Shown here: positions 1-64,000 of the stretch, one piece after another | How the letters are laid out: each line of letters starts with the position of its first letter | How positions within the stretch are numbered: position 1 is the stretch's first letter | Origin: a virus | Taxonomy: Duplodnaviria > Caudoviricetes | Reading direction: 5' to 3' (one strand) | IMG/VR virus record: IMGVR_UViG_3300033417_000005 | Coordinates: 8,617 to 72,616 of that record | Length of the DNA stretch: 64,000 bases | The notes under the pieces: generated by a model | The model's input: only the letters and a program-made list of their open reading frames with translations | Databases searched by the model: none | Told to the model about the DNA's origin: nothing | Program-made: the position numbers and the translations under genes

Positions 1-1249
1 AGAGTTAACAGCATCATTTAGAGGGCTAAGTACCGGCGCGAAACAGACAATTTTCGCCATCGGGGGGGTTGCAGCCTCACTAGGATTGATCGCCGCGGCT
101 ACAACGACGGTTATAAGAGCAACTCAAGGCGTTAGGGCTTTCGCTCTTGGGATCGTTTTCCTTGTGAACAAGGTTCTGGCCGCGGATGTTGCGCTCACGA
201 CTTTCAATGGTCTTTTGACGGCGACCGGGGTTACCAGTAAAGCAGCCCTTGCCGGAATCTTAGCGATGCGCGCAGGCATTCTAGGTCTCGTTGCCGCTCT
301 TTCAGCCTTTATAGGAAACCGGCTGGGAACGATTTTCACGGAATTCTTCGACCCTCAAATTAAGAGAGCTCGGGAACAGACGAGAAAACTGCTAGGGGAA
401 GCTGCGGCGCTGCAAGCTCGGGTATTTCAGCGCGACGTGTCCGAACGCGGTCTGCCGTTTGCTCAGGCCCGACTTGCTGGACAGTTTAGGAGCACGGCGG
501 AAGGCCTGAGGATGATGAAGGCCGGGCTGATCGAAGGGGCGGGAGCCGCGAAAGAGATGTCCAAGGAGCTGGAGGCTATCCTCAAAACGACGGATAAATT
601 TATACGCGACGTTGTATTCTTTGACCTGACTCCAAGACAAAGACAAATTGCTGAACTCGAAGTGGCGGCTCTCTCGCTTCAAGAAGCCGAGCAGCGAAGA
701 GCGTTTCAGGAGATTCGAATCCTCAAAGCGATGGATGCCGAGCTTACAAAGCTGGAGAGAAACAAGAAACTACGGGAGGAGATTCTACGAGCGCAGAAAA
801 TGGCGACGGAGGAGCAGGAGCGATTGAGAGAGGAGATGTTTGAGGAAGGAAAAGCCTTGGAAGAAAGCGTGTTTACTCCGGTACAAAAATTCCAAGCGGA
901 GGTCGCGAGGTTCTTGGAACTGTTTAAGGCCGGTGATCTTAGTAAGCAGGCGTTCGATAAACTGCTAGTCCGGTCACAGCGTGCTGCTTTCAGTGCTTTG
1001 CAAGGCAACGTCGTCACTACTCGGGCGGCCGCGGGTCGCGGTACGCTGGAAGCGCAGCAACGGCTGGAAGAGTTCAGGGCGCGTACGAGCGTAGATCCGG
1101 CGCGAACGAAGGAAGGCAAAGACATTGAGGCAATCTCCAAGGAAACAAAATTGATACGGGGGCTTGTTGAAAGGTTTCGGGACAGGCCCGGACAGCCCCC
1201 TGTTATCGACATACCGATAGACCTTGAACTGGCTAACTTTAACGGATAA
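1..1249 (+). CDS. Tail tape measure protein, C-terminal part (5' truncated by the window edge)
   Basis: Frame is open from position 2. Ala/Leu/Gly-rich hydrophobic stretch followed by long coiled-coil E/K/R/Q helices. Directly upstream of tail genes. Confidence 0.8.
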   Translation, partial: ELTASFRGLSTGAKQTIFAIGGVAASLGLIAAATTTVIRATQGVRAFALGIVFLVNKVLAADVALTTFNGLLTATGVTSKAALAGILAMRAGILGLVAALSAFIGNRLGTIFTEFFDPQIKRAREQTRKLLGEAAALQARVFQRDVSERGLPFAQARLAGQFRSTAEGLRMMKAGLIEGAGAAKEMSKELEAILKTTDKFIRDVVFFDLTPRQRQIAELEVAALSLQEAEQRRAFQEIRILKAMDAELTKLERNKKLREEILRAQKMATEEQERLREEMFEEGKALEESVFTPVQKFQAEVARFLELFKAGDLSKQAFDKLLVRSQRAAFSALQGNVVTTRAAAGRGTLEAQQRLEEFRARTSVDPARTKEGKDIEAISKETKLIRGLVERFRDRPGQPPVIDIPIDLELANFNG

Positions 1250-1253
1250 ACTG

Positions 1254-2273
1254 ATGGCAGGCACGCTAATCGGCAGAATATTTTGGTCCTTGTCCCGTAA
1301 TGACGAGGGACACCGAACGTATACGGTGCGGCATCGGGTGCGTACGTTGCAGACTGACGGTCCTCGTGTAGCGTTTTCTACTCTTGGTCTGCCCAACATT
1401 GGCGACACTTGGAGCTTCGGCAACGATTCGGATCCGTGGGCGTTCTGCCGTCCGGAGATGCGCGTGACGGTGGAGCAGAACACGGATATTAACCCTTCGA
1501 GCGGGGACGGAGGAGGTCCCTATACGTACTGGATTGTGGAACAGATGTTTAGTAGTCGGGCTATAGGAGGCGGGGGTGGAGGACCTGCGAGCTGTGCCGA
1601 TACAACACTCGACAATCCTCTGCTCCAGCCTGCTAGAATTCGCTGGGGCGGGCGCAACGAACGTAAGCTGCAAGAACGGGACAAGGATGGGAACGCGATT
1701 GTCAACAGCGCCTTTGAACAGGTAAAAGGCCCTGAGGTGGAATTTGACGTGAATCGCCCGCAAATCTCCATAGAGCAGAACCGGGCTGTTTTGGACAACG
1801 CCCTCCTGTTTGTAAACTTCGTAAACGATGCGACGCTGTGGGACTACGCCAGCCGCCGTGTGAAACTAGACAACGTAAGCTACGAACGTAGAGTGTTTGG
1901 AACGTGTACCTTCTACTTTGTGCGCACTTTGGAATTCAGTGTTGGAGTGTTCGATACATTCCCGATTGACGAGGGTACGAAAGTTCTCAACGGCAAATGG
2001 CCGGAAGCCGGCGGTGATTGGGAGCTTGTAGACATTGGCGGCAGTCCCCCAGACCCTACGAAACCCAACCACTTCATCCGGGCAAAGGACCTGAACGATG
2101 AAAACTTTCATACCCTTCTAGGAGGAGCCGCCGATCCCGGGGTGCCGCTGCCTGAAGCCGCCGGTGGAGTTGCTCGGGTAATTCCTCTCGCCGATCCCGA
2201 CGGAGTAAAATACTATCCGGAGTTCAATTTTGTCAGCCTTGGAATTCCCACGGACTTGGCAGCCCCGACCTAA
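1254..2273 (+). CDS. Tail protein downstream of tape measure (distal tail/hub-like)
   Basis: ATG at 1254 just after the TMP stop. Position and beta-rich composition only. Confidence 0.55.
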   Translation: MAGTLIGRIFWSLSRNDEGHRTYTVRHRVRTLQTDGPRVAFSTLGLPNIGDTWSFGNDSDPWAFCRPEMRVTVEQNTDINPSSGDGGGPYTYWIVEQMFSSRAIGGGGGGPASCADTTLDNPLLQPARIRWGGRNERKLQERDKDGNAIVNSAFEQVKGPEVEFDVNRPQISIEQNRAVLDNALLFVNFVNDATLWDYASRRVKLDNVSYERRVFGTCTFYFVRTLEFSVGVFDTFPIDEGTKVLNGKWPEAGGDWELVDIGGSPPDPTKPNHFIRAKDLNDENFHTLLGGAADPGVPLPEAAGGVARVIPLADPDGVKYYPEFNFVSLGIPTDLAAPT

Positions 2274-2316
2274 ACGATCAAGTAAGGACGTAACAATGCT
2301 TCGCAAGGAATAACGC

Positions 2317-2751
2317 ATGGCCAACGAAATTAGAATTACTTCCGGTCTTTCCATCAACACTCCAGCCTCCGGGCCTGTACTAATAGAGAACTTTTCCGAC
2401 TCATTTCAGGCGGACATGGCAGGCCGCAAGGGGCCTAGTCCAGGGGCCATTAGCGTCAGTACGGCGGGGACCGACGTTGACTTTAGCGAGCTGACTACTC
2501 CAGCGATATGCCGGATCAAAAATTTGGACGGCACCAACTTTGTGGAGTATGGAATTTGGGACCCGGACAATAGCAAGTTCTTTCCACTCGGTGAAATTCT
2601 CCCGGGCGAAGCGTACGTACTGCGCCTAAGCAGGAACTTGATGGAAGAGTTTGGGACGGGGACAGGAACCACGGGACCGGGAATAAACACATTACGGTTC
2701 AAAGCGGATACGGCTCCCGTGGTTGTCGTCGTAGACGCCTACGAACTTTAG
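2317..2751 (+). CDS. Putative virion structural protein
   Basis: AAGGA SD before ATG. Beta-rich 144 aa. Shares PxxxxIxNLxG...ILxGE with the next ORF. Confidence 0.55.
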   Translation: MANEIRITSGLSINTPASGPVLIENFSDSFQADMAGRKGPSPGAISVSTAGTDVDFSELTTPAICRIKNLDGTNFVEYGIWDPDNSKFFPLGEILPGEAYVLRLSRNLMEEFGTGTGTTGPGINTLRFKADTAPVVVVVDAYEL

Positions 2752-2762
2752 AGAGGATATCC

Positions 2763-3293
2763 ATGTCCATTGATAATTTCATAGAACAGGAAAGGGACGT
2801 GACAATGCTAGATTCTCTAGAAGCTTCGCAGCTTTGCAAGGAGGGTGAGGCGGCTACAACGGCTCCCTACACGAAGGCGAAACCGTTCGACCGTTTAACA
2901 GTGGTGGAAACCGTCTACTATCAAGCGTATGAAGAGTCGCCGGTTTCTATCGAGTCGAAGTACGAACGGATTTTGCAAACGGTTCAGGAGCAGGTGTATA
3001 TTCGTAGGTTGACGGCTACCCAAGAATGGGAGCTCCTGGAGTATGGATGGGTGGAAGATCCCGGCCTAGTTCATATCCAAAACTTAGAGGGGAAAGGGCC
3101 GAGCGATCTGCCCGAACAGGAACGGGCGGCCTTGTCTGACACTCTGCTTCTCCTCGTATCTCATAACAAAACCCTTATCAGTTCCTGGGTGATACTGGCC
3201 GGTGAATCCATGCGTGGACTGCCTCAAGGGGAATTGTTTGTCCGTTCTTTGAATAAGCCCGTACGTTTTACTCTAAGGGCAATTCCCAAATAA
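2763..3293 (+). CDS. Putative virion structural protein, paralog of 2317-2751
   Basis: GAGGA SD. PGLVHIQNLEG...ILAGES versus PAICRIKNLDG...ILPGEA. Confidence 0.5.
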   Translation: MSIDNFIEQERDVTMLDSLEASQLCKEGEAATTAPYTKAKPFDRLTVVETVYYQAYEESPVSIESKYERILQTVQEQVYIRRLTATQEWELLEYGWVEDPGLVHIQNLEGKGPSDLPEQERAALSDTLLLLVSHNKTLISSWVILAGESMRGLPQGELFVRSLNKPVRFTLRAIPK

Positions 3294-3307
3294 AGTTAAC
3301 GCAGGCA

Positions 3308-4543
3308 ATGGCCACGGCAATACTACTAAGCGAGAACGATAAGAAGTTATTGCAAAAACTCCTAGACGAGTTTCGTACAAGCCGTCTCGACCAGCTTTTT
3401 AACCCGTCGACCGTCGTAAGTCCTTCGGAGTCGGGGTTTTCGCAGCAAGCGAGTGACGTTTACGTAGTGCTGCCTCAAACGGCGGGCGGAATTCCCGGGT
3501 TGACAATGGGCAGTCCTGACGTCGCGGGCAGCGCGGTATGCGACGTCTATCGTATCAACGAATCCGACGAACTGGTGCTTTCCACGGGGGGACTCACCAA
3601 AAGGGTTTACAACCTTTCCACGACGGACATCCCTCAGGACTACACCTTGGCTAAGAAGCTGAAGGGGGGCCGGTGGGTGGCGGAATCCCTAGGCTCTTCC
3701 GAAAAGGTGAAGTGGGGGATGGCGACTGAAAACTGGACCAATTCTTCCCCCTGTCCTGGGGTGACAGTCACTCCAGTGGATGACTGTAGTGGAACAAATC
3801 CTACTCCTGGAACAAGTGACGACGTTGTCGTTTTATTGCCGCGTCGCGCCGAAGGGGATCCTAATGTAGTAGTCAACGACGTGATAGCCTACACTACAAC
3901 AACCGACGGGACCAGCGTCTGCGTCAGCGACTACCTAGACGCCAAGATTGGTTCCGTGATGCTGTGGGCCTTGGCTCAGGGGAGCATTCCTCCGGGATGG
4001 GCGGTGATGGACGGTACGGATAACGCCACCCCGCAAGGAAGCGGTTTGGACCTTAGTGACAAATTTATTCGCGCTGGAAGTGCAACAGGGGCGGAAGGCG
4101 GAACGGAAACGCACTTTCACGAGTTCGTGGTACAGATTCCGCCGCATACGATCAGTGCAAGCCAGTTGGCGCACACCCACCCGATTAGTATTAACATAGA
4201 CGACCATACGGTGGCTGACCTAGAACATACGCATCAAATCATTGAAGGCACAGCCAACCTCAATGAGGAGATTACAAGTCCCGACTTTGGCTTTCCTGAA
4301 CCGTGCGTTGGTCTGCCTCTGGACCCGGAAGGGTTGGCAGGATCATCCCTACAAGCGGATTGCGATATTCTAGGATCTTGGGGACCGCTCTCCCACGTTG
4401 TAGACGCCAGCGTACTTTCCGGAGGTCCTAGCGCTGTCACATTGGTTCATACGGGAGGAATAGGAGAGACATCTGCGGAAGAACATTTCCCCCCTTATAT
4501 CACGATGATCTTTATCGAGCGGATTGACAACAGTGAACCTTAA
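3308..4543 (+). CDS. Tail fibre/baseplate protein with tail-collar domain
   Basis: KIGSVMLWA...IPPGWAVMDG...DLSDKFIRAG...GGTETHFH and C-terminal HFPPYITMIFIERI are typical tail-collar motifs. Confidence 0.75.
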   Translation: MATAILLSENDKKLLQKLLDEFRTSRLDQLFNPSTVVSPSESGFSQQASDVYVVLPQTAGGIPGLTMGSPDVAGSAVCDVYRINESDELVLSTGGLTKRVYNLSTTDIPQDYTLAKKLKGGRWVAESLGSSEKVKWGMATENWTNSSPCPGVTVTPVDDCSGTNPTPGTSDDVVVLLPRRAEGDPNVVVNDVIAYTTTTDGTSVCVSDYLDAKIGSVMLWALAQGSIPPGWAVMDGTDNATPQGSGLDLSDKFIRAGSATGAEGGTETHFHEFVVQIPPHTISASQLAHTHPISINIDDHTVADLEHTHQIIEGTANLNEEITSPDFGFPEPCVGLPLDPEGLAGSSLQADCDILGSWGPLSHVVDASVLSGGPSAVTLVHTGGIGETSAEEHFPPYITMIFIERIDNSEP

Positions 4544-4913
4544 GATTGTAGGAGAAATCGAAGATTTGACAAACAGACCGGACATGACTCTAGCATGGAA
4601 CTGGTATAGTCCTCTTATGCTCACCGTTTTGTATTACGTTCGTCATGACCGACCTATAGAAGCCGGAGAACTTTCGAAGTCCCCGCTGGCGAACTGGAAA
4701 AACCGGGCTTGTTACCGTAGAAGGGAAGCGGACAAGCTGTGGCAATTATTTCGGTCTATCAGGGCTCGCGGATATCATCCAAGGAAAGGCGACGAGATCA
4801 AAGTGGCTTATGCAGCAAATAATCTGTGGTTTGTCAACGGCGCTCATCGTGCGGCGGTTCTAAAGGCGATGGCGAGCAAAGTTCCAGCACTGCTTTTGGA
4901 GAACGAGAAGTGA
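4524..4913 (+). CDS. Small ParB/Srx-like domain protein (start uncertain)
   Basis: LWFVNGAHRAAVL resembles the ParB-N (D/N)GxHR motif. Confidence 0.45.
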   Translation: MTTVNLKIVGEIEDLTNRPDMTLAWNWYSPLMLTVLYYVRHDRPIEAGELSKSPLANWKNRACYRRREADKLWQLFRSIRARGYHPRKGDEIKVAYAANNLWFVNGAHRAAVLKAMASKVPALLLENEK

Positions 4914-5242
4914 CAATTACTTACAAACAGCTAGGGCAGACCAGACCGGCGGGGACGACTGCTGTTACTCACTACACTTGTCCCGCACTGACTCAAACCA
5001 TTGTCACGAATCTGATCGTGGCCAATACCAGCGGAAGTCCAGCCACGTTTCGTATATTCCACGACGCAGCCGCAACTACGTTTGACGAAAGCACGGCGCT
5101 CTATTGGGACATTGCCATCGCTGCTGACGAGTCACTCACGTACGTTTTTCTCGCTAAAATGAATGCGGCGGGAAGTCTCGGAGTGCGATCTAGTGTAGGC
5201 AACGCTTTAACCTTTACCAGCTTTGGAAATGAGATCACATGA
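4910..5242 (+). CDS. Small beta-rich putative structural protein
   Basis: GTG start in a GTGA overlap with the previous stop. MTITYKQLGQTRPAGTT...TFTSFGNEIT. Confidence 0.55.
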   Translation: MTITYKQLGQTRPAGTTAVTHYTCPALTQTIVTNLIVANTSGSPATFRIFHDAAATTFDESTALYWDIAIAADESLTYVFLAKMNAAGSLGVRSSVGNALTFTSFGNEIT

Positions 5243-5976
5243 TCACTTGGGCCTACGGAGTGACAACCGTACCGAGTCGGGCATCCACGCTGTTCCCTCG
5301 TACGTTGGAGTCTCTAAAGAAATCTGGATTTGACAAACCTCACTTGTTCGTGGATGGAGCCAGTTATAGCCAAGAGATGGAACGCTATCTTACGAGGTTC
5401 GCCCTGCCCATAACCATTCGGTCTTCTCCCGTACGGTGTTTCGGCAACTGGCTGGTTGCTCTGATAGAACTCCTGATACGGTTTCCAAACTCTGATCGGT
5501 TTGCCATTTTCCAGGACGACTTTGTTACTTATCCAGGACTGCGAAAGTATTTGGACTGGTGTGGATATCCAGACAAGGGGTATCTGAATCTGTTTACGAT
5601 GCCGAGTAACAAGGAACACGTGAAAAGAGGCGAGGGCTGGCACGCGAGCAACCAGCTTGGCCGGGGAGGAGTGGCAACGGTATTCAACCGTGCGGCGGTC
5701 ACAATTCTAATGCAGCACAAAATAGTAATGGACAACCTGCTGGACGAAGCCAACGGCTGGAAACGACAGGACGGAACCGTGGTCAACGCACTAAGAAGAG
5801 AGGGCTGGACGGAGTACGTGCATCAGCCTAGTCTTGTAGAACACACGGGGTATCCATCCTCGTTTAACAACAAGAAGCAGCCTCAAAGCATTTCTTTTCG
5901 TGGAGAAGAATATGACGTCACCGCGCTCATCGATAACGTCAAGCGATGGGGACCACAAGGTAACTATTCAATTTAA
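5239..5976 (+). CDS. Glycosyltransferase, GT-A fold
   Basis: FAIFQDDF (DxD-like motif) and HQPSLVEHTG. ATGA overlap with the upstream gene. Confidence 0.7.
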   Translation: MITWAYGVTTVPSRASTLFPRTLESLKKSGFDKPHLFVDGASYSQEMERYLTRFALPITIRSSPVRCFGNWLVALIELLIRFPNSDRFAIFQDDFVTYPGLRKYLDWCGYPDKGYLNLFTMPSNKEHVKRGEGWHASNQLGRGGVATVFNRAAVTILMQHKIVMDNLLDEANGWKRQDGTVVNALRREGWTEYVHQPSLVEHTGYPSSFNNKKQPQSISFRGEEYDVTALIDNVKRWGPQGNYSI

Positions 5977-6181
5977 GGGACTGGGAGACAGGGTGGAACA
6001 AGCACTGACCTTGATGGGCGTCACCGAGGAAAGGGTGGCTCGTTGGGTGGGCGGTCCCTGTGGCTGCGACGAACGTAAGGAAAAGCTAAACCGCCTTGGA
6101 AGCTGGGCGAGTAGAATACTGGCAGGAAAAACAAAAAACGCGGTTCTATATCTTAACCAACTTTTAGGAGAAGATCGATGA
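5900..6181 (+). CDS. Conserved small phage protein (GLGD...CGC..RK..LN type)
   Basis: GLGDRVEQAL...CGCDERKEKLN. Confidence 0.55.
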   Translation: MEKNMTSPRSSITSSDGDHKVTIQFKGLGDRVEQALTLMGVTEERVARWVGGPCGCDERKEKLNRLGSWASRILAGKTKNAVLYLNQLLGEDR

Positions 6182-8046
6182 TTACCCCTCCCACGCTGCC
6201 GAATCTGCCGGAAGACTGGAATGGCGCACCTTTGGGTCTTCTTGACCTGGAAGACATCCCGGTTGACAATACAGTCAATATTCCAGATGGGGATTCCAAT
6301 GCGTTCTGGCAAGCCGTAGAAAGCTCTCCCGGAGGAACGGCGGTTGTATTGCCGCCCGGCGATTACCCATTTTCCACTTGCCGTTGGACTACGAAAAAGG
6401 CTCGGCAAGGATGGGTGGTGGTTCGGCCCACGGATTCCGCTTTGCAGGCAATTAAGAATGTGATTGGCAGCCAGGGAAGAATCAGAGAATCTTTGGCCCC
6501 TATGATGCCTCGTATTCACGCTTTTCCCGGAGCGCAAGAAGGATATTTAATTGGGCATCCGAACGCAGACGACCCGACGATCGTACATCAAAGAAGTGAG
6601 GATAGAAATTTGTTCCTCAGCCACATTAATCTAAACCTGGACATGCAAGGACAGGTGGGCCGGAACATAGGATTCGCGATGAATGGAGACGGCATCTACT
6701 GCGACCGAGTTTTATTTGGCCGCTTTCAAGCCACGACTGATATGAGAGCGCCTTTAGTGGTCACTCAAGGATACGATCAGGTTTACTACGGCTGCACGAT
6801 GACAGATGCGGCACAGCCTTTAGGGAGCGAACAGCAGGCAGTTCTTTGCCAGCCCCGAACAACTCGCATTTTAATAGACAACTCACACATTGACTTTTCC
6901 GGGGAGTCCTTGTTCATCAACGGTCACGACCGCATCAGTGGAAAAACTTCCCAGGACATTACGATCCGCAGGTCACTGATAGGAGACTGGGTCGGGAAGT
7001 ATATCGGTCATCCCAGGTGGAACTATTCCAAGGCGCTTGTGGAATGGAAGACGGGAGATCGGGTGCTGTTTGAAATGAACGTGATCGGCAAGCAGCGCAG
7101 CAATCCAGGCGACGGAGGGCAGACCGCTCGGTTTACCGTGTATCGTGCATTCAACAATGCGGGCAAGGACGCCGTGGGACGTGACTGGACCATCCGTAGG
7201 AATATGTTTCACACCTCTCCCAACGAATTCCAGCTCATGCTTCTTATCGCGTTCTTATCCAACGGAAAAAAGCCGGACGGGCTGCACCGCATCAGCATCA
7301 CGGATAATGCTTTCTTCGATATTGCGCCCGGGCACACAAAGAGATCCCCCCTAGAGGTGTTCTTTGCGCAGTGGCTAAAGCATGATCCGGACAACGATAC
7401 GGGGGATGTAGAGATTGCTAGGAATGTTTGGCACTACCCGTCGGCGAAGCCTTTTGGTGCGATGCACGCTATTGGAGATGGAGGAGGGCTGTTGGCTGCG
7501 AATCCCCTCCCAGGCCCGCTGGAAGTGTACGACAACATTATGGACGCTGGAGGCGGCAATTGCCTGCGAAGCTCTGACATGGCGACATCCAAACTAGGAG
7601 ACGCCTTGCTAGATACCATACTGGAAGATCATGACTGGCACCACAACGCCCACGTTCGGGCAAGTGACAACAACTCATTCACTAGTTCAAAGACCGTAGT
7701 TTCCATGCCCGTGGACGTGAAATTTGTGGACCCTGACAGGTTTGACTTCACCCTCCAATCCGGCTCCCCTCTAATTGGTAAAGGGTCCGATGGAGGAGAG
7801 CCTGGAATTCAGCATCCCGCAACATTCAAAACGGACGTGGACCATGCTATCGCCGGTACAGTGGACGACACCCCTATTCTTCCTCCTCCTCCGCCTCCGA
7901 GTGATTTAGAAGACAGAGTAAAAGCATTGGAGGCTGTAGTTCTTAAAATAGGGATGGACTGGATAGATTTGAAGGATACTACAGCCGCTTTGGCCCGTAA
8001 GATTATTAAAATTGAAGACTGGATCGAGGGTTTTAGGAAAGAGTAG
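6178..8046 (+). CDS. Right-handed beta-helix (pectin-lyase-like) protein with C-terminal coiled coil; possible depolymerase
   Basis: Repeating I-x-I-x-x-N/S strands, DFTLQSGSPLIGKG motif, poly-Pro linker, heptad tail. Confidence 0.65.
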   Translation: MITPPTLPNLPEDWNGAPLGLLDLEDIPVDNTVNIPDGDSNAFWQAVESSPGGTAVVLPPGDYPFSTCRWTTKKARQGWVVVRPTDSALQAIKNVIGSQGRIRESLAPMMPRIHAFPGAQEGYLIGHPNADDPTIVHQRSEDRNLFLSHINLNLDMQGQVGRNIGFAMNGDGIYCDRVLFGRFQATTDMRAPLVVTQGYDQVYYGCTMTDAAQPLGSEQQAVLCQPRTTRILIDNSHIDFSGESLFINGHDRISGKTSQDITIRRSLIGDWVGKYIGHPRWNYSKALVEWKTGDRVLFEMNVIGKQRSNPGDGGQTARFTVYRAFNNAGKDAVGRDWTIRRNMFHTSPNEFQLMLLIAFLSNGKKPDGLHRISITDNAFFDIAPGHTKRSPLEVFFAQWLKHDPDNDTGDVEIARNVWHYPSAKPFGAMHAIGDGGGLLAANPLPGPLEVYDNIMDAGGGNCLRSSDMATSKLGDALLDTILEDHDWHHNAHVRASDNNSFTSSKTVVSMPVDVKFVDPDRFDFTLQSGSPLIGKGSDGGEPGIQHPATFKTDVDHAIAGTVDDTPILPPPPPPSDLEDRVKALEAVVLKIGMDWIDLKDTTAALARKIIKIEDWIEGFRKE

Positions 8047-8160
8047 AATTGTCCTTTTTGTGGCGACGAGGTTTACGGCATAGCAAGCCGGTTATAATTT
8101 ACAGCATAGCGGCTTTGACGTCCGAAGCCGAATTGTTTTTTCTTTAAGTAAGGGAGCAAA

Positions 8161-8502
8161 GTGATGCGAATTTTAGTTTTTGTCGGCGTTGTGGCTGGTT
8201 GTCTTTACGCAGTTGGATCTAGTACGGCGCAGGAGATTCGTCCCGCTCAGCATCCGGTGAGTTTACAAGCGGACGTGGGAGGAGTTCCGCAGCCGGTGAT
8301 GGACCCCATGGATCCGGCGCAGTCGGGTAAGGACTCTCCGGTACAAAATGCCAAGCCTTCCCCCGCGCAAAATACTAAGGGCGCTGGAATTGGCTGCGCC
8401 GGGAGTGGACGCTTACTAGGCCATGGACGACTTCGGCTGCGTAATTGGCGACCGTTTCGTATCCTCCGTGAGGCGCGTGCCGCTCGTCTAGGGGCTTGTT
8501 AA
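8161..8502 (+). CDS. Secreted small protein (signal peptide, Pro/Gln middle, Arg-rich Cys-ended tail)
   Basis: N-terminal hydrophobic signal ending STA-Q. Tail GCAGSGRLLGHGRLRLRNWRPFRILR...GAC. Confidence 0.6.
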   Translation: MMRILVFVGVVAGCLYAVGSSTAQEIRPAQHPVSLQADVGGVPQPVMDPMDPAQSGKDSPVQNAKPSPAQNTKGAGIGCAGSGRLLGHGRLRLRNWRPFRILREARAARLGAC

Positions 8503-8587
8503 GGCTTTGCGCCTTGCAGGAAAGTGGTGAGGGGAGTTCTTCTAGTCTTTGCCCCTTGCCACTTTTCCTGTTTCTGTAACTATCACA

Positions 8588-9718
8588 ATGAATGGAAAAT
8601 CCAAGATGGACGGTCGTGAATTTCTTACCGCTCGCAAGTGGCTGAAGGATTATGGATATCTTCCTAACGTCTCCTACGCAAGCCTTGATGCGTTAGACCG
8701 TAAAAGCGTGGAGCTGCGTCAAGGAGCGGAGATGGCGCAGAAGTTCTATGGGACAAAATTCATTGGGGAGCCTGACGCAGTAATTGGTCCTAGAACCTTG
8801 TCAGTGATGGCTGAACCGAGATGCGGATTCCCGGACACGAATTACGATAAGGAGCTATTGCCCAATGCGGCTGGGAGCGGGAGTTGGCCTGCTGCTTGCC
8901 ACGAGACTGGAATCAGAGTCTCCATTGACACGAGAAATGCTCCTAGTTGGATGGACGTTGACGCGATATTTGAAATTAGTAAGAGAGAGTACGCCAAGGT
9001 CGGTTGTCTTTTGGTGCGGGTTCCTTATGGGGAATCGGCGCACATTCGGCAAAGTTTCCGTTCCCTTTCCGGTTCTACGATTGGTCTTGCTGAGTTCAAC
9101 AATCAAAGCTGTAGCGACAGCGTGTTCAACTATAGGGACCCTAGTTACAATGGAGGAGCTGAGCGCAACGTCAACCTAGATCTTCACGAGCTAGGGCACA
9201 ACAACAACTTGGAGCATCGTAGTCAAGGGGGGATCATGCATCCCTCCATTACTTCTTCTCCCAACATGTTTGTTGATTTCGGTCCCAACATGAACATCAT
9301 CTATCAGGACCCGAGCTATCAAGACCTGAAGAAACGATATGGAGGACTGCCTATTCCGACAATTCCAATTCCACCAGTACCACCCGTTCCACCTACACCC
9401 ATTCCTTTACCACCTGAACCACCGAGGCCTCCTATGCCACCTATTGATTGGAGAGAAATCCTAGCATTTGTTTTGGAAATGATCAGCTTATGCCGAGCAC
9501 AAGGCATGAAAGAGCAAAGGATTCGTGAGAACATTCGCAATCCTGGACCCGTGCAAAAGTTCCGGCTGGAAAACCGTGTGCGGACCGCCAATTCAATACG
9601 GATCCGGGAATGGCGTCGAGTCGCCGACGAAGTGATGGCTCCTTACTACGAATCTGCCAAGGAACTGACAGACGACGATCTGGACCGTATGTTTGCAGCC
9701 GCCGCGGAAGATGAATAG
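8588..9718 (+). CDS. Matrixin (M10/MMP-like) zinc metallopeptidase with PG-binding-like prodomain and cysteine switch
   Basis: WLKDYGYL...RTLSVMAEPRCGFPD (PRCGxPD switch), HELGHNNNLEH zinc motif, IMHP Met-turn. Confidence 0.85.
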   Translation: MNGKSKMDGREFLTARKWLKDYGYLPNVSYASLDALDRKSVELRQGAEMAQKFYGTKFIGEPDAVIGPRTLSVMAEPRCGFPDTNYDKELLPNAAGSGSWPAACHETGIRVSIDTRNAPSWMDVDAIFEISKREYAKVGCLLVRVPYGESAHIRQSFRSLSGSTIGLAEFNNQSCSDSVFNYRDPSYNGGAERNVNLDLHELGHNNNLEHRSQGGIMHPSITSSPNMFVDFGPNMNIIYQDPSYQDLKKRYGGLPIPTIPIPPVPPVPPTPIPLPPEPPRPPMPPIDWREILAFVLEMISLCRAQGMKEQRIRENIRNPGPVQKFRLENRVRTANSIRIREWRRVADEVMAPYYESAKELTDDDLDRMFAAAAEDE

Positions 9719-9738
9719 CTGAACTGAAGCTGTACTAT

Positions 9739-9821
9739 GGAGTGGATGGCGAGTAAGCCAGTGGGCTATGGAAGGGATTCCCCCCGTACCACCCATGCAG
9801 GTGAGACCCCTGCTCCACTTC
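9739..9821 (+). ncRNA. Candidate tRNA-like four-way-junction RNA
   Basis: 8-bp closing stem, 4-bp arm with GAGTAA loop, long middle arm, 5-bp arm with 7-nt TGAGACC loop stacked on the closing stem. Intergenic. Confidence 0.4.
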
Positions 9822-9837
9822 TAATTGGAAAGATAAT

Positions 9838-10125
9838 ATGGTTGATACTGGAGACTCCCCCTGCTGCGCCAATTGTTGTTATGCCTTCAAGGGGGCTGGA
9901 ATAGGCAACGCGCTGCTGGAATGCCGCTACGAACCACCGAAAGTATTCATGTTTACTATTCCGATGAAGGGGGTGGTTCCAGGACAATCCGCCGTTCAAA
10001 TGCGGTTCCAGTCCAAGTTCCCCGACGTAGATCCAACGCACGTCTGCGGCAAACACCCGCAGTATCCGAGGACAGCTCCTCCCTTTGCCAAACCTAGTCC
10101 GCCTCCACCTCCCCCGAAAAAGTAA
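9838..10125 (+). CDS. Small Cys-rich phage protein
   Basis: CANC...CRYEPP...FPDV...VCGKH pattern. Confidence 0.55.
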   Translation: MVDTGDSPCCANCCYAFKGAGIGNALLECRYEPPKVFMFTIPMKGVVPGQSAVQMRFQSKFPDVDPTHVCGKHPQYPRTAPPFAKPSPPPPPPKK

Positions 10126-10129
10126 TTCA

Positions 10130-11245
10130 ATGATCGATCAGGGAGTTCCACAAACGATTGATCAGCTTCTTGATCGGCTGGGCCGGGACAGACGGGTGAC
10201 TTTGGTTTCCCGCCCTCTCCCCGCTCCTTCTTACACTGGAACGAGTGGAGAGCGAAAGGTGTTTCTAGGCGTAGAATCTATGAGGCGTCACATGACGGAT
10301 GAAGGATGGCTGCTTACTATCGGCCTTCAATCCGCGGGATACCATCTGTGGGGCCATGGGTTCGACAACAACCTCACTGACGTAGAGCAGATAGTGCAAC
10401 TAGCCTCGCCTGACGTAGTGGCTGTACAAGACAAGCGGGAGTGGGAGGGGCTGACTGGAGACCGAGACGCGAGGAGAGCGCCTGAACGTTCGAAGGATTG
10501 CTTTACACGGATCGACGTCTTGCGATCTAGGAACGATCTATTCAAAGTCACCGTACTGAAAGACTCCCACCAACAGAACCACTATCACCGAGCCTCAGCC
10601 GAAGAAATGGGGTGTCATGCGTGGATTGTCTACTATCATCCAAGAATTGTACGCCATCTAGCTCCTTATGTACGACCGACTCACCTGATTCGCACCCACC
10701 ATTGCGTGGACGGCGAAGCGATACCCGACTACTGCAAGTATGAGCGGAAGAGCTGTCTGCTTAGTGGAGCAATCGGCGCGGTGTATCCCATCCGGCAAGC
10801 GTTGCTGAAAAAGCTGGCAACAATTCCGGAACTGGAGTATTGGCCGCATCCCGGTTATCACGCCCACGGGCCCGACACCAGCCGTTATCTACAACTGCTC
10901 TCTCAATACCGGGCGGCAATATGCACGTCGAGTATCTATGGCTATGCCATACGAAAGATTTATGAGGCCACGGCTTGCGGCTGCGTGGTAATTACGGACC
11001 TGCCAAGAGACGACTGCTTGCCGGTAATTGATGAGAATCTTATTAGAATCTCTCCCGGTACGGACAACTTGTGCGTTACTATTCGCAATCTCATCAAATG
11101 GATCGATTGTAACTACTGTCCGGTCAGGCAGCATGCTTTAGCGGAACGATGTAAAGAGTACTACGACTGGCGAGCCGTGGGAAACCGGCTGGCGGCAGAC
11201 GTCGAAGAGTTAAGAAAGGGATACTCCAGTGACGTGGATCGTTAG
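10130..11245 (+). CDS. Glycosyltransferase, GT-B fold (CgeB-like C-terminal domain)
   Basis: AAICTSSIYGYAIRKIYEATACGCVVITD. Confidence 0.7.
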   Translation: MIDQGVPQTIDQLLDRLGRDRRVTLVSRPLPAPSYTGTSGERKVFLGVESMRRHMTDEGWLLTIGLQSAGYHLWGHGFDNNLTDVEQIVQLASPDVVAVQDKREWEGLTGDRDARRAPERSKDCFTRIDVLRSRNDLFKVTVLKDSHQQNHYHRASAEEMGCHAWIVYYHPRIVRHLAPYVRPTHLIRTHHCVDGEAIPDYCKYERKSCLLSGAIGAVYPIRQALLKKLATIPELEYWPHPGYHAHGPDTSRYLQLLSQYRAAICTSSIYGYAIRKIYEATACGCVVITDLPRDDCLPVIDENLIRISPGTDNLCVTIRNLIKWIDCNYCPVRQHALAERCKEYYDWRAVGNRLAADVEELRKGYSSDVDR

Positions 11246-11825
11246 TAAACTGACGAATCGTGAGCAACTGCCTTGCCTGATAAAACACAGGCTGGACAAG
11301 GGAGTTATTGTGGAGATCGGGACCCATCAAGGTCTCTACAGCCTGCAACTGCTCAAGCAGAGCAGGGGAACAGTGTGCTGTGTCGACCCCTGGGACAATA
11401 CTTCAGAAGAGTACATTGAACAAGCACGGATGCTGCCTACTCCTTCTGTTGATCGAAGAGACGACCACAAGCTGACCGTAGAGAGACTACAGGTATTTGG
11501 CGGTCGTGCGCGCATTCTAAAAATGACTAGCTTGCAAGCCTTGGGCCACTTTAGGGACGAAAGCGTTGACCTCGTATATGTAGACGGCGATCACAGTTAC
11601 GAATCCGTGTTGTCTGACCTCACCCAATGGTGGCGGAAGATTCGGTCTGGTGGGTATCTGGCGGGACACGACATTGTTTGTCCCGGGGAACAGAAAGGCG
11701 GCTGGGGACAGACAATCCAGCCCGCCGTACGGCACTTTGTTACTGCGGCGCGGCCTCAAGAGCTTGACGTCTATCTTATCGTTGATTGTAACTTTCCTTG
11801 GTCCTTCTACATTCAGAAGCCTTAA
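11229..11825 (+). CDS. Class I SAM-dependent methyltransferase (Methyltransf_24-like)
   Basis: VEIGTHQG, DLVYVDGDHSYESV...GGYLAGHD. Confidence 0.85.
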   Translation: MTWIVSKLTNREQLPCLIKHRLDKGVIVEIGTHQGLYSLQLLKQSRGTVCCVDPWDNTSEEYIEQARMLPTPSVDRRDDHKLTVERLQVFGGRARILKMTSLQALGHFRDESVDLVYVDGDHSYESVLSDLTQWWRKIRSGGYLAGHDIVCPGEQKGGWGQTIQPAVRHFVTAARPQELDVYLIVDCNFPWSFYIQKP

Positions 11826-12782
11826 ATGAACGAAAACCAAGAACGCAAGGCAGCACTTGAAAGTATGAGATATCCTTCCACACGGCGTCCCGGAGTCTAT
11901 AGCGGAGGAGTCTTGCAAATTTGGGTAACTCGCGCGTGCGACAAATCTTGCTACGGCTGCACTCAAGGGAGCAATTTACGAGGCAAGCCGGGAATGATTA
12001 CCATCGAACAGTTTGAACAAGCCTGCATCAGCCTCATGGAGCCTGAGCCCTACTTCGGCACGATAGGAATGTTTGGGGGCAACCCCGCGGTTCATCCACA
12101 GTTCGAACTACTATGCGAAATCATGAGGGCTCACATTCCAAAGGAGAAATGCGGTTTGTGGTGCAACACCCTTATGGGCAAGGGAGCGGCGGCTCGTCGT
12201 ACGTTTAGCCCCGCCCGCAGCAACCTCAACGTTCACTTGGACGAAGCGGCATATCTTGAGTTCAAACGTGACTGGCCGGAGAGTATGCCCTTTGGTCTGA
12301 GTGACGACAGCCGACACAGCCCGCCCTACGTGGCCTTGAAAGACGTGGTCTACAACGAGGAAGAAAGGTGGAACCTGATCGCAAATTGTGACGTCAACAA
12401 GTATTGGTCGGCCATGATCTGTGTATTCCGCGGTCAGCTCCGTGGATACTTTTGCGAGATCGCCGGCGCACAAGCCATGCTCCATCAGGACGAACCGTTG
12501 TATCCAGACACTGGATTGGAGGTTACTCCGGGATGGTGGCAACGGCCGAACGTAGACTTCTACGAACAAGTATCTCACCATTGTCATAGCTGTGGAGTTC
12601 CTCTGCGCGGCTATGGTGAGTTGGCACAAGCGATTGACGGCCGCGAACAAGTAAGCATTACCCATAGCGACGTGTACCGGCCTAAAATAAAGGGCAGGCG
12701 GGTGGACCTGGTTACAAGTCGCAAGCAGCTAGGCGAGCCTTTACAGAATATGGTGGACTATCTGAGGAATGCAAAGAAATGA
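11826..12782 (+). CDS. Radical SAM protein
   Basis: CDKSCYGC (CxxxCxxC), FGGNP motif, extra C-terminal cysteines. Confidence 0.85.
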   Translation: MNENQERKAALESMRYPSTRRPGVYSGGVLQIWVTRACDKSCYGCTQGSNLRGKPGMITIEQFEQACISLMEPEPYFGTIGMFGGNPAVHPQFELLCEIMRAHIPKEKCGLWCNTLMGKGAAARRTFSPARSNLNVHLDEAAYLEFKRDWPESMPFGLSDDSRHSPPYVALKDVVYNEEERWNLIANCDVNKYWSAMICVFRGQLRGYFCEIAGAQAMLHQDEPLYPDTGLEVTPGWWQRPNVDFYEQVSHHCHSCGVPLRGYGELAQAIDGREQVSITHSDVYRPKIKGRRVDLVTSRKQLGEPLQNMVDYLRNAKK

Positions 12783-13864
12783 GACTGCTAGAAGTGGCTG
12801 TGGGAGACCTATGGCCGGGAAGCTACGACATAGACAATCAGCCTCTCTATTGGCCTGAACTGAGCCGGGAGGCGTACGACCGTGCATTCGAGCAACTAGA
12901 ACAGAATCCGAATATTGAAGACACACATTTGGAACTGTACCCTATTTGGCACGACTACCTGAGAGGCGTCTACGGAAGAGTTCCTACGAAACTAGACACC
13001 CCTATCCAGGGAAGACTTCAACGGTGGGAGTTCGCCGTTCAGAGATTTCGGGCGATGCAGCAGAGTTTTGCCGCTTACGGCTATCAGCCTGAGAGGATTG
13101 GCCGGGGAGAACAGTACCTCGCGAGAATTAGCAGTGAAGGACGAGTCTGTATTTATCAAGGCAACAAGCGCGTAGCCTTGTTACGAAGGATGAACAAAAA
13201 CTTCAAGATTCTTATGCAAGTGCTGCCGAGTCTTGGTAACTGGGAGTCTTTCAAACTGGATAAGCTGTACCCTCCGGGAAAGGACGAGATTTATCAGCCG
13301 CTTGAGCATCCAGACTTTCAGCACTACAAGCCGGCGCAGCCTTGCACGGAACGATGGAAAATGATGGCCCCTTATGTGGAAAAGAAATCTCCGGGTACTC
13401 TTTTGGACCTTGGATGTCATACGGGATGGTTTTGTAGAAGGTTCCAAGAGCTTGGATGGACTACTCTAGGTATTGATTCTTCCAAACATGAGATACGAAT
13501 GGCGAATATTATGCAGTCTTGGAGTCCTAGATGTCCCAGCGCCCGCTCTCAGTTTCTAGCGCAATCAGTACAGAACACCTTGGATTTCAAGAGAAGTGAG
13601 AAATTCGACGCGGTGTTGTGTCTTAGTCTAGTCATGCACTTATTTCCGGAAGAACCCAAGCTGCTCTACTCTTTCCTAGATACAATCAGTAAGAACAGTT
13701 CCTTGCTGTTCATGGATTGTGGGTGGGGAACGTATGCTAAGAACCTGCCTTTCACGGAAGAGGAGATGGGAGAGGCGATTGCTCGAAATACCCGATACGA
13801 GACGTTCAAGATCTTGGGGCAGTCACAACGCGAGAACCGTCCTTTGTATCTTTTCGAGAGATAA
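12779..13864 (+). CDS. ParB-like N-terminal domain fused to class I SAM methyltransferase
   Basis: IYQGNKRVALL in the N-terminal half. LLDLGCHTGW (motif I) and FDAVLCLSLVMH in the C-terminal half. Confidence 0.7.
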   Translation: MRLLEVAVGDLWPGSYDIDNQPLYWPELSREAYDRAFEQLEQNPNIEDTHLELYPIWHDYLRGVYGRVPTKLDTPIQGRLQRWEFAVQRFRAMQQSFAAYGYQPERIGRGEQYLARISSEGRVCIYQGNKRVALLRRMNKNFKILMQVLPSLGNWESFKLDKLYPPGKDEIYQPLEHPDFQHYKPAQPCTERWKMMAPYVEKKSPGTLLDLGCHTGWFCRRFQELGWTTLGIDSSKHEIRMANIMQSWSPRCPSARSQFLAQSVQNTLDFKRSEKFDAVLCLSLVMHLFPEEPKLLYSFLDTISKNSSLLFMDCGWGTYAKNLPFTEEEMGEAIARNTRYETFKILGQSQRENRPLYLFER

Positions 13865-13907
13865 ACAAACATCTAGGACGCCACATAACTTCGTTAGGAG
13901 ACCTGTG

Positions 13908-14471
13908 ATGAGAGTGTTCGTTGTTGGTACGGGCCGTTGCGGCACTTGCACGTTCTTTCAGGCTTGCAAGCATATCAGCAACTTTACCACGGATCATGAG
14001 GGGAAAAGTGGTCAGCGGGACATTGGAGAGTGGGAATACCCAGACAATCATATTGAAGTCGCCGCGCATCTAGCGATTGCCATGGGTCACTTGCGGCTCA
14101 AGTACCCAGAAGCTCGATGGGTGCATTTGATACGGAACGAGGAGAACTGTGTAAGATCGCTAGTAACCAATTCTCAGGCTCCGTTAGACTACTTCGCATT
14201 GCACTGGCTGCAAGCTTTTCAGTTTAATCCTGTCCGCTGCGCTAGAGTCTTTTACCATTTGGTCAACGACAACATCCGCGCCATGCTGCCCCGTGGAAAT
14301 TATTCCATGACCATCCAGCTTGAAAACATACAGAATGCTTGGCCCGAGTTCTGGTCCTGGATAGAGGCCTCCGGAACGTACTCCAGCAGCTTGGATACAT
14401 GGACTCGTAAATACAACAGCACGTATCAAAGGGGCAGGGACGAATGGATACCACAAGGATTCCAGTTATAA
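13908..14471 (+). CDS. Sulfotransferase-like P-loop protein
   Basis: VVGTGRCGT (5'-PSB-like loop) and LIRNEENCVRS (R-x7-S 3'-PB-like motif). AGGAG SD. Confidence 0.6.
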   Translation: MRVFVVGTGRCGTCTFFQACKHISNFTTDHEGKSGQRDIGEWEYPDNHIEVAAHLAIAMGHLRLKYPEARWVHLIRNEENCVRSLVTNSQAPLDYFALHWLQAFQFNPVRCARVFYHLVNDNIRAMLPRGNYSMTIQLENIQNAWPEFWSWIEASGTYSSSLDTWTRKYNSTYQRGRDEWIPQGFQL

Positions 14472-14516
14472 GCCCTGAACACGAGTCTATCACCAAGTTA
14501 AAGAAAGAACTGTCCT

Positions 14517-15290
14517 ATGTATCCCCCTGACCTTGATTTACGAGCGATTCTTGTTTGTGTCGACTACTCGGACATCCTTGCCTTCACCCTGCCCTACAAC
14601 CGTCATCATTTTAGCGAAGTGCTGGTGGTTACAACTCCTTGGGATTACGAGTCACAGGTCTATGCTCAGTTAAACAACTGTAGTTGGTACGCAACGGAAT
14701 CTTTCTACGACGATGGGGCATCCTTCAACAAATGGAAGGCGTTGGAAGAAGGACTGGACCATATATGCCGACACGGGTGGATTGTTATCATGGACGCCGA
14801 CATTCTATGGCCGAAGAAGATACTATGGCAAGACTTTGAATTGGAACAGGGATGTATCTACACCCCGATGCGCAGGGAAAGATGGCAGCTTAGTTTACCC
14901 GTTCCCCTGCAAGAAGACGAGTGGCATCGGTATCCACTGCATGGAAATACCACTGAATGGGCTGGCTGGACACAGATATTTCACGCGGAGGATCCCGTAC
15001 TGGGCAATCCCCCTTGGCACGAAGTGAACTGGAAGCACGCTGGAGGGGCCGACAGCTTCTTCCAGCGCAAGTGGTCCAAGGAAAATAAGAAACGTCCCCC
15101 GTTTGAAGTCCTCCACTTGGGCGAATGCGGGCGCAACTGGTACGGCCGCACTACCAACTACCTAGACGGCACAACGCCGATAGAAAAGGATCACAGACTG
15201 GCGCAGCTAGCCGCAATGCGCGTGGCGCGTAAAGCCAATCGTTACCACGACGACCCATTCAAGGATGAAAGGATCGGCAACGGTGACTAA
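14517..15290 (+). CDS. Glycosyltransferase, GT-A fold
   Basis: ILVCVDYSD...IVIMDADIL (DxD)...GGADSFF...VLHLG. Confidence 0.7.
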   Translation: MYPPDLDLRAILVCVDYSDILAFTLPYNRHHFSEVLVVTTPWDYESQVYAQLNNCSWYATESFYDDGASFNKWKALEEGLDHICRHGWIVIMDADILWPKKILWQDFELEQGCIYTPMRRERWQLSLPVPLQEDEWHRYPLHGNTTEWAGWTQIFHAEDPVLGNPPWHEVNWKHAGGADSFFQRKWSKENKKRPPFEVLHLGECGRNWYGRTTNYLDGTTPIEKDHRLAQLAAMRVARKANRYHDDPFKDERIGNGD

Positions 15291-15386
15291 TTCAATTGCC
15301 GCCTCGCCTCAACCTGAGTTAGGGCGTTGTAAGGTGAGGGTGTCTGGTGGCTCCTACCCCTCACGAGGCGGGGCGGTTTGTTGCCG

Positions 15387-15791
15387 TCAAAAAGGCAGCC
15401 GATGCTTTTCAATGCGGTCTTTCCAATGGGCGAGTTCTTGCTTGGTCCACGTTCTAGCCGCTGGATGCTTCATGCGCAGTACGGCGCAGTCGGGCTTGTA
15501 GCCACAATTCTTGTAGGTATCCCACGCCACGTTGCCACACACAAGCAATAGGTGATAGCTAATCCGCTGCAAAGTACGAGCCAGCCGTTGAGGGTCGGGG
15601 GTGCCTTTTTGCTGCGCATTGGCCACTTGTTCCACGCACGCATTGGTGACTAAGAAGTTTGAGTGGCCAATGAGATAGTACAGCCGGCGACCGCTAAAGT
15701 TATTGCGGTTGATTTGAAACAGCGAGGGAGCAATAGGCTGCTTGACGCCCCACATCACTTCCAGCACCACGAGACATTGAATGTGCATCAT
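15387..15791 (-). CDS. Divergent uracil-DNA glycosylase superfamily protein
   Basis: LVTNAC...LLVCGNVA...MKHPAAR correspond to conserved UDG-superfamily elements. Confidence 0.55.
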   Translation of the reverse strand: MMHIQCLVVLEVMWGVKQPIAPSLFQINRNNFSGRRLYYLIGHSNFLVTNACVEQVANAQQKGTPDPQRLARTLQRISYHLLLVCGNVAWDTYKNCGYKPDCAVLRMKHPAARTWTKQELAHWKDRIEKHRLPF

Positions 15792-17164
15792 TGGACAATC
15801 TCCTCATAGAGCTTCGTTACGAGAGGGGTAATTGTGTAGCGCAGTCTGCCTCGCATGGGTCTCCCTCCAAAGTCCGCGCCTGTGTGGGTCTGTACAACTT
15901 TCACCTTGACCAAGAACCGCAGCAGCTTGACCAATTCTCCTTCGCTCTGGTTTAGCCGTACTGCCAGCGCCCCCAGCTCACACCCTTCCGGATGTTCTCG
16001 AAGCAGCTGCACAATCTGTAGCGTAGCCCCACGGCTCGTATCCAAGCACACCTTGCGTATTCGTTGCATTACCTCCTCATCTACTTCTTCACGATTCAAT
16101 ACCACGGCCAAACACAGCGACATGCGTATATGCTGGCTTACCAGCCGACTAGCGCATTCACGGGTGGCAGCTTCGGTGACGTTTGCATTGGGACGCGCTC
16201 GCATGTACGCGGTAAACTTGCCGAGCCGTATACAGTAGTCCCTCGCCTTGTTGCTCATCTTTGTGCTTGCCAGCAGCTCTTCCGCATTTTCGCGCAAATA
16301 GTCCACATATCCGCCGGTAAGCCGCATGGCGTTGGCAGTGGCGGCGTCGTATACGCCGTAAGCATTAGCCTCTTCTTCTCCCCTGCTCATACTTCCCCTT
16401 GCTCGGTTGCCGACGTGCAATAGAATTTTGTCTTCTAGCACGTCGCTAATTTGGTCCATAATTACACAGTCCAAGAATCTTTCCCCCAACTCGCTCGTGT
16501 CAATGGCTCGCAGGCTGCTTGTACCGCATAGAATCCAGGTAAGGTTGATCCCCTCGTAGGTCCTACTCATCTTGTTACGATAGTGAGTACGGCTCACCCG
16601 ATCATAGATGTCACGGGCCTCGCTAAGAATCTGGCCACGGTTGGGAGCTTGCAGCAGCGTGTCACCATCCTTGACGATCAGGGTCTTGTTATGGAGTTGT
16701 ACGAGCAGGCTATTGTCTTCATCTTTCTCCGAACCAAATCCACTATGAAACCCCCGAATGGTGCTCTTGGCCATCACGTACTGACCGCTTACGCTCAGGG
16801 CTTCGGCCAGTGTGGACTTTCCACAGCTAGGAGGCCCGATAATTTTCACCCAAAGCTGATCCCCCACGGTGCGGGTGCTGGTTACGCTCGCCAGCATCAC
16901 GCTTAAGGCGCAGTCGAGTCCCCGGGTCCAGTACATGGCCTTGCGCCACGCCCCGATCAGCTCGATATAACTAGTGCAAGGGGCGGGTTGTAAGTTACCT
17001 AGTTTACCACCGTTTTTGAGGGCCTCAGGACCGCCGCCAAGCCATTTTGACGGTAACGGGTACAGGTTGCCAAGCAACCACGCCAAACGCTGCTGAGGCG
17101 TCCCTGAGGGGCTTGTTTTTGGGGCTGTATTTTGCTGGGGGGTGCCTTGGCGCACTAAGGGCAT
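15788..17164 (-). CDS. AAA+/MCM-like replicative helicase (primase partner)
   Basis: IIGPPSCGKST Walker A, LIVKDGDT Walker B variant, ELGERFL arginine finger. Adjacent to primase. Confidence 0.7.
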   Translation of the reverse strand: MPLVRQGTPQQNTAPKTSPSGTPQQRLAWLLGNLYPLPSKWLGGGPEALKNGGKLGNLQPAPCTSYIELIGAWRKAMYWTRGLDCALSVMLASVTSTRTVGDQLWVKIIGPPSCGKSTLAEALSVSGQYVMAKSTIRGFHSGFGSEKDEDNSLLVQLHNKTLIVKDGDTLLQAPNRGQILSEARDIYDRVSRTHYRNKMSRTYEGINLTWILCGTSSLRAIDTSELGERFLDCVIMDQISDVLEDKILLHVGNRARGSMSRGEEEANAYGVYDAATANAMRLTGGYVDYLRENAEELLASTKMSNKARDYCIRLGKFTAYMRARPNANVTEAATRECASRLVSQHIRMSLCLAVVLNREEVDEEVMQRIRKVCLDTSRGATLQIVQLLREHPEGCELGALAVRLNQSEGELVKLLRFLVKVKVVQTHTGADFGGRPMRGRLRYTITPLVTKLYEEIVQ

Positions 17165-17194
17165 CTATTTGGTCCTTTAGGTTAGCTGGGTAAT

Positions 17195-18061
17195 TTAGTT
17201 AAGAGGGGCTAGTAGATCGCTGAGGTCGTACCCGTCCTTCAATTCGGGGCTGTAGTTGCAGTCGAGCGTATTACCGTTCCAGCTCAAATACTGAATCTTC
17301 TTAGGTGGGTCGGGGCTGTTCTTAAGCAAGGCGGCAACACGCTTGAGACCTTCCCAAGCAGCGGGTGGAGATTTGTCCTTTGGTAGATCGTTGTCGTAGA
17401 GCAGGTTCACGGTTCCACGGGCAAACAACGCGCACCATTCACGACGAAACACGCTGCAACTCGGCACGGCGTACACGTTGCTCGTGCTAAACAATTTCTT
17501 TCGGTGCTTCTTCATTAGCTCCCAAAATCTCAGCCCGTCCCACAATCCTTCGCATACATAGTGGGCAGTCGCCGCAGGTTTGTAAAGCGGTCCAAGACCA
17601 AACAGTCCGTGGCGCAGGCCGCTCATAGGCAGCAAGAGGGTACGCTTGCGATTTTGAACGTAGCGATACAACTGTTGCAGCTTCCACTCTAGGGTATAAG
17701 CAGGGACCAGCCACTCCCCGGTGAGTACGCTTTTGCAAAGACCCCACTGTTCTAGAGTTTCAGGATTTTCGATACTACGGTGGTTACACAACGGCAAGTA
17801 ATCTTTCATGCCGGTGGCCAAACAGCTCGCATCCCACAGCCACCGAATAAAGTCGATTGGATTGCGCAGGTCGCACCCGTGCTTGCAATTGCACAGTCCG
17901 TTTTCGACGTGGATGTAGAATTTCTCACGCTGGCATACGGGACATTCAGCGCGCATCTCATCACCTGTTTGATTGATAAACTGCACCCCGTAAGCGGAGT
18001 ATACGGCGAGCCCTGGCGGCGCAGCGGTCTTGTCGCGGCGCTCCTTCACCCTTTTTCTCAT
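17195..18061 (-). CDS. DNA primase (zinc finger + TOPRIM)
   Basis: CPVC...CNCKHGC, YVCEGLWDG, LLYDND. Confidence 0.8.
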   Translation of the reverse strand: MRKRVKERRDKTAAPPGLAVYSAYGVQFINQTGDEMRAECPVCQREKFYIHVENGLCNCKHGCDLRNPIDFIRWLWDASCLATGMKDYLPLCNHRSIENPETLEQWGLCKSVLTGEWLVPAYTLEWKLQQLYRYVQNRKRTLLLPMSGLRHGLFGLGPLYKPAATAHYVCEGLWDGLRFWELMKKHRKKLFSTSNVYAVPSCSVFRREWCALFARGTVNLLYDNDLPKDKSPPAAWEGLKRVAALLKNSPDPPKKIQYLSWNGNTLDCNYSPELKDGYDLSDLLAPLN

Positions 18062-18110
18062 CTTCGTATTTTTCCCAAAATTTTGAACTCGGCCCGCTAA
18101 AACCAGATTA

Positions 18111-19559
18111 CTACGGGTGCTGCAATTGTAAGTGTTTGACGTTAACTTCGTACCTATTAGGATTTCCGGATCCAAGTTCCAGGACGTCTACCCACGTGGT
18201 ATCATATTCATCCTCAAACGGTTCGCTGACAAGCTGTGCTAAGTAGTGATCGTCTCCATCGTCGTCGCGTACCCACGCTCTATCACCCAAGCTCCATCGG
18301 TTTTCGTGGTGCTTACGCGCCTTGAACACTCTCTTCGCCTTTTTTGCCTGCGCAGCGGTGTGGCGTCCTTTAACGGCTGCTTGCGGCGCAGTCTCATTCT
18401 CATTAGCCACGAGCTCATCTTCCACCATGTCGACGCCCCCTAAGGTGGGAAGTTCATCAAGGATGCGTGCTCCCTCGTCGCTTGTGGTATAGTGAATTTC
18501 CACGTTTTGAAGGGTGCATTTGCCGGATTCAATCCAGGCGTTCCAGCCATTGCACACGACGGCCATCCTCAGAGAAGCCGGAACTACTCCTCCTTCATCG
18601 ATTAGTTCCGCGATTTTGGTTCTCACGGCGCGAACGACCCCAGCGTTCTGCGCCAAGGCTGTCACGAACTTTTTCGCCTGCTCGTATTGTTCCAAATTCA
18701 GGTTCTCTTCACGCCGGTCAAAACGGTACTTGGCGTAGTCGCTTTTGCTTGCCGCCATCAGGTACATCAGTCCCGCGGTATAGCCGCAGCTCAGCAGCTT
18801 GGCAATCGCATTGGTCTTGCCGTTTTCCACGTATACGTGACGTACACAGTCAACAAGAGTGGGGTGATTGTTCAAGAATTCCTGGCTGTCGCTATGGGTA
18901 CGAACGGGAGTCTCGTGGACTGCCTGCGCCCCACTGCGGTGCCACAAGATCTGCACGGCGAATTGCCCCAGCTTCGCCACGCGCTTACGATGGCCCTTAT
19001 TCAGGTCGGCAAAGTGTGAGGTACGAAACAGGGCGTCGGCGAAGGTGCTTTCACGAGCGGTGTCGATCGTGTTTTTGATGGCGTCCGTCTCTTCAATGCC
19101 TTTCACGATCAAGGTTTCAATCGTAGGCGGTTTGGTCAAGTGGGCGTACTTCTCCCTCTCAAGCCTCCATGTTTGCTCGGCGAGAACCAGGGCGGGCAAT
19201 ACGTGCTGTCCACTAAGAATTACTCCGTTCTTGCCGATGATGCGAGTATGGCCGTTAAACTGCCAAGCACCGCGGAGTATGTCGTGCATGTAGGTAAGAG
19301 TACGAGTGTGACTATAAGGACGGTTCGCGGTATTATAGGTACAGCGCACCTTATGCCCTTCCCGGTCCTTAAGCAAAAAGTCCTCACCAAAGGGTTGATC
19401 ACCTTCAATCTCCCACCCCAACAGCCGCTTGGCATCCTCGGCGGTAAGACTGTCCCGGCCTGTGCAAGCAACGACTTGCAGCTTGGGATAGACCGCCTTT
19501 CGCCCCGTGGACTTGCCAACGCTTCGCGAGGACTTTTTTCGGTCATTAACGATCGGCAT
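18111..19559 (-). CDS. ParB-like N-terminal domain protein
   Basis: NRPYS...YMHDILRGAWQFNG...GVILSGQHVLPAL. GGAGG SD. Confidence 0.6.
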   Translation of the reverse strand: MPIVNDRKKSSRSVGKSTGRKAVYPKLQVVACTGRDSLTAEDAKRLLGWEIEGDQPFGEDFLLKDREGHKVRCTYNTANRPYSHTRTLTYMHDILRGAWQFNGHTRIIGKNGVILSGQHVLPALVLAEQTWRLEREKYAHLTKPPTIETLIVKGIEETDAIKNTIDTARESTFADALFRTSHFADLNKGHRKRVAKLGQFAVQILWHRSGAQAVHETPVRTHSDSQEFLNNHPTLVDCVRHVYVENGKTNAIAKLLSCGYTAGLMYLMAASKSDYAKYRFDRREENLNLEQYEQAKKFVTALAQNAGVVRAVRTKIAELIDEGGVVPASLRMAVVCNGWNAWIESGKCTLQNVEIHYTTSDEGARILDELPTLGGVDMVEDELVANENETAPQAAVKGRHTAAQAKKAKRVFKARKHHENRWSLGDRAWVRDDDGDDHYLAQLVSEPFEDEYDTTWVDVLELGSGNPNRYEVNVKHLQLQHP

Positions 19560-19755
19560 GAGGTTTCCTCCTGTTCTTGGCGAGGTCTAGCATCACACCG
19601 CATACGACGGCTTTTACTGCCTTCGCGGGTTTGGAAGCAGTGGCCTCTAGCAGCAGGGGTTCATAGACTGCTTCGTCTTCGCTGTAGACAATCCCGTCGG
19701 CAAGCTCCGAGTTAGGAATTCCACAGTCCAACGGCAGGCGCAATACTTTCACCAT
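19546..19755 (-). CDS. Hypothetical protein
   Basis: Strong AGGAG SD upstream of the ATG. 69 aa. Confidence 0.5.
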   Translation of the reverse strand: MVKVLRLPLDCGIPNSELADGIVYSEDEAVYEPLLLEATASKPAKAVKAVVCGVMLDLAKNRRKPHADR

Positions 19756-19899
19756 CTTGGGCTCCTTTCATGGGGTGATTATGGCGAAGCACCGAAAGCG
19801 TTTCACGGCAGTAAGTTACCGCACGGGCATTTTACCAAAAGAGCCTTTCAAACCCTATACCCCACTTTTAGGCCAAAATAAAAAGTAACTTATGGGGTG

Positions 19900-19928
19900 T
19901 TTACAGACGGCTTCAAAAATGTTATCCT
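19900..19928 (+). promoter_or_regulatory. Sigma70-type promoter for the rightward replication operon
   Basis: TTTACA-N17-TATCCT with extended -10 TG. Confidence 0.6.
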
Positions 19929-19949
19929 GAAGGGGTTCCTGTCCGAAAA

Positions 19950-20258
19950 AATAATCATATCAATCTTATATATTAACTACTACTAACCGTATAGAGTCCC
20001 GATGAGGGACCCTACTCTCTTCGGTCAGTCTCTCTACTCATCGGTACTCCGAACGGTCACTACTCTACTCTCCTCGGTCCCTCTACTCATCTACTCTACT
20101 CTTCGTAGTATGGGTACTATGAGCCGATTTTTATCGGCCCTAAGAGGTATATACTACTCTCTATACGGTACGAGTACTCAGGTACTCTACTCTAAGGTAC
20201 TTACTAGGCGCGCGTGCGCGAAGAGGTAATCACTCATACACTCCATACGAGTCACTCT
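19950..20258. repeat. Origin-like region: AT-rich tract plus at least 12 TACTC repeats and GCGCGCGTGCGCG
   Basis: TACTC at about 20013, 20035, 20045, 20061, 20066, 20084, 20092, 20097, 20155, 20175, 20183, 20188. Lies between divergent replication operons. Confidence 0.6.
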
Positions 20259-20720
20259 ATGCCCATCATTCACTCAAAGAGATCTGTATACGCAGGGATA
20301 GACCCCGGTATGAGCGGTGGGCTCGTCTGTATCGGCCCTCAACTAATCGTTACCCCCATGCCTCCTACCGAAAGAGATATCTGGGATTGGTTCGAGGCTC
20401 TTCCGCCCGTACGTCTGGCCGTGATAGAAAAGGTGCATTCCATGCCCCGACAAGGAGTGGCGAGTACCTTCAAGTTCGGTTGCAGCTACGGAGGACTGCG
20501 CATGGCTCTGATTGCTTCTAAGATCCCATTTCAAGAAGTAACGCCCCAAACTTGGATCAAGGGACTCGGGATTCCCGGTAAGAAGAAAACTGAATCTGGG
20601 ACTCAGTGGAAAAATCGTCTCAAGGGCAAAGCGCAGCAATTCTTTCCGCAAGTAGGTGTGACGCTAAAAACGGCGGATGCACTTTTAATCGCCCGGTACT
20701 GCCAAAAAATCGGCAAGTAG
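20259..20720 (+). CDS. RuvC-like Holliday junction resolvase
   Basis: GIDPGMSGG, AVIEKVHSMP, FKFGCSYG, ADALLIA. Confidence 0.85.
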   Translation: MPIIHSKRSVYAGIDPGMSGGLVCIGPQLIVTPMPPTERDIWDWFEALPPVRLAVIEKVHSMPRQGVASTFKFGCSYGGLRMALIASKIPFQEVTPQTWIKGLGIPGKKKTESGTQWKNRLKGKAQQFFPQVGVTLKTADALLIARYCQKIGK

Positions 20721-20739
20721 CGCGGTAAAATGCGTTTAT

Positions 20740-20885
20740 GTTTTCCGCTTACGAAAAGGTGAGCGGCGGATTGAAACACGCTTATTTGCGGAAAGAATTG
20801 CTGCGCTTTGACCACACGGGGTCAATGGTTTGGATCGTGCGCCCTCTGCTTTGCCGTGCGATCTGATTTTGCGGCCCCGTGTGGT
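20740..20885 (+). CRISPR. Solitary CRISPR cassette 1: repeat (20740-20777), 36-nt spacer (20778-20813), long hairpin (20811-20885)
   Basis: Repeat GTTTTCCGCTTACGAAAAGGTGAGCGGCGGATTGAAAC with an 8-bp stem and ATTGAAAC end. Spacer matches the minus strand of 20624-20659 at 32/36. Confidence 0.8.
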
Positions 20886-20911
20886 TCTTACTAATCACCA
20901 GGAAAGTCGCG

Positions 20912-21019
20912 ATGAAACCTAGAATGATAATAGATGTGCTTTTGCTGCTGTTAACGTTTGTTTCTCTAGTGGGTATTAGTTTGTACAATGTCGTTAGGCT
21001 ATTGGAGAAATTTCGATGA
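20912..21019 (+). CDS. Small single-TM membrane protein (35 aa, not in the ORF track)
   Basis: MKPRMIIDVLLLLLTFVSLVGISLYNVVRLLEKFR. AGGA SD. ATGA overlap with the next gene. Confidence 0.55.
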   Translation: MKPRMIIDVLLLLLTFVSLVGISLYNVVRLLEKFR

Positions 21020-21237
21020 GCAATGAAAATCAAGTGACAGAGGACGAGTCGGACGAGAGTAGGTTTTTGAGAGGCTTTAGAAAGGCTTCCATCGCGGACT
21101 TGGAAAAAGTGGTCCGAAGGGCATTGGTGCTGGAGAAACATACGTACGCTGGGCGCGACACCGCAAGCTCTCTCTACCGTCTGCGGAAGAGTTTGGAGGG
21201 TATTTGGGGCCACGAGTTGCCAGAACTGAAGGAGTGA
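21016..21237 (+). CDS. Hypothetical protein
   Basis: Coupled to both neighbours in the operon. Confidence 0.55.
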   Translation: MSNENQVTEDESDESRFLRGFRKASIADLEKVVRRALVLEKHTYAGRDTASSLYRLRKSLEGIWGHELPELKE

Positions 21238-21240
21238 AAA

Positions 21241-21651
21241 ATGTGCCTGTCGGTAGCTGTTAATTATCCGGATTGTGTTTTGAGCAAGGGAGAGCACAAA
21301 GGATTTGAGTGGATGGTGGTACACAACGGCCACGGATACCGTTGCGGCTACGTGCGTCTCCCAGTCGGGCATCCGTGGCACGGTAAGTCTGATTGGGATC
21401 TCAACGCGAATGTTCATGGTGGATTGACGTTCTCCGAGCCGGATAAACCGTGTGATGGAGACCGACCGGACAATGCGTGGTGGATCGGGTTTGACTGCGC
21501 TCATGGGGGCGACGTACCTGACCCGTCCTTGCCGGGGTACACAGACCTCGGGCTTGGGCCAGAGTTTGGAATAGTCCGGACCACGGAGTACGTTGAGGAG
21601 CAATGTCGAGGCTTGTGCGATCAGGCAAAAGCGCGAGCTCGAAGAGGGTAA
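21241..21651 (+). CDS. Conserved phage hypothetical protein
   Basis: RCGYV...HPWHG...VHGGLTFS...WWIGFDCAH motif set. Confidence 0.7.
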   Translation: MCLSVAVNYPDCVLSKGEHKGFEWMVVHNGHGYRCGYVRLPVGHPWHGKSDWDLNANVHGGLTFSEPDKPCDGDRPDNAWWIGFDCAHGGDVPDPSLPGYTDLGLGPEFGIVRTTEYVEEQCRGLCDQAKARARRG

Positions 21652-21708
21652 CTAATCACCTACTTTAGCTACCACAACTTGCTTGTGTTCAGGGAGTCGG
21701 GCGGCGGT

Positions 21709-22251
21709 ATGTCTCAGTTTACGAAACATCTAGAACGGTGGGGAAACTGCGAGCAGTGTGAGCTTCACAAGGTTCGTACGAAGGTGGTGTTGTGGAGAGG
21801 ATCCAAGATTCCTTGCGACGTACTCTTTACAGGTGAAGCGCCCGGGCTGACTGAGGACATTGAAGGGCTGCCTTTCACGGGTCCAGCGGGGCGGCTGCTG
21901 GATCAGATTGTAGAGCGGTCGATACCCAATACCTTGTCGGTGGGATTTACAAATCTTATAGCCTGTATTCCGAGAGCCGTACCGGGTGGAAGCAAGGTGG
22001 GAGAACCTCCGCCTTGGGCTATTAAAGCGTGTGCTGATCGGCTGCGCGAGATTATTAAGATTGCGAATCCAGCACGGATTGTTACCGTGGGTACGCTGGC
22101 GAAGAAGTATTTGCCGAGCAGAAACCTGGAACTGCCCGCCATGGTATCGATTGTCCATCCCGCCGCGATTCTACGGAGCAATCCCGTACAAAAGGAAGCG
22201 GCGATAAGACAGTGTATCATTACTCTAACGGAAATGAGTGAAGATCTATGA
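21709..22251 (+). CDS. Uracil-DNA glycosylase, family 4 (Fe-S)
   Basis: CEQCEL, GEAPG, PFTGPAG, NLIACIP, HPAAILR. Confidence 0.9.
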   Translation: MSQFTKHLERWGNCEQCELHKVRTKVVLWRGSKIPCDVLFTGEAPGLTEDIEGLPFTGPAGRLLDQIVERSIPNTLSVGFTNLIACIPRAVPGGSKVGEPPPWAIKACADRLREIIKIANPARIVTVGTLAKKYLPSRNLELPAMVSIVHPAAILRSNPVQKEAAIRQCIITLTEMSEDL

Positions 22252-23288
22252 AAGAGAATCTGCAAACCGTATGGCGCGGTCCTCATGAAGACGGTATTAC
22301 TCAGTCCCTGCTCTCGCGGTTTCTTATGTGCCGTGAACGGTTTCGGGTATTGGTGATAGAGGGTCTGGCTCCTATGGAACAATTCAATCACCGCCTTGAG
22401 TATGGGAACTTTTGGCATATCTGTGAAGAGCATTCGTCAGGTGGAGGAAACTGGACCGCTCCTGTAACGGCTTATGCAAAACAGCTCGCCCTCAGGTTTC
22501 CCGAAAGCAGGGAACAGATTGAACATTGGTGGCGAGTTTGTCTGCGCCAGTTCGAGATCTATGAGGACCTAAAGGGACCTGTACGATGCAACAGCCTGAT
22601 GCAAGAGTTCGTGTTTTCGGTTCCCTATAAACTGCCTTCAGGTCGTACCGTGATTCTACGCGGGAAGTGGGACTCCGTGTTTGGAGAGGACGACGGTATC
22701 TGGCTGCTGGAACACAAAACCAAAGGGACCGTGGACGAGCAGACCATACGACGTCAGTTGACTTTTGATCTGCAAACCATGTTCTACGTCGTAGCCCTCA
22801 AAGAGCATATACGAACCAACACACGAAAGGAGATGAAAGGGAAGAAAGTAGCCGGGGTGCTCTACAACGTAGTGCGCAGGCCGCTAAGCGGGGGTAAAGG
22901 ATCTATCAGGCAACATAAAGCAACCAAGAACAAGCCGGGGGAGACGAAGGAACACTTCTACGATCGGGTGGCGAAGATCATTCAAGAAGACTCGGAGAAC
23001 TACTTTTTCCGGTGGAAAGTGGTGCTTACGAAGGGAGACGTGGCAGCTTTTAAAAGGAAGTTTTTGAGGCCGATCCTTGAGCAGTTGTGCGATTGGTGGC
23101 ATATTCAGGCAACGCTGACGCCTCCGCTTGCTTGGTATAATCGCAGTAATTACACGCACTGGCAAACTCCCTTTGAAGTGTGGAATGTTTTGGAGAAGGG
23201 AGGCACAACAGACTTGGATGCGTACCTTACCACGGGGAATCGTGCGGGACTTCACAAGGTGAAAACCTTGTTTGGGGAACTTGAGTAA
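22248..23288 (+). CDS. PD-(D/E)XK exonuclease (recombination)
   Basis: QSLLSRFLMCRERF, GKWD...LLEHKT, QTMFY. Confidence 0.8.
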   Translation: MKENLQTVWRGPHEDGITQSLLSRFLMCRERFRVLVIEGLAPMEQFNHRLEYGNFWHICEEHSSGGGNWTAPVTAYAKQLALRFPESREQIEHWWRVCLRQFEIYEDLKGPVRCNSLMQEFVFSVPYKLPSGRTVILRGKWDSVFGEDDGIWLLEHKTKGTVDEQTIRRQLTFDLQTMFYVVALKEHIRTNTRKEMKGKKVAGVLYNVVRRPLSGGKGSIRQHKATKNKPGETKEHFYDRVAKIIQEDSENYFFRWKVVLTKGDVAAFKRKFLRPILEQLCDWWHIQATLTPPLAWYNRSNYTHWQTPFEVWNVLEKGGTTDLDAYLTTGNRAGLHKVKTLFGELE

Positions 23289-23353
23289 CGCCACGCAGAT
23301 GGAGGAGCGTGGATAATCACCCATGGACGTTACCATTCTAAAAGGGGAAGGCT

Positions 23354-23947
23354 ATGATGGCAGTGAAGCAGCGTAAGAAGAAAGAGGGACCTTTGAGCAA
23401 GAGAGACCGGATAAGGGAGTATCTGCAAGGCTGTCCTGATCTGAGAAGTATCAACGCGAAGGAAATTGGGCGTATCTTCGGAGCGAATTCTTCCGAGATT
23501 TATAAGGTGCGGAGGGGGATCTATAAGTCTAGGGCGTTCGAGTACACCAATGCAGGTCGCGACGAGATGTTGAAAGAGACGCCCAAAGAGTTGTCTTGTC
23601 GCAAGGAGCCGACGGGTAAGAGAGGAAGAGTACTGGAATACTTGAGAAACCAGCCTGACCTGGCGAACATCAAAGCTAGGGAAATCGCGGTGAACTTCGG
23701 GGTGCATATTACGGAAGTGTATAGAGCAAGGAAGCTGCTTAGGGAGGAACCAGTCAAGCCACTTCTCCTGAGGTTGTCAGCGCAGGAACCTTCGGCAACA
23801 CTCGCGCAGCAATCTCCAGCTTTCAATGGAGCCGGTGACGACGGGGAACTGATTGGCGACCTGGTTGCACTTAACAAGATGGGTGTCGACAGAGTACGGA
23901 GGGCTGTTAAGATCCTGGACCGTTTGAGTATGGAGGATATTCAATGA
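23354..23947 (+). CDS. Protein with two tandem HTH-like repeats
   Basis: KRDRIREYL...NAKEIGRIFG...EIYKVRR and KRGRVLEYL...KAREIAVNFG...EVYRAR. Confidence 0.6.
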   Translation: MMAVKQRKKKEGPLSKRDRIREYLQGCPDLRSINAKEIGRIFGANSSEIYKVRRGIYKSRAFEYTNAGRDEMLKETPKELSCRKEPTGKRGRVLEYLRNQPDLANIKAREIAVNFGVHITEVYRARKLLREEPVKPLLLRLSAQEPSATLAQQSPAFNGAGDDGELIGDLVALNKMGVDRVRRAVKILDRLSMEDIQ

Positions 23948-24237
23948 AAAAATCCAGAAGAAGAACGGAACTGCCTAAGGACTACGAGCAGTATCTAATT
24001 CGGCTTACGGATGAGATCTTCGAACGGGCTTGCGACGAAATGAGCTGGACGTGGAACGAGCTGGCCGACCACGCCAACGTTAGCCGGAGTGCCGTAGCTC
24101 GGCTTGGCAACTACATTACTAAACTTCCTCGGCTTCAGACGTTCTACAAACTGGCAAGTGCGGTTGACATGGACTTGGAACTCGTAACCAAGCAAGTTGT
24201 TAAACTACGGACGGCGGGAAGTTTGAAAGTCGGCTAG
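23944..24237 (+). CDS. XRE/Cro-type HTH protein
   Basis: WTWNELADHANVSRSAVARLG...PRLQTFYKLA. Confidence 0.75.
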   Translation: MKKSRRRTELPKDYEQYLIRLTDEIFERACDEMSWTWNELADHANVSRSAVARLGNYITKLPRLQTFYKLASAVDMDLELVTKQVVKLRTAGSLKVG

Positions 24238-24368
24238 TTTCCGCTCGCCAATCAGCGGGCGGCGGATTGAAACAAACTACAGGCAGTGGGAAAGTTTGAA
24301 AGTCGGTTAAAACGATCCCAGCGCGGGTGGGGCGGCGTTTCCAAGCTCTCTCGCTCGCCCGTGCTGGG
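24237..24368 (+). CRISPR. Solitary CRISPR cassette 2: repeat (24237-24273), 36-nt spacer (24274-24309), hairpin (24317-24368)
   Basis: Repeat GTTTCCGCTCGCCAATCAGCGGGCGGCGGATTGAAAC (37 nt) shares its last 15 nt and its stem with repeat 1. Spacer is about 29/36 identical to 24202-24236. Confidence 0.78.
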
Positions 24369-24452
24369 TTTCACCGGGAGGGACTCGGTTTCCGTACTCT
24401 GCCGAGTTCCTCCTTTATTGACGCGAAGACTGAGAAAAGGAAAATAGGCAGA

Positions 24453-25358
24453 ATGGTGAAGATAACCAAGGACGTGACAATGGACGTTACAAGCAAGCAG
24501 CTTCGCAAAGGGTCCGTGAGCGGAAGGAAAAGGAAGTTACAAAGCTCCACGAAATCACAAAGCGTGATAGACCGTATTGCTCCGATCAACTTTGGTGAAA
24601 ACGATGGAATCAAGCTCAACCTCTATGGACGGAGCGGCACCGGGAAGACCACATTGTGGGCCACCTTTCCTAAACCGATACTGGCGGTGCTGGCTTCCGA
24701 ATCTAAGACGTCGGGGGAACTTCGGAGCATCAATACTTCCGAGTACCGTAAGACGATCAAGCAAGTGGTGCTGGAAGACTGTGACGAAATCGAGGAAATC
24801 TGCGCCCACGTGAAAGAAGCAAACTATGCTACTTTGGTATTGGACCACGCCACCGGATTGCAGCACAAGGTTTTGGCTGAAGTTCTAGGAATTGATAAAG
24901 TGCCGGAACAGCTTACTTGGGGGCTCGCCACTCAGTCGCAATACGGTCAGGTGGGGGTACGCATGAAGACTTATTTGCGCGCTCTGCTAGACGTAGAAAT
25001 CAACGTGGTGATCGTGGCACAGCAAAGAGAATTTCTTACGGAAGGGGATGAGGGGGCAAGTGAGATTTTAGCTCCGTACGTAGCGAGCGCCTTGAGCCCG
25101 AGCACGTGCGCATGGCTCAACTCCTCGTGCGACTACATTGCACAGACCTACATTAGGGAAGAAACGCTGGAAAAGAAGATCAAGATGGGAAAGAAGACAC
25201 GTATTCGCAAGGTGCGCACGGGCAGCGTACAATTCTGTTTACGGGCTGCACCTCACGCCGTGTATACCACCAAATTTCGCAGACCGAAAGGAGGAACGTA
25301 TCCGGATGTTATTGTAGACCCTGATTATGACAAGATCATGCAAGTCGTGAAAGGATAA
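24453..25358 (+). CDS. AAA_24/Sak4-like ATPase (recombination)
   Basis: LYGRSGTGKTT, TLVLDHATG, DYIAQT. Near the exonuclease and SSB-like genes. Confidence 0.8.
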   Translation: MVKITKDVTMDVTSKQLRKGSVSGRKRKLQSSTKSQSVIDRIAPINFGENDGIKLNLYGRSGTGKTTLWATFPKPILAVLASESKTSGELRSINTSEYRKTIKQVVLEDCDEIEEICAHVKEANYATLVLDHATGLQHKVLAEVLGIDKVPEQLTWGLATQSQYGQVGVRMKTYLRALLDVEINVVIVAQQREFLTEGDEGASEILAPYVASALSPSTCAWLNSSCDYIAQTYIREETLEKKIKMGKKTRIRKVRTGSVQFCLRAAPHAVYTTKFRRPKGGTYPDVIVDPDYDKIMQVVKG

Positions 25359-25371
25359 GAATAAATCTCAT

Positions 25372-25441
25372 CACCTACGGAGGAAGTAGACAAGCGACTT
25401 CACCTACGGAGCAAGGAAACGAGTTCCATGACCTATGGAGG
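25372..25441 (+). promoter_or_regulatory. Three CsrA-type ANGGA sites in the csrA leader
   Basis: CACCTACGGAGG (25372), CACCTACGGAGC (25401), GACCTATGGAGG (25430): exact 29-bp period. The third overlaps the SD. Confidence 0.7.
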
Positions 25442-25449
25442 ATAAAGAC

Positions 25450-25626
25450 ATGCTGGTGCTAAACCGGAGAAAAGGGGAAAGGATTATGATGGGTAAGGAC
25501 GTCGTAATCACGGTGGTTGACATCCGTGGCCCTGTTGTGCGGCTGGGGATTGAAGCCCCGAAGGAATTGCGGATAGACAGAGAGGAAGTCCGTGTGCAGC
25601 GTTCGAAGAGTGACAAGCCAGTCTAA
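25450..25626 (+). CDS. csrA: Carbon storage regulator CsrA/RsmA homolog
   Basis: MLVLNRRKGERIMMG...VRLGIEAPKELRIDREEV. Confidence 0.92.
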   Translation: MLVLNRRKGERIMMGKDVVITVVDIRGPVVRLGIEAPKELRIDREEVRVQRSKSDKPV

Positions 25627-25651
25627 CTAATTTTACAAAGGAAACTTGTAC

Positions 25652-26866
25652 ATGGCAAAGACAAGTGCGAAAAAGCTGTTAGGTCCTAAGTTCAAAAAGC
25701 TGTTTGCGAAGAAGCGCGTGGAGGAGATCAGCCTGGAAGACTTCGGAGGCGGTGGGAATCTCCCGGATGGGATTGAAAATGGGGTGGCCAAGCTGGTGTC
25801 CATTAAGATTGGGGCTTATGGAGAGAGCACAACTTTGGCGGGCAAGCCATTCTTCATGCTACGGGGAGTAACCGTTGCCCCTGCCACACATGAGGGACTC
25901 AAGGTGCGGGGTATCCAAGAGAGTTTCGTGCTGGAACCATTGTGCGACACTTCGGGACGTAAACGTGAGACGGAGGAGGAGCATATCGACTACATGCTTG
26001 CCGTGTTGCAGCAGTTCGGGGTGGACACCGGCGAGATTGATGCGGAAGAGCTGGAGGAGGAAGACTTTTTTGCGGAGCTGATTGCCGACGGCGTCTACTT
26101 CCGCTTCCGCACCTGGAAAGGCAGGCCCTCCGATCAGTTTCCCAACCCTCGGGTTAATATTGAATTCTTAGGAGCCTGTGAGTACGAGGAGGGAGAAGAC
26201 GACATAGTCGCGGAAGAAGTGGAGGACGACACCCCCGAGGAAGACGAGGACGAGGAACCGGATTGGGAAAAGAACGACCGAAAAGGCAAGCGAAGTGCTG
26301 GTACGTCCAAGGGTACTCCTACGAAGAAGCCCGTCAAAGGACGTGACAATGCTGCGCAAGCAAAGGGGAAAAAGAAACCGCCTCCTGAAGATGAAGATGA
26401 AGAAGAAGACGAAGAGGCTGACTATTCCGATGTAACCGACCTTGACTTGCTGTCGGAACTCGCTGAAGATCAAGACGACATAGCGGCGAGGGAGAGGCTG
26501 GTCGAGCTGGGCGTGGAAGCGGGGCTGAGTAAGAAGAAACTCGAAGCCCTCGACAGTTGGTACGACGTGGCCGCGGCGATTGATGAAGCGGGTGAAGAAG
26601 ATGAGAATGAGGATGAGGATGGGGACGATGAAGACGAAGATGAAGACGAAGATGAAGATGAAGATGAAGACGAAGATGAAGAAGAGGGCCGTGAATTAGT
26701 GCCGGAGAAGGGCCAAGGGTGGCAATACAAGCCGCCGGGAGCTCGTAAGAAGATCCCCTGCGTTGTCACCGCCGTTGCCGCACGGCGTAAAACTTGTACC
26801 CTCAAGGGAAAGGATGGAAAGATATACAAGGACGTAACGTGGGCTGCCCTCATGAGTGGCAGGTAA
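25652..26866 (+). CDS. Putative ssDNA-binding protein with very acidic linkers and SH3/KOW-like C-terminus
   Basis: Position after the AAA ATPase, beta-rich N-domain, long D/E tracts. Confidence 0.5.
   Translation: MAKTSAKKLLGPKFKKLFAKKRVEEISLEDFGGGGNLPDGIENGVAKLVSIKIGAYGESTTLAGKPFFMLRGVTVAPATHEGLKVRGIQESFVLEPLCDTSGRKRETEEEHIDYMLAVLQQFGVDTGEIDAEELEEEDFFAELIADGVYFRFRTWKGRPSDQFPNPRVNIEFLGACEYEEGEDDIVAEEVEDDTPEEDEDEEPDWEKNDRKGKRSAGTSKGTPTKKPVKGRDNAAQAKGKKKPPPEDEDEEEDEEADYSDVTDLDLLSELAEDQDDIAARERLVELGVEAGLSKKKLEALDSWYDVAAAIDEAGEEDENEDEDGDDEDEDEDEDEDEDEDEDEEEGRELVPEKGQGWQYKPPGARKKIPCVVTAVAARRKTCTLKGKDGKIYKDVTWAALMSGR
26594..26686 (+). repeat. (GAAGAY)n coding repeat encoding poly-(ED)
   Basis: Seen directly in the sequence. 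Confidence 0.85.
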
Positions 26867-27183
26867 CGCGATTTCTACGCCGTACGGCGCACTCCCAGTC
26901 TTCCGGATGAGATGGGACGGGGGATTAGGGTGATTGCCCCACCGCGCCGTACGGTTTTTTGCTGCGCCAAGGACGTTACATTGCTGCGCCAAGGTGCAAG
27001 CCTGCTTCTAAGCCCCTCAGCCGCACCGTACAGGGCCTAAACCGGCTTTGGCTGCCCCCAGCTGCCATAAACCGCCAACTAGCGCCACATGGCGGCTGAG
27101 AGGCTCTCAGGGGCTTGTAAGAGTGGGCAGTTAGGGTAAAATAGGGGGCATAGCCAGTATCCCACACATTGCGCAGGTCCACC

Positions 27184-27354
27184 ATGCCCAAGTTGCCGCC
27201 AGATAGAAACAAGCGCTCTAAGCGATGCGTCGCTTGCAGCGGTACAGGAAAAAGCAGTAAGGGTCAGGAGTGCAGGCCCTGTCAAGGAAAAGGTGTGAGG
27301 ATTGTTGTTCGATGGACGCGCGACGGTGAAGCAATAAGGAGAGAGCGGGAATGA
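27184..27354 (+). CDS. Small DnaJ-type zinc-finger protein
   Basis: CVACSGTG...CRPCQGKG (2x CxxCxGxG). Confidence 0.65.
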   Translation: MPKLPPDRNKRSKRCVACSGTGKSSKGQECRPCQGKGVRIVVRWTRDGEAIRRERE

Positions 27355-29348
27355 TGCGGTCGCTAGACACCGAGACTACGGGCGTAGACCTGTGGCATGG
27401 GGCCAAGCCGTTCTTCGTGACCTTTTGTGATGAGAAGGATCACATTACGTATTTTGAGTGGGAAGTTGATCCACATACCCGAGAGCCGCGGGTGAAGCGT
27501 AAGGACTTGACGGCAATCCAAGAGCTGATCGACGACTCGGAAACGCTCGTACTCCAAAACCCCAAGTTCGACTATCAGGCTCTGCAAACGGTGTTTGAAG
27601 GTCGGCTGCGATGGGAATGGAGCAAAGTACGCGATACGCTGCTGGCCGGTCATCTTATCAACAGTCTGGAACCCCACAACCTGACCGACATGGTTTCCAA
27701 ATACCTGGGCCTAGATATTCAACCCTACGAAAAGGATCTCCAAGCTGCTTCTGAAGAAGCGAGAAGATATGCACGCAGTCATTACCCCGAATGGAGAATC
27801 GCGAAAGCTGGCCTCGCCGAAATGCCAAGCGCCGGAGGCAAGGTGTGGAAGTTCGACACCTGGCTGCCTAAGACGCTGGCGAAATCTGAGGGGATGCTTA
27901 CAACCCATCCATATCACACGGCGCTCCGAAAATACGGAAATATCGACAGCACCTGCACTCTAGCCTTGTATAAAAGACAGCGCGCATTGTTACGAGAGAA
28001 AGGACTTTGGAAAATCTACAAGCATAGACTCAAGGTGCTTCCTATCGTAGTTCACATGGAACAGTGCGGAGTGCATCTGAGCAAGCATAGACTGCAAAAG
28101 CTGTACGAGGAATATACGCGGGAAAGTGAGAGAGCCGGAAAAACGTGCGTACGGATTGCTAAGAAGTATGGAGCTGATCTGACATTGCCTAAGAGCGGGG
28201 TGAACAACAGCCTGCGAGCCACAATCTTTGATCACCTGAAACTGAGCCCCCTGAATCTTAGCAGACGTACGGGGGAGCCGAGCCTGAACCAAACGGTGCT
28301 GGAAGAATATGGGGAACTCCTAAAGGAGGACGATCCTCGGCTAAAGTTCATCCAAGCTCTTCAAGCCAAACGCAAGCGCGATACGGCGATGGTGTATATG
28401 GAGGCTTATAAGCGATTTTGGCTTAAGGAAAGTGGAAGTTACCTACTGCATCCTAGTCTGAACCCCACGGGTACTCACACGTTGCGGTGGTCGAGCAGCC
28501 GGCCGAACGAACAGAACATCAGCAAAAAGGAGGGCTTCAACCTCCGCTATTGCTTCGGTCCCGCCCAAGGAAGAGAGTGGTGGTCCCTCGATGCGCAGAA
28601 CATAGAGCTCAGGATTCCCGCGTACGAAGCAAATGAAACCGATCTGGTATACGTATTCGATCATCCGGAGGAGGCTCCTTACTTTGGCAGCTATCATCTG
28701 GTCGTGGCTGATCTGCTGCATCCAAAACTGTTCAAAGAGTACGGCGCAGCGTTCAAAAAGAAGTTCTCCAGTACGTGGTATCAATGGCTGAAAAATGGAA
28801 ACTTTGCGGTTATCTACGGGTGTCAGCAACGGAAGGCGGATATCACGTACCACGTAGTTGGAGCGTACGAAAAGATTCGGAGAAGGTTTCCAAAGATCGC
28901 CGCGCTGGCCGACTATCAAATTCGTTATGCAAGAGAGCGCGGCTACGTGGAAACCATTCCTGACCGAAGTTTAGGGCAGCAACGGGGCTACCCGTTATAC
29001 TGCGTTCGGGGTGGTCGCACGGGGTATACGAACGATGTAAGCCCTACGTTGCCGCTTAATTACCACGTCCAAGGAACGGCCATGCAATGGATGCAGAATG
29101 GTATGATCCGATGCTACGACATCCTAAACAGGTGGAACCGTGAAGATTCAGCGGTGCAATACTTCATGATAATGCAAGTGCATGACGAGCTTGTATTCGA
29201 CTTTCCGAAAAGCACCATGGCCGAAAGCCTGAAAAGAATACAACGGATCAAGAGAGCGATGGAAAAGGGAGGAGAGGACATTGGTGTGCCCACGACGGTG
29301 GGAGTGGAATATCATCCCCATAACTGGAGTGAAGGTGAAACATGCTAG
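27351..29348 (+). CDS. polA: Family A DNA polymerase with 3'-5' exonuclease domain
   Basis: LDTETTG (ExoI), DAQNIELR (motif A), KNGNFAVIYG (motif B), QVHDELVF (motif C). Confidence 0.93.
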   Translation: MMRSLDTETTGVDLWHGAKPFFVTFCDEKDHITYFEWEVDPHTREPRVKRKDLTAIQELIDDSETLVLQNPKFDYQALQTVFEGRLRWEWSKVRDTLLAGHLINSLEPHNLTDMVSKYLGLDIQPYEKDLQAASEEARRYARSHYPEWRIAKAGLAEMPSAGGKVWKFDTWLPKTLAKSEGMLTTHPYHTALRKYGNIDSTCTLALYKRQRALLREKGLWKIYKHRLKVLPIVVHMEQCGVHLSKHRLQKLYEEYTRESERAGKTCVRIAKKYGADLTLPKSGVNNSLRATIFDHLKLSPLNLSRRTGEPSLNQTVLEEYGELLKEDDPRLKFIQALQAKRKRDTAMVYMEAYKRFWLKESGSYLLHPSLNPTGTHTLRWSSSRPNEQNISKKEGFNLRYCFGPAQGREWWSLDAQNIELRIPAYEANETDLVYVFDHPEEAPYFGSYHLVVADLLHPKLFKEYGAAFKKKFSSTWYQWLKNGNFAVIYGCQQRKADITYHVVGAYEKIRRRFPKIAALADYQIRYARERGYVETIPDRSLGQQRGYPLYCVRGGRTGYTNDVSPTLPLNYHVQGTAMQWMQNGMIRCYDILNRWNREDSAVQYFMIMQVHDELVFDFPKSTMAESLKRIQRIKRAMEKGGEDIGVPTTVGVEYHPHNWSEGETC

Positions 29349-30226
29349 CGAAGCGCTGTAACGTCCAGGATCTAAAAAGTATGTACGGGCTGAAGAATTT
29401 GGATGTCTTCTTCTATTGGATTGGTGAAAGAGAAAAGATACGCCGGGCCAAGGAAGCGGGAGAGCCTAAGCCTTGGACCGAGGATCCGATACTGCAAAAG
29501 TACAGATTCTGCAACGTCCGGAGAATGGACGACCGAGTAAGCAGGTGGCTCTTCGACCGCTGGTACGAGCCGGAATTTGATTGCTCGAATATGCTTACGG
29601 CGTGTACGATCGCTCGGCTGCTCAATCTGCCGGAGTCGTTGGAGGCTATTGGTTTTCCAAGACAGTGGAAACCGCACCGAGTAGAAAAGATACTGGAAGA
29701 GAGGAAAAAGCAGGGCTGCAAAACCTTCAACTCCGCCTACATAATCACCGGCTGCTTCGGGGGAAGTAAGATCCATCAAGTAGTCTGGTGGATTACGCAG
29801 CCTATTCACAAAGATCGCCACAAAATTGTGGATCGTACGAGCATGCGAGCTACTTGGCAAAATCTGCTGGCGTACCCCGGCATCAAGTCATTTCTAGCCG
29901 GGCAGATTGTGGCTGACCTGAGATGGGCGATCAACCACGAGTGGAAGGACCAATACACGTGGGCTCCTCTAGGACCGGGAAGCCGTAGAGGAATGAACAG
30001 GCTGCTCGAAAGACCGAAAAGTCGGGGGATGGGACAAGAAGAGTTTGATGGATACTTTGGGTCGCTGATCGAGGAAGGAAAAGACAGGGACGGGTGGGTG
30101 CTGGCTGAAACTATGGAACGGATGGAGGCGATCGACTGGCAAAACTGCTTGTGCGAATTCGACAAGTATATGAGAGCCCTGACGGGACAAGGCAAGCCGA
30201 AACAGAAATATGCGGGGGTAGAATGA
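29342..30226 (+). CDS. aGPT-Pplase clade 1-like amino acid:DNA transferase (thymidine hypermodification)
   Basis: FYWIGERE...PWTEDPILQKYRFCNVRRMDDRVS and QNCLCEFDKY. Confidence 0.85.
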   Translation: MLAKRCNVQDLKSMYGLKNLDVFFYWIGEREKIRRAKEAGEPKPWTEDPILQKYRFCNVRRMDDRVSRWLFDRWYEPEFDCSNMLTACTIARLLNLPESLEAIGFPRQWKPHRVEKILEERKKQGCKTFNSAYIITGCFGGSKIHQVVWWITQPIHKDRHKIVDRTSMRATWQNLLAYPGIKSFLAGQIVADLRWAINHEWKDQYTWAPLGPGSRRGMNRLLERPKSRGMGQEEFDGYFGSLIEEGKDRDGWVLAETMERMEAIDWQNCLCEFDKYMRALTGQGKPKQKYAGVE

Positions 30227-31224
30227 ATATCAACCTGTTCTATTTAAGCGACGCACGCTACGGGGGTCACGTCACCTTTACCGTGCATCTAATGCTCGGA
30301 CTGCGGGCTGTCGGTGCCTCGGCGTCGCTCTACAAGGTAGGTAAGAACACGGAAGACAAATGGCGTGACTTCGGTTACGGTAGATTGTATCAAAACATTT
30401 CGCTAGTGGATGCTTGCAGGCTGTGCAAAAGCAAGCGCAGCGTCACTTTGGTTGTGGCAACCAACAAGCCGTGCGCGCAGGCGATCAACGCCATGATAGA
30501 TGCGGGGGCTAGAGCGGTGATCCATGATCCTGGTGAGTTTAAGCGAGGATGGAATTGGCAGAAGGTGCAGCGGCCTATTGTAATCCGTGAGAGTATGCTC
30601 TCCTGGTTTGAGGACGCCGTGTTCCTGCTCCACCCTTACGATCCGTTGTTCGGTAAGATATTCGTAGCTCCAACGGAGGAATGGGCGGCGGTAAGCACGA
30701 GTAGAATAGATTTTGACAAGCACACGGAAATCTTGCTTGACGCGAATAGACTGCTTGATAAGAAAGACAGGATACAAATTTATGGGTTTGAAAATAGAAT
30801 CTATACACGGTTTAACGTCGTACCTAAGTACCCGGAATGGCGGCAGTCCGTATGCAAGTATCCGAGAAAACTGCGTTACGCCGTGAGGCAGCTCTGTCAC
30901 AAGGCTGCGTTCAGTTGCGACATGTCCATTATCAAAGGCGACGGTGGAGGCACGCAATATACGTTTTTGGAGGCGATAGACGCCGGGTGCGCCCTCGTTC
31001 TGAATCGCGGGTGGATTATCGACAATCACGTAATGAACCCCGACAGCAACTGTTTTGCGGTGTCCGATGGGGAACAGCTTGCCGGGCTCATCAAAGAGTA
31101 CACACGAGGCTCGAAGATAATGCGCCGTAGGGTTGAAAGAAGAAGGATCAAGGCCCGCCGATTGCTGGACAAGCACCTTGCCCGGAAAGTAGCCGTTTCT
31201 TGGAAGGAGGAGTTACATGACTGA
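30223..31224 (+). CDS. GT-B-fold glycosyltransferase-like protein of DNA-modification loci
   Basis: YGGHVTF at the N-terminus; DMSIIKGDGGGTQYTFLEAIDAG. Confidence 0.65.
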   Translation: MNINLFYLSDARYGGHVTFTVHLMLGLRAVGASASLYKVGKNTEDKWRDFGYGRLYQNISLVDACRLCKSKRSVTLVVATNKPCAQAINAMIDAGARAVIHDPGEFKRGWNWQKVQRPIVIRESMLSWFEDAVFLLHPYDPLFGKIFVAPTEEWAAVSTSRIDFDKHTEILLDANRLLDKKDRIQIYGFENRIYTRFNVVPKYPEWRQSVCKYPRKLRYAVRQLCHKAAFSCDMSIIKGDGGGTQYTFLEAIDAGCALVLNRGWIIDNHVMNPDSNCFAVSDGEQLAGLIKEYTRGSKIMRRRVERRRIKARRLLDKHLARKVAVSWKEELHD

Positions 31225-32008
31225 CGTCTACATCGCCCCGTTTTTTCGTAGATCGGGTGGACACGCCGTGCTTCATTGGCTCGGGGCGGGCTACAGCAAC
31301 TACACGCTGGTAAGCGAGATTCCAGTAACTTATCGTCCATTGAAGAGATTCAGCAATGTAGAATGGAATGTCGACGCAGTGTTCTTTGCCGTGGAGGATA
31401 AGTTTATCGCTCCTAGAAGCAAGGAGTTGACTAGTCTTTTGGACACTTACCCGATAAAGAACCCAACAAGAGTGTTTCACGTGTCCATCGTTCGGGATGC
31501 GTACAACGCCTGCGCAAGCAGAATGCGCATTAGCGACAATTGGCTATGGCGGAGAAGAAGCCGGGGGTTGCCCGACGCTCCCGACAGCTACTATCCCGTC
31601 CATGGCTACAACTCGCGGCTTCCCGCTCTGTGGCGGTCTATAGTGGAGCAGAGCATGGAGGAACTGTCTAGTCATGCCTTGATGGTAAACTTCAACAAAT
31701 GGGCTAGAAGCGACGAGTATCGTTACAATTTATGCAAATGCTTTGGGCTGAAACATCTAAAATGTGAGAAAGGAAAGGAGCGGGTTACGAGGGAAGGAGG
31801 AGGAAGCAGCTTTACGGGTACGACTAAAATGCCCGAGCATTGGGAGCTCAAAAATAGATGGCTGGGATACGCCAAGGACCCGAGGCTTTTAGAGGTCGTG
31901 CTGAATAAAGAAATCAGAGAGATAAATAAGCAAGTTTTCGGCTGGTCCCTTCGACGAAACCGCGATGGAGACATTGAGAGTGAGGAGTGGCCCTGGGCAG
32001 CCTCTTAG
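31217..32008 (+). CDS. Sulfotransferase/P-loop kinase-like protein
   Basis: RRSGGHAVLHW (PSB-like loop) and IVRDAYNACAS (R-x7-S). Confidence 0.55.
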   Translation: MTDVYIAPFFRRSGGHAVLHWLGAGYSNYTLVSEIPVTYRPLKRFSNVEWNVDAVFFAVEDKFIAPRSKELTSLLDTYPIKNPTRVFHVSIVRDAYNACASRMRISDNWLWRRRSRGLPDAPDSYYPVHGYNSRLPALWRSIVEQSMEELSSHALMVNFNKWARSDEYRYNLCKCFGLKHLKCEKGKERVTREGGGSSFTGTTKMPEHWELKNRWLGYAKDPRLLEVVLNKEIREINKQVFGWSLRRNRDGDIESEEWPWAAS

Positions 32009-32032
32009 GACACAAATGAAAGGGTCTAAAAG

Positions 32033-32236
32033 ATGATTCCAAGCCTTGATGAATTGATATTACGCCTACGCCGGGACGTGCCGCACCGGGACTCTATGTA
32101 TGAACTTGCCCGACAAGTAGCGGGCTGTGAAAGGGGAACGGATGGGCTGCCCGTAAACACCGTGCGCTTTGCGTTCCAGTGTTTGGTTGTGCTGCTTAAA
32201 CACGTTGAAAACGACCCTAAGAATCCGGAAAACTGA
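32033..32236 (+). CDS. Hypothetical protein
   Basis: In operon, 67 aa. Confidence 0.45.
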   Translation: MIPSLDELILRLRRDVPHRDSMYELARQVAGCERGTDGLPVNTVRFAFQCLVVLLKHVENDPKNPEN

Positions 32237-32237
32237 C

Positions 32238-32996
32238 ATGAAATCTAAGATTCTAATCGTGACCCGAGGCAGGCCGTGGCATAAGCAATCTACAGCTCAG
32301 GCGCTCATGGAGGCTGACATCCCTTTCACCTTTATCCGCACTTTGGGAGACGAAGTATCCTTGTTCTGCGCAAGGCGTAAGACGTCCGCCATCTGGGTCG
32401 ACGCTTCGAACATCGCGGTGAAACGACAGAAGGTGCTGCAACTCTACAAACGGTTCATCATGCTCGACGACGACCTGTCGTTCCAAAGGGTAGTTGAAGG
32501 CAAGGCGGTAAAGGCGGCCCCCGATGAGCTGGAGGCTTTATTCGCTCTCATGGATCAGTGCTTAAATACTCATGCTCTAGTCGGCCTGGAAAACCGTTTC
32601 ATGATCCAGAACAAGGAGCAGCCGTTCAACAGCAAGTGGGGGAAGATGATCCACGCAGTAGGCGTAAATAAGAAGTTCTTAAAAGGCAACGAGCGGTACA
32701 GCCGCGTACCCGGCCATGAAGACATTGACTTCTTTTTGCAAGTGGCGATGAATAAGTGCCCCGTGATCATGATCTCCAAATATACCCATAGCGACGCCGG
32801 GAACTTTTATCGGCCGGGAGGATGCAGTACGTGGAGAAACAAAGAGAATGACCACGAGCAAGCCCGCAAGCTCCAATCTCTGTGGCCGAGTATTATTACT
32901 CTCTATCCGGGAAAAGACGGAATTACTAGAGTCAAAGGAAACTGGAAAAAGGTGAGGGAACATAATGCCTCCGCTGCACAAAAAACCAAAATCTGA
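32238..32996 (+). CDS. TET/JBP-associated-type (GREB1/JGT-like) GT-A DNA glycosyltransferase
   Basis: IVTRGR, MLDDDL, EDIDFFLQ, GGCSTWR...LQSLWP. Confidence 0.75.
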   Translation: MKSKILIVTRGRPWHKQSTAQALMEADIPFTFIRTLGDEVSLFCARRKTSAIWVDASNIAVKRQKVLQLYKRFIMLDDDLSFQRVVEGKAVKAAPDELEALFALMDQCLNTHALVGLENRFMIQNKEQPFNSKWGKMIHAVGVNKKFLKGNERYSRVPGHEDIDFFLQVAMNKCPVIMISKYTHSDAGNFYRPGGCSTWRNKENDHEQARKLQSLWPSIITLYPGKDGITRVKGNWKKVREHNASAAQKTKI

Positions 32997-33942
32997 CTAC
33001 GTTCAGCATCCTCCGTTTTGTATTCAAATTGAGCTGACTGAAGGATGCAATTTACGGTGTACTTTCTGCGGCCTCAACGGAATCCGTGGCAAGGAAAACA
33101 ACTTCAAGTTCCTTTCGGTCAGTCTGGCTTCAAGAATTGCCAAGCTGATCCGTAAAGATCGGTGGACCTCCCGGATCGAGTTTGCCATGCACGGAGAGCC
33201 AAGTGTAAATCCAGACTTGGTGGAGATTCTTAGGGTCTTTCGCCGTAGACTTCCCAACCATCATCTGATGATGACCAGCAACGGGGCGGGGTTTCTAAGA
33301 GAGACCACGAAGACGGTCGATGAATGCCTACGCTATTTGAACGTGCTTGCCTTGGACGATTACGAGGGAGTGAGTATTGTGACCAAGGTGATGCGCAGCT
33401 ACAACGGCAAGCATAAGCCAGTGTACTATCCTTCCAGCAAGCATGGCAACCCGCATCGTAGGAGGAAACTGAGCGAGCATGACCTCGTGGTAGTGCAAGA
33501 CATAGAACAGGCTACGCAAGGCACTCATAGCAGCTTGAACAATCATTGTGGCTGTGGCTCACCGAAGAACGACAGTGCCATGGGCAAGCGGTGCGCTAAA
33601 CCGTTCCGGGAGATGTCGATACGGTGGGACGGCTTCGTGGCTCTGTGCTGCAACGACTGGAGGGGGTACTACAAGTGCGGTCACGTAGAAGACAAGACCT
33701 TGGAACAGATATGGCAAAGCGCGGAGTTCATGGCCGCCCGGAGAAGACTGATACTTGGGAAGAGGGACTTCGGGCCTTGCGAAGGCTGCGACGCCCTGAG
33801 CTACCGACCGGGGCTGCTGCCGGATCAGAGGGGAAAGGTGCATCTGCCTGAGCCTAGCAGGGCCGACGAAGAGACCATTGCCAAGGCGCTGTTTGGAGCT
33901 TCCTACACGCTGCCCGTACTACGAGAGTGGGAGAGCGCATAA
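32965..33942 (+). CDS. Radical SAM/SPASM protein
   Basis: CNLRCTFC; CAKPF...IRWDG...LCCNDW...IWQS...CEGC. Confidence 0.88.
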   Translation: MPPLHKKPKSDYVQHPPFCIQIELTEGCNLRCTFCGLNGIRGKENNFKFLSVSLASRIAKLIRKDRWTSRIEFAMHGEPSVNPDLVEILRVFRRRLPNHHLMMTSNGAGFLRETTKTVDECLRYLNVLALDDYEGVSIVTKVMRSYNGKHKPVYYPSSKHGNPHRRRKLSEHDLVVVQDIEQATQGTHSSLNNHCGCGSPKNDSAMGKRCAKPFREMSIRWDGFVALCCNDWRGYYKCGHVEDKTLEQIWQSAEFMAARRRLILGKRDFGPCEGCDALSYRPGLLPDQRGKVHLPEPSRADEETIAKALFGASYTLPVLREWESA

Positions 33943-33968
33943 AAATAGCCCGGCAACTCCACCGGGCT
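33942..33968 (-). terminator. Intrinsic terminator between convergent genes
   Basis: AGCCCGG-N8-CCGGGCT, followed by a T-run on the minus strand. Confidence 0.7.
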
Positions 33969-33991
33969 GTAAAACCTTGTGACGTTCCTTA

Positions 33992-34402
33992 CTACTTGGT
34001 CTTAACGCTCCTTCCTTCCTTAGTCAGAAACAACACCATGCCTCCCTCTTCCATGCTTTCCCGAGCTATCAAGCCTCGGGCTCGTAGGGAAAGACAGGGT
34101 GCTTTTGAGGCGTTGGCCCATACGTCCTCACGGGGGACGCCTCGCGCCGCGCTGAAGGCTTTCTGTTCCTTGAGGTAGGCGAGCACTTCCAGCTCACCAC
34201 TTGTCAGCTCAGCATCTTCGAGCTCGTCGGCTAAAGCGGCCACCCGATCTACACGGGGGAGAGGCTCTTTCACCGGCTGGGGCTTCTTCTTCTTTCCCTT
34301 TTTCTCCGGTACACTTTCACTTACGGGGGCGTTACTGCTCGAAGACTCGCGCTTTCTCCGTACGCGCTTTTTGTCCGTACCTGTTTCAGATCCAGTCGCC
34401 AT
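33992..34402 (-). CDS. Basic winged-helix-like DNA-binding protein, paralog of 48190-48636
   Basis: GAGGAG SD. EVLAYLKEQKAFSAARGVPREDVW...CLSLRARGL. Confidence 0.65.
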   Translation of the reverse strand: MATGSETGTDKKRVRRKRESSSSNAPVSESVPEKKGKKKKPQPVKEPLPRVDRVAALADELEDAELTSGELEVLAYLKEQKAFSAARGVPREDVWANASKAPCLSLRARGLIARESMEEGGMVLFLTKEGRSVKTK

Positions 34403-34464
34403 GATGTGGCTCCTCAAAAAAGAATAGTGGGGTGTTTAGGCTTTAGCAAGCCTTACTAATGGCC

Positions 34465-34493
34465 AGCCTACCAAGGAAGTTGTCACTTTGCAA
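34465..34493 (-). promoter_or_regulatory. Sigma70-type early promoter
   Basis: TTGCAA-N17-TAGGCT, same family as 43116 and 45005. Confidence 0.65.
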
Positions 34494-34541
34494 GGGGTAA
34501 AATGCCAAAAAAGAAAAACTTTTTAGCGAAGGAGATTTCCC

Positions 34542-35090
34542 GTGATTTCAAGGATCTTTGTGGACCTGGACGACGTACTGGTGGACTTTCGGGGAGGCGC
34601 AATTCGGCTGCATGGGTGGGATCCGGCGGATTGCCGACCCGAAATGTGGGATATGTGTGAGTCGAGAGGAGTAACACAAGAAGATTTTTGGAAACCTATT
34701 GATGAAGCCGGAGAAGACTTTTGGTACTTGCTGCAACCCCATCCTTGGATACACGAAGTCATAGAACTGGTGGAAAGGCACGTGGGTGAGGAGTGGTACA
34801 TAGTCACCTCGCCGAGCAGGCACGTTAGCTCTTACGTTGGCAAGCTAAAATGGGTCAAGGCGTGGTTTGGCGCACAGTTTGACAGGATGATTCCAATGAC
34901 GCATAAACACCTGCTGGCGGATTATGACAGAGTGCTAATCGACGACAGCCCGGATAACATTCTGGAATTTAATAATGCCGGAGGAATTGGAATTTTGTTT
35001 CCAAACGTCGGCAACAGTCTGCATGAACAGGCGCACAGTCCGATGGACCACGTTGAGGAAATCTTAACGCGGATAATGCAACAGGAGTAA
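34542..35090 (+). CDS. HAD-family 5'(3')-deoxyribonucleotidase (NT5C-like)
   Basis: FVDLDDVLVDF, IVTSP, VLIDDSPDN. Confidence 0.85.
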   Translation: MISRIFVDLDDVLVDFRGGAIRLHGWDPADCRPEMWDMCESRGVTQEDFWKPIDEAGEDFWYLLQPHPWIHEVIELVERHVGEEWYIVTSPSRHVSSYVGKLKWVKAWFGAQFDRMIPMTHKHLLADYDRVLIDDSPDNILEFNNAGGIGILFPNVGNSLHEQAHSPMDHVEEILTRIMQQE

Positions 35091-35096
35091 ATTAAA

Positions 35097-36284
35097 ATGG
35101 AACTCGTTTTTAAAGACGTAAACGATGCGTTTGCCGTGCTGGTTGAAATGGTGTTGAAAAACCAGATAGGAACCACGAAAACCACGAGCCGAGCGGGCGA
35201 CGTTATTGCCATCAACGAGCCGATGCTGATCACGTATGAAAATCCTTGCCATCGGGTGCTGTTCAACCCCTTGCGCGACTGTAACTGTTTCTTCCAGTTG
35301 TACGAAGCCCTTTGGATGCTGGCCGGTCGTAACGACGTATCACCTCTGGCGTACTACAACCGGAGAATGACTGAGTTTAGTGACGACGGCAAAACCCTCA
35401 ACGGTGCGTATGGATATCGATGGAGAACTAAGCCGAGAATGCCTTGGACCGACCTGTACGGTGCTAGTCCTGCAAAATTCGCGGAAGTTCATTGCGGTCC
35501 GGTTCGGCGAGTTGACCAGCTAGATATCTTAGTCGACCACCTGAAGAAAACTCCCAACAGCCGACGTGCGGTTCTCCAAATGTGGGACGTGGAGGACGAC
35601 CTTTTGAAAATAGATGAATCGAAGGACGTGAGTTGTAATCTCTCAGTCATGTTCAGCCTGAGGCAAGGAAGGTGTGAAGTCTGTGACGATTACCGAGGCC
35701 CGGATCAGGACTGTCCCGCATGCAACAGCGAGTCCCCCACGTTCTTGGACATGACGGTTACGAACCGCAGCAACGACATGATTTGGGGAATGCTAGGTGC
35801 TAACGTGGTACACTTTAGTTTCCTTCTTGAATACATAGCGGCGCGGCTGGGGGCGAGCGTTGGCCGGTATCACCAGTTCACCAACAACCTTCACGTCTAT
35901 ACGAGTAACTGGCTGCCTCGTAAGTGGCTGAGCGTGTACGGTCAGTATCGCACGATGTACAGTCCGCCCAATACGCGGTACGAAGACCTTGCTTCGCTCG
36001 TGCCCCTCGTTGTAGACCCGGAACGGTTTGATCGTGAACTGCCTGAGTTTGTGGAAAGGCATAGTAAGGACGCGACCGGTGTTGCTTACAAACTCAACAG
36101 TGAACCGTTCTTGCAAAACGTGGCACAGCCTCTGTGTACCGCGTTCCATTACCACAAGCGTCGTCAGTATGCGGATGCCATGAGTGTAGTTCAGGAAATC
36201 CTAGCGGACGATTGGCGGATCGTTGCTACGGATTGGATCCGGAAACGGCGCTCGAAGTATGAGAGCAAAGGTAATAATGCCTAG
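35097..36284 (+). CDS. Thymidylate synthase homolog, probable dUMP hydroxymethylase
   Basis: SRRAVLQMW, catalytic SCN, RSNDMIWG...N (Asn implies dUMP specificity), NNLHVY. Context of aGPT-Pplase and GT genes. Confidence 0.8.
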   Translation: MELVFKDVNDAFAVLVEMVLKNQIGTTKTTSRAGDVIAINEPMLITYENPCHRVLFNPLRDCNCFFQLYEALWMLAGRNDVSPLAYYNRRMTEFSDDGKTLNGAYGYRWRTKPRMPWTDLYGASPAKFAEVHCGPVRRVDQLDILVDHLKKTPNSRRAVLQMWDVEDDLLKIDESKDVSCNLSVMFSLRQGRCEVCDDYRGPDQDCPACNSESPTFLDMTVTNRSNDMIWGMLGANVVHFSFLLEYIAARLGASVGRYHQFTNNLHVYTSNWLPRKWLSVYGQYRTMYSPPNTRYEDLASLVPLVVDPERFDRELPEFVERHSKDATGVAYKLNSEPFLQNVAQPLCTAFHYHKRRQYADAMSVVQEILADDWRIVATDWIRKRRSKYESKGNNA

Positions 36285-37035
36285 ACTAGTCAAAACTTGT
36301 GAGCTATGTGGAGGGGAGTTTAAGGCTGTAAGAAGAACTAGAAGATTTTGTTCCCGAGAGTGCTCTAGCAGGCGTGCTAGACCTAAGAAGCCTAGACTAG
36401 GCAAAATTTGCGAGTTCTGTGGAGAAAAATACAAAACTCTAAACAGCGATCGAAGATTTTGTTCTCATGAGTGTGCTGGTAGGGTGAACGCTCGCGGTAA
36501 GACTAGAAGACCGCCGACTACACAAGAGATAGAAGAGAAGTTTTGGAGTAGAGCGGCCAAACGAAAGAAGGGGTGTTGGAAGTGGACAGGTGGGAAGAAC
36601 GGAGTAGGCTACGGAATATTTAGGGGCAGGTGCGCGCACCGATTTTCTTACGAACTGCTCGTAGGAGCCATCCCTGAGGGATTGTTTGTCTGCCATACCT
36701 GCGACAACCGGGAATGTGTTAATCCTAAACATCTGTTTGTCGGGACTCAGCAAGACAACATGTCCGATATGCGGGCGAAGGGACGTGGGCATTGTCATCC
36801 GAAGGGGACAGTGTGGGGGATGAGTAAGATGGTCCAAAAGAATCCAGAATTGGTACAAGGAGAGAGAAATGGAAGGCATAAGCTGACGGAAGACGACGTT
36901 AGAGAAATTAGAAAGAGATTTAGGCAGTACGCTTATAGAAGGAGTAATGCTAAGCAGTTGGCTAGGGAATTTGGTGTTTGTAAAAACGCGATTTATCAGA
37001 TTATAAGAAAGGCAGCATGGGGTCATGTCAAATAA
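36277..37035 (+). CDS. Free-standing HNH homing endonuclease
   Basis: Two CxxC...RRFCSxEC zinc repeats, AHRFSY...VCHTCDNRECVNPKHL...N, C-terminal HTH. Confidence 0.85.
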   Translation: MPRLVKTCELCGGEFKAVRRTRRFCSRECSSRRARPKKPRLGKICEFCGEKYKTLNSDRRFCSHECAGRVNARGKTRRPPTTQEIEEKFWSRAAKRKKGCWKWTGGKNGVGYGIFRGRCAHRFSYELLVGAIPEGLFVCHTCDNRECVNPKHLFVGTQQDNMSDMRAKGRGHCHPKGTVWGMSKMVQKNPELVQGERNGRHKLTEDDVREIRKRFRQYAYRRSNAKQLAREFGVCKNAIYQIIRKAAWGHVK

Positions 37036-37576
37036 GCAATATGCGCCGGTAAAGACAAAGCGTGACTTCGTAAGGCGCTATCAAAATCACGAATTCGGCA
37101 ACCGCGCCCCTACTTGGGATACGATAGAAGAGTTTAAGAAAAGCGATTGCAAGGGACTGGTGCATATCCGAAACCGTAATGCGGGCGGGATTACTTTTTA
37201 CGACTTAACTAGAGAGGAAGCCATACGGCGGTGGAGTATTCTTGAGCCGAAAGAATTTTATATTTCTTTGATGGCCCCCACGAAAAAGACAATTCTTCAG
37301 GGAGAGTTGACTATCTCGGATTCCGAAGGTTTAACAGGACTGGTTACCACGGTTGCCAAGCCAATGCGAATTGCTCTAGCGGAGAAGGCTACGCAGGTGC
37401 GGGGTGTTTTTGTGAATGCTTTGCTAAGGACAATGCTCTGTCCGAACTCCTATGACTGGACAATGACACTGCTCGACCGCTATCCAGGTCACGTGATCGA
37501 ATTCACTACGTTCTCTTGCGACTGGGGTACTCTGCCCGGATTCAACACGGTGTGGTGGGAAGTGAGAGACTTTTAG
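37025..37576 (+). CDS. Hypothetical protein (possibly degenerate ATP-grasp-like)
   Basis: C-terminal VIEF...G...NTVWWEVR. Fold guess is weak. Confidence 0.45.
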   Translation: MSNKQYAPVKTKRDFVRRYQNHEFGNRAPTWDTIEEFKKSDCKGLVHIRNRNAGGITFYDLTREEAIRRWSILEPKEFYISLMAPTKKTILQGELTISDSEGLTGLVTTVAKPMRIALAEKATQVRGVFVNALLRTMLCPNSYDWTMTLLDRYPGHVIEFTTFSCDWGTLPGFNTVWWEVRDF

Positions 37577-37593
37577 TCTAACCGGAGAGGAAG

Positions 37594-37845
37594 ATGAACA
37601 TTGAAAAGAAAAAGCTGTTTGATCCAGTTTATCAGGAGATTGAATTGAAATCAAGAAAGATGGCGAGGGAAATTCGCTGCCTGTGCCCGGAGTGCAAGAC
37701 GGTCGTAAATGATCAAATTGTGAAGAATCTAGCGGCTGCTGAATTGAGCGGCACTGATTTGTTAGGACAATGTCCCGCTTGTTTGGCGAGCTTTACGCTG
37801 CGGGCGACTATTAAATGCAGAAAAACCTCAAGAGTGGATTATTGA
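37594..37845 (+). CDS. Zinc-ribbon protein
   Basis: CPEC...CPAC. Confidence 0.6.
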   Translation: MNIEKKKLFDPVYQEIELKSRKMAREIRCLCPECKTVVNDQIVKNLAAAELSGTDLLGQCPACLASFTLRATIKCRKTSRVDY

Positions 37846-37848
37846 TTG

Positions 37849-37888
37849 TTTCGGTCCATTTCGGTCCATTTCGGTCGGTTTCGGTCGG
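37849..37888 (+). repeat. 4 x 10-bp tandem TTTCGGTC(CA/GG)
   Basis: Seen directly. The same decamer recurs at 47218-47970. Confidence 0.85.
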
Positions 37889-37968
37889 TATTGGTGTGAC
37901 GAGTGGCCCGAACTCGTGGAGTATGCGAACGTGGTTGACGCCGATTGACAAATTAAAAGGAGCGTAAC

Positions 37969-38256
37969 GTGGCAGAAGACCGCATTAAAAATACCGAAGA
38001 TGCGATGGCGACTATCGAAGACGCGATGGCGACTATCGAAGACGCGATGGCGATTCTTGACGGCATAGTGAAGGTTTTTCCGTCGATTGAAAACCGCTTG
38101 GCCGCATCGGAGTGGGCAATTGGAATACTCAAAGCAGAAATGGTTGACGTTACGTCACAAGTTGTGCTTTCGATGGGCCGGATAACCGATATCGATAGGA
38201 CGCATCAAATTATCGCGCAGCAGCTCCGTCTTGTGGCGGATTCGTTGGAACAATGA
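37969..38256 (+). CDS. Coiled-coil hypothetical protein with 3 x 21-bp internal repeat (EDAMATI)
   Basis: AAGGAG SD. Repeats at 37996-38058. Confidence 0.6.
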   Translation: MAEDRIKNTEDAMATIEDAMATIEDAMAILDGIVKVFPSIENRLAASEWAIGILKAEMVDVTSQVVLSMGRITDIDRTHQIIAQQLRLVADSLEQ

Positions 38257-38278
38257 ACGTCAGTGATCTTTGCAATCA

Positions 38279-38610
38279 GGTTTAAGGGCCGTAGGTGCGT
38301 GCTAGCGCTAGGGGGCCTCAGTGGCCCTTAGCCGTACACACCGGGCTAGGGCAGTGTTACCTGCCCCCACAAGCAAGCGCAGCGCTGTAACGCCCCTAGC
38401 GTAGGGCAGGGCGTAAATGGGGCCGCCTCAGTGGCCCTCAGCCGTACGCGCCTAGGGGCAGGCGTGGTATTACTGCCCCTTAGCAAACGTGCGTTAGGGC
38501 GCAAATGAGGGGCCGTGAGGGGCAAGCACCTTGCGCAGCAATTGTTACGCCCTTTGGCGCATAAAAACACCCCCACGGGCACTACTACATAAGGGGGTAT
38601 ATTAACGGTG
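38279..38610. other. GA/TC-depleted intergenic island between convergent gene blocks
   Basis: Only 5 GA/TC in about 330 bp, all in CCTCA/TGAGG context. Confidence 0.85.
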
Positions 38611-38874
38611 TCAGATAATGTTCTCTTCTACAAACTCAACAAAGCCTAGCCGTTGGGCGATCTTTCCCAGGTCGAAGTGATCCTTGTGCCGGTCCCAAAA
38701 CCCACGGCAACAAAGAGCCTTGGAGTGATGGCAAATACGCCAGCCGTTGAAGTGTCCTTTCATGAGTGGATTAGCGATCTGTTTCTCCAAGGCTTGTAGG
38801 TCTAGAGGGGAATCTGCACGGTAGATGCAGGTGGCGCACTGTTTAGCTTGAACTTTCATAGATTTCTGTTTCAT
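38611..38874 (-). CDS. Cys/His-rich hypothetical early protein
   Basis: CATC...ICH...CRG. Coupled to the upstream gene. Confidence 0.6.
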   Translation of the reverse strand: MKQKSMKVQAKQCATCIYRADSPLDLQALEKQIANPLMKGHFNGWRICHHSKALCCRGFWDRHKDHFDLGKIAQRLGFVEFVEENII

Positions 38875-39065
38875 CCAATAGCCTTGCTGGCGCGTACGTG
38901 TTCTTCTGGATCCAATGATCGCAGGTGCCGAATGCGTTGGGAAAAATACTCTCCCGATTCATCTTGGAAGATCGGGTCGCCGACAGGGGCGAATCTCCAC
39001 TTGTAGAGTAGTTGCTCGTACGACATTGCGTCAATATACATCTTCAGTTCGTCAGTCAGTTTCAT
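38871..39065 (-). CDS. Hypothetical early protein
   Basis: Operon coupling. Confidence 0.6.
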   Translation of the reverse strand: MKLTDELKMYIDAMSYEQLLYKWRFAPVGDPIFQDESGEYFSQRIRHLRSLDPEEHVRASKAIG

Positions 39066-39354
39066 TGGTCGAGTCCTCGCGTAGTGGCATGGGAAAGAAG
39101 GATACTGATGCCGTTGGCGTAAAACCCCACTCTTCTTTCCAGGCTATGAGCTCTTCTTCGGAATTCATTACTCTTGCCCCATGCAGTCCGCTGTTAAGTC
39201 GTCCCGCTTGCCAATCAGCGTGTTTCGCGGGACCGAATATAATAATCACGTGGTCGTCGAATTTTGTCTTTCCTCGTTCCACTTCCTTCCATCCAAAGCC
39301 ATAGTAGTCTTGGCATGCTTCCGGGTGACGGGTAATAATTGTGATCCATGTCAT
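39052..39354 (-). CDS. Hypothetical early protein
   Basis: AAGGAG SD before ATG 39354. Confidence 0.6.
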   Translation of the reverse strand: MTWITIITRHPEACQDYYGFGWKEVERGKTKFDDHVIIIFGPAKHADWQAGRLNSGLHGARVMNSEEELIAWKEEWGFTPTASVSFFPMPLREDSTNETD

Positions 39355-39373
39355 GGTTTGAAACTCCTTGTCT

Positions 39374-39607
39374 TTAAGCGGATTCTTCTTGGAAGGAGAA
39401 CAGTACACGTTTTGTAATGGCGCAATAATTCCTGGGTTCCCTCGTTTCGGAAATCAGATCGCTGATTACCTCCATAGCTTGCCAAGGATGGGAGATGGGT
39501 TTGGTGATGAGGCGGTAACTAAGTCCGTTCATCGATTCTCGTCGAGCTACAGCGTATTGCTTTTCACTGATCTGCACGATAATGAGTGGTTGGAGTACAT
39601 TGTTCAT
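39374..39607 (-). CDS. Hypothetical early protein
   Basis: Fills the gap in the minus-strand operon. Confidence 0.5.
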   Translation of the reverse strand: MNNVLQPLIIVQISEKQYAVARRESMNGLSYRLITKPISHPWQAMEVISDLISETREPRNYCAITKRVLFSFQEESA

Positions 39608-39782
39608 AGCTAAATACTCTTAGGGTGGTGATTAGGACGTGACAAGCTAAAGCAGGACGTGTGCACTATGACGTTACAATTCGAAGACTCATGCTTCGTT
39701 AGGAAATGGCCGGTTTTAATGGGACCGGCCGAACCCCAAGCTGACAGCCCTACGAGGCGTCCTGCCTTGGCTTGATGACCCC

Positions 39783-40031
39783 TTAGGGGGCGTCCTTGCT
39801 GCCGACCACGGTTAGGATGACGTTGGCCTGCGCCTTTACGGGGACGTCACCTACCATGACGACGAACTTGTCGTTGGTGAACCAGCCGAAAGAACCAGAG
39901 CTGAATTCCTTGGGGCTGGCAATGGCCTCTTTACCACTGATTGAGAGCAGCAGCGGCTTGGCCTGTTCGGCAAACTCCGCATGGGTAAGGGGGCATTTGT
40001 TCTCCTTCTTCACTTCACTTTTCTTTGCCAT
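39783..40031 (-). CDS. Small conserved protein resembling a family recalled from Planctomycetes
   Basis: CPLT...AKPL...KEFSSGSFGW...TVVGSK. GGAG SD. Recognition from memory, not searched. Confidence 0.6.
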   Translation of the reverse strand: MAKKSEVKKENKCPLTHAEFAEQAKPLLLSISGKEAIASPKEFSSGSFGWFTNDKFVVMVGDVPVKAQANVILTVVGSKDAP

Positions 40032-40081
40032 GTTATGGCTCCTTCTAAAGGGAGGTTAGGGGTGTACTGCGTTATTGTACC

Positions 40082-40342
40082 TTAGTACCTAGTGATGAGA
40101 TAAATGGTGATTGTGGGCACCAAGAGTATGAGGGCCGCCCAGAATACAAAACCCACGATCAGGCACGCAATATCGGCACGTCGTGAGGCTCGCTTCCGCA
40201 CCAGCTGGCGATACTCTTCGGTTATCTCGCCAACAATGGCCTTCTGCTCGGCAACGTACTTCTCGAACTCGGCGCTGGTTATCCGAGGGCCTTGCACGGG
40301 GGGAGGTGTTACGGTCGTGGACGTTACAATTCGAGGACTCAT
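40082..40342 (-). CDS. Membrane protein with C-terminal TM helix
   Basis: AAGGAG SD; hydrophobic C-terminus. Confidence 0.6.
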   Translation of the reverse strand: MSPRIVTSTTVTPPPVQGPRITSAEFEKYVAEQKAIVGEITEEYRQLVRKRASRRADIACLIVGFVFWAALILLVPTITIYLITRY

Positions 40343-40492
40343 GGCGTTACTCCTTCGTTAAGGGCTTTGGAACAGGCAAGGAAGAACAAGAACAAATGGT
40401 ATCCTAACCATAGCATGAGGACGGCTAGGGTAAGATTTGCACCTGCGCCGATTAACTGGAGCATGACCTCAAGAAGGTTGGGTTCCTCGTGT

Positions 40493-40864
40493 TTACTTTC
40501 CATCTTTCTTCTCCGATACTACTTTAGGGTGATTGCCCGACCTGTCTTGAAACGCATAGAACCTGCGGGCTTGCCTGGCTCTTGCGAAGTGCTTCGTTAC
40601 TCTTTTTCCGTTTTGGCTGTATTCCACCGTTACCGCCGGAGCGCGGGTGCTGATGGGGAGGCGTGGAGTTCCACGAGGCCATCCTGTGAGTTTGCGCTTG
40701 GCATAAGCGAGGACGCTCCGCCGCTCGATTTGCCAGCACTCCATACCTAGTTCGTCCACCCAGACGAGCTCCGCTTGAATGTGGCCCTGCTTAATGAGCC
40801 ACCGTACGTGACGGGGGTGGCTGTTGAGTAAGCGGGCGGCCATGACTGCGGTAATCGTTTTCAC
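40493..40864 (-). CDS. Excisionase/MerR-like HTH protein
   Basis: GTG start with GGAG SD. TAVMAARLLNSHPRHVRWLIKQGHI...WQI. Confidence 0.6.
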   Translation of the reverse strand: MKTITAVMAARLLNSHPRHVRWLIKQGHIQAELVWVDELGMECWQIERRSVLAYAKRKLTGWPRGTPRLPISTRAPAVTVEYSQNGKRVTKHFARARQARRFYAFQDRSGNHPKVVSEKKDGK

Positions 40865-41205
40865 GTGACTTCTCCTTTCTGCGAAGCAATCTTTAGCTTT
40901 TCTTGAATGGGATATACGACGCCTCGTATTTTCAGTTCGAGCACGGCGTCGAGTGGAATGCTGCGGTACGCCTGTTTTTGTACGTCCCACACGGTAAGCA
41001 GGTTGTGCTCTTCAGGGTTGTAGGCCAGCCCTTTTCCTTGCGCAGCATTGTCACGTCCTTTGAGGTCCTTGGCCACCCCCAAACGGCATACCATGCGCCG
41101 AGGCTGCCCGTCAGTCCGCTTGATAAACAGGCAGCTGAATATCGTGGCTCCTGCTTTGTTGACAATCAGCCGTTTGGCTTTGGAGGTTTTACTTTTCTTC
41201 TTCAT
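40861..41205 (-). CDS. SH3-like beta-barrel phage protein (WYL-like)
   Basis: FIKRTDGQPRRM...LLTVWDVQKQAYRSIPL. Confidence 0.65.
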   Translation of the reverse strand: MKKKSKTSKAKRLIVNKAGATIFSCLFIKRTDGQPRRMVCRLGVAKDLKGRDNAAQGKGLAYNPEEHNLLTVWDVQKQAYRSIPLDAVLELKIRGVVYPIQEKLKIASQKGEVT

Positions 41206-41518
41206 TGATCATCTCCCTAGTTATCCACCTGCCAAGCCAGCCTTTTCGACCATCGAATAGGTCACCTAGAAATTCACTGAGTTCCTGTAACGGCGGATCC
41301 TGTTTCACCAGCGCTTCGAGTTCACTATGCTCTCCCGCGGCAAGAGTACAGATTGCCTCCTTGTCGGGCAGCCGGTCCGCCAACTTACTGAGGCGAGTGG
41401 TAAGTAGCTCAGGCAAGGCATGCACGATGGAATGGTAAGGGTTTACGCCACGCACGAGGTCGCCGTAGTTGTCCTCGCATAGCTCTTCTAGCAGCAGCAG
41501 CAGATTTTCACTAATCAT
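41189..41518 (-). CDS. Hypothetical protein, paralog of 41780-42109
   Basis: About 50% identity to the upstream paralog by eye. Confidence 0.7.
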   Translation of the reverse strand: MISENLLLLLEELCEDNYGDLVRGVNPYHSIVHALPELLTTRLSKLADRLPDKEAICTLAAGEHSELEALVKQDPPLQELSEFLGDLFDGRKGWLGRWITREMINEEEK

Positions 41519-41796
41519 TATTTCTCTCCTTTTTCTAAAACGCGGTATAGGTCCTCCGCCCATTGGTCGTAGGTTTGGTTCCTTGGTACGCCGATCCAGA
41601 TCCATAGGGTGCGCATTGTTTGGGCAACCGCCTTCGTGCTTAGGTGGTCGTCTACAACAGCGGTTACGATGCGTTCTAAAATCTCTTCTTTGGGGGTACG
41701 CATACCAGCTTTGCTCATTTGTTGCAGCACCGTGCGCCTTACGCGACTGCGTGAGGACGTTACAACGCTGCGCGAGGTTTTACTTTTCTTCTTCAT
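41518..41796 (-). CDS. Hypothetical protein
   Basis: Shares its MKKKSKTS start with 40861-41205. Confidence 0.6.
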   Translation of the reverse strand: MKKKSKTSRSVVTSSRSRVRRTVLQQMSKAGMRTPKEEILERIVTAVVDDHLSTKAVAQTMRTLWIWIGVPRNQTYDQWAEDLYRVLEKGEK

Positions 41797-42109
41797 TGAG
41801 AATCTCCGGGGTTATCCACTTGCTAAGCCAGCCTTCCTCTCCATCGAATAGATCATTTAGAAAGTCATTGAGTTGCCGCAATGGCGGATCCTGCTTAATC
41901 ACCTCTTCCTGTTCGCTATACTCTCCCCAGGCGAGGGTTAATACCGTGGCCGTGTCTGGCATCCGGTCCGCCAACGTACTGAGATGCGTGGTAAGTGGAT
42001 CAGGCAAGGCGTACATGACGAAAAAGTAAGGATTTACGTGAGGCGAGAGGTCGCCCCATTGTTCTTTGTATAACTCTTCTATTATCAGTTGCAGGTTTTT
42101 ACTAATCAT
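41780..42109 (-). CDS. Hypothetical protein, paralog of 41189-41518
   Basis: VNPY...ALP...LTT.LS.LADR...KQDPPL...LFDG..GWL..WIT shared. Confidence 0.7.
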   Translation of the reverse strand: MISKNLQLIIEELYKEQWGDLSPHVNPYFFVMYALPDPLTTHLSTLADRMPDTATVLTLAWGEYSEQEEVIKQDPPLRQLNDFLNDLFDGEEGWLSKWITPEILNEEEK

Positions 42110-42315
42110 GATTGGGTTTCCAGTCTGTGGCAAATGTGCTCTACTATAGACGCTAGCCGTTCTAGTGTCTCGTCGTCAGTATACTCTTGCATCACCTTGG
42201 CTATACTGTGTACACTCAGCCCGTCCTCGATGCCGTTTGCTATGGGCTTGCAAGGTATTGTCACACCAGCTCGCTGTAGTTCTTCTCGTATCACTGTATA
42301 CGTTCTAATATCCAT
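42106..42315 (-). CDS. Hypothetical protein
   Basis: Operon coupling. C-terminal HRLET is shared with the upstream gene. Confidence 0.55.
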   Translation of the reverse strand: MDIRTYTVIREELQRAGVTIPCKPIANGIEDGLSVHSIAKVMQEYTDDETLERLASIVEHICHRLETQS

Positions 42316-42712
42316 TTGAGGTCTCCAGTCGGTGGTAAATGCGTTCAGCCAATTCCGTGCAAGTTATTTCTAGCGGCTGGCCGATTATGCCGCTCCACTT
42401 TTGAATAAAGCACCCCACGTCGCAGGCCGATAAATGGTCTTCAATTAACTGTGCCACTTCTTCTATTGGGTTGGGGTACCGGTGGTCTAACCCGGCAAGT
42501 TTGAACTCTTTCTTGACTGCTTTTCTAATTTTCCTGTTCATCTTTACTCTCTCTCTTTCTAAGGTGCGTTCTTCGGGACGTGACATGACTTCGTCAGGAT
42601 GGCGCTCCAAGTAACAAGCGTGGCAATCCTGTTCGTGCCGTTTGCCTTCCGCGTAGGTGCTAAAGGGCTCGCCACAGGCGGCCACATAAACGTCGGTGTA
42701 ATTCCAGCTCAT
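42305..42712 (-). CDS. Hypothetical protein
   Basis: AGGAG SD; N-terminal CxxH...C motif. Confidence 0.6.
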   Translation of the reverse strand: MSWNYTDVYVAACGEPFSTYAEGKRHEQDCHACYLERHPDEVMSRPEERTLERERVKMNRKIRKAVKKEFKLAGLDHRYPNPIEEVAQLIEDHLSACDVGCFIQKWSGIIGQPLEITCTELAERIYHRLETSNGY

Positions 42713-42747
42713 AATTGTGTCTCCTGTAAAGGGTGTTGTGGAGGGGG

Positions 42748-43035
42748 CTAGGTAACGGGGTCGTCAGTTCCTTCGTAGCACCAATATCCTTTGTCGTCGT
42801 CGCCCATGGTGTAAAGATATAGGCGTTCGGCAACGGTGTCGTAGACGTGTACGTTGTCGTAGTCGTACCATGTTTTGTCGTCCATCATACGGTTTATGTG
42901 GGCGTCACACTCACTCAGCGTATCGTACATGGCGAGTACCTCGCGATTAGGGCCGAGGTGCCCGATTACCGCAAAGCGTTTTGCTTTGTCAACATTGGCG
43001 GGGCTGGTGTTAAACCTAATCATTTTCTTCGACAT
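42748..43035 (-). CDS. Acidic hypothetical protein, paralog of 43186-43449
   Basis: KRFAV.G...EVLAMY.TLSECDA.I...YDNV..YD...WCYE.T..PV. Confidence 0.7.
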   Translation of the reverse strand: MSKKMIRFNTSPANVDKAKRFAVIGHLGPNREVLAMYDTLSECDAHINRMMDDKTWYDYDNVHVYDTVAERLYLYTMGDDDKGYWCYEGTDDPVT

Positions 43036-43115
43036 TTCATTTCTCCTTTGTGCGTGGGGGTGTTTTGGGGCGGCCTACACTCCGTCCCCGTGGGGGCGCT
43101 TTTGGCCCTACATAT

Positions 43116-43144
43116 AGCCTAGCACAGCGGCTAAAGGAATGCAA
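43116..43144 (-). promoter_or_regulatory. Sigma70-type early promoter
   Basis: TTGCAT-N17-TAGGCT with extended -10 TG. Confidence 0.7.
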
Positions 43145-43185
43145 GGGGTGAAATGCAGTTTTTTGCATGCGATAAATGGGGGTAA

Positions 43186-43449
43186 TTATTCGATAACGGG
43201 TTCGTTGGTGTCTTCGTAGCACCACCCTCCTCCCCCCTTATCATAGAGGCATAGATGTTCGGTAAGGCAGTCGTATAGGTTTACATTGTCGTATTCCTGG
43301 ATTTCACCGTCCTCACACATGCCCTCTATATAGGCGTCACACTCACTTAGAGTTTCGTACATGGCGAGTACCTCGCAATCAGTGTCGATGTAGCCGAGGA
43401 CTGCAAAGCGTTTTGTGGGTTCCACGGTTTCGCCTTCAAGCCTGATCAT
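43186..43449 (-). CDS. Acidic hypothetical protein, paralog of 42748-43035
   Basis: Shares the motif set listed for 42748-43035. AAGGA SD. Confidence 0.7.
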   Translation of the reverse strand: MIRLEGETVEPTKRFAVLGYIDTDCEVLAMYETLSECDAYIEGMCEDGEIQEYDNVNLYDCLTEHLCLYDKGGGGWCYEDTNEPVIE

Positions 43450-43476
43450 TAGGCTGTCCTTTCTTTAAGTTGGATG

Positions 43477-44112
43477 TTACAGCGCTGCGCTTGGTACGTT
43501 TCGTAAAGCAGCCTCAAATACTTGATAGAGATATTCTTTGACGTCGTTGCGGTTTGGCCCGCTGATCTTTAACTCAAAGTCATTGGTCAGGCTGGGGCGC
43601 ACCGTGCAGACATGGAAAGTCCATCCGTCGTACATGCCCACTTCATTCGTATGATGATAGCCGAAGCGCAGTACGAGTTTGTTGGCGTTGCTGCGTTCCA
43701 GGTCGAAAACAACCTCGTCGTCGACACCACTGCCATGAGGCAGCCACTCAGCAACTAGCTCTTTGATTTCTTGTTCATGCTTCTCCTTCCATTCAAGGTT
43801 GTTGGACTCGACACAGGTAAGGCGCGCCTGGCAAAGGATGGCCAGTGCTTGGTACAGGGGGCCTGTCTTCTTGGGGGAAGCGTAAAAGAGTTTGTTTCCA
43901 TTCATAATTCGTGCAACAACGTGCCAGTTGTATTCAATGGAGGGAATGGTGACGTCAATAGGTGCAATCGTCGCGAATGTGTTTTTTCTTCCGGTGACTC
44001 TTGCGGGATATTCAATTCCACCGATAGTAAGCCAGCATTCTTGTCCTGCAAACTTTTTCGCAAGATTTCTGGTTTCGTAAACCGTTGGCCGCAGTCTTGT
44101 GTTCCAGCTCAT
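43477..44112 (-). CDS. Hypothetical early protein
   Basis: LPHGSGVD...YHHTNEVGMYDGWT...ISGPNRNDVKEYL. Confidence 0.65.
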   Translation of the reverse strand: MSWNTRLRPTVYETRNLAKKFAGQECWLTIGGIEYPARVTGRKNTFATIAPIDVTIPSIEYNWHVVARIMNGNKLFYASPKKTGPLYQALAILCQARLTCVESNNLEWKEKHEQEIKELVAEWLPHGSGVDDEVVFDLERSNANKLVLRFGYHHTNEVGMYDGWTFHVCTVRPSLTNDFELKISGPNRNDVKEYLYQVFEAALRNVPSAAL

Positions 44113-44414
44113 TGTTCTTTCCTTTCAAGAGAGACCTCAATAACTATTCGATCGATACATACGGGCCAGCGCTGCGATTGCCCTGCTTTCCACGAGTTTT
44201 CGAGTTGTAACCCCCACCTTCGTATCAACGGCGGCACGAGTCTCCAAGCCGACCTTTCCACGCCTTCGTGCCCCCAAGCGATAAAGTTTCCTCGGTGAAT
44301 TAAAACACCCTCGGAGGTGGAGGCGGTGGCGACATAGTCAAGCTGACGCGGTCCTTCGACAAATATGTCCTCGGGCCACGAATCTGGATCGATATAATTA
44401 ACTTTCACTTCCAT
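44109..44414 (-). CDS. Hypothetical early protein
   Basis: Operon coupling. Confidence 0.55.
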   Translation of the reverse strand: MEVKVNYIDPDSWPEDIFVEGPRQLDYVATASTSEGVLIHRGNFIAWGHEGVERSAWRLVPPLIRRWGLQLENSWKAGQSQRWPVCIDRIVIEVSLERKEQ

Positions 44415-44424
44415 GGGGGGTTCC

Positions 44425-44643
44425 TTAATAGTTGACGTTCACGGTTTTCGTGAGCTTGGCATAGCGAATGCTGTACCGTTCGCCTTTGTTGGACTTCCGG
44501 GCATCTTCGATAGAGGTGTACCGGCCGTCGTCCGGGTGGAAGGCGCAAGCAATTATGAAGTCCTTGTTTTCTTGCCAATCCTTCTTTACGGCGGCGGCGT
44601 TCGTGTAATCACGGTTGTAGGCGGGTATTAAGGTCACGTACAT
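44425..44643 (-). CDS. Conserved small phage protein (PAY.RDY...KDF)
   Basis: AAGGAG SD. Confidence 0.65.
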   Translation of the reverse strand: MYVTLIPAYNRDYTNAAAVKKDWQENKDFIIACAFHPDDGRYTSIEDARKSNKGERYSIRYAKLTKTVNVNY

Positions 44644-44668
44644 GATTTCATTTCTCCTTTGTGTTAAA

Positions 44669-44902
44669 TCAGTCTTCGTGGCGGCCCCAGGCATTTTCGT
44701 ATTCCGCTAGGGTGTCCTCCAGTCTTACAAACAGCTCTTCGACCTCCGTAGTATCCATTCGTACGAGCAGGTCCTTGGCGCGCGTGCCTGCGATAGGCCA
44801 GCGTTCCGATGGAAGCTGCTGCTTGATCATGGCTGTTAATAGGTCGTCGATCGCCACGGCCATGGGGGCGGTTTGTGCGAATTTACCAGGGTTTGTACTC
44901 AT
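44669..44902 (-). CDS. Hypothetical early protein
   Basis: AAGGAG SD; first gene after the 45005 promoter. Confidence 0.6.
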   Translation of the reverse strand: MSTNPGKFAQTAPMAVAIDDLLTAMIKQQLPSERWPIAGTRAKDLLVRMDTTEVEELFVRLEDTLAEYENAWGRHED

Positions 44903-45004
44903 TTCATTTCTCCTTGTGGGTGTTACAACGCTTCGCGAGGTGTTGTGTACTCCGTCCCCGTGGGTGCCACATTGTGTGGCGGCCAAGGCACGGGGCCAAC
45001 CTAT

Positions 45005-45033
45005 AGCCTAGCATACCGGCTAAAGGGATACAA
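45005..45033 (-). promoter_or_regulatory. Sigma70-type early promoter
   Basis: TTGTAT-N17-TAGGCT with extended -10 TG. Flanks are near-identical to those of the 43116 promoter. Confidence 0.7.
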
Positions 45034-45138
45034 GGGGTAAAATGGCGGTATATAATGGTATTGGGTGTAAAACAAAATTGGATGCGGACGTAAGGTAAAT
45101 AGTGATAAAACCCTGAAACAAGATTGGAGAATTGTAGA

Positions 45139-45396
45139 ATGCGAGACATCCAGCCTAATGTGGAAGAAGACCAAATTTTGGAGCGGTTGCGTAACGTGGA
45201 AGAAGACCGAATGATGAAATGGTTTGCGTACGTGCATCTGCCGGATAATCTCCGGATCATTAGCAGCCCGTTCCACGATCTAGCTCATGATCTTTGCAGG
45301 AGGATCGATCCTGGCCCGGAACGTACCGTCATGCTGCGGAAACTGTTGGAGTCGAAAGACGCGGCTGTCCGGGCCGTGGTGCATCCGGGAGGATAA
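45139..45396 (+). CDS. Conserved small phage protein
   Basis: FAYVHLP...SSPFHDLA...GPERTVMLRKLLESKDAAVRA. Confidence 0.7.
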   Translation: MRDIQPNVEEDQILERLRNVEEDRMMKWFAYVHLPDNLRIISSPFHDLAHDLCRRIDPGPERTVMLRKLLESKDAAVRAVVHPGG

Positions 45397-45439
45397 GAGC
45401 GAGTCTTCTAATTGTTTTTCATGATCTACGGAGGAAGTC

Positions 45440-45709
45440 ATGGGTCGTATTAAATGGCACGGTTCGTGTGATGCCAAGCGTCAAAGTCCCCTTGCTAAAC
45501 ACATTGGATCGCAGCTGCTTAGGGCTCGAGAAAAACATCAATTGACAATTCGGGAAACTGCGAAGAGAGTGGGCATATCCAACGCATTTGTCTGCCAAAT
45601 CGAAAATGGCCAAAGCGTCCCAGGCGCCGAGATTCTTTGGAAGCTGTCGAGAACGTTTGACGTTCCGGTAACTTATTGGTTTCGTGGATTCACGGACGAT
45701 AATGGCTAA
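45440..45709 (+). CDS. XRE-family HTH transcriptional regulator
   Basis: LLRAREKHQLTIRETAKRVGISNAFVCQIENG...P. Confidence 0.85.
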   Translation: MGRIKWHGSCDAKRQSPLAKHIGSQLLRAREKHQLTIRETAKRVGISNAFVCQIENGQSVPGAEILWKLSRTFDVPVTYWFRGFTDDNG

Positions 45710-45727
45710 TTACCCCGGAGGCTGATA

Positions 45728-46045
45728 ATGGTCCGCGAAACTATGGTGTGGGAACCAGAATATCCACTGCCGAAATTGACAGCCGAAGACCGTCAAGCCT
45801 TGAATGAAATTGATATCAACAAAATAATTGCCAGCGTGGTGGCGGAGATGCCGCCCGAGGACGTTACAACGCTTCGCGAACAACAAAAACCATGGAAGGT
45901 GACCGATACGTTCGGTAACACAATTCAGCGATACAAAACTAAATCGGATGCATTAGCGTCGTGCATTGCTAGAAATCTACTCGCGAGGGAGATGGGATTG
46001 TGGATGAGGTATCGCGTTGCGAGAGATCAAGGGTGGGACGAGTGA
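45728..46045 (+). CDS. Hypothetical protein
   Basis: GGAGG SD. Confidence 0.55.
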   Translation: MVRETMVWEPEYPLPKLTAEDRQALNEIDINKIIASVVAEMPPEDVTTLREQQKPWKVTDTFGNTIQRYKTKSDALASCIARNLLAREMGLWMRYRVARDQGWDE

Positions 46046-46094
46046 TCTAAATAATGCTGCGCGACGCGATTTTTTGTCGTAAAAAGGTGCAATA

Positions 46095-46445
46095 ATGACA
46101 GACTCAGAAAACTTAAGGAGTTTTAAAATGACTGATTTGCAACGAGGTTTTCGCGACGCGATTCACGTTCCGTTCATAATCGTTTCTTGCGACAGCGAAT
46201 TGCAGCCCGGCGACAAAATTTCTTTGCGGCACGATGATAAGTGCGTGCTTTGGCAAGGATCTAACTACGAACCTGATTGGCACGGCGTGGCTGAACCGTT
46301 TCGGCTCACGAAAATACCTGCGGGCGAATTGTTTGCCTGCTTTATCCGCAAGGACTGTTTTTCAGGACTGACGCACAACTTTAAAATCGAGGTCAACGAC
46401 CACGGAGGGACCGACACGTGCCACAAAGTTTGCGACATCTTTTAA
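46095..46445 (+). CDS. Hypothetical protein
   Basis: DAIHVP...GVAEPF...ITH-like segment; SD present. Confidence 0.55.
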   Translation: MTDSENLRSFKMTDLQRGFRDAIHVPFIIVSCDSELQPGDKISLRHDDKCVLWQGSNYEPDWHGVAEPFRLTKIPAGELFACFIRKDCFSGLTHNFKIEVNDHGGTDTCHKVCDIF

Positions 46446-46460
46446 AAAGGAGTCAGGAAA

Positions 46461-46772
46461 ATGAACAAACTCCCAACCGGAAAGCTGACTCCTAGATCGA
46501 ATGAATTTGTCAGCGGAATCCGTATGACCGGAGCATTCGGCCAGCCCGACGGATTCGGTTCTGTACTGCGGTGCATAGTCACGAAAGATGGCAGCGCGCA
46601 ATTTACGATGTATATTCGGAACGAACACCGAGACGGTGAACAAGGGATCGATTTTTGGACGGTTGCTCTGGACAACGAGCAAAGGGGCATTTTGGCGCGA
46701 TGGCTGAGCACAACGGGGCACGATCCAACGTTGGTGGAATATATTCACGACGAGGAATCTGTCAAGGGATGA
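46461..46772 (+). CDS. Hypothetical protein
   Basis: AGGAG SD. Confidence 0.5.
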   Translation: MNKLPTGKLTPRSNEFVSGIRMTGAFGQPDGFGSVLRCIVTKDGSAQFTMYIRNEHRDGEQGIDFWTVALDNEQRGILARWLSTTGHDPTLVEYIHDEESVKG

Positions 46773-46949
46773 TCACGATCTTACGGGTGGCGCGACGAGA
46801 TTTTTTGGCGCAAAAAGTTGAATATGTGACTCATTGACTCATGGAAAAACCAAAACTTACTTCGCGAGAAATGCTTCGTCGTGACAACGCTCCACGTGGA
46901 AGACGGATTTTAAAAAATCGTGGTGCCCCACCCGCACACCACCCTTCTT

Positions 46950-47200
46950 AGGATAAAGAAAAGAATATTCTTTGTAAAGTATAGAGAATCTAATCTTAAG
47001 CATAAGTTCTTATTCTCTCTAGAAAGAGAAAGAAAAGAAGAGATACGATTTTATTCAGTAAAAAGAAGACTTCTTCTCTTAGAAAGATCAAAGAATCTTT
47101 GTAAAAAGTAAGACTTCTTCTTTTAGAAAGAAAAGAAATTTGAGTTCTTCTTTTGAAAAGAAAAAAGTTTCCGTCTTGGGTGTGCGCGTACGCGCGAGGA
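46950..47200. repeat. AT-rich AAGA/TCTT low-complexity tract ending in GTGCGCGTACGCGCG
   Basis: AAGACTTCTTC-T(C/T)TTAGAAAG repeated. Non-coding. Confidence 0.75.
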
Positions 47201-47217
47201 ATCCGCTTTTGATTTCG

Positions 47218-47460
47218 TTTCGGTCCATGAACTTTGATTTCCGTTCGTTCCTAGATTCTTATCTTCGATTCAGTTTACCTGGATCCTAGATTCTTATCTT
47301 CGATTCAGTTTATCTGGATCCATCTTTTCGGTTCTTATGTTTTGATTTCCATTCGTTCCAAAGTTTCGGTCCAAAGTTTTTGATTTCGTTTCGTTCTTAG
47401 CCTTGGAATTTGGATCATCCATCTTTTCGGTTCTTGAGTTTTGATTTCCATTCGTTCGCG
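47218..47460 (+). repeat. Nested direct repeats (two 37-bp copies, two 38-bp copies) with TTTCGGTCCA
   Basis: CCTAGATTCTTATCTTCGATTCAGTTTA(C/T)CTGGATCC x2; CATCTTTTCGGTTCTT...TTTTGATTTCCATTCGTTC x2. Confidence 0.8.
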
Positions 47461-47520
47461 TTCCAAGATGTGGAAAGAATTTGAACTTCCACTTTTGCGA
47501 AACGTGCCCGCAACGATTTG

Positions 47521-47565
47521 GATTGGATTGGATTGGATTGGATTGGATTGGATTGGATTGGATTG
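47521..47565 (+). repeat. (GATTG)9 microsatellite
   Basis: Seen directly. Confidence 0.95.
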
Positions 47566-47930
47566 GAAATGGAAGATGAATGAAAACCCTTGGCCGGAAA
47601 ACGATTTGTGAATGCAAGCGCAGCGCTGTAACGTCCAAGAAACGGGGTACTTCTAAATACCTCAAAAGTGGCAAATAATCTACCAGTTTGTTAAGCTAGG
47701 CAAACCTAGGCTGAGGGGCCCAAATTTGCGACCTCACGCACTTTGCCGGGTTTTGGCATAAAACTAGCCACTTGCCATTTTAGGACGTCAGATCCTAAAT
47801 TTGGGTCCCTGAGGACAAATTAAAAAGCAAACCGCATTGCCAATTGCCAAACCTGAATTTTCAAAACGCTCTGTACAGCGTACCCTTCGCCTCGTAGCGA
47901 CATAGCCCCATTGCCCCGTATGTCGGCTCG

Positions 47931-47975
47931 TTTCGGTCCAATTCTTTTCGGTCCAATTCTTTTCGGTCCAATTCT
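47931..47975 (+). repeat. 3 x 15-bp tandem TTTCGGTCCAATTCT
   Basis: Seen directly. Confidence 0.9.
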
Positions 47976-48139
47976 TCATACTTGGCTTTCTCATCCACGC
48001 CCCTGCACATACTTCCATTTTTCAGCTACACTCTTTATACCACTTCTAGGGGGTTAGGTACCCCCACCTCAGGGGGGCCACTACTAGGGGGTATGCCACC
48101 CCCACTAGGGTAGTGTACGTTTGTACAAAGCAGGTGCAT

Positions 48140-48166
48140 AAAAAACCCGGCCCGCCTTGGCCGGGT
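48140..48166 (-). terminator. Intrinsic terminator of the 48190-48636 gene
   Basis: ACCCGGCC-N6-GGCCGGGT followed by T6 on the minus strand. Confidence 0.75.
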
Positions 48167-48189
48167 AGTGTACCAACGTACACTAGGGG

Positions 48190-48636
48190 TTAGCTGATTG
48201 TTGGCCCCCAATTAGGCGCCGCGCTTTTGGTGGCAGCACCAGCACCAGCACCAGCACCAGCACCAGCCGTTGCCTTAGGTGCTTTAGCCTTACGCGCGGC
48301 CTTGGCTTTGGGGGCTTTGCCTGTTAGGTACAACCCCATTTGCGGCGTACGGCCAACCACGCCCATGGCCCGCAGCGTTAGGCAAGCTACTTGGCTGGTG
48401 CCCGGTGCCAGCCATACTTGGGTGCGTGTAACCGCCTTGGCCGCGTTAACTGCCCCCTGCGCCTTTAAGTACGCCAACACGGCGGTTTGTGCCGCCAGTA
48501 GCTTGGCACTAGGCTTGGCCGTTAGCGTGCCTACCAAATCCAGCTGCTTGGCCGTAATGCCATTACCCGCCACCGTAGCCGCCGCCTTGCCTACAACCGC
48601 CGTACCCGTACCCTTACTTTGCTTTGCGTTAGCCAT
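48190..48636 (-). CDS. Basic Ala/Lys-rich winged-helix-like protein with almost no acidic residues; paralog of 33992-34402
   Basis: 148 aa with 1 Asp and 0 Glu. AGGGGT SD, its own promoter and terminator, homology to 33992-34402. Confidence 0.75.
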   Translation of the reverse strand: MANAKQSKGTGTAVVGKAAATVAGNGITAKQLDLVGTLTAKPSAKLLAAQTAVLAYLKAQGAVNAAKAVTRTQVWLAPGTSQVACLTLRAMGVVGRTPQMGLYLTGKAPKAKAARKAKAPKATAGAGAGAGAGAATKSAAPNWGPTIS

Positions 48637-48760
48637 TTTGCTAACCCCTATAGCAACGTGTGGTGCATGGCCAACCATAGCCAGCCCACAACAACCACGG
48701 CCAGCCCGCCGTGGCCAGCCCCACACACGGTTGGCCAACACAGCCAACCCACACACATAA

Positions 48761-48788
48761 AGTATAGCCTACCCCGCGGCTAGTGCAA
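48761..48788 (-). promoter_or_regulatory. Early promoter variant
   Basis: TTGCAC-N16-TATACT. Shares TAGGCTATA and TAGCCG with the 43116 and 45005 promoters. Confidence 0.55.
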
Positions 48789-49332
48789 GGGGTACGCACA
48801 AAATTTTACAAAAAAGATTTTGGAAGTTTGGCATAAGGAATGCGTACCATAGTGTACGGCTATACAGTGTACACAATTACATCTAGGTATACAGCTGTGC
48901 ACTACTGTACGGATGTACTTGGATTGGATTTGGCGGTTCGCGGCTGGTGCGGAGAATCGTGGTCTTGCCCCTACCCTACGTCGTGCATTTTTGGATCAAA
49001 ATCTGCCCCTTAGCCACGTCGTGTATTCATGAGTCTTCGAATTGTAACGTCCTAGCGAAGCTATGTTACGTCCTTGGATCAAGATCAGCCCATTTCACTC
49101 ACTCTTTCGTTCACTGAGGGAAAAATTTGCTCCTATTTCGCGAGTCCTTGAAAATCTAGCGAAGCTAGCTCGAGCGAAATGAGGGACCGGTTGTGAGTTG
49201 TTTTTCACTAAAAAATCGCGATCTCGAAAATTTTCTCTCGTACCCGAGGGCTTTTTATAGTGTACGAATGTATACTGTTGTTGAACCGAAGATTCTGTGT
49301 AAAATGGGGGTATTTACGCTCTGGAGCAAGGT

Positions 49333-49980
49333 ATGGCGAAGAAATTGAAGTTTCTATCTAAAGCTCACAAACAAGAGCTTCGGCACAAGCAATACGCCGA
49401 CGAGTACCTCGCCAACGGGATGAACGCTCTCAAAGCCGCCAAATCCTGTCGGTACAAAGGTCTCGGTCCTATCAACAGTTCTTCCGTAGTCGAGTACATC
49501 GAGGAGCAGTTGCAAAACCGCAGCGAACACAACATCCTCCGTAGACGTCAAATCATCGCCAAACTGCGCCGGGTCGTAGACTTCAACCTCATGTCGGCGA
49601 TATCTGCTTCCAAACGCAAACGTGGATTCATAGAAATTACTCCGGAAGCTTATGATACAATAGCTGAGGAAATCGGGGATTGCGTAACGGAAGTAGAAAC
49701 AGTCACAAAACAAAACGGAGACGTTGAAACTTCAATCGTGCGCATTAAACTGATGTCCAAGGAGAAAATGCTCGAACTCGAAATGAAATACTTGGGCATG
49801 CTGGTTGAAAGACACGAAGTAGATCAAAGAGTCACCATCGACTGGGAGCAGCTCCTTGCGCCCACGGAACAGCTTAGGGAAATGGAAAACACGGTGGAAG
49901 GTCGGGTATTGGCCTACGAAACCCTAACGGCGGACGACCCCCACGGCGACGTCAACAAATCGCTCTTGGAGGACAAATAG
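49333..49980 (+). CDS. terS: Terminase small subunit
   Basis: YADEYLANGMNALKAA HTH; RIKLMSKEKMLEL...YLGM; upstream of TerL. Confidence 0.8.
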   Translation: MAKKLKFLSKAHKQELRHKQYADEYLANGMNALKAAKSCRYKGLGPINSSSVVEYIEEQLQNRSEHNILRRRQIIAKLRRVVDFNLMSAISASKRKRGFIEITPEAYDTIAEEIGDCVTEVETVTKQNGDVETSIVRIKLMSKEKMLELEMKYLGMLVERHEVDQRVTIDWEQLLAPTEQLREMENTVEGRVLAYETLTADDPHGDVNKSLLEDK

Positions 49981-50081
49981 CGCGAGTCTTCGAGCTTATT
50001 CCGAAGGACGTGACATAACTTCGTTAGGAACTCGTAATTGACAAGTGTGAATAACAACAACAACAAAAGCAGGAGACCGTC

Positions 50082-50195
50082 ATGCAAAAAGCATTAGAAA
50101 ATTTTCTGTTTGGACTGTGTTTTGGGATGGGATTCCTTGTCGCGCAGGCGGTGTTGAATTTTATCGTGTCGCTGTTAGGTGGTGGGAGGACGTAA
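50082..50195 (+). CDS. Small membrane protein (37 aa, not in the ORF track)
   Basis: AGGAG SD. MQKALENFLFGLCFGMGFLVAQAVLNFIVSLLGGGRT. Confidence 0.6.
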   Translation: MQKALENFLFGLCFGMGFLVAQAVLNFIVSLLGGGRT

Positions 50196-50241
50196 CAATA
50201 GGCGCAGGTTTTTAGGGTAAAAAATCGCCTCGCGCCAAAAA

Positions 50242-51771
50242 ATGAGCGATCAGTGTAAAATCGTCGATCCCATTCGCTTCGCCAAGCTGCTGTGGCCTCA
50301 CGTGACCTTTTACAGGGAACAGCGGGAGATCATCTACAGCGTAGCTAGGAATGACGAAACATTCTGCGTAGCTGGCAACGCCCTGGGTAAGGACTTCGTG
50401 GCGGCCTTTATCGCCCTTTGGTGGATGTGCTCACGTCGTCCCGCACGGGCGGTGACCACAAGCGTCAAGTACGAACAACTGAATGACGTGCTGTGGGGTG
50501 AAATCCGATGGTTCCTTCGTACGGCCAAGTACCCGCTCCCAATCGAGTACACGCACAATTGCATTTATCAAGTCGACGGCAACGGAAAACGTCTTCCTAA
50601 AAGCGAACTCGTGGCTCAAGTGGCGGCGAAGGGCGAAGGTCTCCTCGGTCGTCACCTCCCGATGGTCCAAAACGTTCCAAGAACCCTCGCCATATTCGAT
50701 GAAGCCAGCGGCATTGACGACGTGACGTACAACTCATGCCTTACTTGGGCTCACACGCGCCTCGTAATCGGCAATCCGTGGCCCTGCACCAACTTCTTCT
50801 ACAAGGGAATCAAGGAGGGAGATCAAAAGAGCACCACTCACGAAAAGCTCTGGCGCAGGGTGATCAAGGTGAAGGCCGAACACAGTCCCAACGTGCTGCT
50901 CGCCCAAAAGGAGATCAACGAAGGAAAGAAGCCTTCCCACACCATACTCATCCCAGGAGTCAAGTCGTACGCCGACTACGTAAAGCATCGGGCTACCTGG
51001 GACAAGATCATGCAGTGTATCGGTCTTGACGCTGAGTTCTATGAAGGGGCGGAGAACCTGATGTTTCCACCGGAATGGCTCAACCAAGCCGAGATCAATG
51101 CCACGAATAGAACCCTAAGGCCCGACACTCGTAAGACCATGGGGGTAGACCCTGCCGAAGGAGGAGACGAGACGGTATGGACAGTAATCGATGAAACGGG
51201 AATACTAGAAATCCAGGCCCAACGGACAAGCGACACCACGCAAGTTCCGAATGTTACCCAAGCCCTGATTGTCAAGTACCGGATAGAGCCGGAAGACGTG
51301 GTATTCGACCGTGGTGGAGGAGGCAAGGAACATGCGGACGTACTCCGCGCAAGGGATCTGGCCGTACGCACCGTGGCATTCGGTGAGAGCGCCAGCGCCC
51401 CCGACCGGTTCAGTAGATACCTGCGAGCTCCAGAACAGAAGGTTAAGGAAGCCGAGCACTTCTATGTGTACAAAAACAGAAGATCGGAAATGTACGGCCT
51501 TTTACGCCTGTTCCTCAATCCCAATTCCGGGTATAATTTTAGCATCCCGGCTAGGTACGGCGAGCTTCGCAAGCAATTGAGTCCGCTGCCTCTGCTCTAC
51601 GACGGAGAGGGTCGTCTGGCTTTGCCGCCGAAACGAATTGTGCAACAAAACAGCACCCGCCCGAGTATGACCAAGATATGCGGGGGAAGCCCCGATCATG
51701 CCGACAGCCTCGTGCTCGCTCTCTACTCCCTCGTGTATGAAGAGAATGCCTTTGAAGTTACGATGATGTAA
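50242..51771 (+). CDS. terL: Terminase large subunit
   Basis: AGNALGKD (Walker A), IFDEASG (Walker B), GVDPAEGGDETV and SPDHADS (nuclease domain). Confidence 0.92.
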   Translation: MSDQCKIVDPIRFAKLLWPHVTFYREQREIIYSVARNDETFCVAGNALGKDFVAAFIALWWMCSRRPARAVTTSVKYEQLNDVLWGEIRWFLRTAKYPLPIEYTHNCIYQVDGNGKRLPKSELVAQVAAKGEGLLGRHLPMVQNVPRTLAIFDEASGIDDVTYNSCLTWAHTRLVIGNPWPCTNFFYKGIKEGDQKSTTHEKLWRRVIKVKAEHSPNVLLAQKEINEGKKPSHTILIPGVKSYADYVKHRATWDKIMQCIGLDAEFYEGAENLMFPPEWLNQAEINATNRTLRPDTRKTMGVDPAEGGDETVWTVIDETGILEIQAQRTSDTTQVPNVTQALIVKYRIEPEDVVFDRGGGGKEHADVLRARDLAVRTVAFGESASAPDRFSRYLRAPEQKVKEAEHFYVYKNRRSEMYGLLRLFLNPNSGYNFSIPARYGELRKQLSPLPLLYDGEGRLALPPKRIVQQNSTRPSMTKICGGSPDHADSLVLALYSLVYEENAFEVTMM

Positions 51772-51772
51772 T

Positions 51773-52072
51773 ATGGCTCGCTCAACAAAAAACGAATGTT
51801 CGACACGAATCGGTGAAGAGATCGGGGTTGTCCGCGCCCCACGGGAGGTGATCGAACGGGTTATGCTCACTAGTATTACTCACCAGGGAAAGGCGGCGAT
51901 CCTTCTTACGGAGAGTGAACTCAACGAGCTGATCCGGCTGCTCGGCGGCTACCACGGTCCCGACATGGCGTTGAAGAGGCAGTGGGTGGAAGATCTACAA
52001 TCTCTCAACAAACAAACTTTCAAAAAACGAAAGAAGAAGGAAGCAAATCGTGAAAACTCAAATACGAGATAA
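51773..52072 (+). CDS. Hypothetical protein (start uncertain)
   Basis: Fills the gap between terL and portal. Confidence 0.4.
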   Translation: MARSTKNECSTRIGEEIGVVRAPREVIERVMLTSITHQGKAAILLTESELNELIRLLGGYHGPDMALKRQWVEDLQSLNKQTFKKRKKKEANRENSNTR

Positions 52073-53675
52073 GAAAACAGGTCGTTTTACTGATGACGGG
52101 AACGGGCATTATGGGATCAAGTTCGACTCGGCAAAGGAACTGCAACAATTCGAGGAGATTGTAGCAAATGCTCTGGTAAGCCGTCAAGAGTTCTTCAAGT
52201 CGTTCACTGATCCGAGAAGGGATATCGACGACGAATGCGGGTATCCTCGTACGGAAACCTTGGAGGTCGAAGACTACCGGGAAATGTACGACAAGGAAAG
52301 CGTGGCTGCGCGAACGGTGAACGTGCTTCCCGAGGAGAGCTGGCAAGTACAGCCCCGAGTGTTTGAAACCGAAGACGTGGATAACATAACTCCATTTGAG
52401 GAAGACTGGGCGGAGCTTCCCAAGTCGCTGCGAGGGAGAAGCTGGTATCAGGATGAAGAAGGAAACCCGGTATGGGAACTGCTCAAACGAGTAGACATCC
52501 TGAGTGGTATCGGTTCTTACGGCATCCTGCTGTTTGGTCTCGACGACCTCGACGTCAATCAGCCTCTGACGACCCCCGTTGCCGGTGTGGAAGAGATGAT
52601 GGTTGATCCTGAAAGCAAAATATCTCCTTCGCGGCATAGGCTTCTGTTTGTAAGAGCATTCGATCAGTCCCTCGTACGAATAAGTCGCTTTAACACCGAT
52701 CGGTCGCACCCTCGGCACGGATTGCCTGAGATTTATGCCGTAACGCTCAACGATCCTAGGAACAACGTACAAGGAGCGATCGGTATCGACACGGCTACCG
52801 TTGACGTGCATTGGACCCGGGTGTTGCACGTCGCCGACAACCTCGGAAGCAGCGAAGTCTTTGGCGTCCCGCGTCAGCAGCAAGTATTCAATCGGCTGTA
52901 CGATTTACGGAAAACCTACGGCGGCAGCGCCGAAATGTATTGGCGAGGAGCATTTCCCGGCCTCTCTATCGAATCCCATCCTCAATTGGGAGCCTCAGTT
53001 TCTCTGAACAAAGATGCGATTCGCAGCCAAATGGAACAATACTTTAATGGACTTCAAAGATATCTGGCGGTGGTGGGGGCAAGCGTCAAGTCCATCGCTC
53101 CTCAAGTTGTGGAGCCGAGTAAGCATATCGACCAATACATCACGGCGATCTGCATCCTTCTCGGGGTTCCCAAGCGTGTGTTCATGGGGACTGAACGTGG
53201 GCAGCTGGCATCCGGCCAAGACGACAAGACCTGGAATGACCGACTGATGAAAAGGCACAAGTCCTATCTTACGCCCAAGCTCACTGTACCTTTCATAGAT
53301 CGTCTTATCGCTTATGGGGTGCTGCGGGAACCGGAGGGATATAGCGTGGTATGGCCCGATCTCAACAATCTCACCGATCAAGAGAAAGCTGAAGTGGCCG
53401 GTAAACGAACCGAGAGCTTGGCCAAGTACGTGGCGGGCGACGTGGAAACCATCATCACTCCCGTCGATTATCTAGTTCGTATCATAGGCTTCAGTCCGGA
53501 AGAAGCTCATGCCATCGTGGAAGCGGCGGAGGAAGCGGCCGAAGAAAAAGCGATTGAAGAGGGACGTGACAATGCTTTGCAAGAAGATGAAGTTCGTGTT
53601 AGAGGCTTCAATCCGGAAGATGAAGAAGGTGATGAAACAGGTGAAGAAGATGAAGATGAAGAAGATGAAGAATAA
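52050..53675 (+). CDS. Portal protein (DUF1073-like)
   Basis: After terL. ARTVNVLPEESW, HWTRVLH, GVPKRVFMG...D..TWN; acidic tail. Confidence 0.88.
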   Translation: MKTQIRDKKTGRFTDDGNGHYGIKFDSAKELQQFEEIVANALVSRQEFFKSFTDPRRDIDDECGYPRTETLEVEDYREMYDKESVAARTVNVLPEESWQVQPRVFETEDVDNITPFEEDWAELPKSLRGRSWYQDEEGNPVWELLKRVDILSGIGSYGILLFGLDDLDVNQPLTTPVAGVEEMMVDPESKISPSRHRLLFVRAFDQSLVRISRFNTDRSHPRHGLPEIYAVTLNDPRNNVQGAIGIDTATVDVHWTRVLHVADNLGSSEVFGVPRQQQVFNRLYDLRKTYGGSAEMYWRGAFPGLSIESHPQLGASVSLNKDAIRSQMEQYFNGLQRYLAVVGASVKSIAPQVVEPSKHIDQYITAICILLGVPKRVFMGTERGQLASGQDDKTWNDRLMKRHKSYLTPKLTVPFIDRLIAYGVLREPEGYSVVWPDLNNLTDQEKAEVAGKRTESLAKYVAGDVETIITPVDYLVRIIGFSPEEAHAIVEAAEEAAEEKAIEEGRDNALQEDEVRVRGFNPEDEEGDETGEEDEDEEDEE

Positions 53676-53976
53676 GAGTCTAAGACTTCGGCAAGCCGCC
53701 GTTTTCGCTTACGTGCAAGGCACCCTCGAAGAATTAAGCGAGGCGCGCATGGTAGTTTTGGAAGGGGTGGAGCTGACCCCTTTTGGAAGAACGCTGTTTG
53801 AAGAGTTGAGGAGATGCGGCTTTAGTCCAACGGACGAAGAGATCAACGCGGCGTTTGCCACAGCTTATGCGGGATTTGCCGACGAGGAACAGTGGCGACT
53901 TGGGGCAAAGCTAGTACGAAACTGTAGAGACAACCCAAAGCTGATCGAGATGTATACGGCCTACAAATACAACTAG
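53665..53976 (+). CDS. Hypothetical protein (start uncertain)
   Basis: Between portal and head morphogenesis genes. Confidence 0.45.
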   Translation: MKNKSLRLRQAAVFAYVQGTLEELSEARMVVLEGVELTPFGRTLFEELRRCGFSPTDEEINAAFATAYAGFADEEQWRLGAKLVRNCRDNPKLIEMYTAYKYN

Positions 53977-53991
53977 GCGAAAGCAGCAATC

Positions 53992-54786
53992 ATGCCAATC
54001 ATGCGTTGTAAGAAAGAAGGTACGCTCGGCTGGAAGTTCGGCAGCGGCGGCAAATGCTACACCGGAGCCGGTGCCAAGGCGAAAGCAAAGCAGCAAGGCC
54101 GAGCGATACAAGCGAGCGGATTTGTCGATAACGCGAAACGAAGCAGCAATACAAACCTGCTACGCGCCGACCCTACTCGTAGCGCTGGTCTGCGCCGTAG
54201 GGCTCGTAGTAAGATAAAGAAGGCAATGGCCGATCTAGAATTTTCAAATTTACTCGGTCATTCCTCTGTCTATCTATTAAACGACCCCATTACCAAAGCG
54301 TACACGAAAGGAGTTACCCGTTCGTTCGATCAAGTACGGTTATTCCAAAGTATCCATCACGAAATTGAACGTGAAGAGTTCATGCGGTTTGTGCCGTACA
54401 ATTCAGCCATTCAAAGACTTCACGCTCGCGTTTCCAACGAGCTTCGAGGAATCTTTCAATCCTTGCAGCACATCCAAGTGCGTACGGAAATTGAGGCCGA
54501 AGAGAAAGATCAATCAGAATCTAAGCAGCGAGCGATTCTGCGCCGAAGGATCAGAAAACTGCAAACCCGAGCTATGACAGTTGTGGATACGGAAATCGTG
54601 CGCGCCTTTGTACGAGGGCAGCTTGATGGCTTTGTACCTCTCCAAGTACAAAAGGTCAGGATCCGTCCGGAACAAGGATGCAGAGAGTGCGCCAAAGCAT
54701 CCAAATCGGTGTTTACCCTCAAACAAGCTCAAGACGTTCTTCCACTCCATCCTCTTTGTCGCTGCATCTTCACACCCCATGACTAA
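53992..54786 (+). CDS. Head morphogenesis/minor head protein (SPP1 gp7/Mu gpF-like, shortened)
   Basis: DPTRS, TEIVRAF...G, CRECA, PLHPLCRC. Confidence 0.75.
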   Translation: MPIMRCKKEGTLGWKFGSGGKCYTGAGAKAKAKQQGRAIQASGFVDNAKRSSNTNLLRADPTRSAGLRRRARSKIKKAMADLEFSNLLGHSSVYLLNDPITKAYTKGVTRSFDQVRLFQSIHHEIEREEFMRFVPYNSAIQRLHARVSNELRGIFQSLQHIQVRTEIEAEEKDQSESKQRAILRRRIRKLQTRAMTVVDTEIVRAFVRGQLDGFVPLQVQKVRIRPEQGCRECAKASKSVFTLKQAQDVLPLHPLCRCIFTPHD

Positions 54787-55033
54787 AAACGGCCATACAA
54801 AAACCGAAGCTGCGATTTTCAACATGCTAAGCGACGGTCTGTCGCATAGTCGTAAAGAGTTGATGACCTGTTTGTGGGATGAACTCGCCGGTCGTTGTTC
54901 GCTGCAAGTGCATATCTACAATCTGCGCAGAAAACTGCCTCCGGGGGAAGCCATTATCTGCACAGCTCGGGGAGGCACGTATGGGTATCAGCACGTGAGG
55001 CTTCTGCACAATCCGTATGACGGGAAGAATTAA
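54779..55033 (+). CDS. OmpR/PhoB-type winged-helix DNA-binding protein (no receiver domain)
   Basis: SRKEL...LW...SLQVHIYNLRRKL...GY. Confidence 0.7.
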   Translation: MTKNGHTKTEAAIFNMLSDGLSHSRKELMTCLWDELAGRCSLQVHIYNLRRKLPPGEAIICTARGGTYGYQHVRLLHNPYDGKN

Positions 55034-55099
55034 ACGCATTCGGTTAAACTCTCTAGTATTCCCTTGCAGATAGAATCTTCAATGACTAGATTGAGGGGC

Positions 55100-56776
55100 A
55101 TGCTCAATCTAACGGTAAACCTCGTCGGCAAAGCGCGCCGCGCCACCTTGCACGGAAGGGAATACCTCGTAGCTCCCGCAGTCATGATTGTGCCGGGAGT
55201 GCTCGACGGCAGCAAGGGTCCCCTCCTCTACGAGCTCGAAGAGATTAGGAACAGCACTCCTCGGTGGAACTACATTCCTATCACGTATAACCACCCGTTT
55301 GACGAGCAAGGGCAGGCGATCAGCGCCCGCAGCCCTGGAGTTCTCGACAAGATAGGACTGGGAGTGGTGCTCAACTCTCACACGAACGGCAAGCTAAGAG
55401 CGGAGACCTGGTTTGACGTGGAGATAACGAGGAGTATCGATCCAAGAATTATTGACCGTCTGATCAAAGGCGATCCGATTGAGCTTAGTACGGGGCTGGG
55501 GAGCAGCACCATTCCGGCTTCTAAAGGGGCTCTCCACAACGGCGTCCCCTACAAAGGAATCGCCAAAGAGTTTGAGCCCGACCATTTGGCGGTACTGGTC
55601 GACGGAGTGGGAGCTTGCGGGCTGCGCGACGGCTGCGGGGTCTTGGTCAACGAAAAGGGTAAGAGCGTGATAAAGAACGCCAGCCTTTACGGTGCCACGG
55701 GTCCTGGTCCAAGAGACGGACACGTTCACAGCGTCGTATTGAACACGGCTGGAGATGGTAACACTACGACAGAAGACGGCCATAATCACCAGATTGTGAA
55801 CTTTGTGGTGCAAGAGGCGGATGGCCATACTCATACTCTTATTCGTGACGGCCTAGTAGAAAACCAAAACGACCTGAGCCACGAGCAGATGCGGAATGCT
55901 CTGGAAACCCTGCTGCGGAAAAGGTTCACGCAAGACGAACCCACGGCGTACGTGGAAAACGTGTTTGACGACTTTGTGATCTTCAGCCAGTTCGACAAGC
56001 TGATGAAGATGAAGTTCAATCGTGACGGGGATGAGGTTTCTCTATCCGACGAAGATCCAGTTCCTGTCGTGCGTAAGACCAGTTTTGTCGCCCTCACGGG
56101 TGAAGACGATTTAGAAAAGGAGGAAGAAATGGCTAAGATGACTGATAATGAGAAGAAGACACTGGTGGACGGACTTATCGCAAACTGCCCCTGCTGGGCG
56201 GAGGCCGATCGGGACGTGCTCAACAAGTTCGACGACGCCAAGCTGACGGCGATTAAGAAACACGTTGAGGACGAGGCGAGCAAGGACAGGATCCTCAACG
56301 CCGCCAAACAGGGATTCAAGGCGGGTAACGACCAGTACGTTTTGAACGACAAGGGTGAGTGGGAGAAGAAGGAAGGAAAGAAGGAAGAGAAGAAGAAAGA
56401 TTCAGTCGTCAATGAAGAAAAGAAGCCTCAAACCGACGAGGATTGGCTGGCCAGCGCTCCACCGAAAATTCAAAGTGCGGTGCGCAACGCGATGGCGATC
56501 GAGGCGGGGGAAAAGGAGCAGCTTATCAATCAGCTAACGGTGAATACTCCAGCCGCTAAGAAAGAAGCGGTGCTCAACCGACTAAACCGGATGGATCTGG
56601 AAACGCTGCGTGACCTGAGCGCGGTTGCGCCCAAGGAGGAAGAGAAGCCTCGAACGGTTAATTATCTTGGAGCGTCGGTCCCTTCAAGAGGACACACTGT
56701 TCCAGACGACGATCCGGACGATGTACTTCCACTGCCTACGGTCAATTGGAAAGAGGCCGCTAGCGAAGTTATGTAA
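55100..56776 (+). CDS. Prohead protease (DUF2213-like) fused to scaffold
   Basis: PITYNHP, ELSTG, DHLAVL...GACG...GCG; charged coiled-coil C-terminal half. Confidence 0.82.
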   Translation: MLNLTVNLVGKARRATLHGREYLVAPAVMIVPGVLDGSKGPLLYELEEIRNSTPRWNYIPITYNHPFDEQGQAISARSPGVLDKIGLGVVLNSHTNGKLRAETWFDVEITRSIDPRIIDRLIKGDPIELSTGLGSSTIPASKGALHNGVPYKGIAKEFEPDHLAVLVDGVGACGLRDGCGVLVNEKGKSVIKNASLYGATGPGPRDGHVHSVVLNTAGDGNTTTEDGHNHQIVNFVVQEADGHTHTLIRDGLVENQNDLSHEQMRNALETLLRKRFTQDEPTAYVENVFDDFVIFSQFDKLMKMKFNRDGDEVSLSDEDPVPVVRKTSFVALTGEDDLEKEEEMAKMTDNEKKTLVDGLIANCPCWAEADRDVLNKFDDAKLTAIKKHVEDEASKDRILNAAKQGFKAGNDQYVLNDKGEWEKKEGKKEEKKKDSVVNEEKKPQTDEDWLASAPPKIQSAVRNAMAIEAGEKEQLINQLTVNTPAAKKEAVLNRLNRMDLETLRDLSAVAPKEEEKPRTVNYLGASVPSRGHTVPDDDPDDVLPLPTVNWKEAASEVM

Positions 56777-56829
56777 CGTTCTAGCGCAAGCACCTATCAA
56801 TCCACTTCAATTCAATAGGAGAGAACACG

Positions 56830-57315
56830 ATGGCACGAGGCACTGAAATCATTGTTAGTGCTAATCCCCGTGGAGTAATGCACGAAGGACCGATTACCGG
56901 CACTCCCAAGCCCGGAACGATTATGCAAATCGACGTCAGCGAAGGGATCAATGGCGACGGTCGTTTTACGTGGGAAGCCTACAACCGGGACGCTGATGGC
57001 AACAGACCAGCCGGACCGCTCGCGATCCTTCTTCCCGACCGTCTTCAGGGCAAGCTGCACACGGACGCCTACGCCGCTGGGGACCACGGGTTCCTTTACA
57101 CTCCAATCGCCGGGGAAGAATTCAACTGTCTGCTGCTGGACGTCTCCGGCACGGGTGACGATCACGCTTTTGGTGAGATCCTCATAGTGGACGACGGTAC
57201 GGGTAAGTTGGTTGCTACTACAGGCACCCCGGAAACGGAACCGTTTATGCTCTTGGAGGCAGTTACCGATCCAATAGCGGATACCTTGCTGCACGTGATC
57301 TACAACGGATACTAA
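56830..57315 (+). CDS. Head decoration/cement protein
   Basis: Between scaffold and MCP; typical size; AGGAG SD. Confidence 0.7.
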   Translation: MARGTEIIVSANPRGVMHEGPITGTPKPGTIMQIDVSEGINGDGRFTWEAYNRDADGNRPAGPLAILLPDRLQGKLHTDAYAAGDHGFLYTPIAGEEFNCLLLDVSGTGDDHAFGEILIVDDGTGKLVATTGTPETEPFMLLEAVTDPIADTLLHVIYNGY

Positions 57316-57448
57316 TCCACGGGTTTTCGAGTTGTAACGTTCAGACTGAAACTATTCAAACCAACAAGGTCCGAAACTACCGTCGCTGTCGCCAATGGCC
57401 TGCAGGACGTAACTTAGCATTTCATTTCCAGTAAGGAGGAAAACACAA

Positions 57449-58621
57449 ATGTACGTCGACTACATCCTCAACGGAGAAGGTCATGGGGCAGTAGGCGAGG
57501 CAATGGCTGAATGCCGATTTGACGCTGGCCTATTGCGCCCCTTCAAAGACAAGAGAGGAATTCCATGCGTCATGGTCAATACGGGCCGTGCGGAATTCAA
57601 CAAGGAAAAGGGCGGATACGTCCCCATCCTTGAAAAGATGACAATTCACCAAGCGCAGTCCGTGCTCGGTATTAACAATCCGGTTCTTAATGCCACGTCC
57701 CTGCGCAAGGACGAGTGGCTTATGCTGGACCAAGTGGTGATTCTTGCCGCACGAAGACGCCTGCGCGCATGGGCAGACCTCGCCGCCTCGAACACGTTTG
57801 GCGGCTTTAACGGGATGGGAAAGACCGTTCTGGAATACGAAACCATGTCCGATCCGGGTGAGGCCGTGGTGGATATGGATGGTTTGACCGACGGTCGCAC
57901 CGACGCTCCTCGCTATCAGCTAGAAGGGCTGCCTCTTCCTATCATCCATAGTGACTTCTGGTTCAGCGAACGGCGTCTGGCAACCAGCCGTAATACCGGA
58001 ATGCCTTTAGACAGCGTAATGGCTGAGGCCGCTGGCCGTAGAGTTGGTGAAAAGATCGAGCAACTGGTTATCGGCACGGCAACCGGCATGATCTATGGAG
58101 ATGGATCAGGAGTCTATGGTCGTACGAATCTCAGCTCCGGTACGGCTCCGCAAATCTACGGATATACGAACTTTCCGCAGCGCAATACGGTTACCACGAT
58201 GACCGCTCCAGATGGTACGAATGGCACTACTGTACTCAGCGACTGGCTTACGCTGCGAGAAGCCGCTTTTAACGACAACTTTTTCGGTCCGTTTATTGCC
58301 TACACGTCGTCAAACTACGATCAATACTTGGACAACGAGTTCAAGACGAACAGCGACAAGTCACTGCGAAATCGGCTGTTGGAAATCGACGGCATCACGG
58401 CAATTCGCCGGTTGGATTTCCTGACCACGGACAACGTCGTGGTTCTAGTGCAAATGACGCCGGAGGTTGCACGGGCGGTTGTCGGGATGGATATCACCAC
58501 GGTCCAGTGGGAAAGCAGCGGCGGTCTTCGAAAGAACTTCAAAGTGATGGCAATTCACGTGCCCCAGCTACGAAGTGACTTTGACGGCCGATGCGGTATC
58601 GTTCACGGAACCACCTCGTAA
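57449..58621 (+). CDS. Major capsid protein (HK97 fold, linocin/encapsulin-like type)
   Basis: Strong AAGGAGG SD. LRKDEW..LD..V...ARRRL, PLPIIHSDF...R.LATSR. Confidence 0.88.
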   Translation: MYVDYILNGEGHGAVGEAMAECRFDAGLLRPFKDKRGIPCVMVNTGRAEFNKEKGGYVPILEKMTIHQAQSVLGINNPVLNATSLRKDEWLMLDQVVILAARRRLRAWADLAASNTFGGFNGMGKTVLEYETMSDPGEAVVDMDGLTDGRTDAPRYQLEGLPLPIIHSDFWFSERRLATSRNTGMPLDSVMAEAAGRRVGEKIEQLVIGTATGMIYGDGSGVYGRTNLSSGTAPQIYGYTNFPQRNTVTTMTAPDGTNGTTVLSDWLTLREAAFNDNFFGPFIAYTSSNYDQYLDNEFKTNSDKSLRNRLLEIDGITAIRRLDFLTTDNVVVLVQMTPEVARAVVGMDITTVQWESSGGLRKNFKVMAIHVPQLRSDFDGRCGIVHGTTS

Positions 58622-58632
58622 CGTAAACATCT

Positions 58633-58723
58633 CCGTCGGCGTCTGCCCGACGGTTGTGGGGGAGTGGTGCAGCTAGACCGTTCTTCAGAACGCCCCAATA
58701 CTGGAGAGCGGTCTGGCTCCCAC
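58633..58723 (+). other. Structured RNA element after the MCP gene
   Basis: 7-bp hairpin 58633-58653, then an 18-bp stem (58671-58688/58701-58718) whose only three non-WC pairs are G-U. Confidence 0.6.
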
Positions 58724-58765
58724 GTTACTAGTCATCGATTGTCGGGGCAATGGTTAGGAGCCAAA

Positions 58766-59194
58766 ATGATTTTCAGACTGAACATCGGCAAGCACTACGC
58801 CAAGGGACCGGAAGGATGTACGTGTGATCGATGCGAATATGATCGGGTCAACGCAACAAATCCAGATCGTGGCGCTAAGGGTCATAAGTATGGTCCGGGG
58901 GATTTGGTGGTAACGGATATAGATTTGAATCGGTTTAACGCCGGTTCCGGTCCAAAGAAGTTCGATCGCCTGCCGGACAACACTCCTATTCCCAAAGCGG
59001 GCCAGAAAAAGAAGACTCAAGCTTCTGCCTCAGTTCAATCCTCACCTAAACTTCCCATGGAGGAAGATACGCTGCAAGGGATGTCGGTGGAAGAGCTGCG
59101 TCACTTGGCGGAACAGGAGGAAATCGATCTAGGAGAGGCTCGTCGTAAGGACAAGATAATTGAGATCATTCTGGAGGCAACGCTGGTAGGGTAG
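58766..59194 (+). CDS. Head-associated protein with C-terminal Rho-N/HeH-like domain
   Basis: AGGAG SD. MSVEELRHLAEQEEIDL...KDKIIEII. Confidence 0.65.
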   Translation: MIFRLNIGKHYAKGPEGCTCDRCEYDRVNATNPDRGAKGHKYGPGDLVVTDIDLNRFNAGSGPKKFDRLPDNTPIPKAGQKKKTQASASVQSSPKLPMEEDTLQGMSVEELRHLAEQEEIDLGEARRKDKIIEIILEATLVG

Positions 59195-59233
59195 TCGGCA
59201 CGAGCGGAGATAAACATCCTGTGGAGCGGTAGA

Positions 59234-59632
59234 ATGGCAAGAATCACTGAAGCCGAAGTCAGGCTTATAGCCAGCACCGATGCAAACATTGCCTTGGACG
59301 TGTTTATCGACGTCGCGTCGCTGCTGGTAGATCAGGTTGTGGATTGTGCCACGGATCGAGGAGTAACACTTCCAGCCGCTTTGCTGCAAATGATGGAAGC
59401 GCTGATCGCCGCCCACTTTTACCACCTGAGAGATCAGCGGTACAAGAGCAAAAAGACGGGAGACGCCGCAGCCTCCTTCTTTGACGACAAGGACACGGAG
59501 ACCTACTGGGGGATGGCCAAGGCCCTTGATTCAAGTGGGTGTTTGGCTCAGCTCAGCGAAGGGGCTGTGATCACTGTCGACTGGCTAGGCAAACCCCCTA
59601 GCAGCCAGATTGCCTACGTGGACAGAGACTAA
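59234..59632 (+). CDS. Head-tail adaptor/connector
   Basis: FIDVASLLVD...EALIAAHF...TYWGMAKALD.SG.L. Confidence 0.75.
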   Translation: MARITEAEVRLIASTDANIALDVFIDVASLLVDQVVDCATDRGVTLPAALLQMMEALIAAHFYHLRDQRYKSKKTGDAAASFFDDKDTETYWGMAKALDSSGCLAQLSEGAVITVDWLGKPPSSQIAYVDRD

Positions 59633-59679
59633 GAAAGAGGAGAATTTCTAAGGAACGTTTAGGCCGCCGGTGACTTACC

Positions 59680-61458
59680 ATGCAAGAACCGTCCGATGGG
59701 CTGGAGTTAGGAATTGAAGCTAACTTGCTGTGGGACTCCGCAGCCGCGATGCCTGTTCCAGGAGTTGAATCTGAAATGCGATGGCTAATTGATCCCGGTG
59801 ATTACGGCGGAGTATATGGGAGCGTAAGCGGCGCTCAGCGGACGGCAAACAAAACGCTGCTCGATGATATCCGAGACGCGATAGTAGCCGCTTCTCCTAT
59901 TTACGGGGGAGGAATTATCCTGACTGGCCCCCAGATTGGCAGCGGCGATTATACCGATGAGCATACCGGGGCGCTGTTCCAGATCGATACTTCTGCGGAA
60001 GCGTTTCTGTTTCCTACGGGGACTCCTTTTGAACTACGGGGAGTGGGAGGCAGCCAGCTTCAGTGCGTCGGGTCTGCCACCAACGCCGACCAAGCTGGAG
60101 TTAAGGTAGAGCGCGTCAGCGAACCGCAAGGTTCATGGGGCTCGGTGAAATTGTCCCAGAGGATCACTGACTTGAAGATTCGTAGCTTCAGTCGTGCAGT
60201 GTACCTCAAGAGCACCGGGCGCGGCCTCAGGATAGCGGGCTGCCAGTTTTTCAACAGCGACACTTCGCCCAACCCGACGAAAGCAGCGCTCTACGACCTC
60301 GATGAGCCGTTTACGAGCGACCCCGCGGATTTGGATAATCCGTGCGCCCTGCTGATCGAGAACGCCGACAACGGCTACATTGACGTGGAACTATCAGGTT
60401 CTGGATACCACGGAATGATCGTGAAGCGGTGGCACGCTGGTTCAGGGTCTATCCGTGTGAGCGGAGCGCGTGGGGCGGGAATGAAAGGACGGGAGTTCAA
60501 CGGTTTCAACGGTGACATTACTGCCGAGTCTTGCGGGCAGTATGGGCTCTACTTAGTGCGCAGCGAACTATCGACGCTTGGGCAGTTGTGGTGCGAAAAC
60601 AATCTCCAGTACCACTACACAACAAACACCAATCTAGGCCGTACAGTCAGCGTCGGCTCACGGTACCGCCAGATCAAACTGCGCCGCTCCTTTTTCAACC
60701 GGATACTAGGGCACTCGGGATGGTCTGACAACCAGTTCGACGTCGACTGGGGAAGCCGTAACGCGAACCGTTTTAGCCAGCATGAGACTCCGCGCACTGC
60801 AAGCGACGCCGTGATAACCACTGATTTTGCGTGGAATACGGATAGTTTAGTACAGGCTGACTTAGATGATAACAACAACCATGCAACGGTTTGGACGAAT
60901 GCGGCTTTCCGGCCGGCGCTCACTCTTGTATCAGGCTCGCCGAATTCGATAACGATTGAAATTCCTGCCAGCTGCTATAACAATGCTAGCGCGCAGTCTT
61001 CGCTAACCCCCTTCGGTTCTTTTTCTCAGCCTTCAGGTGCTGGTACTACGCCAGACTTTGAGGCCGGAGACGTAATCCATTGGGAAGCAGAAGTATCGGT
61101 AGACCAAGCGGGCGTAGACCACGCCACCCGTAACGACGCACCGCACGCCGACAGCCAGAACGCAGGAGGGACTATCGACGGTCGTCCTCGCCAGTTGATT
61201 ATCAAGTTTGCGGCTGCCGGAGCTGAAGATACCGGCAAAGGTCAGTCCACGGTAAACCTCTGGGATACCGAAAGGCGTAAATTCAGCAGTGAATACACCA
61301 TAGAATCTGGTGATACGTCTTTTCCTTCGCCTGTTCTAATCATCTATGCAGTGGGTCAAGAGGTTATGGCTACAAACCCTCAGGCTGATTTTATCTTGAC
61401 TGTCCACTCTTACGAGATACGCTTACGGCGTAAGCAAACCACCGTCCCCCATACTTAG
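59680..61458 (+). CDS. Beta-helix (pectate-lyase-like) spike/depolymerase candidate
   Basis: IDPGDYGG...DAI.AA...GG.I.L start motif followed by beta-helix rungs. Confidence 0.6.
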   Translation: MQEPSDGLELGIEANLLWDSAAAMPVPGVESEMRWLIDPGDYGGVYGSVSGAQRTANKTLLDDIRDAIVAASPIYGGGIILTGPQIGSGDYTDEHTGALFQIDTSAEAFLFPTGTPFELRGVGGSQLQCVGSATNADQAGVKVERVSEPQGSWGSVKLSQRITDLKIRSFSRAVYLKSTGRGLRIAGCQFFNSDTSPNPTKAALYDLDEPFTSDPADLDNPCALLIENADNGYIDVELSGSGYHGMIVKRWHAGSGSIRVSGARGAGMKGREFNGFNGDITAESCGQYGLYLVRSELSTLGQLWCENNLQYHYTTNTNLGRTVSVGSRYRQIKLRRSFFNRILGHSGWSDNQFDVDWGSRNANRFSQHETPRTASDAVITTDFAWNTDSLVQADLDDNNNHATVWTNAAFRPALTLVSGSPNSITIEIPASCYNNASAQSSLTPFGSFSQPSGAGTTPDFEAGDVIHWEAEVSVDQAGVDHATRNDAPHADSQNAGGTIDGRPRQLIIKFAAAGAEDTGKGQSTVNLWDTERRKFSSEYTIESGDTSFPSPVLIIYAVGQEVMATNPQADFILTVHSYEIRLRRKQTTVPHT

Positions 61459-61474
61459 TAAGGAATAACCTAGC

Positions 61475-61798
61475 ATGGCTTTAACTCAAGGACTAGCTGG
61501 TTTTGGCACTACTAACGATACGGGTGACGCCGACGTACTAGGTTCTCCGGCTGAGGAGGTAATGAGTATCTGGCTGCGGTGCGATACTGCTAGCGCGAAT
61601 AGCCTGCTCTTCCGCTGCCACGAGCTTCACGGAGCGACCGGTCCTTACGCCAAACTAGAGGCAGGCGCGGCTGTTGTTCTCCGCGCTAGCTCGTATAGCG
61701 ACGCCGACAACCTGAAGACAGTCGACGTAAAGGCGCTAGACAACACGAACGTAGCGAGCGTAAGCTGGGCGGTCTGCGCTAAGAACGTTAGAACGTAA
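61475..61798 (+). CDS. Small beta-sandwich structural protein candidate
   Basis: AAGGA SD; composition. Confidence 0.5.
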   Translation: MALTQGLAGFGTTNDTGDADVLGSPAEEVMSIWLRCDTASANSLLFRCHELHGATGPYAKLEAGAAVVLRASSYSDADNLKTVDVKALDNTNVASVSWAVCAKNVRT

Positions 61799-61816
61799 CA
61801 GGATGGCAGTGTTCGT

Positions 61817-62137
61817 ATGACGGTATTTTGCAAACACTTCGTCGGTGATTTAGGGACCATATTCCGGTTTACCATTAAAGACCAGGACGACGCTGTGGTC
61901 GATATATCGTCAGCAACTCTCAAGCAGGTCAAATTTAGAAAGAGTGACGGTTCCACTGAGACTCAAACCGCCTCATTTACTACGGACGGGACTGACGGGA
62001 AGATGGAAGTAGCTACGACAGCCGCCGACTTAGATATAAGCGGCCCATCCCAGGCTCAGCCGTACTTAGAGGGAGTGAGCGGATTCAGTGGCCACGGCAG
62101 CGAATACTCATTCCGGATTTACGACCCCATTAGCTAG
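61817..62137 (+). CDS. BppU N-terminal-like domain protein
   Basis: FRFTIKDQD.AVVDIS.AT...KFRKSDG...GKM...DLD..G. Confidence 0.6.
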   Translation: MTVFCKHFVGDLGTIFRFTIKDQDDAVVDISSATLKQVKFRKSDGSTETQTASFTTDGTDGKMEVATTAADLDISGPSQAQPYLEGVSGFSGHGSEYSFRIYDPIS

Positions 62138-62160
62138 ACTGGCGAGGGGATTACAAATAC

Positions 62161-64000
62161 ATGGCTGACAACGTAACAACTCGTGAAGATACCGCTCTTA
62201 GCTTAGGCCCGATATTTGCCACAGACCAGATCGGCAGTACCCACTACCCGCTGAGCAAGATTGGGTTCGGCGCGCTCGACTCTTTTACGATAGTTACTGC
62301 TAGCGCCGGCCTGCCTGTAGAGCAGCAAACTGGGTCTAGCTGGACTGTGAGCAACGCAGGAACGTTTGCAGTACAGGAAAGCGGGGGCGTCCTTACCGCC
62401 CTCCAGCTAATCGATAACGTAGTACGGGCGGAAGACGATGCAAGCGCAGGCGGACATAATGGTAACGTTGTTCTCGTAGTGCGCGACGACGCCCTAATTG
62501 CAGGGGCGGGGGTTAGTGCAGACGGGGATTATACGTTTCTCCGCGTGAATAATGAGGGCGCGCTGTGGACGAAGATAAGCGGGACAGTTACTGTAGACGG
62601 TTCGGGCGTTACTCAGCCTGTGAGTGGGACGGTTACTGCCAACGCAGGCACAAACCTGAACACAAGTCTATTAGCTTTAGAAACGGGTGGCAACCTCGCA
62701 GTTTTGGCGAGTACGGTGTCGGGTGCGGAAGTACAAGTAGATATTGTAGCCGTAACGCCCGATCTAATGCTTGGCACCGATTTCAGCAGCGTGTTCGGGA
62801 CTGTTTCGCTGGTGCTCGCTACGCAGGCCGATGACGTCGCCAATACGTCAGACGGGCTACAGGCTACTGCGTTTGGCTATATGTTTGACGGTACCGCATG
62901 GGACCGGATGCGAGGCACGTCTGTTGATGGTTTATTGGTCAATCTCGGCGCGAATAACGACGTTACGGTAACCAGTGGCAGCATAACCGCCAATGCTGGC
63001 ACGAATCTAAACACGTCAGCATTGGCTTTGGAAGCAGGCGGCAACCTTGCAACCATAGCCGGAGCGGTTGCGGGCGCGGAAATGCAGGTTGACGTTGTCG
63101 CTGCGCTTCCGGCTGGCGCTAACAATATCGGAGACGTGGATGTACTGTCAGTTATTCCTGGCGTCGGGGCCACAAATCTTGGCAAGGCCGTCGATGATGC
63201 GTCAGGCGCAACTGACACAGGCGTTGCTTTGCTCGTTGTCCGAGACGACGCGCTAACCACGCTCACACCGATTGACGGCGACTACACTCAACTCCGCGTC
63301 AATAGCACGGGCGCTCTCCATGTGACAGGCGGTGGCGGTGGAACCGAATACACAGAAGACGATGCGGCTCCGGCTAATCCGGTGGCAGCGGCATTGTCGT
63401 TGGTTCGGCAAGATACACCTGCTGGCCTTACGACTGCCGACGGTGATATTGTAACCGCCCGCGGAACCAATTTCGGTGCGATGTTTTGCCAGATCATCGA
63501 TTCAGCAGGAGCTTTTATCGACACGTTTGGCGGCGGAGTGCAATACACTGAAGGAGCAGTGGACGCGAGCATCACCGGCACGGCGATAATGCTGGAGGGG
63601 GCTGCCGATACGCTTGTGGCCGCGCCCGGAACGGCGGCGGATGGGATGCTGGTGAATCTCGGAACGAACAATGACGTGACGGTGACGGGGACCGTGACGG
63701 CCAATGCGGGGACTAATCTGAATACGAGCCTCTTGGCTCTTGAAACCGGAGGCAATCTCGCTACGCTGGCCGGTACGGTCGGGGGCACGGAACTGCAAGT
63801 AGATATCGTGGCCGTGACGCCGGACCTGATGCTCGGGACTGATTTCAGCAGTGTGCTAGGCACGTCCTCCCTAGTGCTGGCTACGCAGGCCGACGACGTG
63901 GCGAACACGTCCGACGGTTTGCAGACGACCAGTTTCGGCTACATGTTTGACGGGACCACGTGGGACCGGGTACGAGGCACTAGCGTCGACGGATTGCTAG
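62161..64000 (+). CDS. Long Gly/Ala/Thr/Asp-rich repetitive fibre-like protein (3' truncated; not in the ORF track)
   Basis: Frame is open from ATG 62161 to the window end. TANAGTNLNTS.LALE.GGNLA occurs three times. A block of about 104 aa is duplicated (62629 vs 63691). Confidence 0.75.
   Translation, partial: MADNVTTREDTALSLGPIFATDQIGSTHYPLSKIGFGALDSFTIVTASAGLPVEQQTGSSWTVSNAGTFAVQESGGVLTALQLIDNVVRAEDDASAGGHNGNVVLVVRDDALIAGAGVSADGDYTFLRVNNEGALWTKISGTVTVDGSGVTQPVSGTVTANAGTNLNTSLLALETGGNLAVLASTVSGAEVQVDIVAVTPDLMLGTDFSSVFGTVSLVLATQADDVANTSDGLQATAFGYMFDGTAWDRMRGTSVDGLLVNLGANNDVTVTSGSITANAGTNLNTSALALEAGGNLATIAGAVAGAEMQVDVVAALPAGANNIGDVDVLSVIPGVGATNLGKAVDDASGATDTGVALLVVRDDALTTLTPIDGDYTQLRVNSTGALHVTGGGGGTEYTEDDAAPANPVAAALSLVRQDTPAGLTTADGDIVTARGTNFGAMFCQIIDSAGAFIDTFGGGVQYTEGAVDASITGTAIMLEGAADTLVAAPGTAADGMLVNLGTNNDVTVTGTVTANAGTNLNTSLLALETGGNLATLAGTVGGTELQVDIVAVTPDLMLGTDFSSVLGTSSLVLATQADDVANTSDGLQTTSFGYMFDGTTWDRVRGTSVDGLL

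Follow-up and report, generated by a model that had tools for sequence, protein, structure and literature searches.

Cas-less mini-arrays have been described in archaeal viruses, namely in the Saccharolobus portogloboviruses SPV1 and SPV2, where the spacers match closely related viruses and the orthologous site of the carrier shows point mutations or deletions (Medvedeva et al. 2019, PMC6858448). A survey of mini-arrays in phages and prophages (Faure et al. 2019, as summarised in PMC6858448 and PMC11656645) found spacers that target adjacent genes of related viruses and, according to these summaries, no host-like leaders. Virus-borne spacers often closely resemble the carrier's own sequence, and the cost of such imperfect self-matches has been discussed (Iranzo et al. 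2020, PMC7099407). The ability to work as an RNA anti-CRISPR has been shown for solitary viral repeats, including RacrIF1 and RacrIC1 (Camara-Wilpert et al. 2023, PMC10651486). A further related group, the crRNA-like regulatory RNAs (Shmakov et al. 2023, 10.1101/2023.03.03.530964), combines a stand-alone repeat with a downstream spacer that matches in part.

The stretch of DNA analysed here (the window, 64,000 nucleotides) comprises bases 8617-72616 of a 72,616-bp IMG/VR virus record, which is rated as 100% complete by CheckV. It carries two units of a common layout, in which the stop codon of a gene is followed by a repeat, a spacer and a strong hairpin. A genome scan revealed them as the only such units in the whole 72.6-kb genome. 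Judged by their sequence, these units sit between two described classes, sharing the single repeat with solitary repeat units (SRUs) and the spacer-length variant of a neighbouring gene with mini-arrays. We regard them as a further case of the mini-CRISPR or solitary-repeat strategy known from viruses, most likely directed against sister phages or serving as a decoy, and not as a new regulatory system. Unit 2 lies behind the gene of a small helix-turn-helix (HTH) protein and comprises the following features:

23944 to 24237, plus strand: HTH_3 (XRE-type) gene, 97 aa (PF01381, E = 7.9e-5), with the TAG stop codon at 24235-24237
24202 to 24236, plus strand: P2, the phage's own protospacer-like sequence, covering the final 35 nt of the HTH gene (KLRTAGSLKVG plus TA from the stop codon)
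24237 to 24273, plus strand: solitary CRISPR repeat R2, 37 nt (GTTTCC...GGATTGAAAC), its first G being the G of the HTH stop codon TAG
24274 to 24309, plus strand: spacer S2, 36 nt, a copy of P2 in the same orientation, though diverged
24317 to 24368, plus strand: strong hairpin (predicted), rich in GC, with a short TTT behind it
24418 to 24445, plus strand: promoter-like site ahead of a Sak4-like recombination operon that starts at 24453

Unit 1 has the same design and is found 3.5 kb upstream, behind a ruvC gene:

20259 to 20720, plus strand: gene of a RuvC-like Holliday junction resolvase, directly upstream of unit 1
20624 to 20659, plus strand: own copy P1 in the conserved KAQQFFPQ region of ruvC, matching S1 as the reverse complement (32/36)
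20740 to 20777, plus strand: solitary CRISPR repeat R1, 38 nt, 19 nt past the ruvC stop codon
20778 to 20813, plus strand: spacer S1, 36 nt, antisense to ruvC
20810 to 20886, plus strand: hairpin of two tiers, long and very stable, at the end of unit 1 (z = -5 relative to shuffled sequences)

The start of R2 on the last base of the HTH stop codon (24237, the G of TAG) agrees with the original prediction, and the hairpin CCCAGCGCGGG/CCCGTGCTGGG proposed there was recovered by folding. According to this predicted fold, the hairpin at 24317-24368 is probably the 3′ end or terminator of unit 2. For the downstream operon starting at 24453, the site at 24418-24445 is the sole promoter-like site found. 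Further downstream, the interval from the Sak4-like gene to the DNA polymerase gene holds a 406-aa ORF (25646-26866) without a family match; it contains long GAAGAY/GAYGAA runs (Asp/Glu-rich), and a comparable run is seen at 53603-53687.

R2 consists of a 4-nt 5′ tail, an 8-bp stem, a 6-nt loop and an 11-nt 3′ tail (CGGATTGAAAC). In a pattern search R2, like R1, occurred once in the window, compared to zero expected occurrences. The architecture of R1 is the same, and its last 15 nt are identical to those of R2. A stem followed by an 11-nt 3′ tail, from which the 5′ handle left by Cas5c derives, is characteristic of type I-C repeats (PMC8524198), and both phage repeats show the stem-loop with an 11-nt tail ending in GGATTGAAAC. 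With 37-38 nt they are longer than the classic type I-C repeat of 32 nt. By this design we class R1 and R2 as genuine CRISPR repeats of type I-C architecture. An alignment of five repeats, comprising the two phage repeats, two host repeats and one solitary phage copy, showed the stem to be paired in 100% of the cells, with compensatory double changes in four of the eight pairs and an invariant 11-nt tail. This covariation may stem from the source arrays of the repeats rather than from evolution within the phage.

A scan of host arrays, covering one genome per GTDB species and selecting arrays that end in the shared 15-mer, delivered five genomes. The closest repeat belongs to a Pirellulaceae MAG; it measures 37 nt and is identical to R2 in its first 9 and last 15 nt. 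The corresponding array (MAG JBIIHW010000002.1, G001:C67:193901-199165) contains 39 repeats with spacers of 33-39 nt (mode 35) and is located directly after cas2, a type I-C-class cas1 (Cas1c), cas4 and a C-terminal Cas7c remnant. No family match for cas3, Cas6 or RAMP proteins was found in this MAG. The locus may be a decayed I-C system which kept the adaptation module and the array, or the MAG may be incomplete. An array in Actinomycetota with the same stem and 11-nt design adjoins Cas8c, Cas7c, Cas4 and Cas1c. Related arrays are therefore found beside type I-C cas genes in both taxa, whereas a type I-D array of Chloroflexaceae has only the 3′ end (the last 15-17 nt) in common with the phage repeats.

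None of the spacers in the five arrays with the shared repeat ending matches the phage. One spacer of the Pirellulaceae array matched a ruvC-related phage contig (L158:~3510-3545) at about 29/35 positions, with E = 6e-4 in a small custom database. This match is a weak hint that the phage group may infect Pirellulaceae-like hosts. The comparison with Rfam gave nothing at the gathering threshold, the only match being a weak one of the tail to CRISPR-DR9 (E = 4). Scanning IMG/VR with the 15-mer resulted in 71 matches, nearly all of which are attributable to chance. A solitary hairpin with the CGGATTGAAAC tail was observed in a different GC-rich phage, IMGVR_UViG_3300036768_000632 (L013:541-576, minus strand), directly after the stop codon of a convergent gene. 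It is identical to the 3′ part of R2 at 23 of 23 positions, and the 36 nt downstream of it are without a self-match in the 10-kb locus.

The PAM is TTC in type I-C (10.1101/2022.06.15.496202, PMC8406640) and GTN in type I-D (PMC10212523). At the phage's own sites 5′-TTC is absent: on the spacer strand P1 is flanked by GTC, and the 5′ flank of P2 is GTT, as had been reported for this site before. At unit 1, the PAM positions -3 and -2 (GT) are fixed by a nearly invariant Thr codon in ruvC, so that relatives would present GTN too. The non-TTC own flanks count against I-C interference but do not decide the matter. Since both own flanks are GTN, the PAM of type I-D, the effector of the true host may be of a type other than I-C.

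Both spacers are exactly 36 nt long and begin at the base after the repeat, and their homology to the phage's own genes is confined to that length. S1 agrees with its own ruvC at 32 of 36 positions, compared to 21-23 for typical random 36-mers of the phage genome, and the differences are found at spacer positions 3, 5, 8 and 34. In the ruvC frame S1 reads VKAQQFFPQISV, where the own gene has GKAQQFFPQVGV; an alignment of RuvC proteins showed this segment to be the most conserved motif of its family. It is plausible that S1 represents a variant ruvC allele.

S2 had been described as a copy of the HTH gene end with about 29/36 matches and an exact block of 13 nt. The copy was recovered, with revised figures: the alignment with P2 comprises 30 identities, five mismatches and one extra A in the run GGGAAAG, and the exact block measures 15 nt. 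All mismatches are transitions (spacer positions 8, 10, 12, 14 and 34). The match is contiguous for the first seven nucleotides and mismatches start at position 8, in line with the earlier description. The last 18 nt of S2 agree with P2 at 17 positions, a value that no other site in the 72.6-kb genome comes near, and there is no homology beyond the 36 nt on either side. In its present form S2 does not keep the reading frame. Were the extra A removed, it would encode KLQAVGSLKVG followed by TAA, compared to KLRTAGSLKVG and TAG at the end of the own gene, the T/C difference at position 34 being synonymous. S2 is thus a frameshifted copy of a functional variant allele. At the level of nucleotide comparison, each of the two spacers is shown to be a variant allele of the adjacent phage gene, and in both the mismatches to the own gene cluster PAM-proximally (3, 5 and 8 in unit 1; 8, 10, 12 and 14 plus the indel in unit 2).

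Both units correspond to SRUs: each has a single full repeat in an intergenic region, cas genes are absent, and no partial repeat lies within 100 bp. A mini-array would need at least two repeats around one or two spacers, and no second repeat above chance was found behind R1 or R2. In unit 1, the downstream segment agrees with R1 at 8 of 38 positions in register, which is within chance. In unit 2, a heavily decayed second repeat had been suspected at 24310-24346, together with an exact recurrence of GGGCGGCG 73 bp downstream. The recurrence is real (24257 and 24330). The suspected repeat could not be upheld: it reaches 15/37 in register, as do about 3% of the window positions, and the shuffle p of the local alignment is ~0.09. 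A partial repeat at 24337-24359 was also considered, where the hairpin contains GTTTCC and, after a gap of 9 nt, CGCTCGCC, which together make up the first 13 nt of R2. It was dismissed because of p ~0.09 and because the implied spacer of 63 nt would be wrong. On this basis, both units are treated as repeat-spacer-hairpin and not as repeat-spacer-repeat.

In several respects the units resemble virus-borne mini-arrays: they are cas-less and intergenic, with host-type repeats and with spacers similar to nearby genes, and the carrier's own site is mutated. Like phage mini-arrays they are without a host-like leader, and the regions upstream of the phage repeats showed no similarity to the leader of the host array. 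In contrast to virus-borne mini-arrays, each unit has a single repeat, and a hairpin stands where the second one would be; the host is bacterial and the repeat is type I-C-like. They also differ from the portoglobovirus mini-arrays in that neither a reciprocal partner virus nor a perfect target was found.

An intact seed with distal mismatches was originally taken to permit binding without cleavage, and by this means regulation of the recombination operon at 24453. The crRNA would then bind its imperfect own site and repress transcription into this operon. Such an effect is conceivable with seven matching positions at the start of S2, and partially matching regulatory crRNA-like RNAs do exist in cas loci (10.1101/2023.03.03.530964). 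Our results fit poorly with this idea. The contiguous match ends after seven nucleotides and is followed by mismatches, and beyond the 1-nt indel the distal 17 nt are no longer in register. Instead of TTC the flank reads GTT, and the site belongs to the 3′ end of the HTH gene, with the promoter-like site about 180 nt further downstream. Known crRNA-like regulatory RNAs, which share the stand-alone repeat and the partially matching spacer with the units described here, are encoded in cas loci and have promoter targets beside a PAM; here the elements are carried by a phage, the matching sites are in coding 3′ regions without a consensus PAM, and no PAM-adjacent partial match at a promoter was found. 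The seed mismatches of unit 1 (3, 5 and 8) further mean that regulation cannot be an explanation common to both units. We therefore regard self-regulation as very improbable. The mismatch pattern appears to fit better with an avoidance of self-targeting than with regulation. Targeting of RNA by a type III system was rejected as well, as only S1 is antisense to its own mRNA and S2 is sense.

A function of unit 1 at the RNA level, independent of Cas proteins, was considered in view of the predicted fold of a ruvC read-through transcript. In the minimum-free-energy structure (z = -9.7), P1 and S1 pair over 34 bp, with the repeat hairpin enclosed between them, and three of the four differences are G-U compatible. 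The inverted copy could pair with the ruvC mRNA in this way and control its processing or stability. However, three out of three transitions are G-U compatible by chance with a probability of about 1/8, the idea does not apply to the direct copy in unit 2, and it leaves the exact length of 36 nt abutting a CRISPR repeat unexplained. We consider this the least probable of the explanations discussed here, with hardly any weight. The predicted duplex itself could be a side effect, a hindrance to guide loading or a separate RNA-level function.

Tentatively, and with somewhat less than an even chance, we favour a reading in which both units are phage-borne, cas-less single-repeat guide units that use a type I-C-like host system against alleles of sister phages. 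Each unit would be transcribed by read-through from the preceding gene and end at its own hairpin. In accordance with the published biochemistry of Cas5c, the host enzyme would cleave where the repeat stem ends on its 3′ side, and the 11-nt handle would stay attached to the 36-nt spacer. A second repeat would then be unnecessary, since this cut retains handle and spacer, and one upstream repeat would be enough. The guides would send host Cascade/Cas3 against co-infecting sister phages with the variant allele, and the carrier's own copy would be shielded by the PAM-proximal mismatches or the indel. Recombination would not separate the guide from the resistant allele to which it is tightly linked, and this linkage would explain the adjacency of the two. 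By analogy, such a role would follow the logic of interviral conflict known from virus-borne mini-CRISPR arrays, a parallel that we draw with the same reserve, as short of even odds.

For the guide reading speak the intact repeats with their covarying stems, the related arrays beside I-C cas genes, the exact spacer length, the PAM-proximal cluster of mismatches, the in-frame S1, the layout common to both units and the published precedent of mini-arrays. Against it stand the extra A in S2, the GTN flanks, the lack of a match to the phage among the spacers of the five host arrays and the predicted locking of S1 in the 34-bp ruvC duplex. S2 has one A more than any in-frame allele, so that as a guide it would be damaged or else directed at an unusual allele, and the frameshift weakens the idea of a precise guide for this spacer. 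The searches for relatives and targets also count against guides. Exact IMG/VR scans with the spacer and protospacer cores gave no match and hence no perfect target of S1 or S2. The RuvC family is large, and 160 loci with a ruvC alignment (39-63% amino acid identity) were examined, with the window as a positive control in which the unit was detected. Among these loci there was no copy of the repeat family, no spacer match beyond the conserved ruvC core and no comparable ruvC-adjacent self-match, a signal in L163 being a repeated ribosome-binding/start region.

Searches via the PD-(D/E)XK exonuclease, the HTH protein and the family A DNA polymerase (PolA) did not reveal close relatives, and blastn against isolated phages gave no match. 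The best PolA match among isolated phages, obtained with tblastn, has 24% identity. By protein look-ups, one homologue of the HTH protein with 80% identity and one sibling variant with 98% identity were detected. The latter is encoded on a 72,024-bp sibling contig in public assemblies, the RuvC protein of which is identical to that of our phage. The sibling HTH protein differs at two N-terminal residues and has the same C-terminus. That the sibling contig shares both the RuvC protein and the HTH C-terminus with this phage is a further point against the guide reading.

The failure to find a target in the IMG/VR core scans and in the 160 ruvC-related loci would also be expected if the units were inert scars, meaning functionless remnants of recombination between phage and host array or of ectopic Cas1-Cas2 integration, with mismatches due to drift or to past escape from self-targeting. 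The geometry of unit 2 is that of a tandem duplication around an insert, and its spacer is frameshifted. This view is hard to reconcile with two independent units in 72.6 kb that have perfect stems and handles and lie at operon ends before strong hairpins, each adjoining its own homologous site. Moreover, the direct repeats around R2 should readily delete an unselected insert. We consider inert scars unlikely. Ectopic Cas1-Cas2 integration or target-site duplication, considered separately, would fit unit 2; as a joint explanation it was rejected, because the matching sequence of unit 1 is inverted and 80 nt away.

A stronger competitor, possible although doubtful to us, is that the repeats act as RNA anti-CRISPR (Racr) decoys. 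Co-transcribed solitary repeats would divert Cas5c/Cas7 of the host into non-productive complexes, and the spacers would be relics of capture. Capture might, for example, involve recombination between a host-array spacer and its protospacer and then excision between repeats, and the relics would later be neutralised by mutation. This route yields exactly the order protospacer-repeat-protospacer seen in unit 2. It does not account for unit 1, since simple spacer-protospacer recombination cannot result in an inverted, in-frame, spacer-length ruvC allele at a distance of 80 nt. The presence of one repeat only, with no cas genes, no second repeat and no host-like leader, equals the published definition of SRUs. 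For RacrIC1, a type I-C example, the distance to the preceding, co-transcribed gene is 11 nt (PMC10651486); the distances here are 0 and 19 nt. The lone repeats in viral intergenic regions, directly behind a gene as in RacrIC1, and their type I-C stem with an 11-nt tail are further likenesses to SRUs and Racrs. Intact repeats beside a frameshifted S2 are what one would predict if the repeat, and not the spacer, were important. Small HTH proteins are common next to anti-CRISPR loci, and the gene before unit 2 encodes a protein of this kind. On the other hand, the mismatches are clustered in the seed and not evenly spread, and neither R1 nor R2 is listed in the supplementary text of the SRU catalogue, a text that is possibly incomplete. 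A Racr needs no meaningful spacer, whereas in both units described here a spacer-length variant of the adjacent gene lies behind the repeat.

Returning to guides against sister phages, an extension of this reading treats the units as selfish haplotypes of a guide plus a resistant allele, that is, as a CRISPR-guided poison-antidote or homing cassette. We hold this extension to be improbable. Through the guide, host Cas3 would be turned on the neighbouring allele of co-infecting sister phages and destroy it, and recombinational repair or tight linkage would spread the cassette together with the immune allele. Free-standing homing endonucleases and marker exclusion in T-even phages offer a parallel, in that element and target are neighbours and polymorphisms at the carrier's own site protect it. 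By analogy, the nuclease in our case would be the host Cas machinery guided by a 36-nt RNA. If true, selfish haplotypes would account for why virus-borne spacers lie close to their targets, a point that Medvedeva et al. (2019) recorded as unexplained.

Why the spacers of mini-arrays and solitary repeats so often resemble directly adjacent genes is still unexplained. For this question the phage provides a compact bacterial example, with two independent single-repeat units, one direct and one inverted, at 0-80 nt from their mutated own target. In a type I-C-like setting such as this, one upstream repeat should suffice to load a guide. The findings also link an orphan phage lineage without a cultured relative to hosts with Pirellulaceae-like I-C arrays.

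Follow-up and report, generated by a model that had tools for sequence, protein, structure and literature searches.

The window is a 64,000-nt stretch of the viral record IMGVR_UViG_3300033417_000005 (positions 8,617 to 72,616), and all coordinates refer to it. It contains two minus-strand genes for small related proteins, one (copy 1) among the genes of a thymidine-hypermodification cassette and the other (the island copy) inside a tract almost devoid of the dinucleotides GA and TC:

29342..30226, plus strand: 5-hmdU DNA kinase (PF18723, E 4.4e-44, profile positions 4-276 of 281)
32169..32996, plus strand: TAGT-like glycosyltransferase of the cassette
32965..33942, plus strand: radical-SAM/SPASM enzyme of the cassette, convergent with copy 1
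33947..33968, minus strand: intrinsic terminator of copy 1, a 9-bp stem followed by a T-run
33992..34402, minus strand: copy 1, the ordinary paralog (predicted winged helix), 136 aa from the ATG at 34402
34465..34498, minus strand: promoter-like element of copy 1, with ACCCCTTGCA at 34498-34489, -35 TTGCAA, a 17-nt spacer and TAGGCT at 34470-34465
35097..36284, plus strand: thymidylate-synthase homolog, a candidate dUMP hydroxymethylase (PF00303, E 1.7e-20; phrog_5131, E 1.2e-89)
48070..48815, both strands: GA/TC-free island, 746 bp, with 2 GA/TC against 97.6 expected
48111..49277, both strands: palindrome TAGTGTAC-N4-GTACACTA in four copies, at 48111, 48166, 48850 and 49258
48139..48166, minus strand: island terminator, an 8-bp stem (7 GC pairs) followed by T6
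48190..48636, minus strand: island copy, the acid-free paralog (predicted winged helix), 148 aa from the ATG at 48636
48672..48750, minus strand: 5' leader of the island copy, with four direct repeats of ~16 nt of the GGGCTGGCC type
48761..48793, minus strand: promoter-like element of the island copy, with ACCCCTTGCA at 48793-48784, -35 TTGCAC, a 16-nt spacer and TATACT at 48766-48761

Both reading frames lie where the preliminary description had placed them and contain the peptides quoted there. The start of the island ORF was taken as the ATG at 48636, with AGGGGT 5' of it; gene callers in public collections vary in their choice of start and give products of 146-186 aa. For copy 1, a TTG at 34417 is a further open start. 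Copy 1 contains 5 Asp and 16 Glu (pI 9.64) and has 59 GA/TC within its 411 bp, while the island copy contains 1 Asp, no Glu, 15 Lys and 4 Arg (pI 11.05). Their proposed paralogy was borne out by BLASTP, with 27/68 identities (40%) over a 68-residue core at E 4e-13, and by shuffle z-scores of 9-25 for one subfamily against the other.

At the columns where ordinary copies have D or E, island-type copies have K, A, T, Q, S or a gap; the earlier claim of replacement by A, T or Q was roughly right but incomplete. That one copy has been "rewritten" stands as acid-free recoding but not as a recent event. Judged by their identity of 31-40%, copy 1 and the island copy are old paralogs. The island copy has two metagenomic orthologues that are similarly acid-free (P0003, 1 D and 0 E; P0004, 0 D and 0 E), all three proteins are lysine-rich, and their identity of 53-61% among three phages, with a conserved core, argues for a long-standing acid-free state that permits function. 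The GA/TC content of the DNA of P0003, P0004, P0005 and P0007 is inferred, for P0003 and P0004 from protein composition. A count of "forbidden dipeptides" (Met or Trp followed by a residue with only A-starting codons among those allowed) gave 0 in the three acid-free proteins and cannot discriminate, because it was also 0 in two ordinary proteins. Neither the two proteins nor the small terminase had relatives in the viral, metagenome and genome contigs searched.

AlphaFold2 models predict the same architecture for both copies. In copy 1 (core pLDDT 85-90) the helices H68-79, H91-97 and H100-108 are followed by the strands E112-116 and E122-126, and the elements of the island copy (core pLDDT 76-80) come in the same order. 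Each model has a helix-turn-helix, a beta-hairpin wing and the three helices of a winged helix. The Foldseek matches of both copies were winged-helix proteins without exception, with TubR (4asn_A) as the best match for both, followed by MarR and ScpB. Both copies are thus predicted to be winged-helix DNA-binding proteins with basic, low-complexity tails, in agreement with the basic DNA-binding protein proposed earlier. No family in Pfam (E <= 0.01) or PHROGs was found for either copy, nor a significant profile match to the MarR family (PF01047/PF12802); PDB sequence-profile matches to MarR proteins reached only E 0.2-0.85, and leads from the protein atlas were all sub-threshold. A TubZRC type III partition system was ruled out, as its TubZ tubulin partner is absent (no PF00091 match in the 72.6-kb genome at E <= 0.1, against matches in 13 of 14 control genomes). 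The copies therefore resemble TubR and MarR proteins in predicted fold but differ from them in their low identity to the structural matches (14-27% to 4asn_A, 3cjn and others), the lack of a Pfam or PHROG match and a genome without TubZ.

Starting ~25 bp ahead of the -35 element and ending ~75 bp after the terminator, the island covers the promoter, leader, ORF and terminator of the island copy. Its two remaining GA/TC lie at 48196 and 48539, flanks of the same size contain 95 and 101, and no other dinucleotide pair has a comparable gap. Acidic residues are lost from the island copy because every Asp and Glu codon starts with GA. The purge reaches well beyond these codons: Ser codons are AGY in every case, the codons CGA, AGA, GGA, CTC, GTC and TTC are missing, and none of the codon junctions forms GA, although 55 codons end in G and 44 start with A, which would predict ~16. 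It also holds for both strands and for the non-coding DNA of the island. Because the ban extends to synonymous positions, junctions between codons and non-coding DNA alike, the constraint acts on DNA rather than protein, and the loss of Asp and Glu is its by-product and not the result of protein-level selection. The origin of the acid-free state in avoidance of GA-starting codons, as first suggested, is confirmed in this wider form. The locus combines homologous copies, a ban that includes synonymous and non-coding sites, and an ordinary copy with normal GA/TC content, an arrangement termed here a recoded twin. TC-directed deamination was considered as a mutational origin of the pattern and rejected, because AA/TT, its expected product, is at its minimum in the island.

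The related promoters and separate terminators attributed to the two genes were also recovered, with a ACCCCTTGCA-type element upstream and a hairpin plus T-run behind each copy. The promoter-like elements were identified by reading the sequence; a consensus scan missed that of copy 1. ACCCCTTGCA, then TAGGCT, was recorded at 34498, 43149, 45038 and 48793, in all cases on the minus strand, and the promoters of this type at 43149 and 45038 likewise lie in GA/TC-poor stretches. A GGCTGGCC word also follows closely on the promoter of copy 1, at 34461-34468. The four TAGTGTAC-N4-GTACACTA palindromes, against 0.17 expected, are the only ones in the window and are candidate operators.

The cassette genes, including the PF18723 kinase, mark this uncultured virus, known as a metagenomic contig, as a phage with a 5-hmdU hypermodification pathway. 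In six phage contigs, a copy 1-type gene and the radical-SAM/SPASM gene converge, and this synteny is conserved in L023, L024, L025 and L028/L029. Because the arrangement is kept in other cassette-bearing phages, the ordinary copy is assigned to the cassette as one of its members. A cytosine route (C5 methyltransferase, TET/JBP and TAGT) was ruled out despite the TAGT-like transferase: C5 DNA methyltransferase (PF00145) and TET/JBP (PF12851) are both absent from the genome, and thymine, not cytosine, is therefore the likely modified base. PMC5889632 describes thymidine hypermodification as sequence-specific and its motifs as unknown, and PMC6449724 describes the restriction-resistant sites of phages M6, ViI and phiW-14 as enriched in TG/TC, attributing this to the kinase.

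Radical-SAM homologs of the cassette number more than 1000, and 22 other whole phage records with such a homolog were surveyed for islands. GA/TC was the sole dinucleotide to form them, clearly in G009, G014, G017, G019 and G021 and marginally in G024 and G026. A TAGT-like transferase was present in 6/6 island genomes against 5/17 others, a comparison that ignores relatedness. Three genomes with related kinases, namely the terminase-based relatives G001 and G002 and the kinase-based relative G006, lack both the protein family and an island of any dinucleotide. Many cassette-bearing genomes, such as the complete G007, also have no island; the pathway therefore does not require one. The islands of G014, G017, G019 and G021 encode an unrelated acid-free protein of 176 aa, with no paralog detected in their own genomes, so the twin is one solution and not the rule.

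A normal gene with an acid-free twin recurs in G009/L025:

L025:17038-17520, minus strand: island ORF, no D or E, 2 GA/TC
L025:11213-11740, minus strand: normal paralog, 61 GA/TC, convergent with the radical-SAM gene

These two copies are 39% identical over 51 aa (E 1e-4), and the properties of a recoded twin were all found here as well. In a tree of 11 sequences, family A (this phage) and family B (G009 and others) were separated with support of 96/92. The island copies formed a single clade in 4% of bootstrap trees, with an AU p of 0.046, a marginal result with the G009 island sequence on a long branch; a six-sequence tree was uninformative. The z-scores agree with a separate origin. The link between the families is weak (hhalign E 6.5e-4, probability 28%) and rests partly on synteny. 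Taken together, the sequence comparisons indicate that the acid-free duplicate of G009/L025 arose independently, from its own cassette copy. Because a twin exists independently in a second lineage, it is probable that this phage keeps its own DNA mark off the island copy.

On balance, the probable explanation is that thymine is hypermodified in the context TC and that the phage maintains, for the cassette's DNA-binding protein, a gene copy immune to modification. 5'-TC-3' would be the context in which 5-hmdU is turned into a bulky hypermodified base; if so, a tract without TC on either strand cannot be hypermodified, in incoming or in progeny DNA. The full transcription unit and the candidate operator palindromes would stay readable to proteins hindered by the adduct, such as host RNA polymerase or the winged-helix protein itself. 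This would secure production of the protein regardless of modification, probably as infection begins, while the ordinary copy would be expressed from modifiable DNA along with the cassette. The loss of all acidic residues may be tolerable for a basic DNA-binding protein, and this may explain why recoding was possible for this gene. Presumed early genes elsewhere in the phage are full of GA/TC, and modification therefore cannot block all transcription. The original interpretation, that such a protein is needed early from unmodifiable DNA and also from normal DNA, is partly supported as a whole. A more far-reaching version, possible but doubtful, is that the winged-helix protein acts as a reader or adaptor that makes hypermodified DNA usable for host RNA polymerase or the modification enzymes. 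The island would then be the only stretch unable to carry adducts in an infecting, fully modified genome, which would bootstrap the protein from it; the arrangement would have at least two origins and would reveal the TC context.

Instead of modification, the purge could evade a nuclease or another DNA-acting enzyme, from host defence or from the phage, with the twin as an uncuttable copy. T4 endonuclease IV, which is dC-specific and cuts at 5'-TC, illustrates a variant in which a phage enzyme destroys unmodified DNA. The symmetry of the ban on both strands and in non-coding DNA would suit any reader of TC in double-stranded DNA, and so would the specificity for GA/TC across unrelated genomes. 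This reading is nevertheless unlikely: among the phages surveyed, islands occur only in those with the thymidine-hypermodification cassette, the recoded gene is a cassette member in two lineages, no candidate nuclease was found, and the rest of the genome would need modification as protection anyway.

Less likely still is a cis-acting adduct-free site (a packaging start, replication origin or nucleation site) with the ORF as a passenger and copy 1 compensating for a crippled protein. Such a site is suggested by the position of the island, which is flanked by four palindromes and lies within 2.5 kb of repeat-rich non-coding DNA immediately before the small terminase gene (49333). However, promoter and terminator match the limits of the island, the acid-free protein core is conserved in three lineages, and the G009 island adjoins the nucleotidase gene of the modification cluster. 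A passenger model also does not predict that one cassette protein would be duplicated and recoded twice.

Selection on the mRNA, where a transcript without GA and UC would escape an endoribonuclease (e.g. toxin-type or RegB-like), is improbable. It would account for compliance of the entire transcribed region, including a Shine-Dalgarno sequence of AGGGGT rather than AGGAG, but not for compliance of the non-transcribed DNA, over ~60 bp at the promoter and ~75 bp after the terminator; the absence of both GA and TC from one strand is a double-strand DNA signature, needless for RNA. Selection for an extremely basic acid-free protein, with the DNA pattern as its reflection, would fit three acid-free, lysine-rich orthologues but is largely refuted, and very improbable, given the synonymous choices, GA-free junctions and non-coding DNA that follow the ban and the non-basic acid-free proteins encoded by some islands in other phages.

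A tract that bans one dinucleotide on both strands would amount to a genome-encoded prediction of the hypermodification motif, the T in TC. It would also show the reach of DNA-level selection, with a working protein that on two independent occasions was apparently remade to do without two of the twenty amino acids. The pair points to an unrecognised, conserved DNA-binding companion of a widespread cassette and suggests a search rule for immediate-early or modification-exempt modules in uncultured phages, namely local dinucleotide voids with acid-free ORFs. A full-text word search of the literature found no paper on such a recoded twin or island.

Phages M6, ViI and phiW-14 share with this phage a thymidylate-synthase homolog and a 5-hmdU DNA kinase adjoining the DNA polymerase. 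PMC5889632, PMC8989533 and PMC6449724 describe their modification as partial and sequence-specific, with TG/TC enriched at resistant sites; in word searches of these papers, neither an unmodifiable tract nor a recoded gene nor a winged-helix protein linked to the cassette turned up. This phage differs in its downstream enzymes, which are a radical-SAM/SPASM enzyme and proteins resembling glycosyltransferases.

Avoidance of restriction sites and short motifs in phages is alike in that selection on DNA words, not protein, shapes codon choice. Known cases are genome-wide and concern sites of 4-6 bp, whereas here a local dinucleotide ban covers one transcription unit and costs two amino acids in a genome otherwise rich in the dinucleotide. 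TF1 of Bacillus phage SPO1, which reportedly prefers 5-hmU DNA, is likewise a small phage DNA-binding protein tied to a modified-thymine genome; it has an HU fold, in contrast to the winged helix predicted here, and is not known to be duplicated or recoded. The pre-early (first-step-transfer) region of T5 and the leading early region of T7 are similarly small self-contained units thought to act before the remaining genome is usable, but they are set by the order of DNA entry and not by composition.

The window corresponds to bases 8617-72616 of an IMG/VR virus record 72.6 kb long and encodes an ordinary protein and a nearly acid-free counterpart, which the preliminary description had presented as paralogs. 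Both open reading frames are present on the minus strand with the quoted peptides in their translations, and their paralogy was confirmed by BLASTP (27/68 identities, E 4e-13).

33992-34402, minus strand: copy 1, the ordinary gene (136 aa; 5 Asp, 16 Glu)
48190-48636, minus strand: island copy (148 aa; 1 Asp, no Glu; pI 11.05)

These are the only two copies of the gene in the whole genome, and neither matches a Pfam or PHROGs family. From an input alignment of six sequences, AlphaFold2 predicted the same winged-helix topology for both. The core is modelled with pLDDT 85-90 in copy 1 and 76-80 in its island counterpart, and the models leave the tails, which are rich in Lys, Ala and Pro, disordered. 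The top Foldseek match for the two models is TubR (4asn_A; E 1.8e-4 and 8.6e-2), with winged helices of the MarR family and ScpB next in the ranking. A TubZRC system was rejected for the pair because the genome contains no tubulin gene. A GCTGGT repeat (48234-48273) encodes the (Gly-Ala)n of the island protein and varies in copy number: the relatives P0008, P0009 and P0010 are one unit shorter and otherwise identical.

Copy 1 belongs to the 5-hmdU hypermodification cassette. It is encoded against the direction of the surrounding plus-strand block, a block that specifies, in order, DNA polymerase A, a 5-hmdU DNA kinase (PF18723, E 4e-44), two proteins without assignment, a TAGT-like glycosyltransferase and a radical-SAM/SPASM enzyme, and that continues after copy 1 with a 5'-nucleotidase and a thymidylate-synthase homolog. 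Since the genome contains neither a TET/JBP dioxygenase nor a C5 methyltransferase, gene content suggests that the modified base is most likely a thymine derivative.

The island, positions 48070-48815, contains 2 GA/TC steps versus 97.6 expected, and its equal-sized flanks contain 95 and 101; no other dinucleotide pair has a comparable void in this genome. The void starts ∼25 bp upstream of the island promoter, spans the 115-nt leader, the ORF and the intrinsic terminator, and ends ∼75 bp further. Serine is encoded in the ORF by AGY at all five positions, the codons CGA, AGA, GGA, CTC, GTC and TTC are never used, and GA is absent from codon junctions despite 55 G-ending and 44 A-starting codons. 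The two exceptions are the sole Asp codon (48539) and the final Ile codon (48196). The constraint thus acts at the DNA level and is limited to one transcription unit; acid-free coding follows as a by-product, since Asp and Glu codons all begin with GA. AA/TT is at its minimum within the tract, which makes a mutational origin of the deamination type unlikely.

On the preferred reading, TC is the sequence context of thymine hypermodification; a tract without TC would then stay adduct-free and would give the phage a source of the cassette's DNA-binding protein that does not depend on modification and is probably the first to be expressed. Less probably, a TC-directed nuclease could lie behind the void, or the tract could act in cis, as a packaging site or an origin, and carry the ORF as a passenger. 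An RNA-level ban on the two steps conflicts with the codon and junction data, and also with the fact that DNA outside the transcript complies. Protein-level selection for an acid-free product is contradicted by the codon choice, the GA-free junctions and, again, the compliant non-transcribed DNA.

A profile search run exhaustively over 1.84 billion representatives returned six family members; a seventh match, P0006 (a 1,437-aa multi-stretch protein, E 2.4e-7), was left out. Three are of the island type (this phage's copy, P0003 with 1 Asp and no Glu, and P0004 with neither) and share 53-61% identity, indicating at the protein level that the acid-free state is old and allows a conserved core to be kept. 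Contig scans for DNA encoding these relatives gave no match, and GA/TC-free coding of P0003 and P0004 is predicted from their protein composition. In the wing, members of the ordinary subfamily (copy 1, P0005 and P0007) share an acidic insertion of four residues, which is missing from the island type.

A survey of related phages for the pair, proposed in the preliminary description, revealed a second ordinary and acid-free twin in G009 (locus L025), whose radical-SAM enzyme is 65% identical to this phage's.

L025:16986-17780: island
L025:17038-17520, minus strand: acid-free island protein (2 GA/TC)
L025:11213-11740: ordinary paralog (61 GA/TC)

Over 51 aligned residues the G009 copies are 39% identical (E 1e-4), and both contain a VRHY-YH motif. 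The ordinary copy is convergent with the radical-SAM gene, the same arrangement as copy 1, and has same-position homologs in loci L023, L024, L028 and L029 (family B). Copy 1 scores z ∼9 against the L023 protein, and a profile alignment of this phage's family (family A) with family B covers the whole winged helix (E 6.5e-4, probability 28%). The families are certainly positional equivalents and, on these alignments, probably remote homologs.

For each island copy, similarity is restricted to ordinary copies from the same family: with the G009 island protein, z is 6-10 versus family B and about -1 versus the three island copies of family A. A tree of 11 sequences supports the A/B split at 96/92, and on it the island label requires two changes; 4% of bootstrap trees place the island copies in a single clade. 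A constraint uniting them costs 8.4 log-likelihood units (AU p 0.046), a marginal result with the G009 island copy on a long branch. Their separation is conservative, because the acid-free composition that they have in common ought to draw them together in the tree. The twin recurs; it involves a conserved cassette protein and, on this marginal test, appears to have arisen twice.

Homologs of the radical-SAM/SPASM protein number more than 1000, with identities of 50-68%. Among 80 viral loci and 22 whole records scanned for all ten dinucleotide pairs, voids were found for GA/TC only, clear in G009, G014, G017, G019 and G021 and marginal in G024 and G026. The islands of G014, G017, G019 and G021 (loci L123-L140, e.g. 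G017:19891-20955) encode an unrelated acid-free, non-basic protein of 175-181 aa, for which no paralog was found elsewhere in these four genomes, together with a small membrane peptide whose last residues are AWRHKC. A TAGT-like glycosyltransferase homolog occurs in 6/6 clear island genomes versus 5/17 others (22 records plus this genome, kinship ignored). Many cassette genomes have no island and other presumed early genes here are GA/TC-rich, which argues against the island being a universal requirement of the cassette.

The promoters had been described as related, and ACCCCTTGCA followed by TAGGCT indeed precedes copy 1 (34498) and the island copy (48793). The same element precedes two leftward small-gene operons (43149 and 45038), likewise within GA/TC-poor stretches; all four sites are on the minus strand. 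Each copy also has its own terminator, as claimed: 33968-33947 for copy 1 and, for the island, an intrinsic terminator at 48166-48145 plus T6. The palindrome TAGTGTAC-N4-GTACACTA occurs in four copies versus 0.17 expected, all of them around the island gene or ahead of the gene for the small terminase and nowhere else in the window.

Island promoter, minus strand: sigma-70-like as read from sequence (TTGCAC, 16 nt, TATACT)
48111-48130 and 48166-48185: palindrome pair bracketing the island terminator
48850-48869: palindrome upstream of the island promoter
49258-49277: palindrome upstream of the small terminase gene

These palindromes, together with four direct repeats in the island-gene leader, are candidate binding sites.

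Positions 46780-49330 form a 2.5-kb non-coding region between early-type genes and the small terminase gene, possibly an origin or packaging region, with dense tandem and dispersed repeats. Its repeat-rich flanks are very GA/TC-rich, unlike the enclosed island.

47210-47457: four 41-bp units
47249-47318: two 35-bp units
47518-47572: ∼11 copies of TTGGA
47928-47976: three 15-bp units

A second GA/TC-poor non-coding stretch (38276-38611; longest gaps 110, 94 and 69 bp) separates the plus-strand block from the minus-strand block that follows and is built of GC-rich, CTAG-rich repeated hairpin-like elements. The last ∼200 bases of the record (72417-72616) repeat bases ∼75-200 of its start with a few mismatches; this is an imperfect overlap of the two termini or else a repeat internal to a structural gene.

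A full-text word search of the literature gave no match on hypermodified phages with unmodified tracts or avoided dinucleotides. An XRE-type helix-turn-helix gene (45440-45709), first in a rightward operon and divergent from the 45038 leftward promoter, resembles an immunity-region switch in layout, and the Lys/Ala/Pro-rich tails of the pair resemble linker-histone-like nucleoid proteins by composition only. Conversion of 5-hmdU in phages of this kind is reported to take place on the polymer and 'in a sequence-specific fashion', the motifs being described as unknown (PMC5889632). TG/TC is reported to be enriched at restriction-resistant sites of M6, ViI and phiW-14, and the kinase is held responsible (PMC6449724).

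Follow-up and report, generated by a model that had tools for sequence, protein, structure and literature searches.

A sharply bounded island nearly free of GA/TC dinucleotides encloses a small transcription unit in a phage with a thymidine-hypermodification gene cluster

In Pseudomonas phage M6, Salmonella phage ViI, Delftia phage PhiW-14, and Acinetobacter phage SH-Ab 15599, thymidine is hypermodified from 5-hmdU in a context-specific manner (PMC5889632, PMC8989533, PMC6449724, PMC13458397). The modified T residues are a subset set by the 3′ neighbor, TG and/or TC. Hypermodified T lies at TG and TC in M6, ViI, and PhiW-14 (PMC6449724), dapT lies at TG and, to a lesser extent, at TC (PMC13458397), and of the phage T-dioxygenases, one prefers NTC and another NTG (PMC13229309). 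Bulky or phosphorylated 5hmU shuts off Escherichia coli RNA polymerase in vitro, whereas plain 5hmU boosts it 3.5-fold (PMC6457204). Context-free islands or recoded genes were not found in the papers on hypermodified T and T-dioxygenases, as far as these were searched, and a full-text literature search returned no published description of dinucleotide-free islands.

The phage genome described here (72.6 kb; coordinates refer to the window, the 64,000-nucleotide stretch that was analyzed) resembles these phages in carrying a thymidylate-synthase homolog, an HMUDK_hel protein, transferases, a radical SAM protein, and a polymerase of its own. The family-A DNA polymerase gene (27351–29348) directly precedes a cluster encoding the HMUDK_hel protein (29342–30226; Pfam E = 4e-44), two proteins without a family match, a TAGT-like glycosyltransferase (Pfam E = 1e-6; PHROG 842 E = 6e-21), a radical SAM/SPASM protein, an NT5C nucleotidase, and the thymidylate-synthase homolog (35097–36284; Pfam Thymidylat_synt E = 1.7e-20), whose match fits a hydroxymethylase or a methylase alike. 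The glycosyltransferase and the nearby radical SAM/SPASM protein are tailoring enzymes by family. With tblastn, relatives of the HMUDK_hel protein were found in M6-like, ViI-like, and PhiW-14 phages, where they bear the annotation aGPT-Pplase1 or 5-hmdU kinase domain; a clear P-loop kinase domain was not identified in the protein itself. An earlier, sequence-only reading of this DNA had held that the phage makes a 5-hmdU-type hypermodification, and the HMUDK_hel, glycosyltransferase, radical SAM, and thymidylate-synthase genes bear out the presence of such a cluster. The chemistry probably differs from that of the described phages, given the glycosyltransferases of this cluster. The genome has no DpdA/TGT-family, Tet_JBP, or ParB gene, and the absence of a TGT-family gene rules out 7-deazaguanine at GA (DpdA). 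T in TC context makes up 27% of the genome's T, which falls within the published range of 14 to 50% modified T.

Genome-wide, GA/TC occurs at 1.04 of expectation, and its depletion is local and at the dinucleotide level. A 769-bp island contains three GA/TC (one GA and two TC, at 48069, 48196, and 48539). Local base composition predicts 92.8 and the genome-wide frequency (0.131) about 100, which puts log10 P at -35 (Poisson) and -41 (binomial), respectively. The depletion reported by the sequence-only reading, with the same count of three, is thus confirmed under both expectations, and a chance or composition artifact is ruled out by log10 P of -35 together with a synonymous resampling z of -7.5. 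The genome's three longest GA/TC-free gaps (343, 277, and 127 bp) all lie inside the island; the runner-up spans 110 bp. Both edges are sharp, with GA/TC back at 48045 on the left and at 48816 on the right. CA/TG, AG/CT, and AC/GT are normal, and GA/TC is the single reverse-complement pair depleted. Only 1.0% of island T (both strands) precedes C, versus 27.4% genome-wide, and the purge takes in TTC and the other three NTC trinucleotides alike. A depletion of similar extent, in whichever dinucleotide class, was absent from some 3.6 Mb of DNA from other phages, barring some phages with the marker gene used throughout our comparisons, HMUDK_hel (thymidine hypermodification). No DNA match turned up among 50,697 phage records, and no known RNA emerged from the region in Rfam and tRNA scans. 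Neither GATC nor TCGA is avoided genome-wide (z = -1.0 and -1.2), and 6-bp palindromes with TC/GA are less avoided only as a weak trend in the direction that protection of TC would predict (mean z -0.69 versus -1.25, not significant).

Table 1. Features of the island, its surroundings, and the related loci (window coordinates)
Feature	Position	Strand	Basis
Thymidine-hypermodification cluster	29342..36284	+	Pfam/PHROG matches
Ordinary paralog of the island protein, 136 aa	33992..34402	-	38% identity, E = 6e-14
Second, weaker GA/TC-poor non-coding patch	38257..38610		GA/TC 9 versus 42.6 expected
AT-rich, repeat-dense non-coding block adjoining the island	46950..47980		repeat and composition scans
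28-bp repeat, two copies, each with a GGGGGT...ACCCCC palindrome	48040..48105		repeat family D3
GA/TC-free island (three residual occurrences)	48047..48815		dinucleotide counts
Intrinsic terminator, 8-bp GC-rich stem then TTTTTT	48137..48166	-	hairpin scan
11-bp perfect inverted repeat TAGGGGTTAGC, over the stop codon	48184..48194		repeat search
ORF, 148 aa, predicted winged-helix core and disordered basic tails	48190..48636	-	ORF call, predicted structure
5′ leader, G/T-rich, about 120 nt, long hairpin	48637..48757	-	folding
Putative promoter region	48761..48815	-	read by eye; no GA/TC

The boundaries of the island coincide with those of one minus-strand unit, from the upstream edge of its promoter to two hairpins 3′ of the terminator. 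The unit is oriented opposite to both neighbors, and the nearest relatives lack it. Its putative promoter comprises a T-rich upstream element, CCCCTTGCA (48792–48784) with the -35 element TTGCAC (48788–48783) within this motif, a 16-nt spacer, and the -10 element TATACT (48766–48761). Because TTGCAC-16-TATACT is a by-eye match to which a strict consensus scan gave no listing, we infer its promoter status. The same promoter class, CCCCTTGCA...TAGGCT, recurs at 34497, in front of the paralog, and again at 43148. The leader folds with a minimum free energy of -59.8 kcal/mol (z = -2.4 versus shuffles), and the Shine–Dalgarno sequence AGGGG at 48649–48645 agrees with the AGGGGT read previously. A 17-nt inverted repeat (48111–48127/48169–48185) flanks the terminator on both sides; past it, the 28-bp repeats form the island's left end, where CTAGGGG is enriched (6 of 10 genome copies fall within the two GA/TC-poor regions). 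The partner of TAGGGGTTAGC, at 48640–48650, overlaps the Shine–Dalgarno sequence, so that the pair, which comprises the only copies in the genome, brackets the ORF. The 11-mer TAGGGGTTAGC also occurs in L104, a single match that is within chance. The terS gene starts 517 bp to the right of the island, and a 10-bp direct repeat, TTTGGCATAA (47752 and 48827), considered as a target-site duplication, is within chance expectation. As the sequence-only reading had it, the promoter, terminator, and ORF all comply with the avoidance, and the hairpin scan recovered the terminator-like stem and T-run.

Avoidance of GA/TC acts at the DNA level, because promoter, leader, and post-terminator DNA comply and the ORF contains 2 GA/TC versus 34.1 ± 4.3 expected when its own protein is resampled with genome codon usage. 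The codon choice lies 7.5 sd below the level that the protein sequence permits, and about 320 bp of non-coding island DNA are under the same avoidance (0 versus about 7 expected in the promoter DNA; 1 versus about 12 after the terminator). From the upstream phage-type motifs to the island, the DNA shows no avoidance (66 versus 63). The earlier arguments from non-coding compliance and from amino acid content were both upheld: the island protein has one Asp and no Glu, and its five Ser codons are all AGY.

Compliance has cost the protein its GAN codons (Asp and Glu) and TCN serines, with the remaining synonymous codons and codon junctions picked against GA/TC. In an alignment of nine sequences, the motifs 'R-[DE/K]-x-VW' and 'D-x-E-D-G' (wing) are acidic in all six ordinary members, and the acid-free clade has substitutions or deletions at these positions; by this loss of conserved acidic positions, the island protein has been rewritten. 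Its nearest homologs, P0002 and P0004 (metagenomic, 58–61% identity, about 5.8 billion proteins searched), contain zero and one acidic residue, which suggests that the constraint is old and heritable. Pattern and profile scans of viral contigs and a scan of metagenome contigs did not find the DNA encoding them. The ORF is intact, and the 58–61% identity has been kept across three lineages. The family is small, with about nine members at E <= 0.001 among 1.84 billion representatives. The island protein has no Pfam or PHROG match and gave no tblastn match. AlphaFold (AF2) places a core at residues 48–105 (pLDDT about 89; H48–60, H71–76, H82–91, E94–96, E101–104), and the top Foldseek rows are all winged helices, namely, TubR (4asn) and MarR/IclR-type regulators, at E of 0.06 or worse. 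The product is accordingly modeled, on weak matches, as a small basic winged-helix DNA-binding protein. It would share with TubR and MarR-type proteins the three-helix and β-wing topology of its predicted core and differs from them in its long Lys/Ala/Pro-rich tails and total lack of Glu. The ordinary paralog, within the hypermodification cluster and behind the same class of promoter, has 5 Asp and 16 Glu (21 acidic residues in total) and a normal GA/TC content (62 observed versus 59.6 expected).

The island lies within a 2.5-kb non-coding stretch, with the iteron-rich, AT-rich block on one side and terS on the other. The block carries a 22–23-bp repeat in three copies, a 35-bp repeat in two, TTGGA in ten, and a 15-bp repeat in three. 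The sequence-only reading had called all of it GA/TC-rich, which stands for 46950–47580 (119 versus 70.9 expected, the composition-corrected maximum of the genome) and fails for 47581–48046 (44 versus 58, no enrichment). The second patch holds a tandem pair of units, each about 110 bp long, its leftover TC/GA mostly within CCTCAG/CTGAGG; a structured RNA is not supported there, the fold being no better than shuffles (z = -1.6). ORFs in the minor GA/TC-poor patches look spurious. Elsewhere, two solitary CRISPR-like repeat ends, GCGGCGGATTGAAAC, occur at 20763 and 24259.

Whole-genome scans, from which alone the extreme islands emerged, found a GA/TC desert (log10 P < -7.5) in 7 of 16 HMUDK_hel genomes (0.98 Mb) and in 0 of 98 fragments of random viral DNA (0.97 Mb), a difference with Fisher p = 3e-7 that overstates independence because the island-bearing genomes are partly akin. 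Moderate GA/TC-poor patches (0.2–0.35 of expectation) are present in random viral DNA too; therefore, the extreme islands alone carry weight. An initial proposal that such patches are typical near the marker gene was withdrawn, as the minima within 10 kb of HMUDK_hel do not exceed those of random viral fragments in depth. In genome G026, a 1.17-kb island has 8 GA/TC versus 145 expected and encloses a whole 207-aa ORF with no Asp and two Glu. The G019 island, without TC/GA and without TG/CA but with normal CT and GT, likewise encloses a whole small ORF (74 aa, two Asp, no Glu), whose ordinary twin lies 1.8 kb off. Islands are of two types, TC only (this phage and G026) and TC plus TG (G019, G021, and G018), and they share the avoidance of a T that precedes C or G. 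A dinucleotide-free island is not a general requirement of the hypermodification pathway, because phi_M6, PhiW-14, PhiJL001, and Epa43 have none, nor do G001 and G002, the closest phages by portal protein, which carry the HMUDK_hel gene and lack the island-protein family. Portal/terL relatives at 42–54% identity have neither the island nor the family.

We propose, with moderate confidence, that the island is exempt from a TC-context thymidine hypermodification, the context being read from the avoidance itself. This is the best reading because TC and TG are the published contexts of thymidine-modifying phage enzymes. We also infer that transcription or protein binding suffers from the modification, as well as the time at which the unit is needed. 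On this reading, the island is a self-contained, moron-like transcription unit with a host-type (sigma-70-like) promoter, purged of duplex 5′-TC-3′/5′-GA-3′ by DNA-level selection. In the proposed scheme, 5-hmdU would be made before replication and then decorated on the polymer, only at T before C. DNA without TC on either strand would carry no bulky major-groove adducts, which would allow host RNA polymerase to recognize and transcribe it whatever the state of the rest of the genome, and the ordinary acidic twin would be kept in modifiable DNA within the modification cluster. Other presumably early genes and the paralog with the same class of promoter contain normal amounts of TC; therefore, modified DNA must be transcribable somehow.

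An enzyme of host or phage that attacks or marks unmodified TC/GA could impose the same avoidance on a unit that has to survive without relying on modification. Enzymes with 2- to 4-nt T/C contexts exist (DarT, TNTC; T4 EndoIV, TCA), candidates here would be a nuclease of very short specificity, an ADP-ribosyltransferase acting on T in the manner of DarT, or an enzyme that depends on modification, and the signal is, as this would predict, symmetric on both strands and at the DNA level. Protection of 769 bp would, however, leave a 72-kb genome open to nuclease or replication block, and the islands go with the thymidine-modification marker gene rather than with random phages. Moreover, the avoided set in G019, T then C or G, points to a T-centered writer of the TG/TC type. 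We consider such an enzyme unlikely; recognition of TC/GA by a host enzyme, an option in the sequence-only reading, is live but weaker than exemption from modification. Rather improbable, too, is a platform for protein binding or packaging. The island would then have to stay unmodified for a DNA-binding machine (a terminase on its pac site, an initiator of replication, or the winged-helix protein encoded here) that needs a smooth major groove over several hundred base pairs, and the gene would merely lie inside. Such a platform would suit the island's place between the iterons and terS, its palindromes and CTAGGGG words, and the best structural match of the modeled protein, the centromere-binding winged helix TubR. 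Yet the edges are the promoter and 3′ hairpins of a single unit, the adjoining iteron-like repeats are the most TC-rich DNA of the genome, and the G026 and G019 islands also enclose whole ORFs. A packaging site just upstream of terS, suggested previously, fits poorly for the reason that the edges match the transcription unit and not terS.

Depletion of TC/GA is also the classical footprint of TC-specific cytosine deaminases, and an APOBEC- or DddA-like enzyme might have converted C to T here, or the gene might have been kept immune to one. Although TT exceeds expectation 1.66-fold within the island, AA is merely 1.16-fold, TA reaches 1.65-fold, and GC stands at 59% versus 52% for the genome; the ORF, moreover, is intact and conserved in three lineages, and the TG avoidance of G019 is unexplained by TC specificity. 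Composition largely refutes a deaminase, to which we give very little credence. A similarly small chance attaches to the island being a desert of TTC-like PAMs, untargetable by a host type I CRISPR system and unsampled for spacers. The repeat ending ATTGAAAC is common among type I arrays, spacer acquisition favors DNA near free ends, and the phage has its two CRISPR-like repeat ends; but the purge extends to every NTC, a local desert gives the genome no shield from Cas3-type degradation, and G019 also avoids TG. Finally, the coincidence of island and transcription unit might reflect a transcript that escapes a ribonuclease by lacking GA and UC. The avoided words are mutual reverse complements, the signature of duplex DNA, and the untranscribed promoter and post-terminator DNA comply whereas the DNA from the upstream phage-type motifs to the island does not, all of which makes a constraint on RNA improbable in the extreme.

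Phage genomes avoid restriction palindromes, and the leading regions of T7 and T5 are site-poor. The island is like these cases in that DNA-level selection removes a short enzyme-recognized word and codons bend to it. It differs in targeting a 2-nt step that is not a palindrome, in being confined to one transcription unit with sharp edges, and in costing a protein two amino acids. Restriction avoidance is genome-wide and concerns 4- to 8-bp, usually palindromic words, whereas GA/TC here is at its expected level in the genome as a whole; what is evaded here is probably a writer encoded by the phage itself. Morons, as described by Hendrix and colleagues, are independent promoter–gene–terminator units inserted between phage genes. 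The island unit shares with them its own terminator, a promoter of its own (by sequence resemblance only), a deviant GC content, and a patchy distribution; to our knowledge, morons have not been associated with dinucleotide purging or with recoded twins of a resident gene. By analogy only, vertebrate CpG islands, like the phage island as we read it, are local exceptions, written in the sequence, to a base modification that affects a dinucleotide throughout the genome, and they too center on promoters and transcription units. They would be the converse case, as they keep the dinucleotide and exclude the enzyme, whereas the phage island removes the dinucleotide itself.

A tentative extension of the exemption reading, which we think rather doubtful, makes the island a bootstrap gene. 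The injected genome would be decorated at every TC and poorly readable by the host, with the island as the sole unit of ordinary DNA. Its winged-helix product might then license the modified genome for transcription or replication, for instance by binding a promoter-like motif of which about 27 copies are scattered through the genome, and the acidic twin might take over once undecorated progeny DNA exists. If so, recoded-twin islands in unrelated families, as in G019, would represent a general design principle of thymine-hypermodifying phages. If the exemption itself is true, the context of hypermodification would be readable from the genome alone, an inexpensive way of predicting it for hundreds of phages that have not been cultured. 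It would also imply that hypermodification costs gene expression or DNA–protein recognition enough to force the loss of two amino acids. A new regulatory principle would follow as well, in which one gene exists both in modifiable and in non-modifiable form, the latter hard-wired to escape, locally, an epigenetic mark that covers the genome. The island and its twin also offer a natural template pair for host RNA polymerase on hypermodified DNA.

Recounting the 769-bp island (48047-48815) gave three GA/TC dinucleotides (one GA and two TC; sites 48196, 48069 and 48539), as the sequence-only reading had reported, against 92.8 expected from local base composition and ~100 from the genome-wide frequency. 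The corresponding probabilities are ~1e-35 (Poisson, local composition) and ~1e-41 (binomial, genome frequency). Of all gaps without GA/TC in the 72,616-bp virus record, the longest three (343, 277, and 127 bp) lie within the island, and the fourth measures 110 bp. Counting both strands, C follows 1.0% of island T residues, compared with 27.4% in the genome. The edges are sharp (48045 on the left, 48816 on the right), GC content is 59% versus 52% for the genome, and no other dinucleotide class is unusual within the island, with CA/TG, AG/CT, and AC/GT near expectation. The previously noted GA/TC-rich left flank was also recovered: 46950-47580 holds 119 sites versus 70.9 expected, the genome's highest enrichment after correction for base composition, so that the most enriched DNA of the genome directly adjoins the emptiest. 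The repeat block on this side contains tandem repeats of 22-23 bp (three copies), 35 bp (two), 13 bp (two), TTGGA (10), and TTTCGGTCCAATTCT (three); its iteron-like sequence may mark an origin or a region used in packaging.

The constraint acts on DNA and extends to non-coding sequence, as had been proposed. The ~320 bp of non-coding island DNA contains one TC, and the ORF contains two GA/TC, whereas 5000 synonymous-codon resamplings of the actual protein with genome codon usage gave 34.1 +/- 4.3 (minimum 20). The ORF details of the earlier reading hold as well: an AGGGG Shine–Dalgarno sequence, five AGY serines, one Asp, and no Glu. GA and TC are mutual reverse complements, as recognition of duplex DNA predicts. 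The DNA that separates the island from the phage-type motifs farther upstream is ordinary, with 66 GA/TC versus 63 expected.

By its predicted ends, the purged zone coincides with a single transcription unit: it starts at the promoter's upstream boundary and runs to the 3′ hairpins, inside a 2.5-kb stretch that is otherwise non-coding. The unit is moron-like because its orientation opposes both neighbors and its GC content exceeds that of the genome. The motif pair CCCCTTGCA...TAGGCT is also found upstream of the paralog of the island protein and of a third minus-strand unit at 43148. The island ORF is bracketed by a perfect 11-bp inverted repeat, TAGGGGTTAGC (48184-48194 and 48640-48650), which covers the stop codon at one end and the Shine–Dalgarno sequence at the other; these ends could pair in the mRNA and mask the ribosome-binding site.

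Features of the island unit, its surroundings, and related genes (window coordinates)
Feature	Position	Strand	Remarks
HMUDK_hel-domain protein	29342-30226		
Paralog of the island protein	33992-34402	-	inside the hypermodification cluster
HTH protein	45440-45709	+	in small-gene block left of island
Three small ORFs	up to 46772	+	same left-hand block
AT-rich, non-coding, iteron-like repeat block	46950-47980		between small-gene block and island
28-bp repeat, two copies	to left edge of island		each with a GGGGGT...ACCCCC palindrome
Predicted intrinsic terminator	stem 48166-48145 plus T-run	-	17-nt inverted repeat on either side
Island ORF	48636-48190	-	148 codons
Shine–Dalgarno AGGGG		-	8 nt, then ATG at 48636
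Leader, ~120 nt		-	long predicted hairpin, z = -2.4
Putative promoter CCCCTTGCA	48792-48784	-	then 16 nt and TATACT (48766-48761); by sequence resemblance
T-rich upstream element		-	first part of island unit
terS	49333		right of island
terL	50242		right of island
portal	52050		right of island

The island protein has disordered tails rich in Lys, Ala, Gly, and Pro around a core (residues 48-105) predicted with pLDDT ~89 to adopt a winged-helix topology. Its top Foldseek matches are all winged-helix DNA binders of the TubR, MarR, and IclR types, with weak E-values; Pfam and PHROGs searches returned no match. The paralog is 38% identical over the core (E = 6e-14); its GA/TC content is normal (62 versus 59.6 expected), and its acidic residues number 5 Asp and 16 Glu. 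Searching 1.84 billion representative proteins with a profile revealed a tiny family, with six ordinary acidic members and three acid-free ones: the island protein and two metagenomic homologs, P0002 (0 Asp, 0 Glu) and P0004 (one Asp), at 58-61% mutual identity. Positions that are acidic in six of six ordinary members are Thr, Gln, Ser, or deleted in the acid-free clade. From this alignment, the island protein appears to have been rewritten and, since the clade replaced or deleted those positions, the constraint appears to have been kept across ~40% protein divergence, indicating selection and not a recent accident.

At the hypermodification cluster, a family-A DNA polymerase is followed directly by a protein with the Pfam domain HMUDK_hel (E = 4e-44), and then by two proteins without a family match, a TAGT-like glycosyltransferase, a radical SAM/SPASM enzyme, a nucleotidase, a thymidylate-synthase homolog, and an HNH endonuclease. 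This gene content is the hallmark of thymidine hypermodification derived from 5-hmdU (PMC5889632, PMC8989533). DpdA/TGT, Tet_JBP, and ParB genes were not found in the genome, nor was a clear P-loop kinase. The HMUDK_hel protein may be a pyrophosphorylase-type transferase and not a kinase, because its best annotated relatives, in M6-like, ViI-like, and cyanophage records, are named aGPT-Pplase1. In M6, ViI, and PhiW-14 DNA, restriction mapping places hypermodified T mostly at TG and TC, and a kinase was proposed to read the 3′ neighbor of T (PMC6449724). Acinetobacter phage SH-Ab 15599 carries dapT almost fully at TG and less at TC (PMC13458397), and of two phage T-dioxygenases one strongly prefers NTC and another NTG (PMC13229309). 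E. coli RNA polymerase is off on templates with bulky or phosphorylated 5hmU and is stimulated by plain 5hmU (PMC6457204). These published contexts and polymerase effects make it plausible both that the writer is specific for TC and that the adduct is costly for transcription. In this genome 27% of T lies in TC context, inside the published range of modified fractions.

Islands also occur in other phages carrying HMUDK_hel, a marker gene of the pathway. Scanning 300-bp windows, we found a GA/TC desert (log10 P < -7.5) in 7 of 16 whole HMUDK_hel genomes (0.98 Mb), drawn from a set of 77 viral contigs with the gene, versus 0 of 98 random viral fragments used as controls (0.97 Mb; lowest log10 P, -6.7), with Fisher p = 3e-7, although the island-bearing genomes are not phylogenetically independent. 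The 1.17-kb island of G026 (34110-35280; L276:14110-15280) has 8 GA/TC versus 145 expected and contains a tandem-repeat tract and a 207-aa ORF (no Asp, two Glu) unrelated in sequence to the island protein described here. G019 has a 445-bp island (59150-59595; L303:19150-19595) lacking both TC/GA and TG/CA (T then C 1.3%, T then G 1.0%), with CT and GT normal. Its 74-aa ORF has two Asp and no Glu, and an ordinary twin 1.8 kb away (61287-61466) has 6 Asp, 4 Glu, and normal dinucleotides. G018 and G021 resemble G019, and homologous pairs of these genes are present in G016, G018, G020, G021, and G023; in some of these the depletion is partial. The three TC+TG genomes fall within one clade of the HMUDK_hel tree, a grouping consistent with an enzyme-determined context but confounded by relatedness. 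Portal/terL relatives of this phage (42-54% identity), including two nearly complete HMUDK_hel genomes, lack the island as well as any member of the protein family, and no dinucleotide-free island, whatever the class, occurs in phi_M6, PhiW-14, PhiJL001, or Epa43.

The idea that GA/TC-poor patches are typical near the HMUDK_hel gene was dropped: across the 77 viral contigs, minima lying up to 10 kb from the gene did not exceed in strength those of the 98 random fragments. Median genome-level CA/TG observed/expected was 1.01 in 77 HMUDK_hel-type loci (L026-L105; mutually related and centered on the same gene) versus 1.15 in 98 random fragments (L138 onward), and GA/TC was 0.92 versus 0.97; HMUDK_hel phages could mildly avoid TG globally. 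In the present phage, three smaller GC-rich, non-coding patches are GA/TC-poor: 38257-38610 (9 versus 42.6 expected), 26976-27212 (11 versus 28.6), and, outside the window, genome positions 6669-6907 (9 versus 30). Their residual TC/GA lie mostly in CCTCAG/CTGAGG words. Two tandem units of ~110 bp, each adjoining a copy of a dispersed promoter-like motif, make up the 38-kb patch, which together with the main island holds 6 of the 10 genome copies of CTAGGGG. Among the most avoided 6-bp palindromes of the genome are GGCGCC, AAGCTT, CAGCTG, CTGCAG, GGTACC, and ACCGGT; 13 of the top 14 lack TC/GA, the direction expected if TC-containing sites were shielded, although this difference falls short of significance. 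Two exact intergenic copies of GCGGCGGATTGAAAC, a typical 3′ end of CRISPR repeats, occur at 20763-20777 and 24259-24273, and no cas genes were found.

What all the islands share is a near-total lack of T before C, or before either C or G, and these are precisely the contexts published for phage enzymes that modify T. Because the islands avoid these contexts and occur in phages with the pathway marker gene, the most economical explanation, to which we give somewhat better than even credence, is that their sequence hard-wires an exemption from the thymidine hypermodification that the phage itself carries out. Avoidance of a nuclease or defense system is unlikely, as it offers no account of what would be gained by protecting 1% of the genome and leaves the link to modification genes unexplained. 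The packaging site that the sequence-only reading offered as an alternative, or a binding platform more generally, fits the location of the island but not its edges, which match one predicted transcription unit, and we regard it as still less likely.

The remaining possibilities are much weaker. A deaminase footprint is contradicted by the high GC content and the conserved ORF, and a PAM desert by the purging of all four NTC trinucleotides; both seem very improbable. Least credible is a cause at the RNA level, which the strand symmetry of the avoidance contradicts: it would not reach untranscribed promoter or post-terminator DNA, and would need to leave untouched the ordinary DNA that lies between the phage-type motifs upstream and the island.

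In a full-text literature search, neither motif-free islands nor recoded twin genes were found described for phages with modified DNA. The purpose of the islands is less certain than the exemption itself. The match of the present island to a transcription unit with a putative host-type promoter, and the pairing of a recoded copy with an ordinary twin, which recurs in two protein families unrelated to each other, point to a gene that has to stay readable however the rest of the genome is modified. Modified DNA is not simply unreadable, however, as other genes that look early have an ordinary TC content. An always-readable gene could serve as a starter on fully modified incoming DNA, or as a late supply gene.
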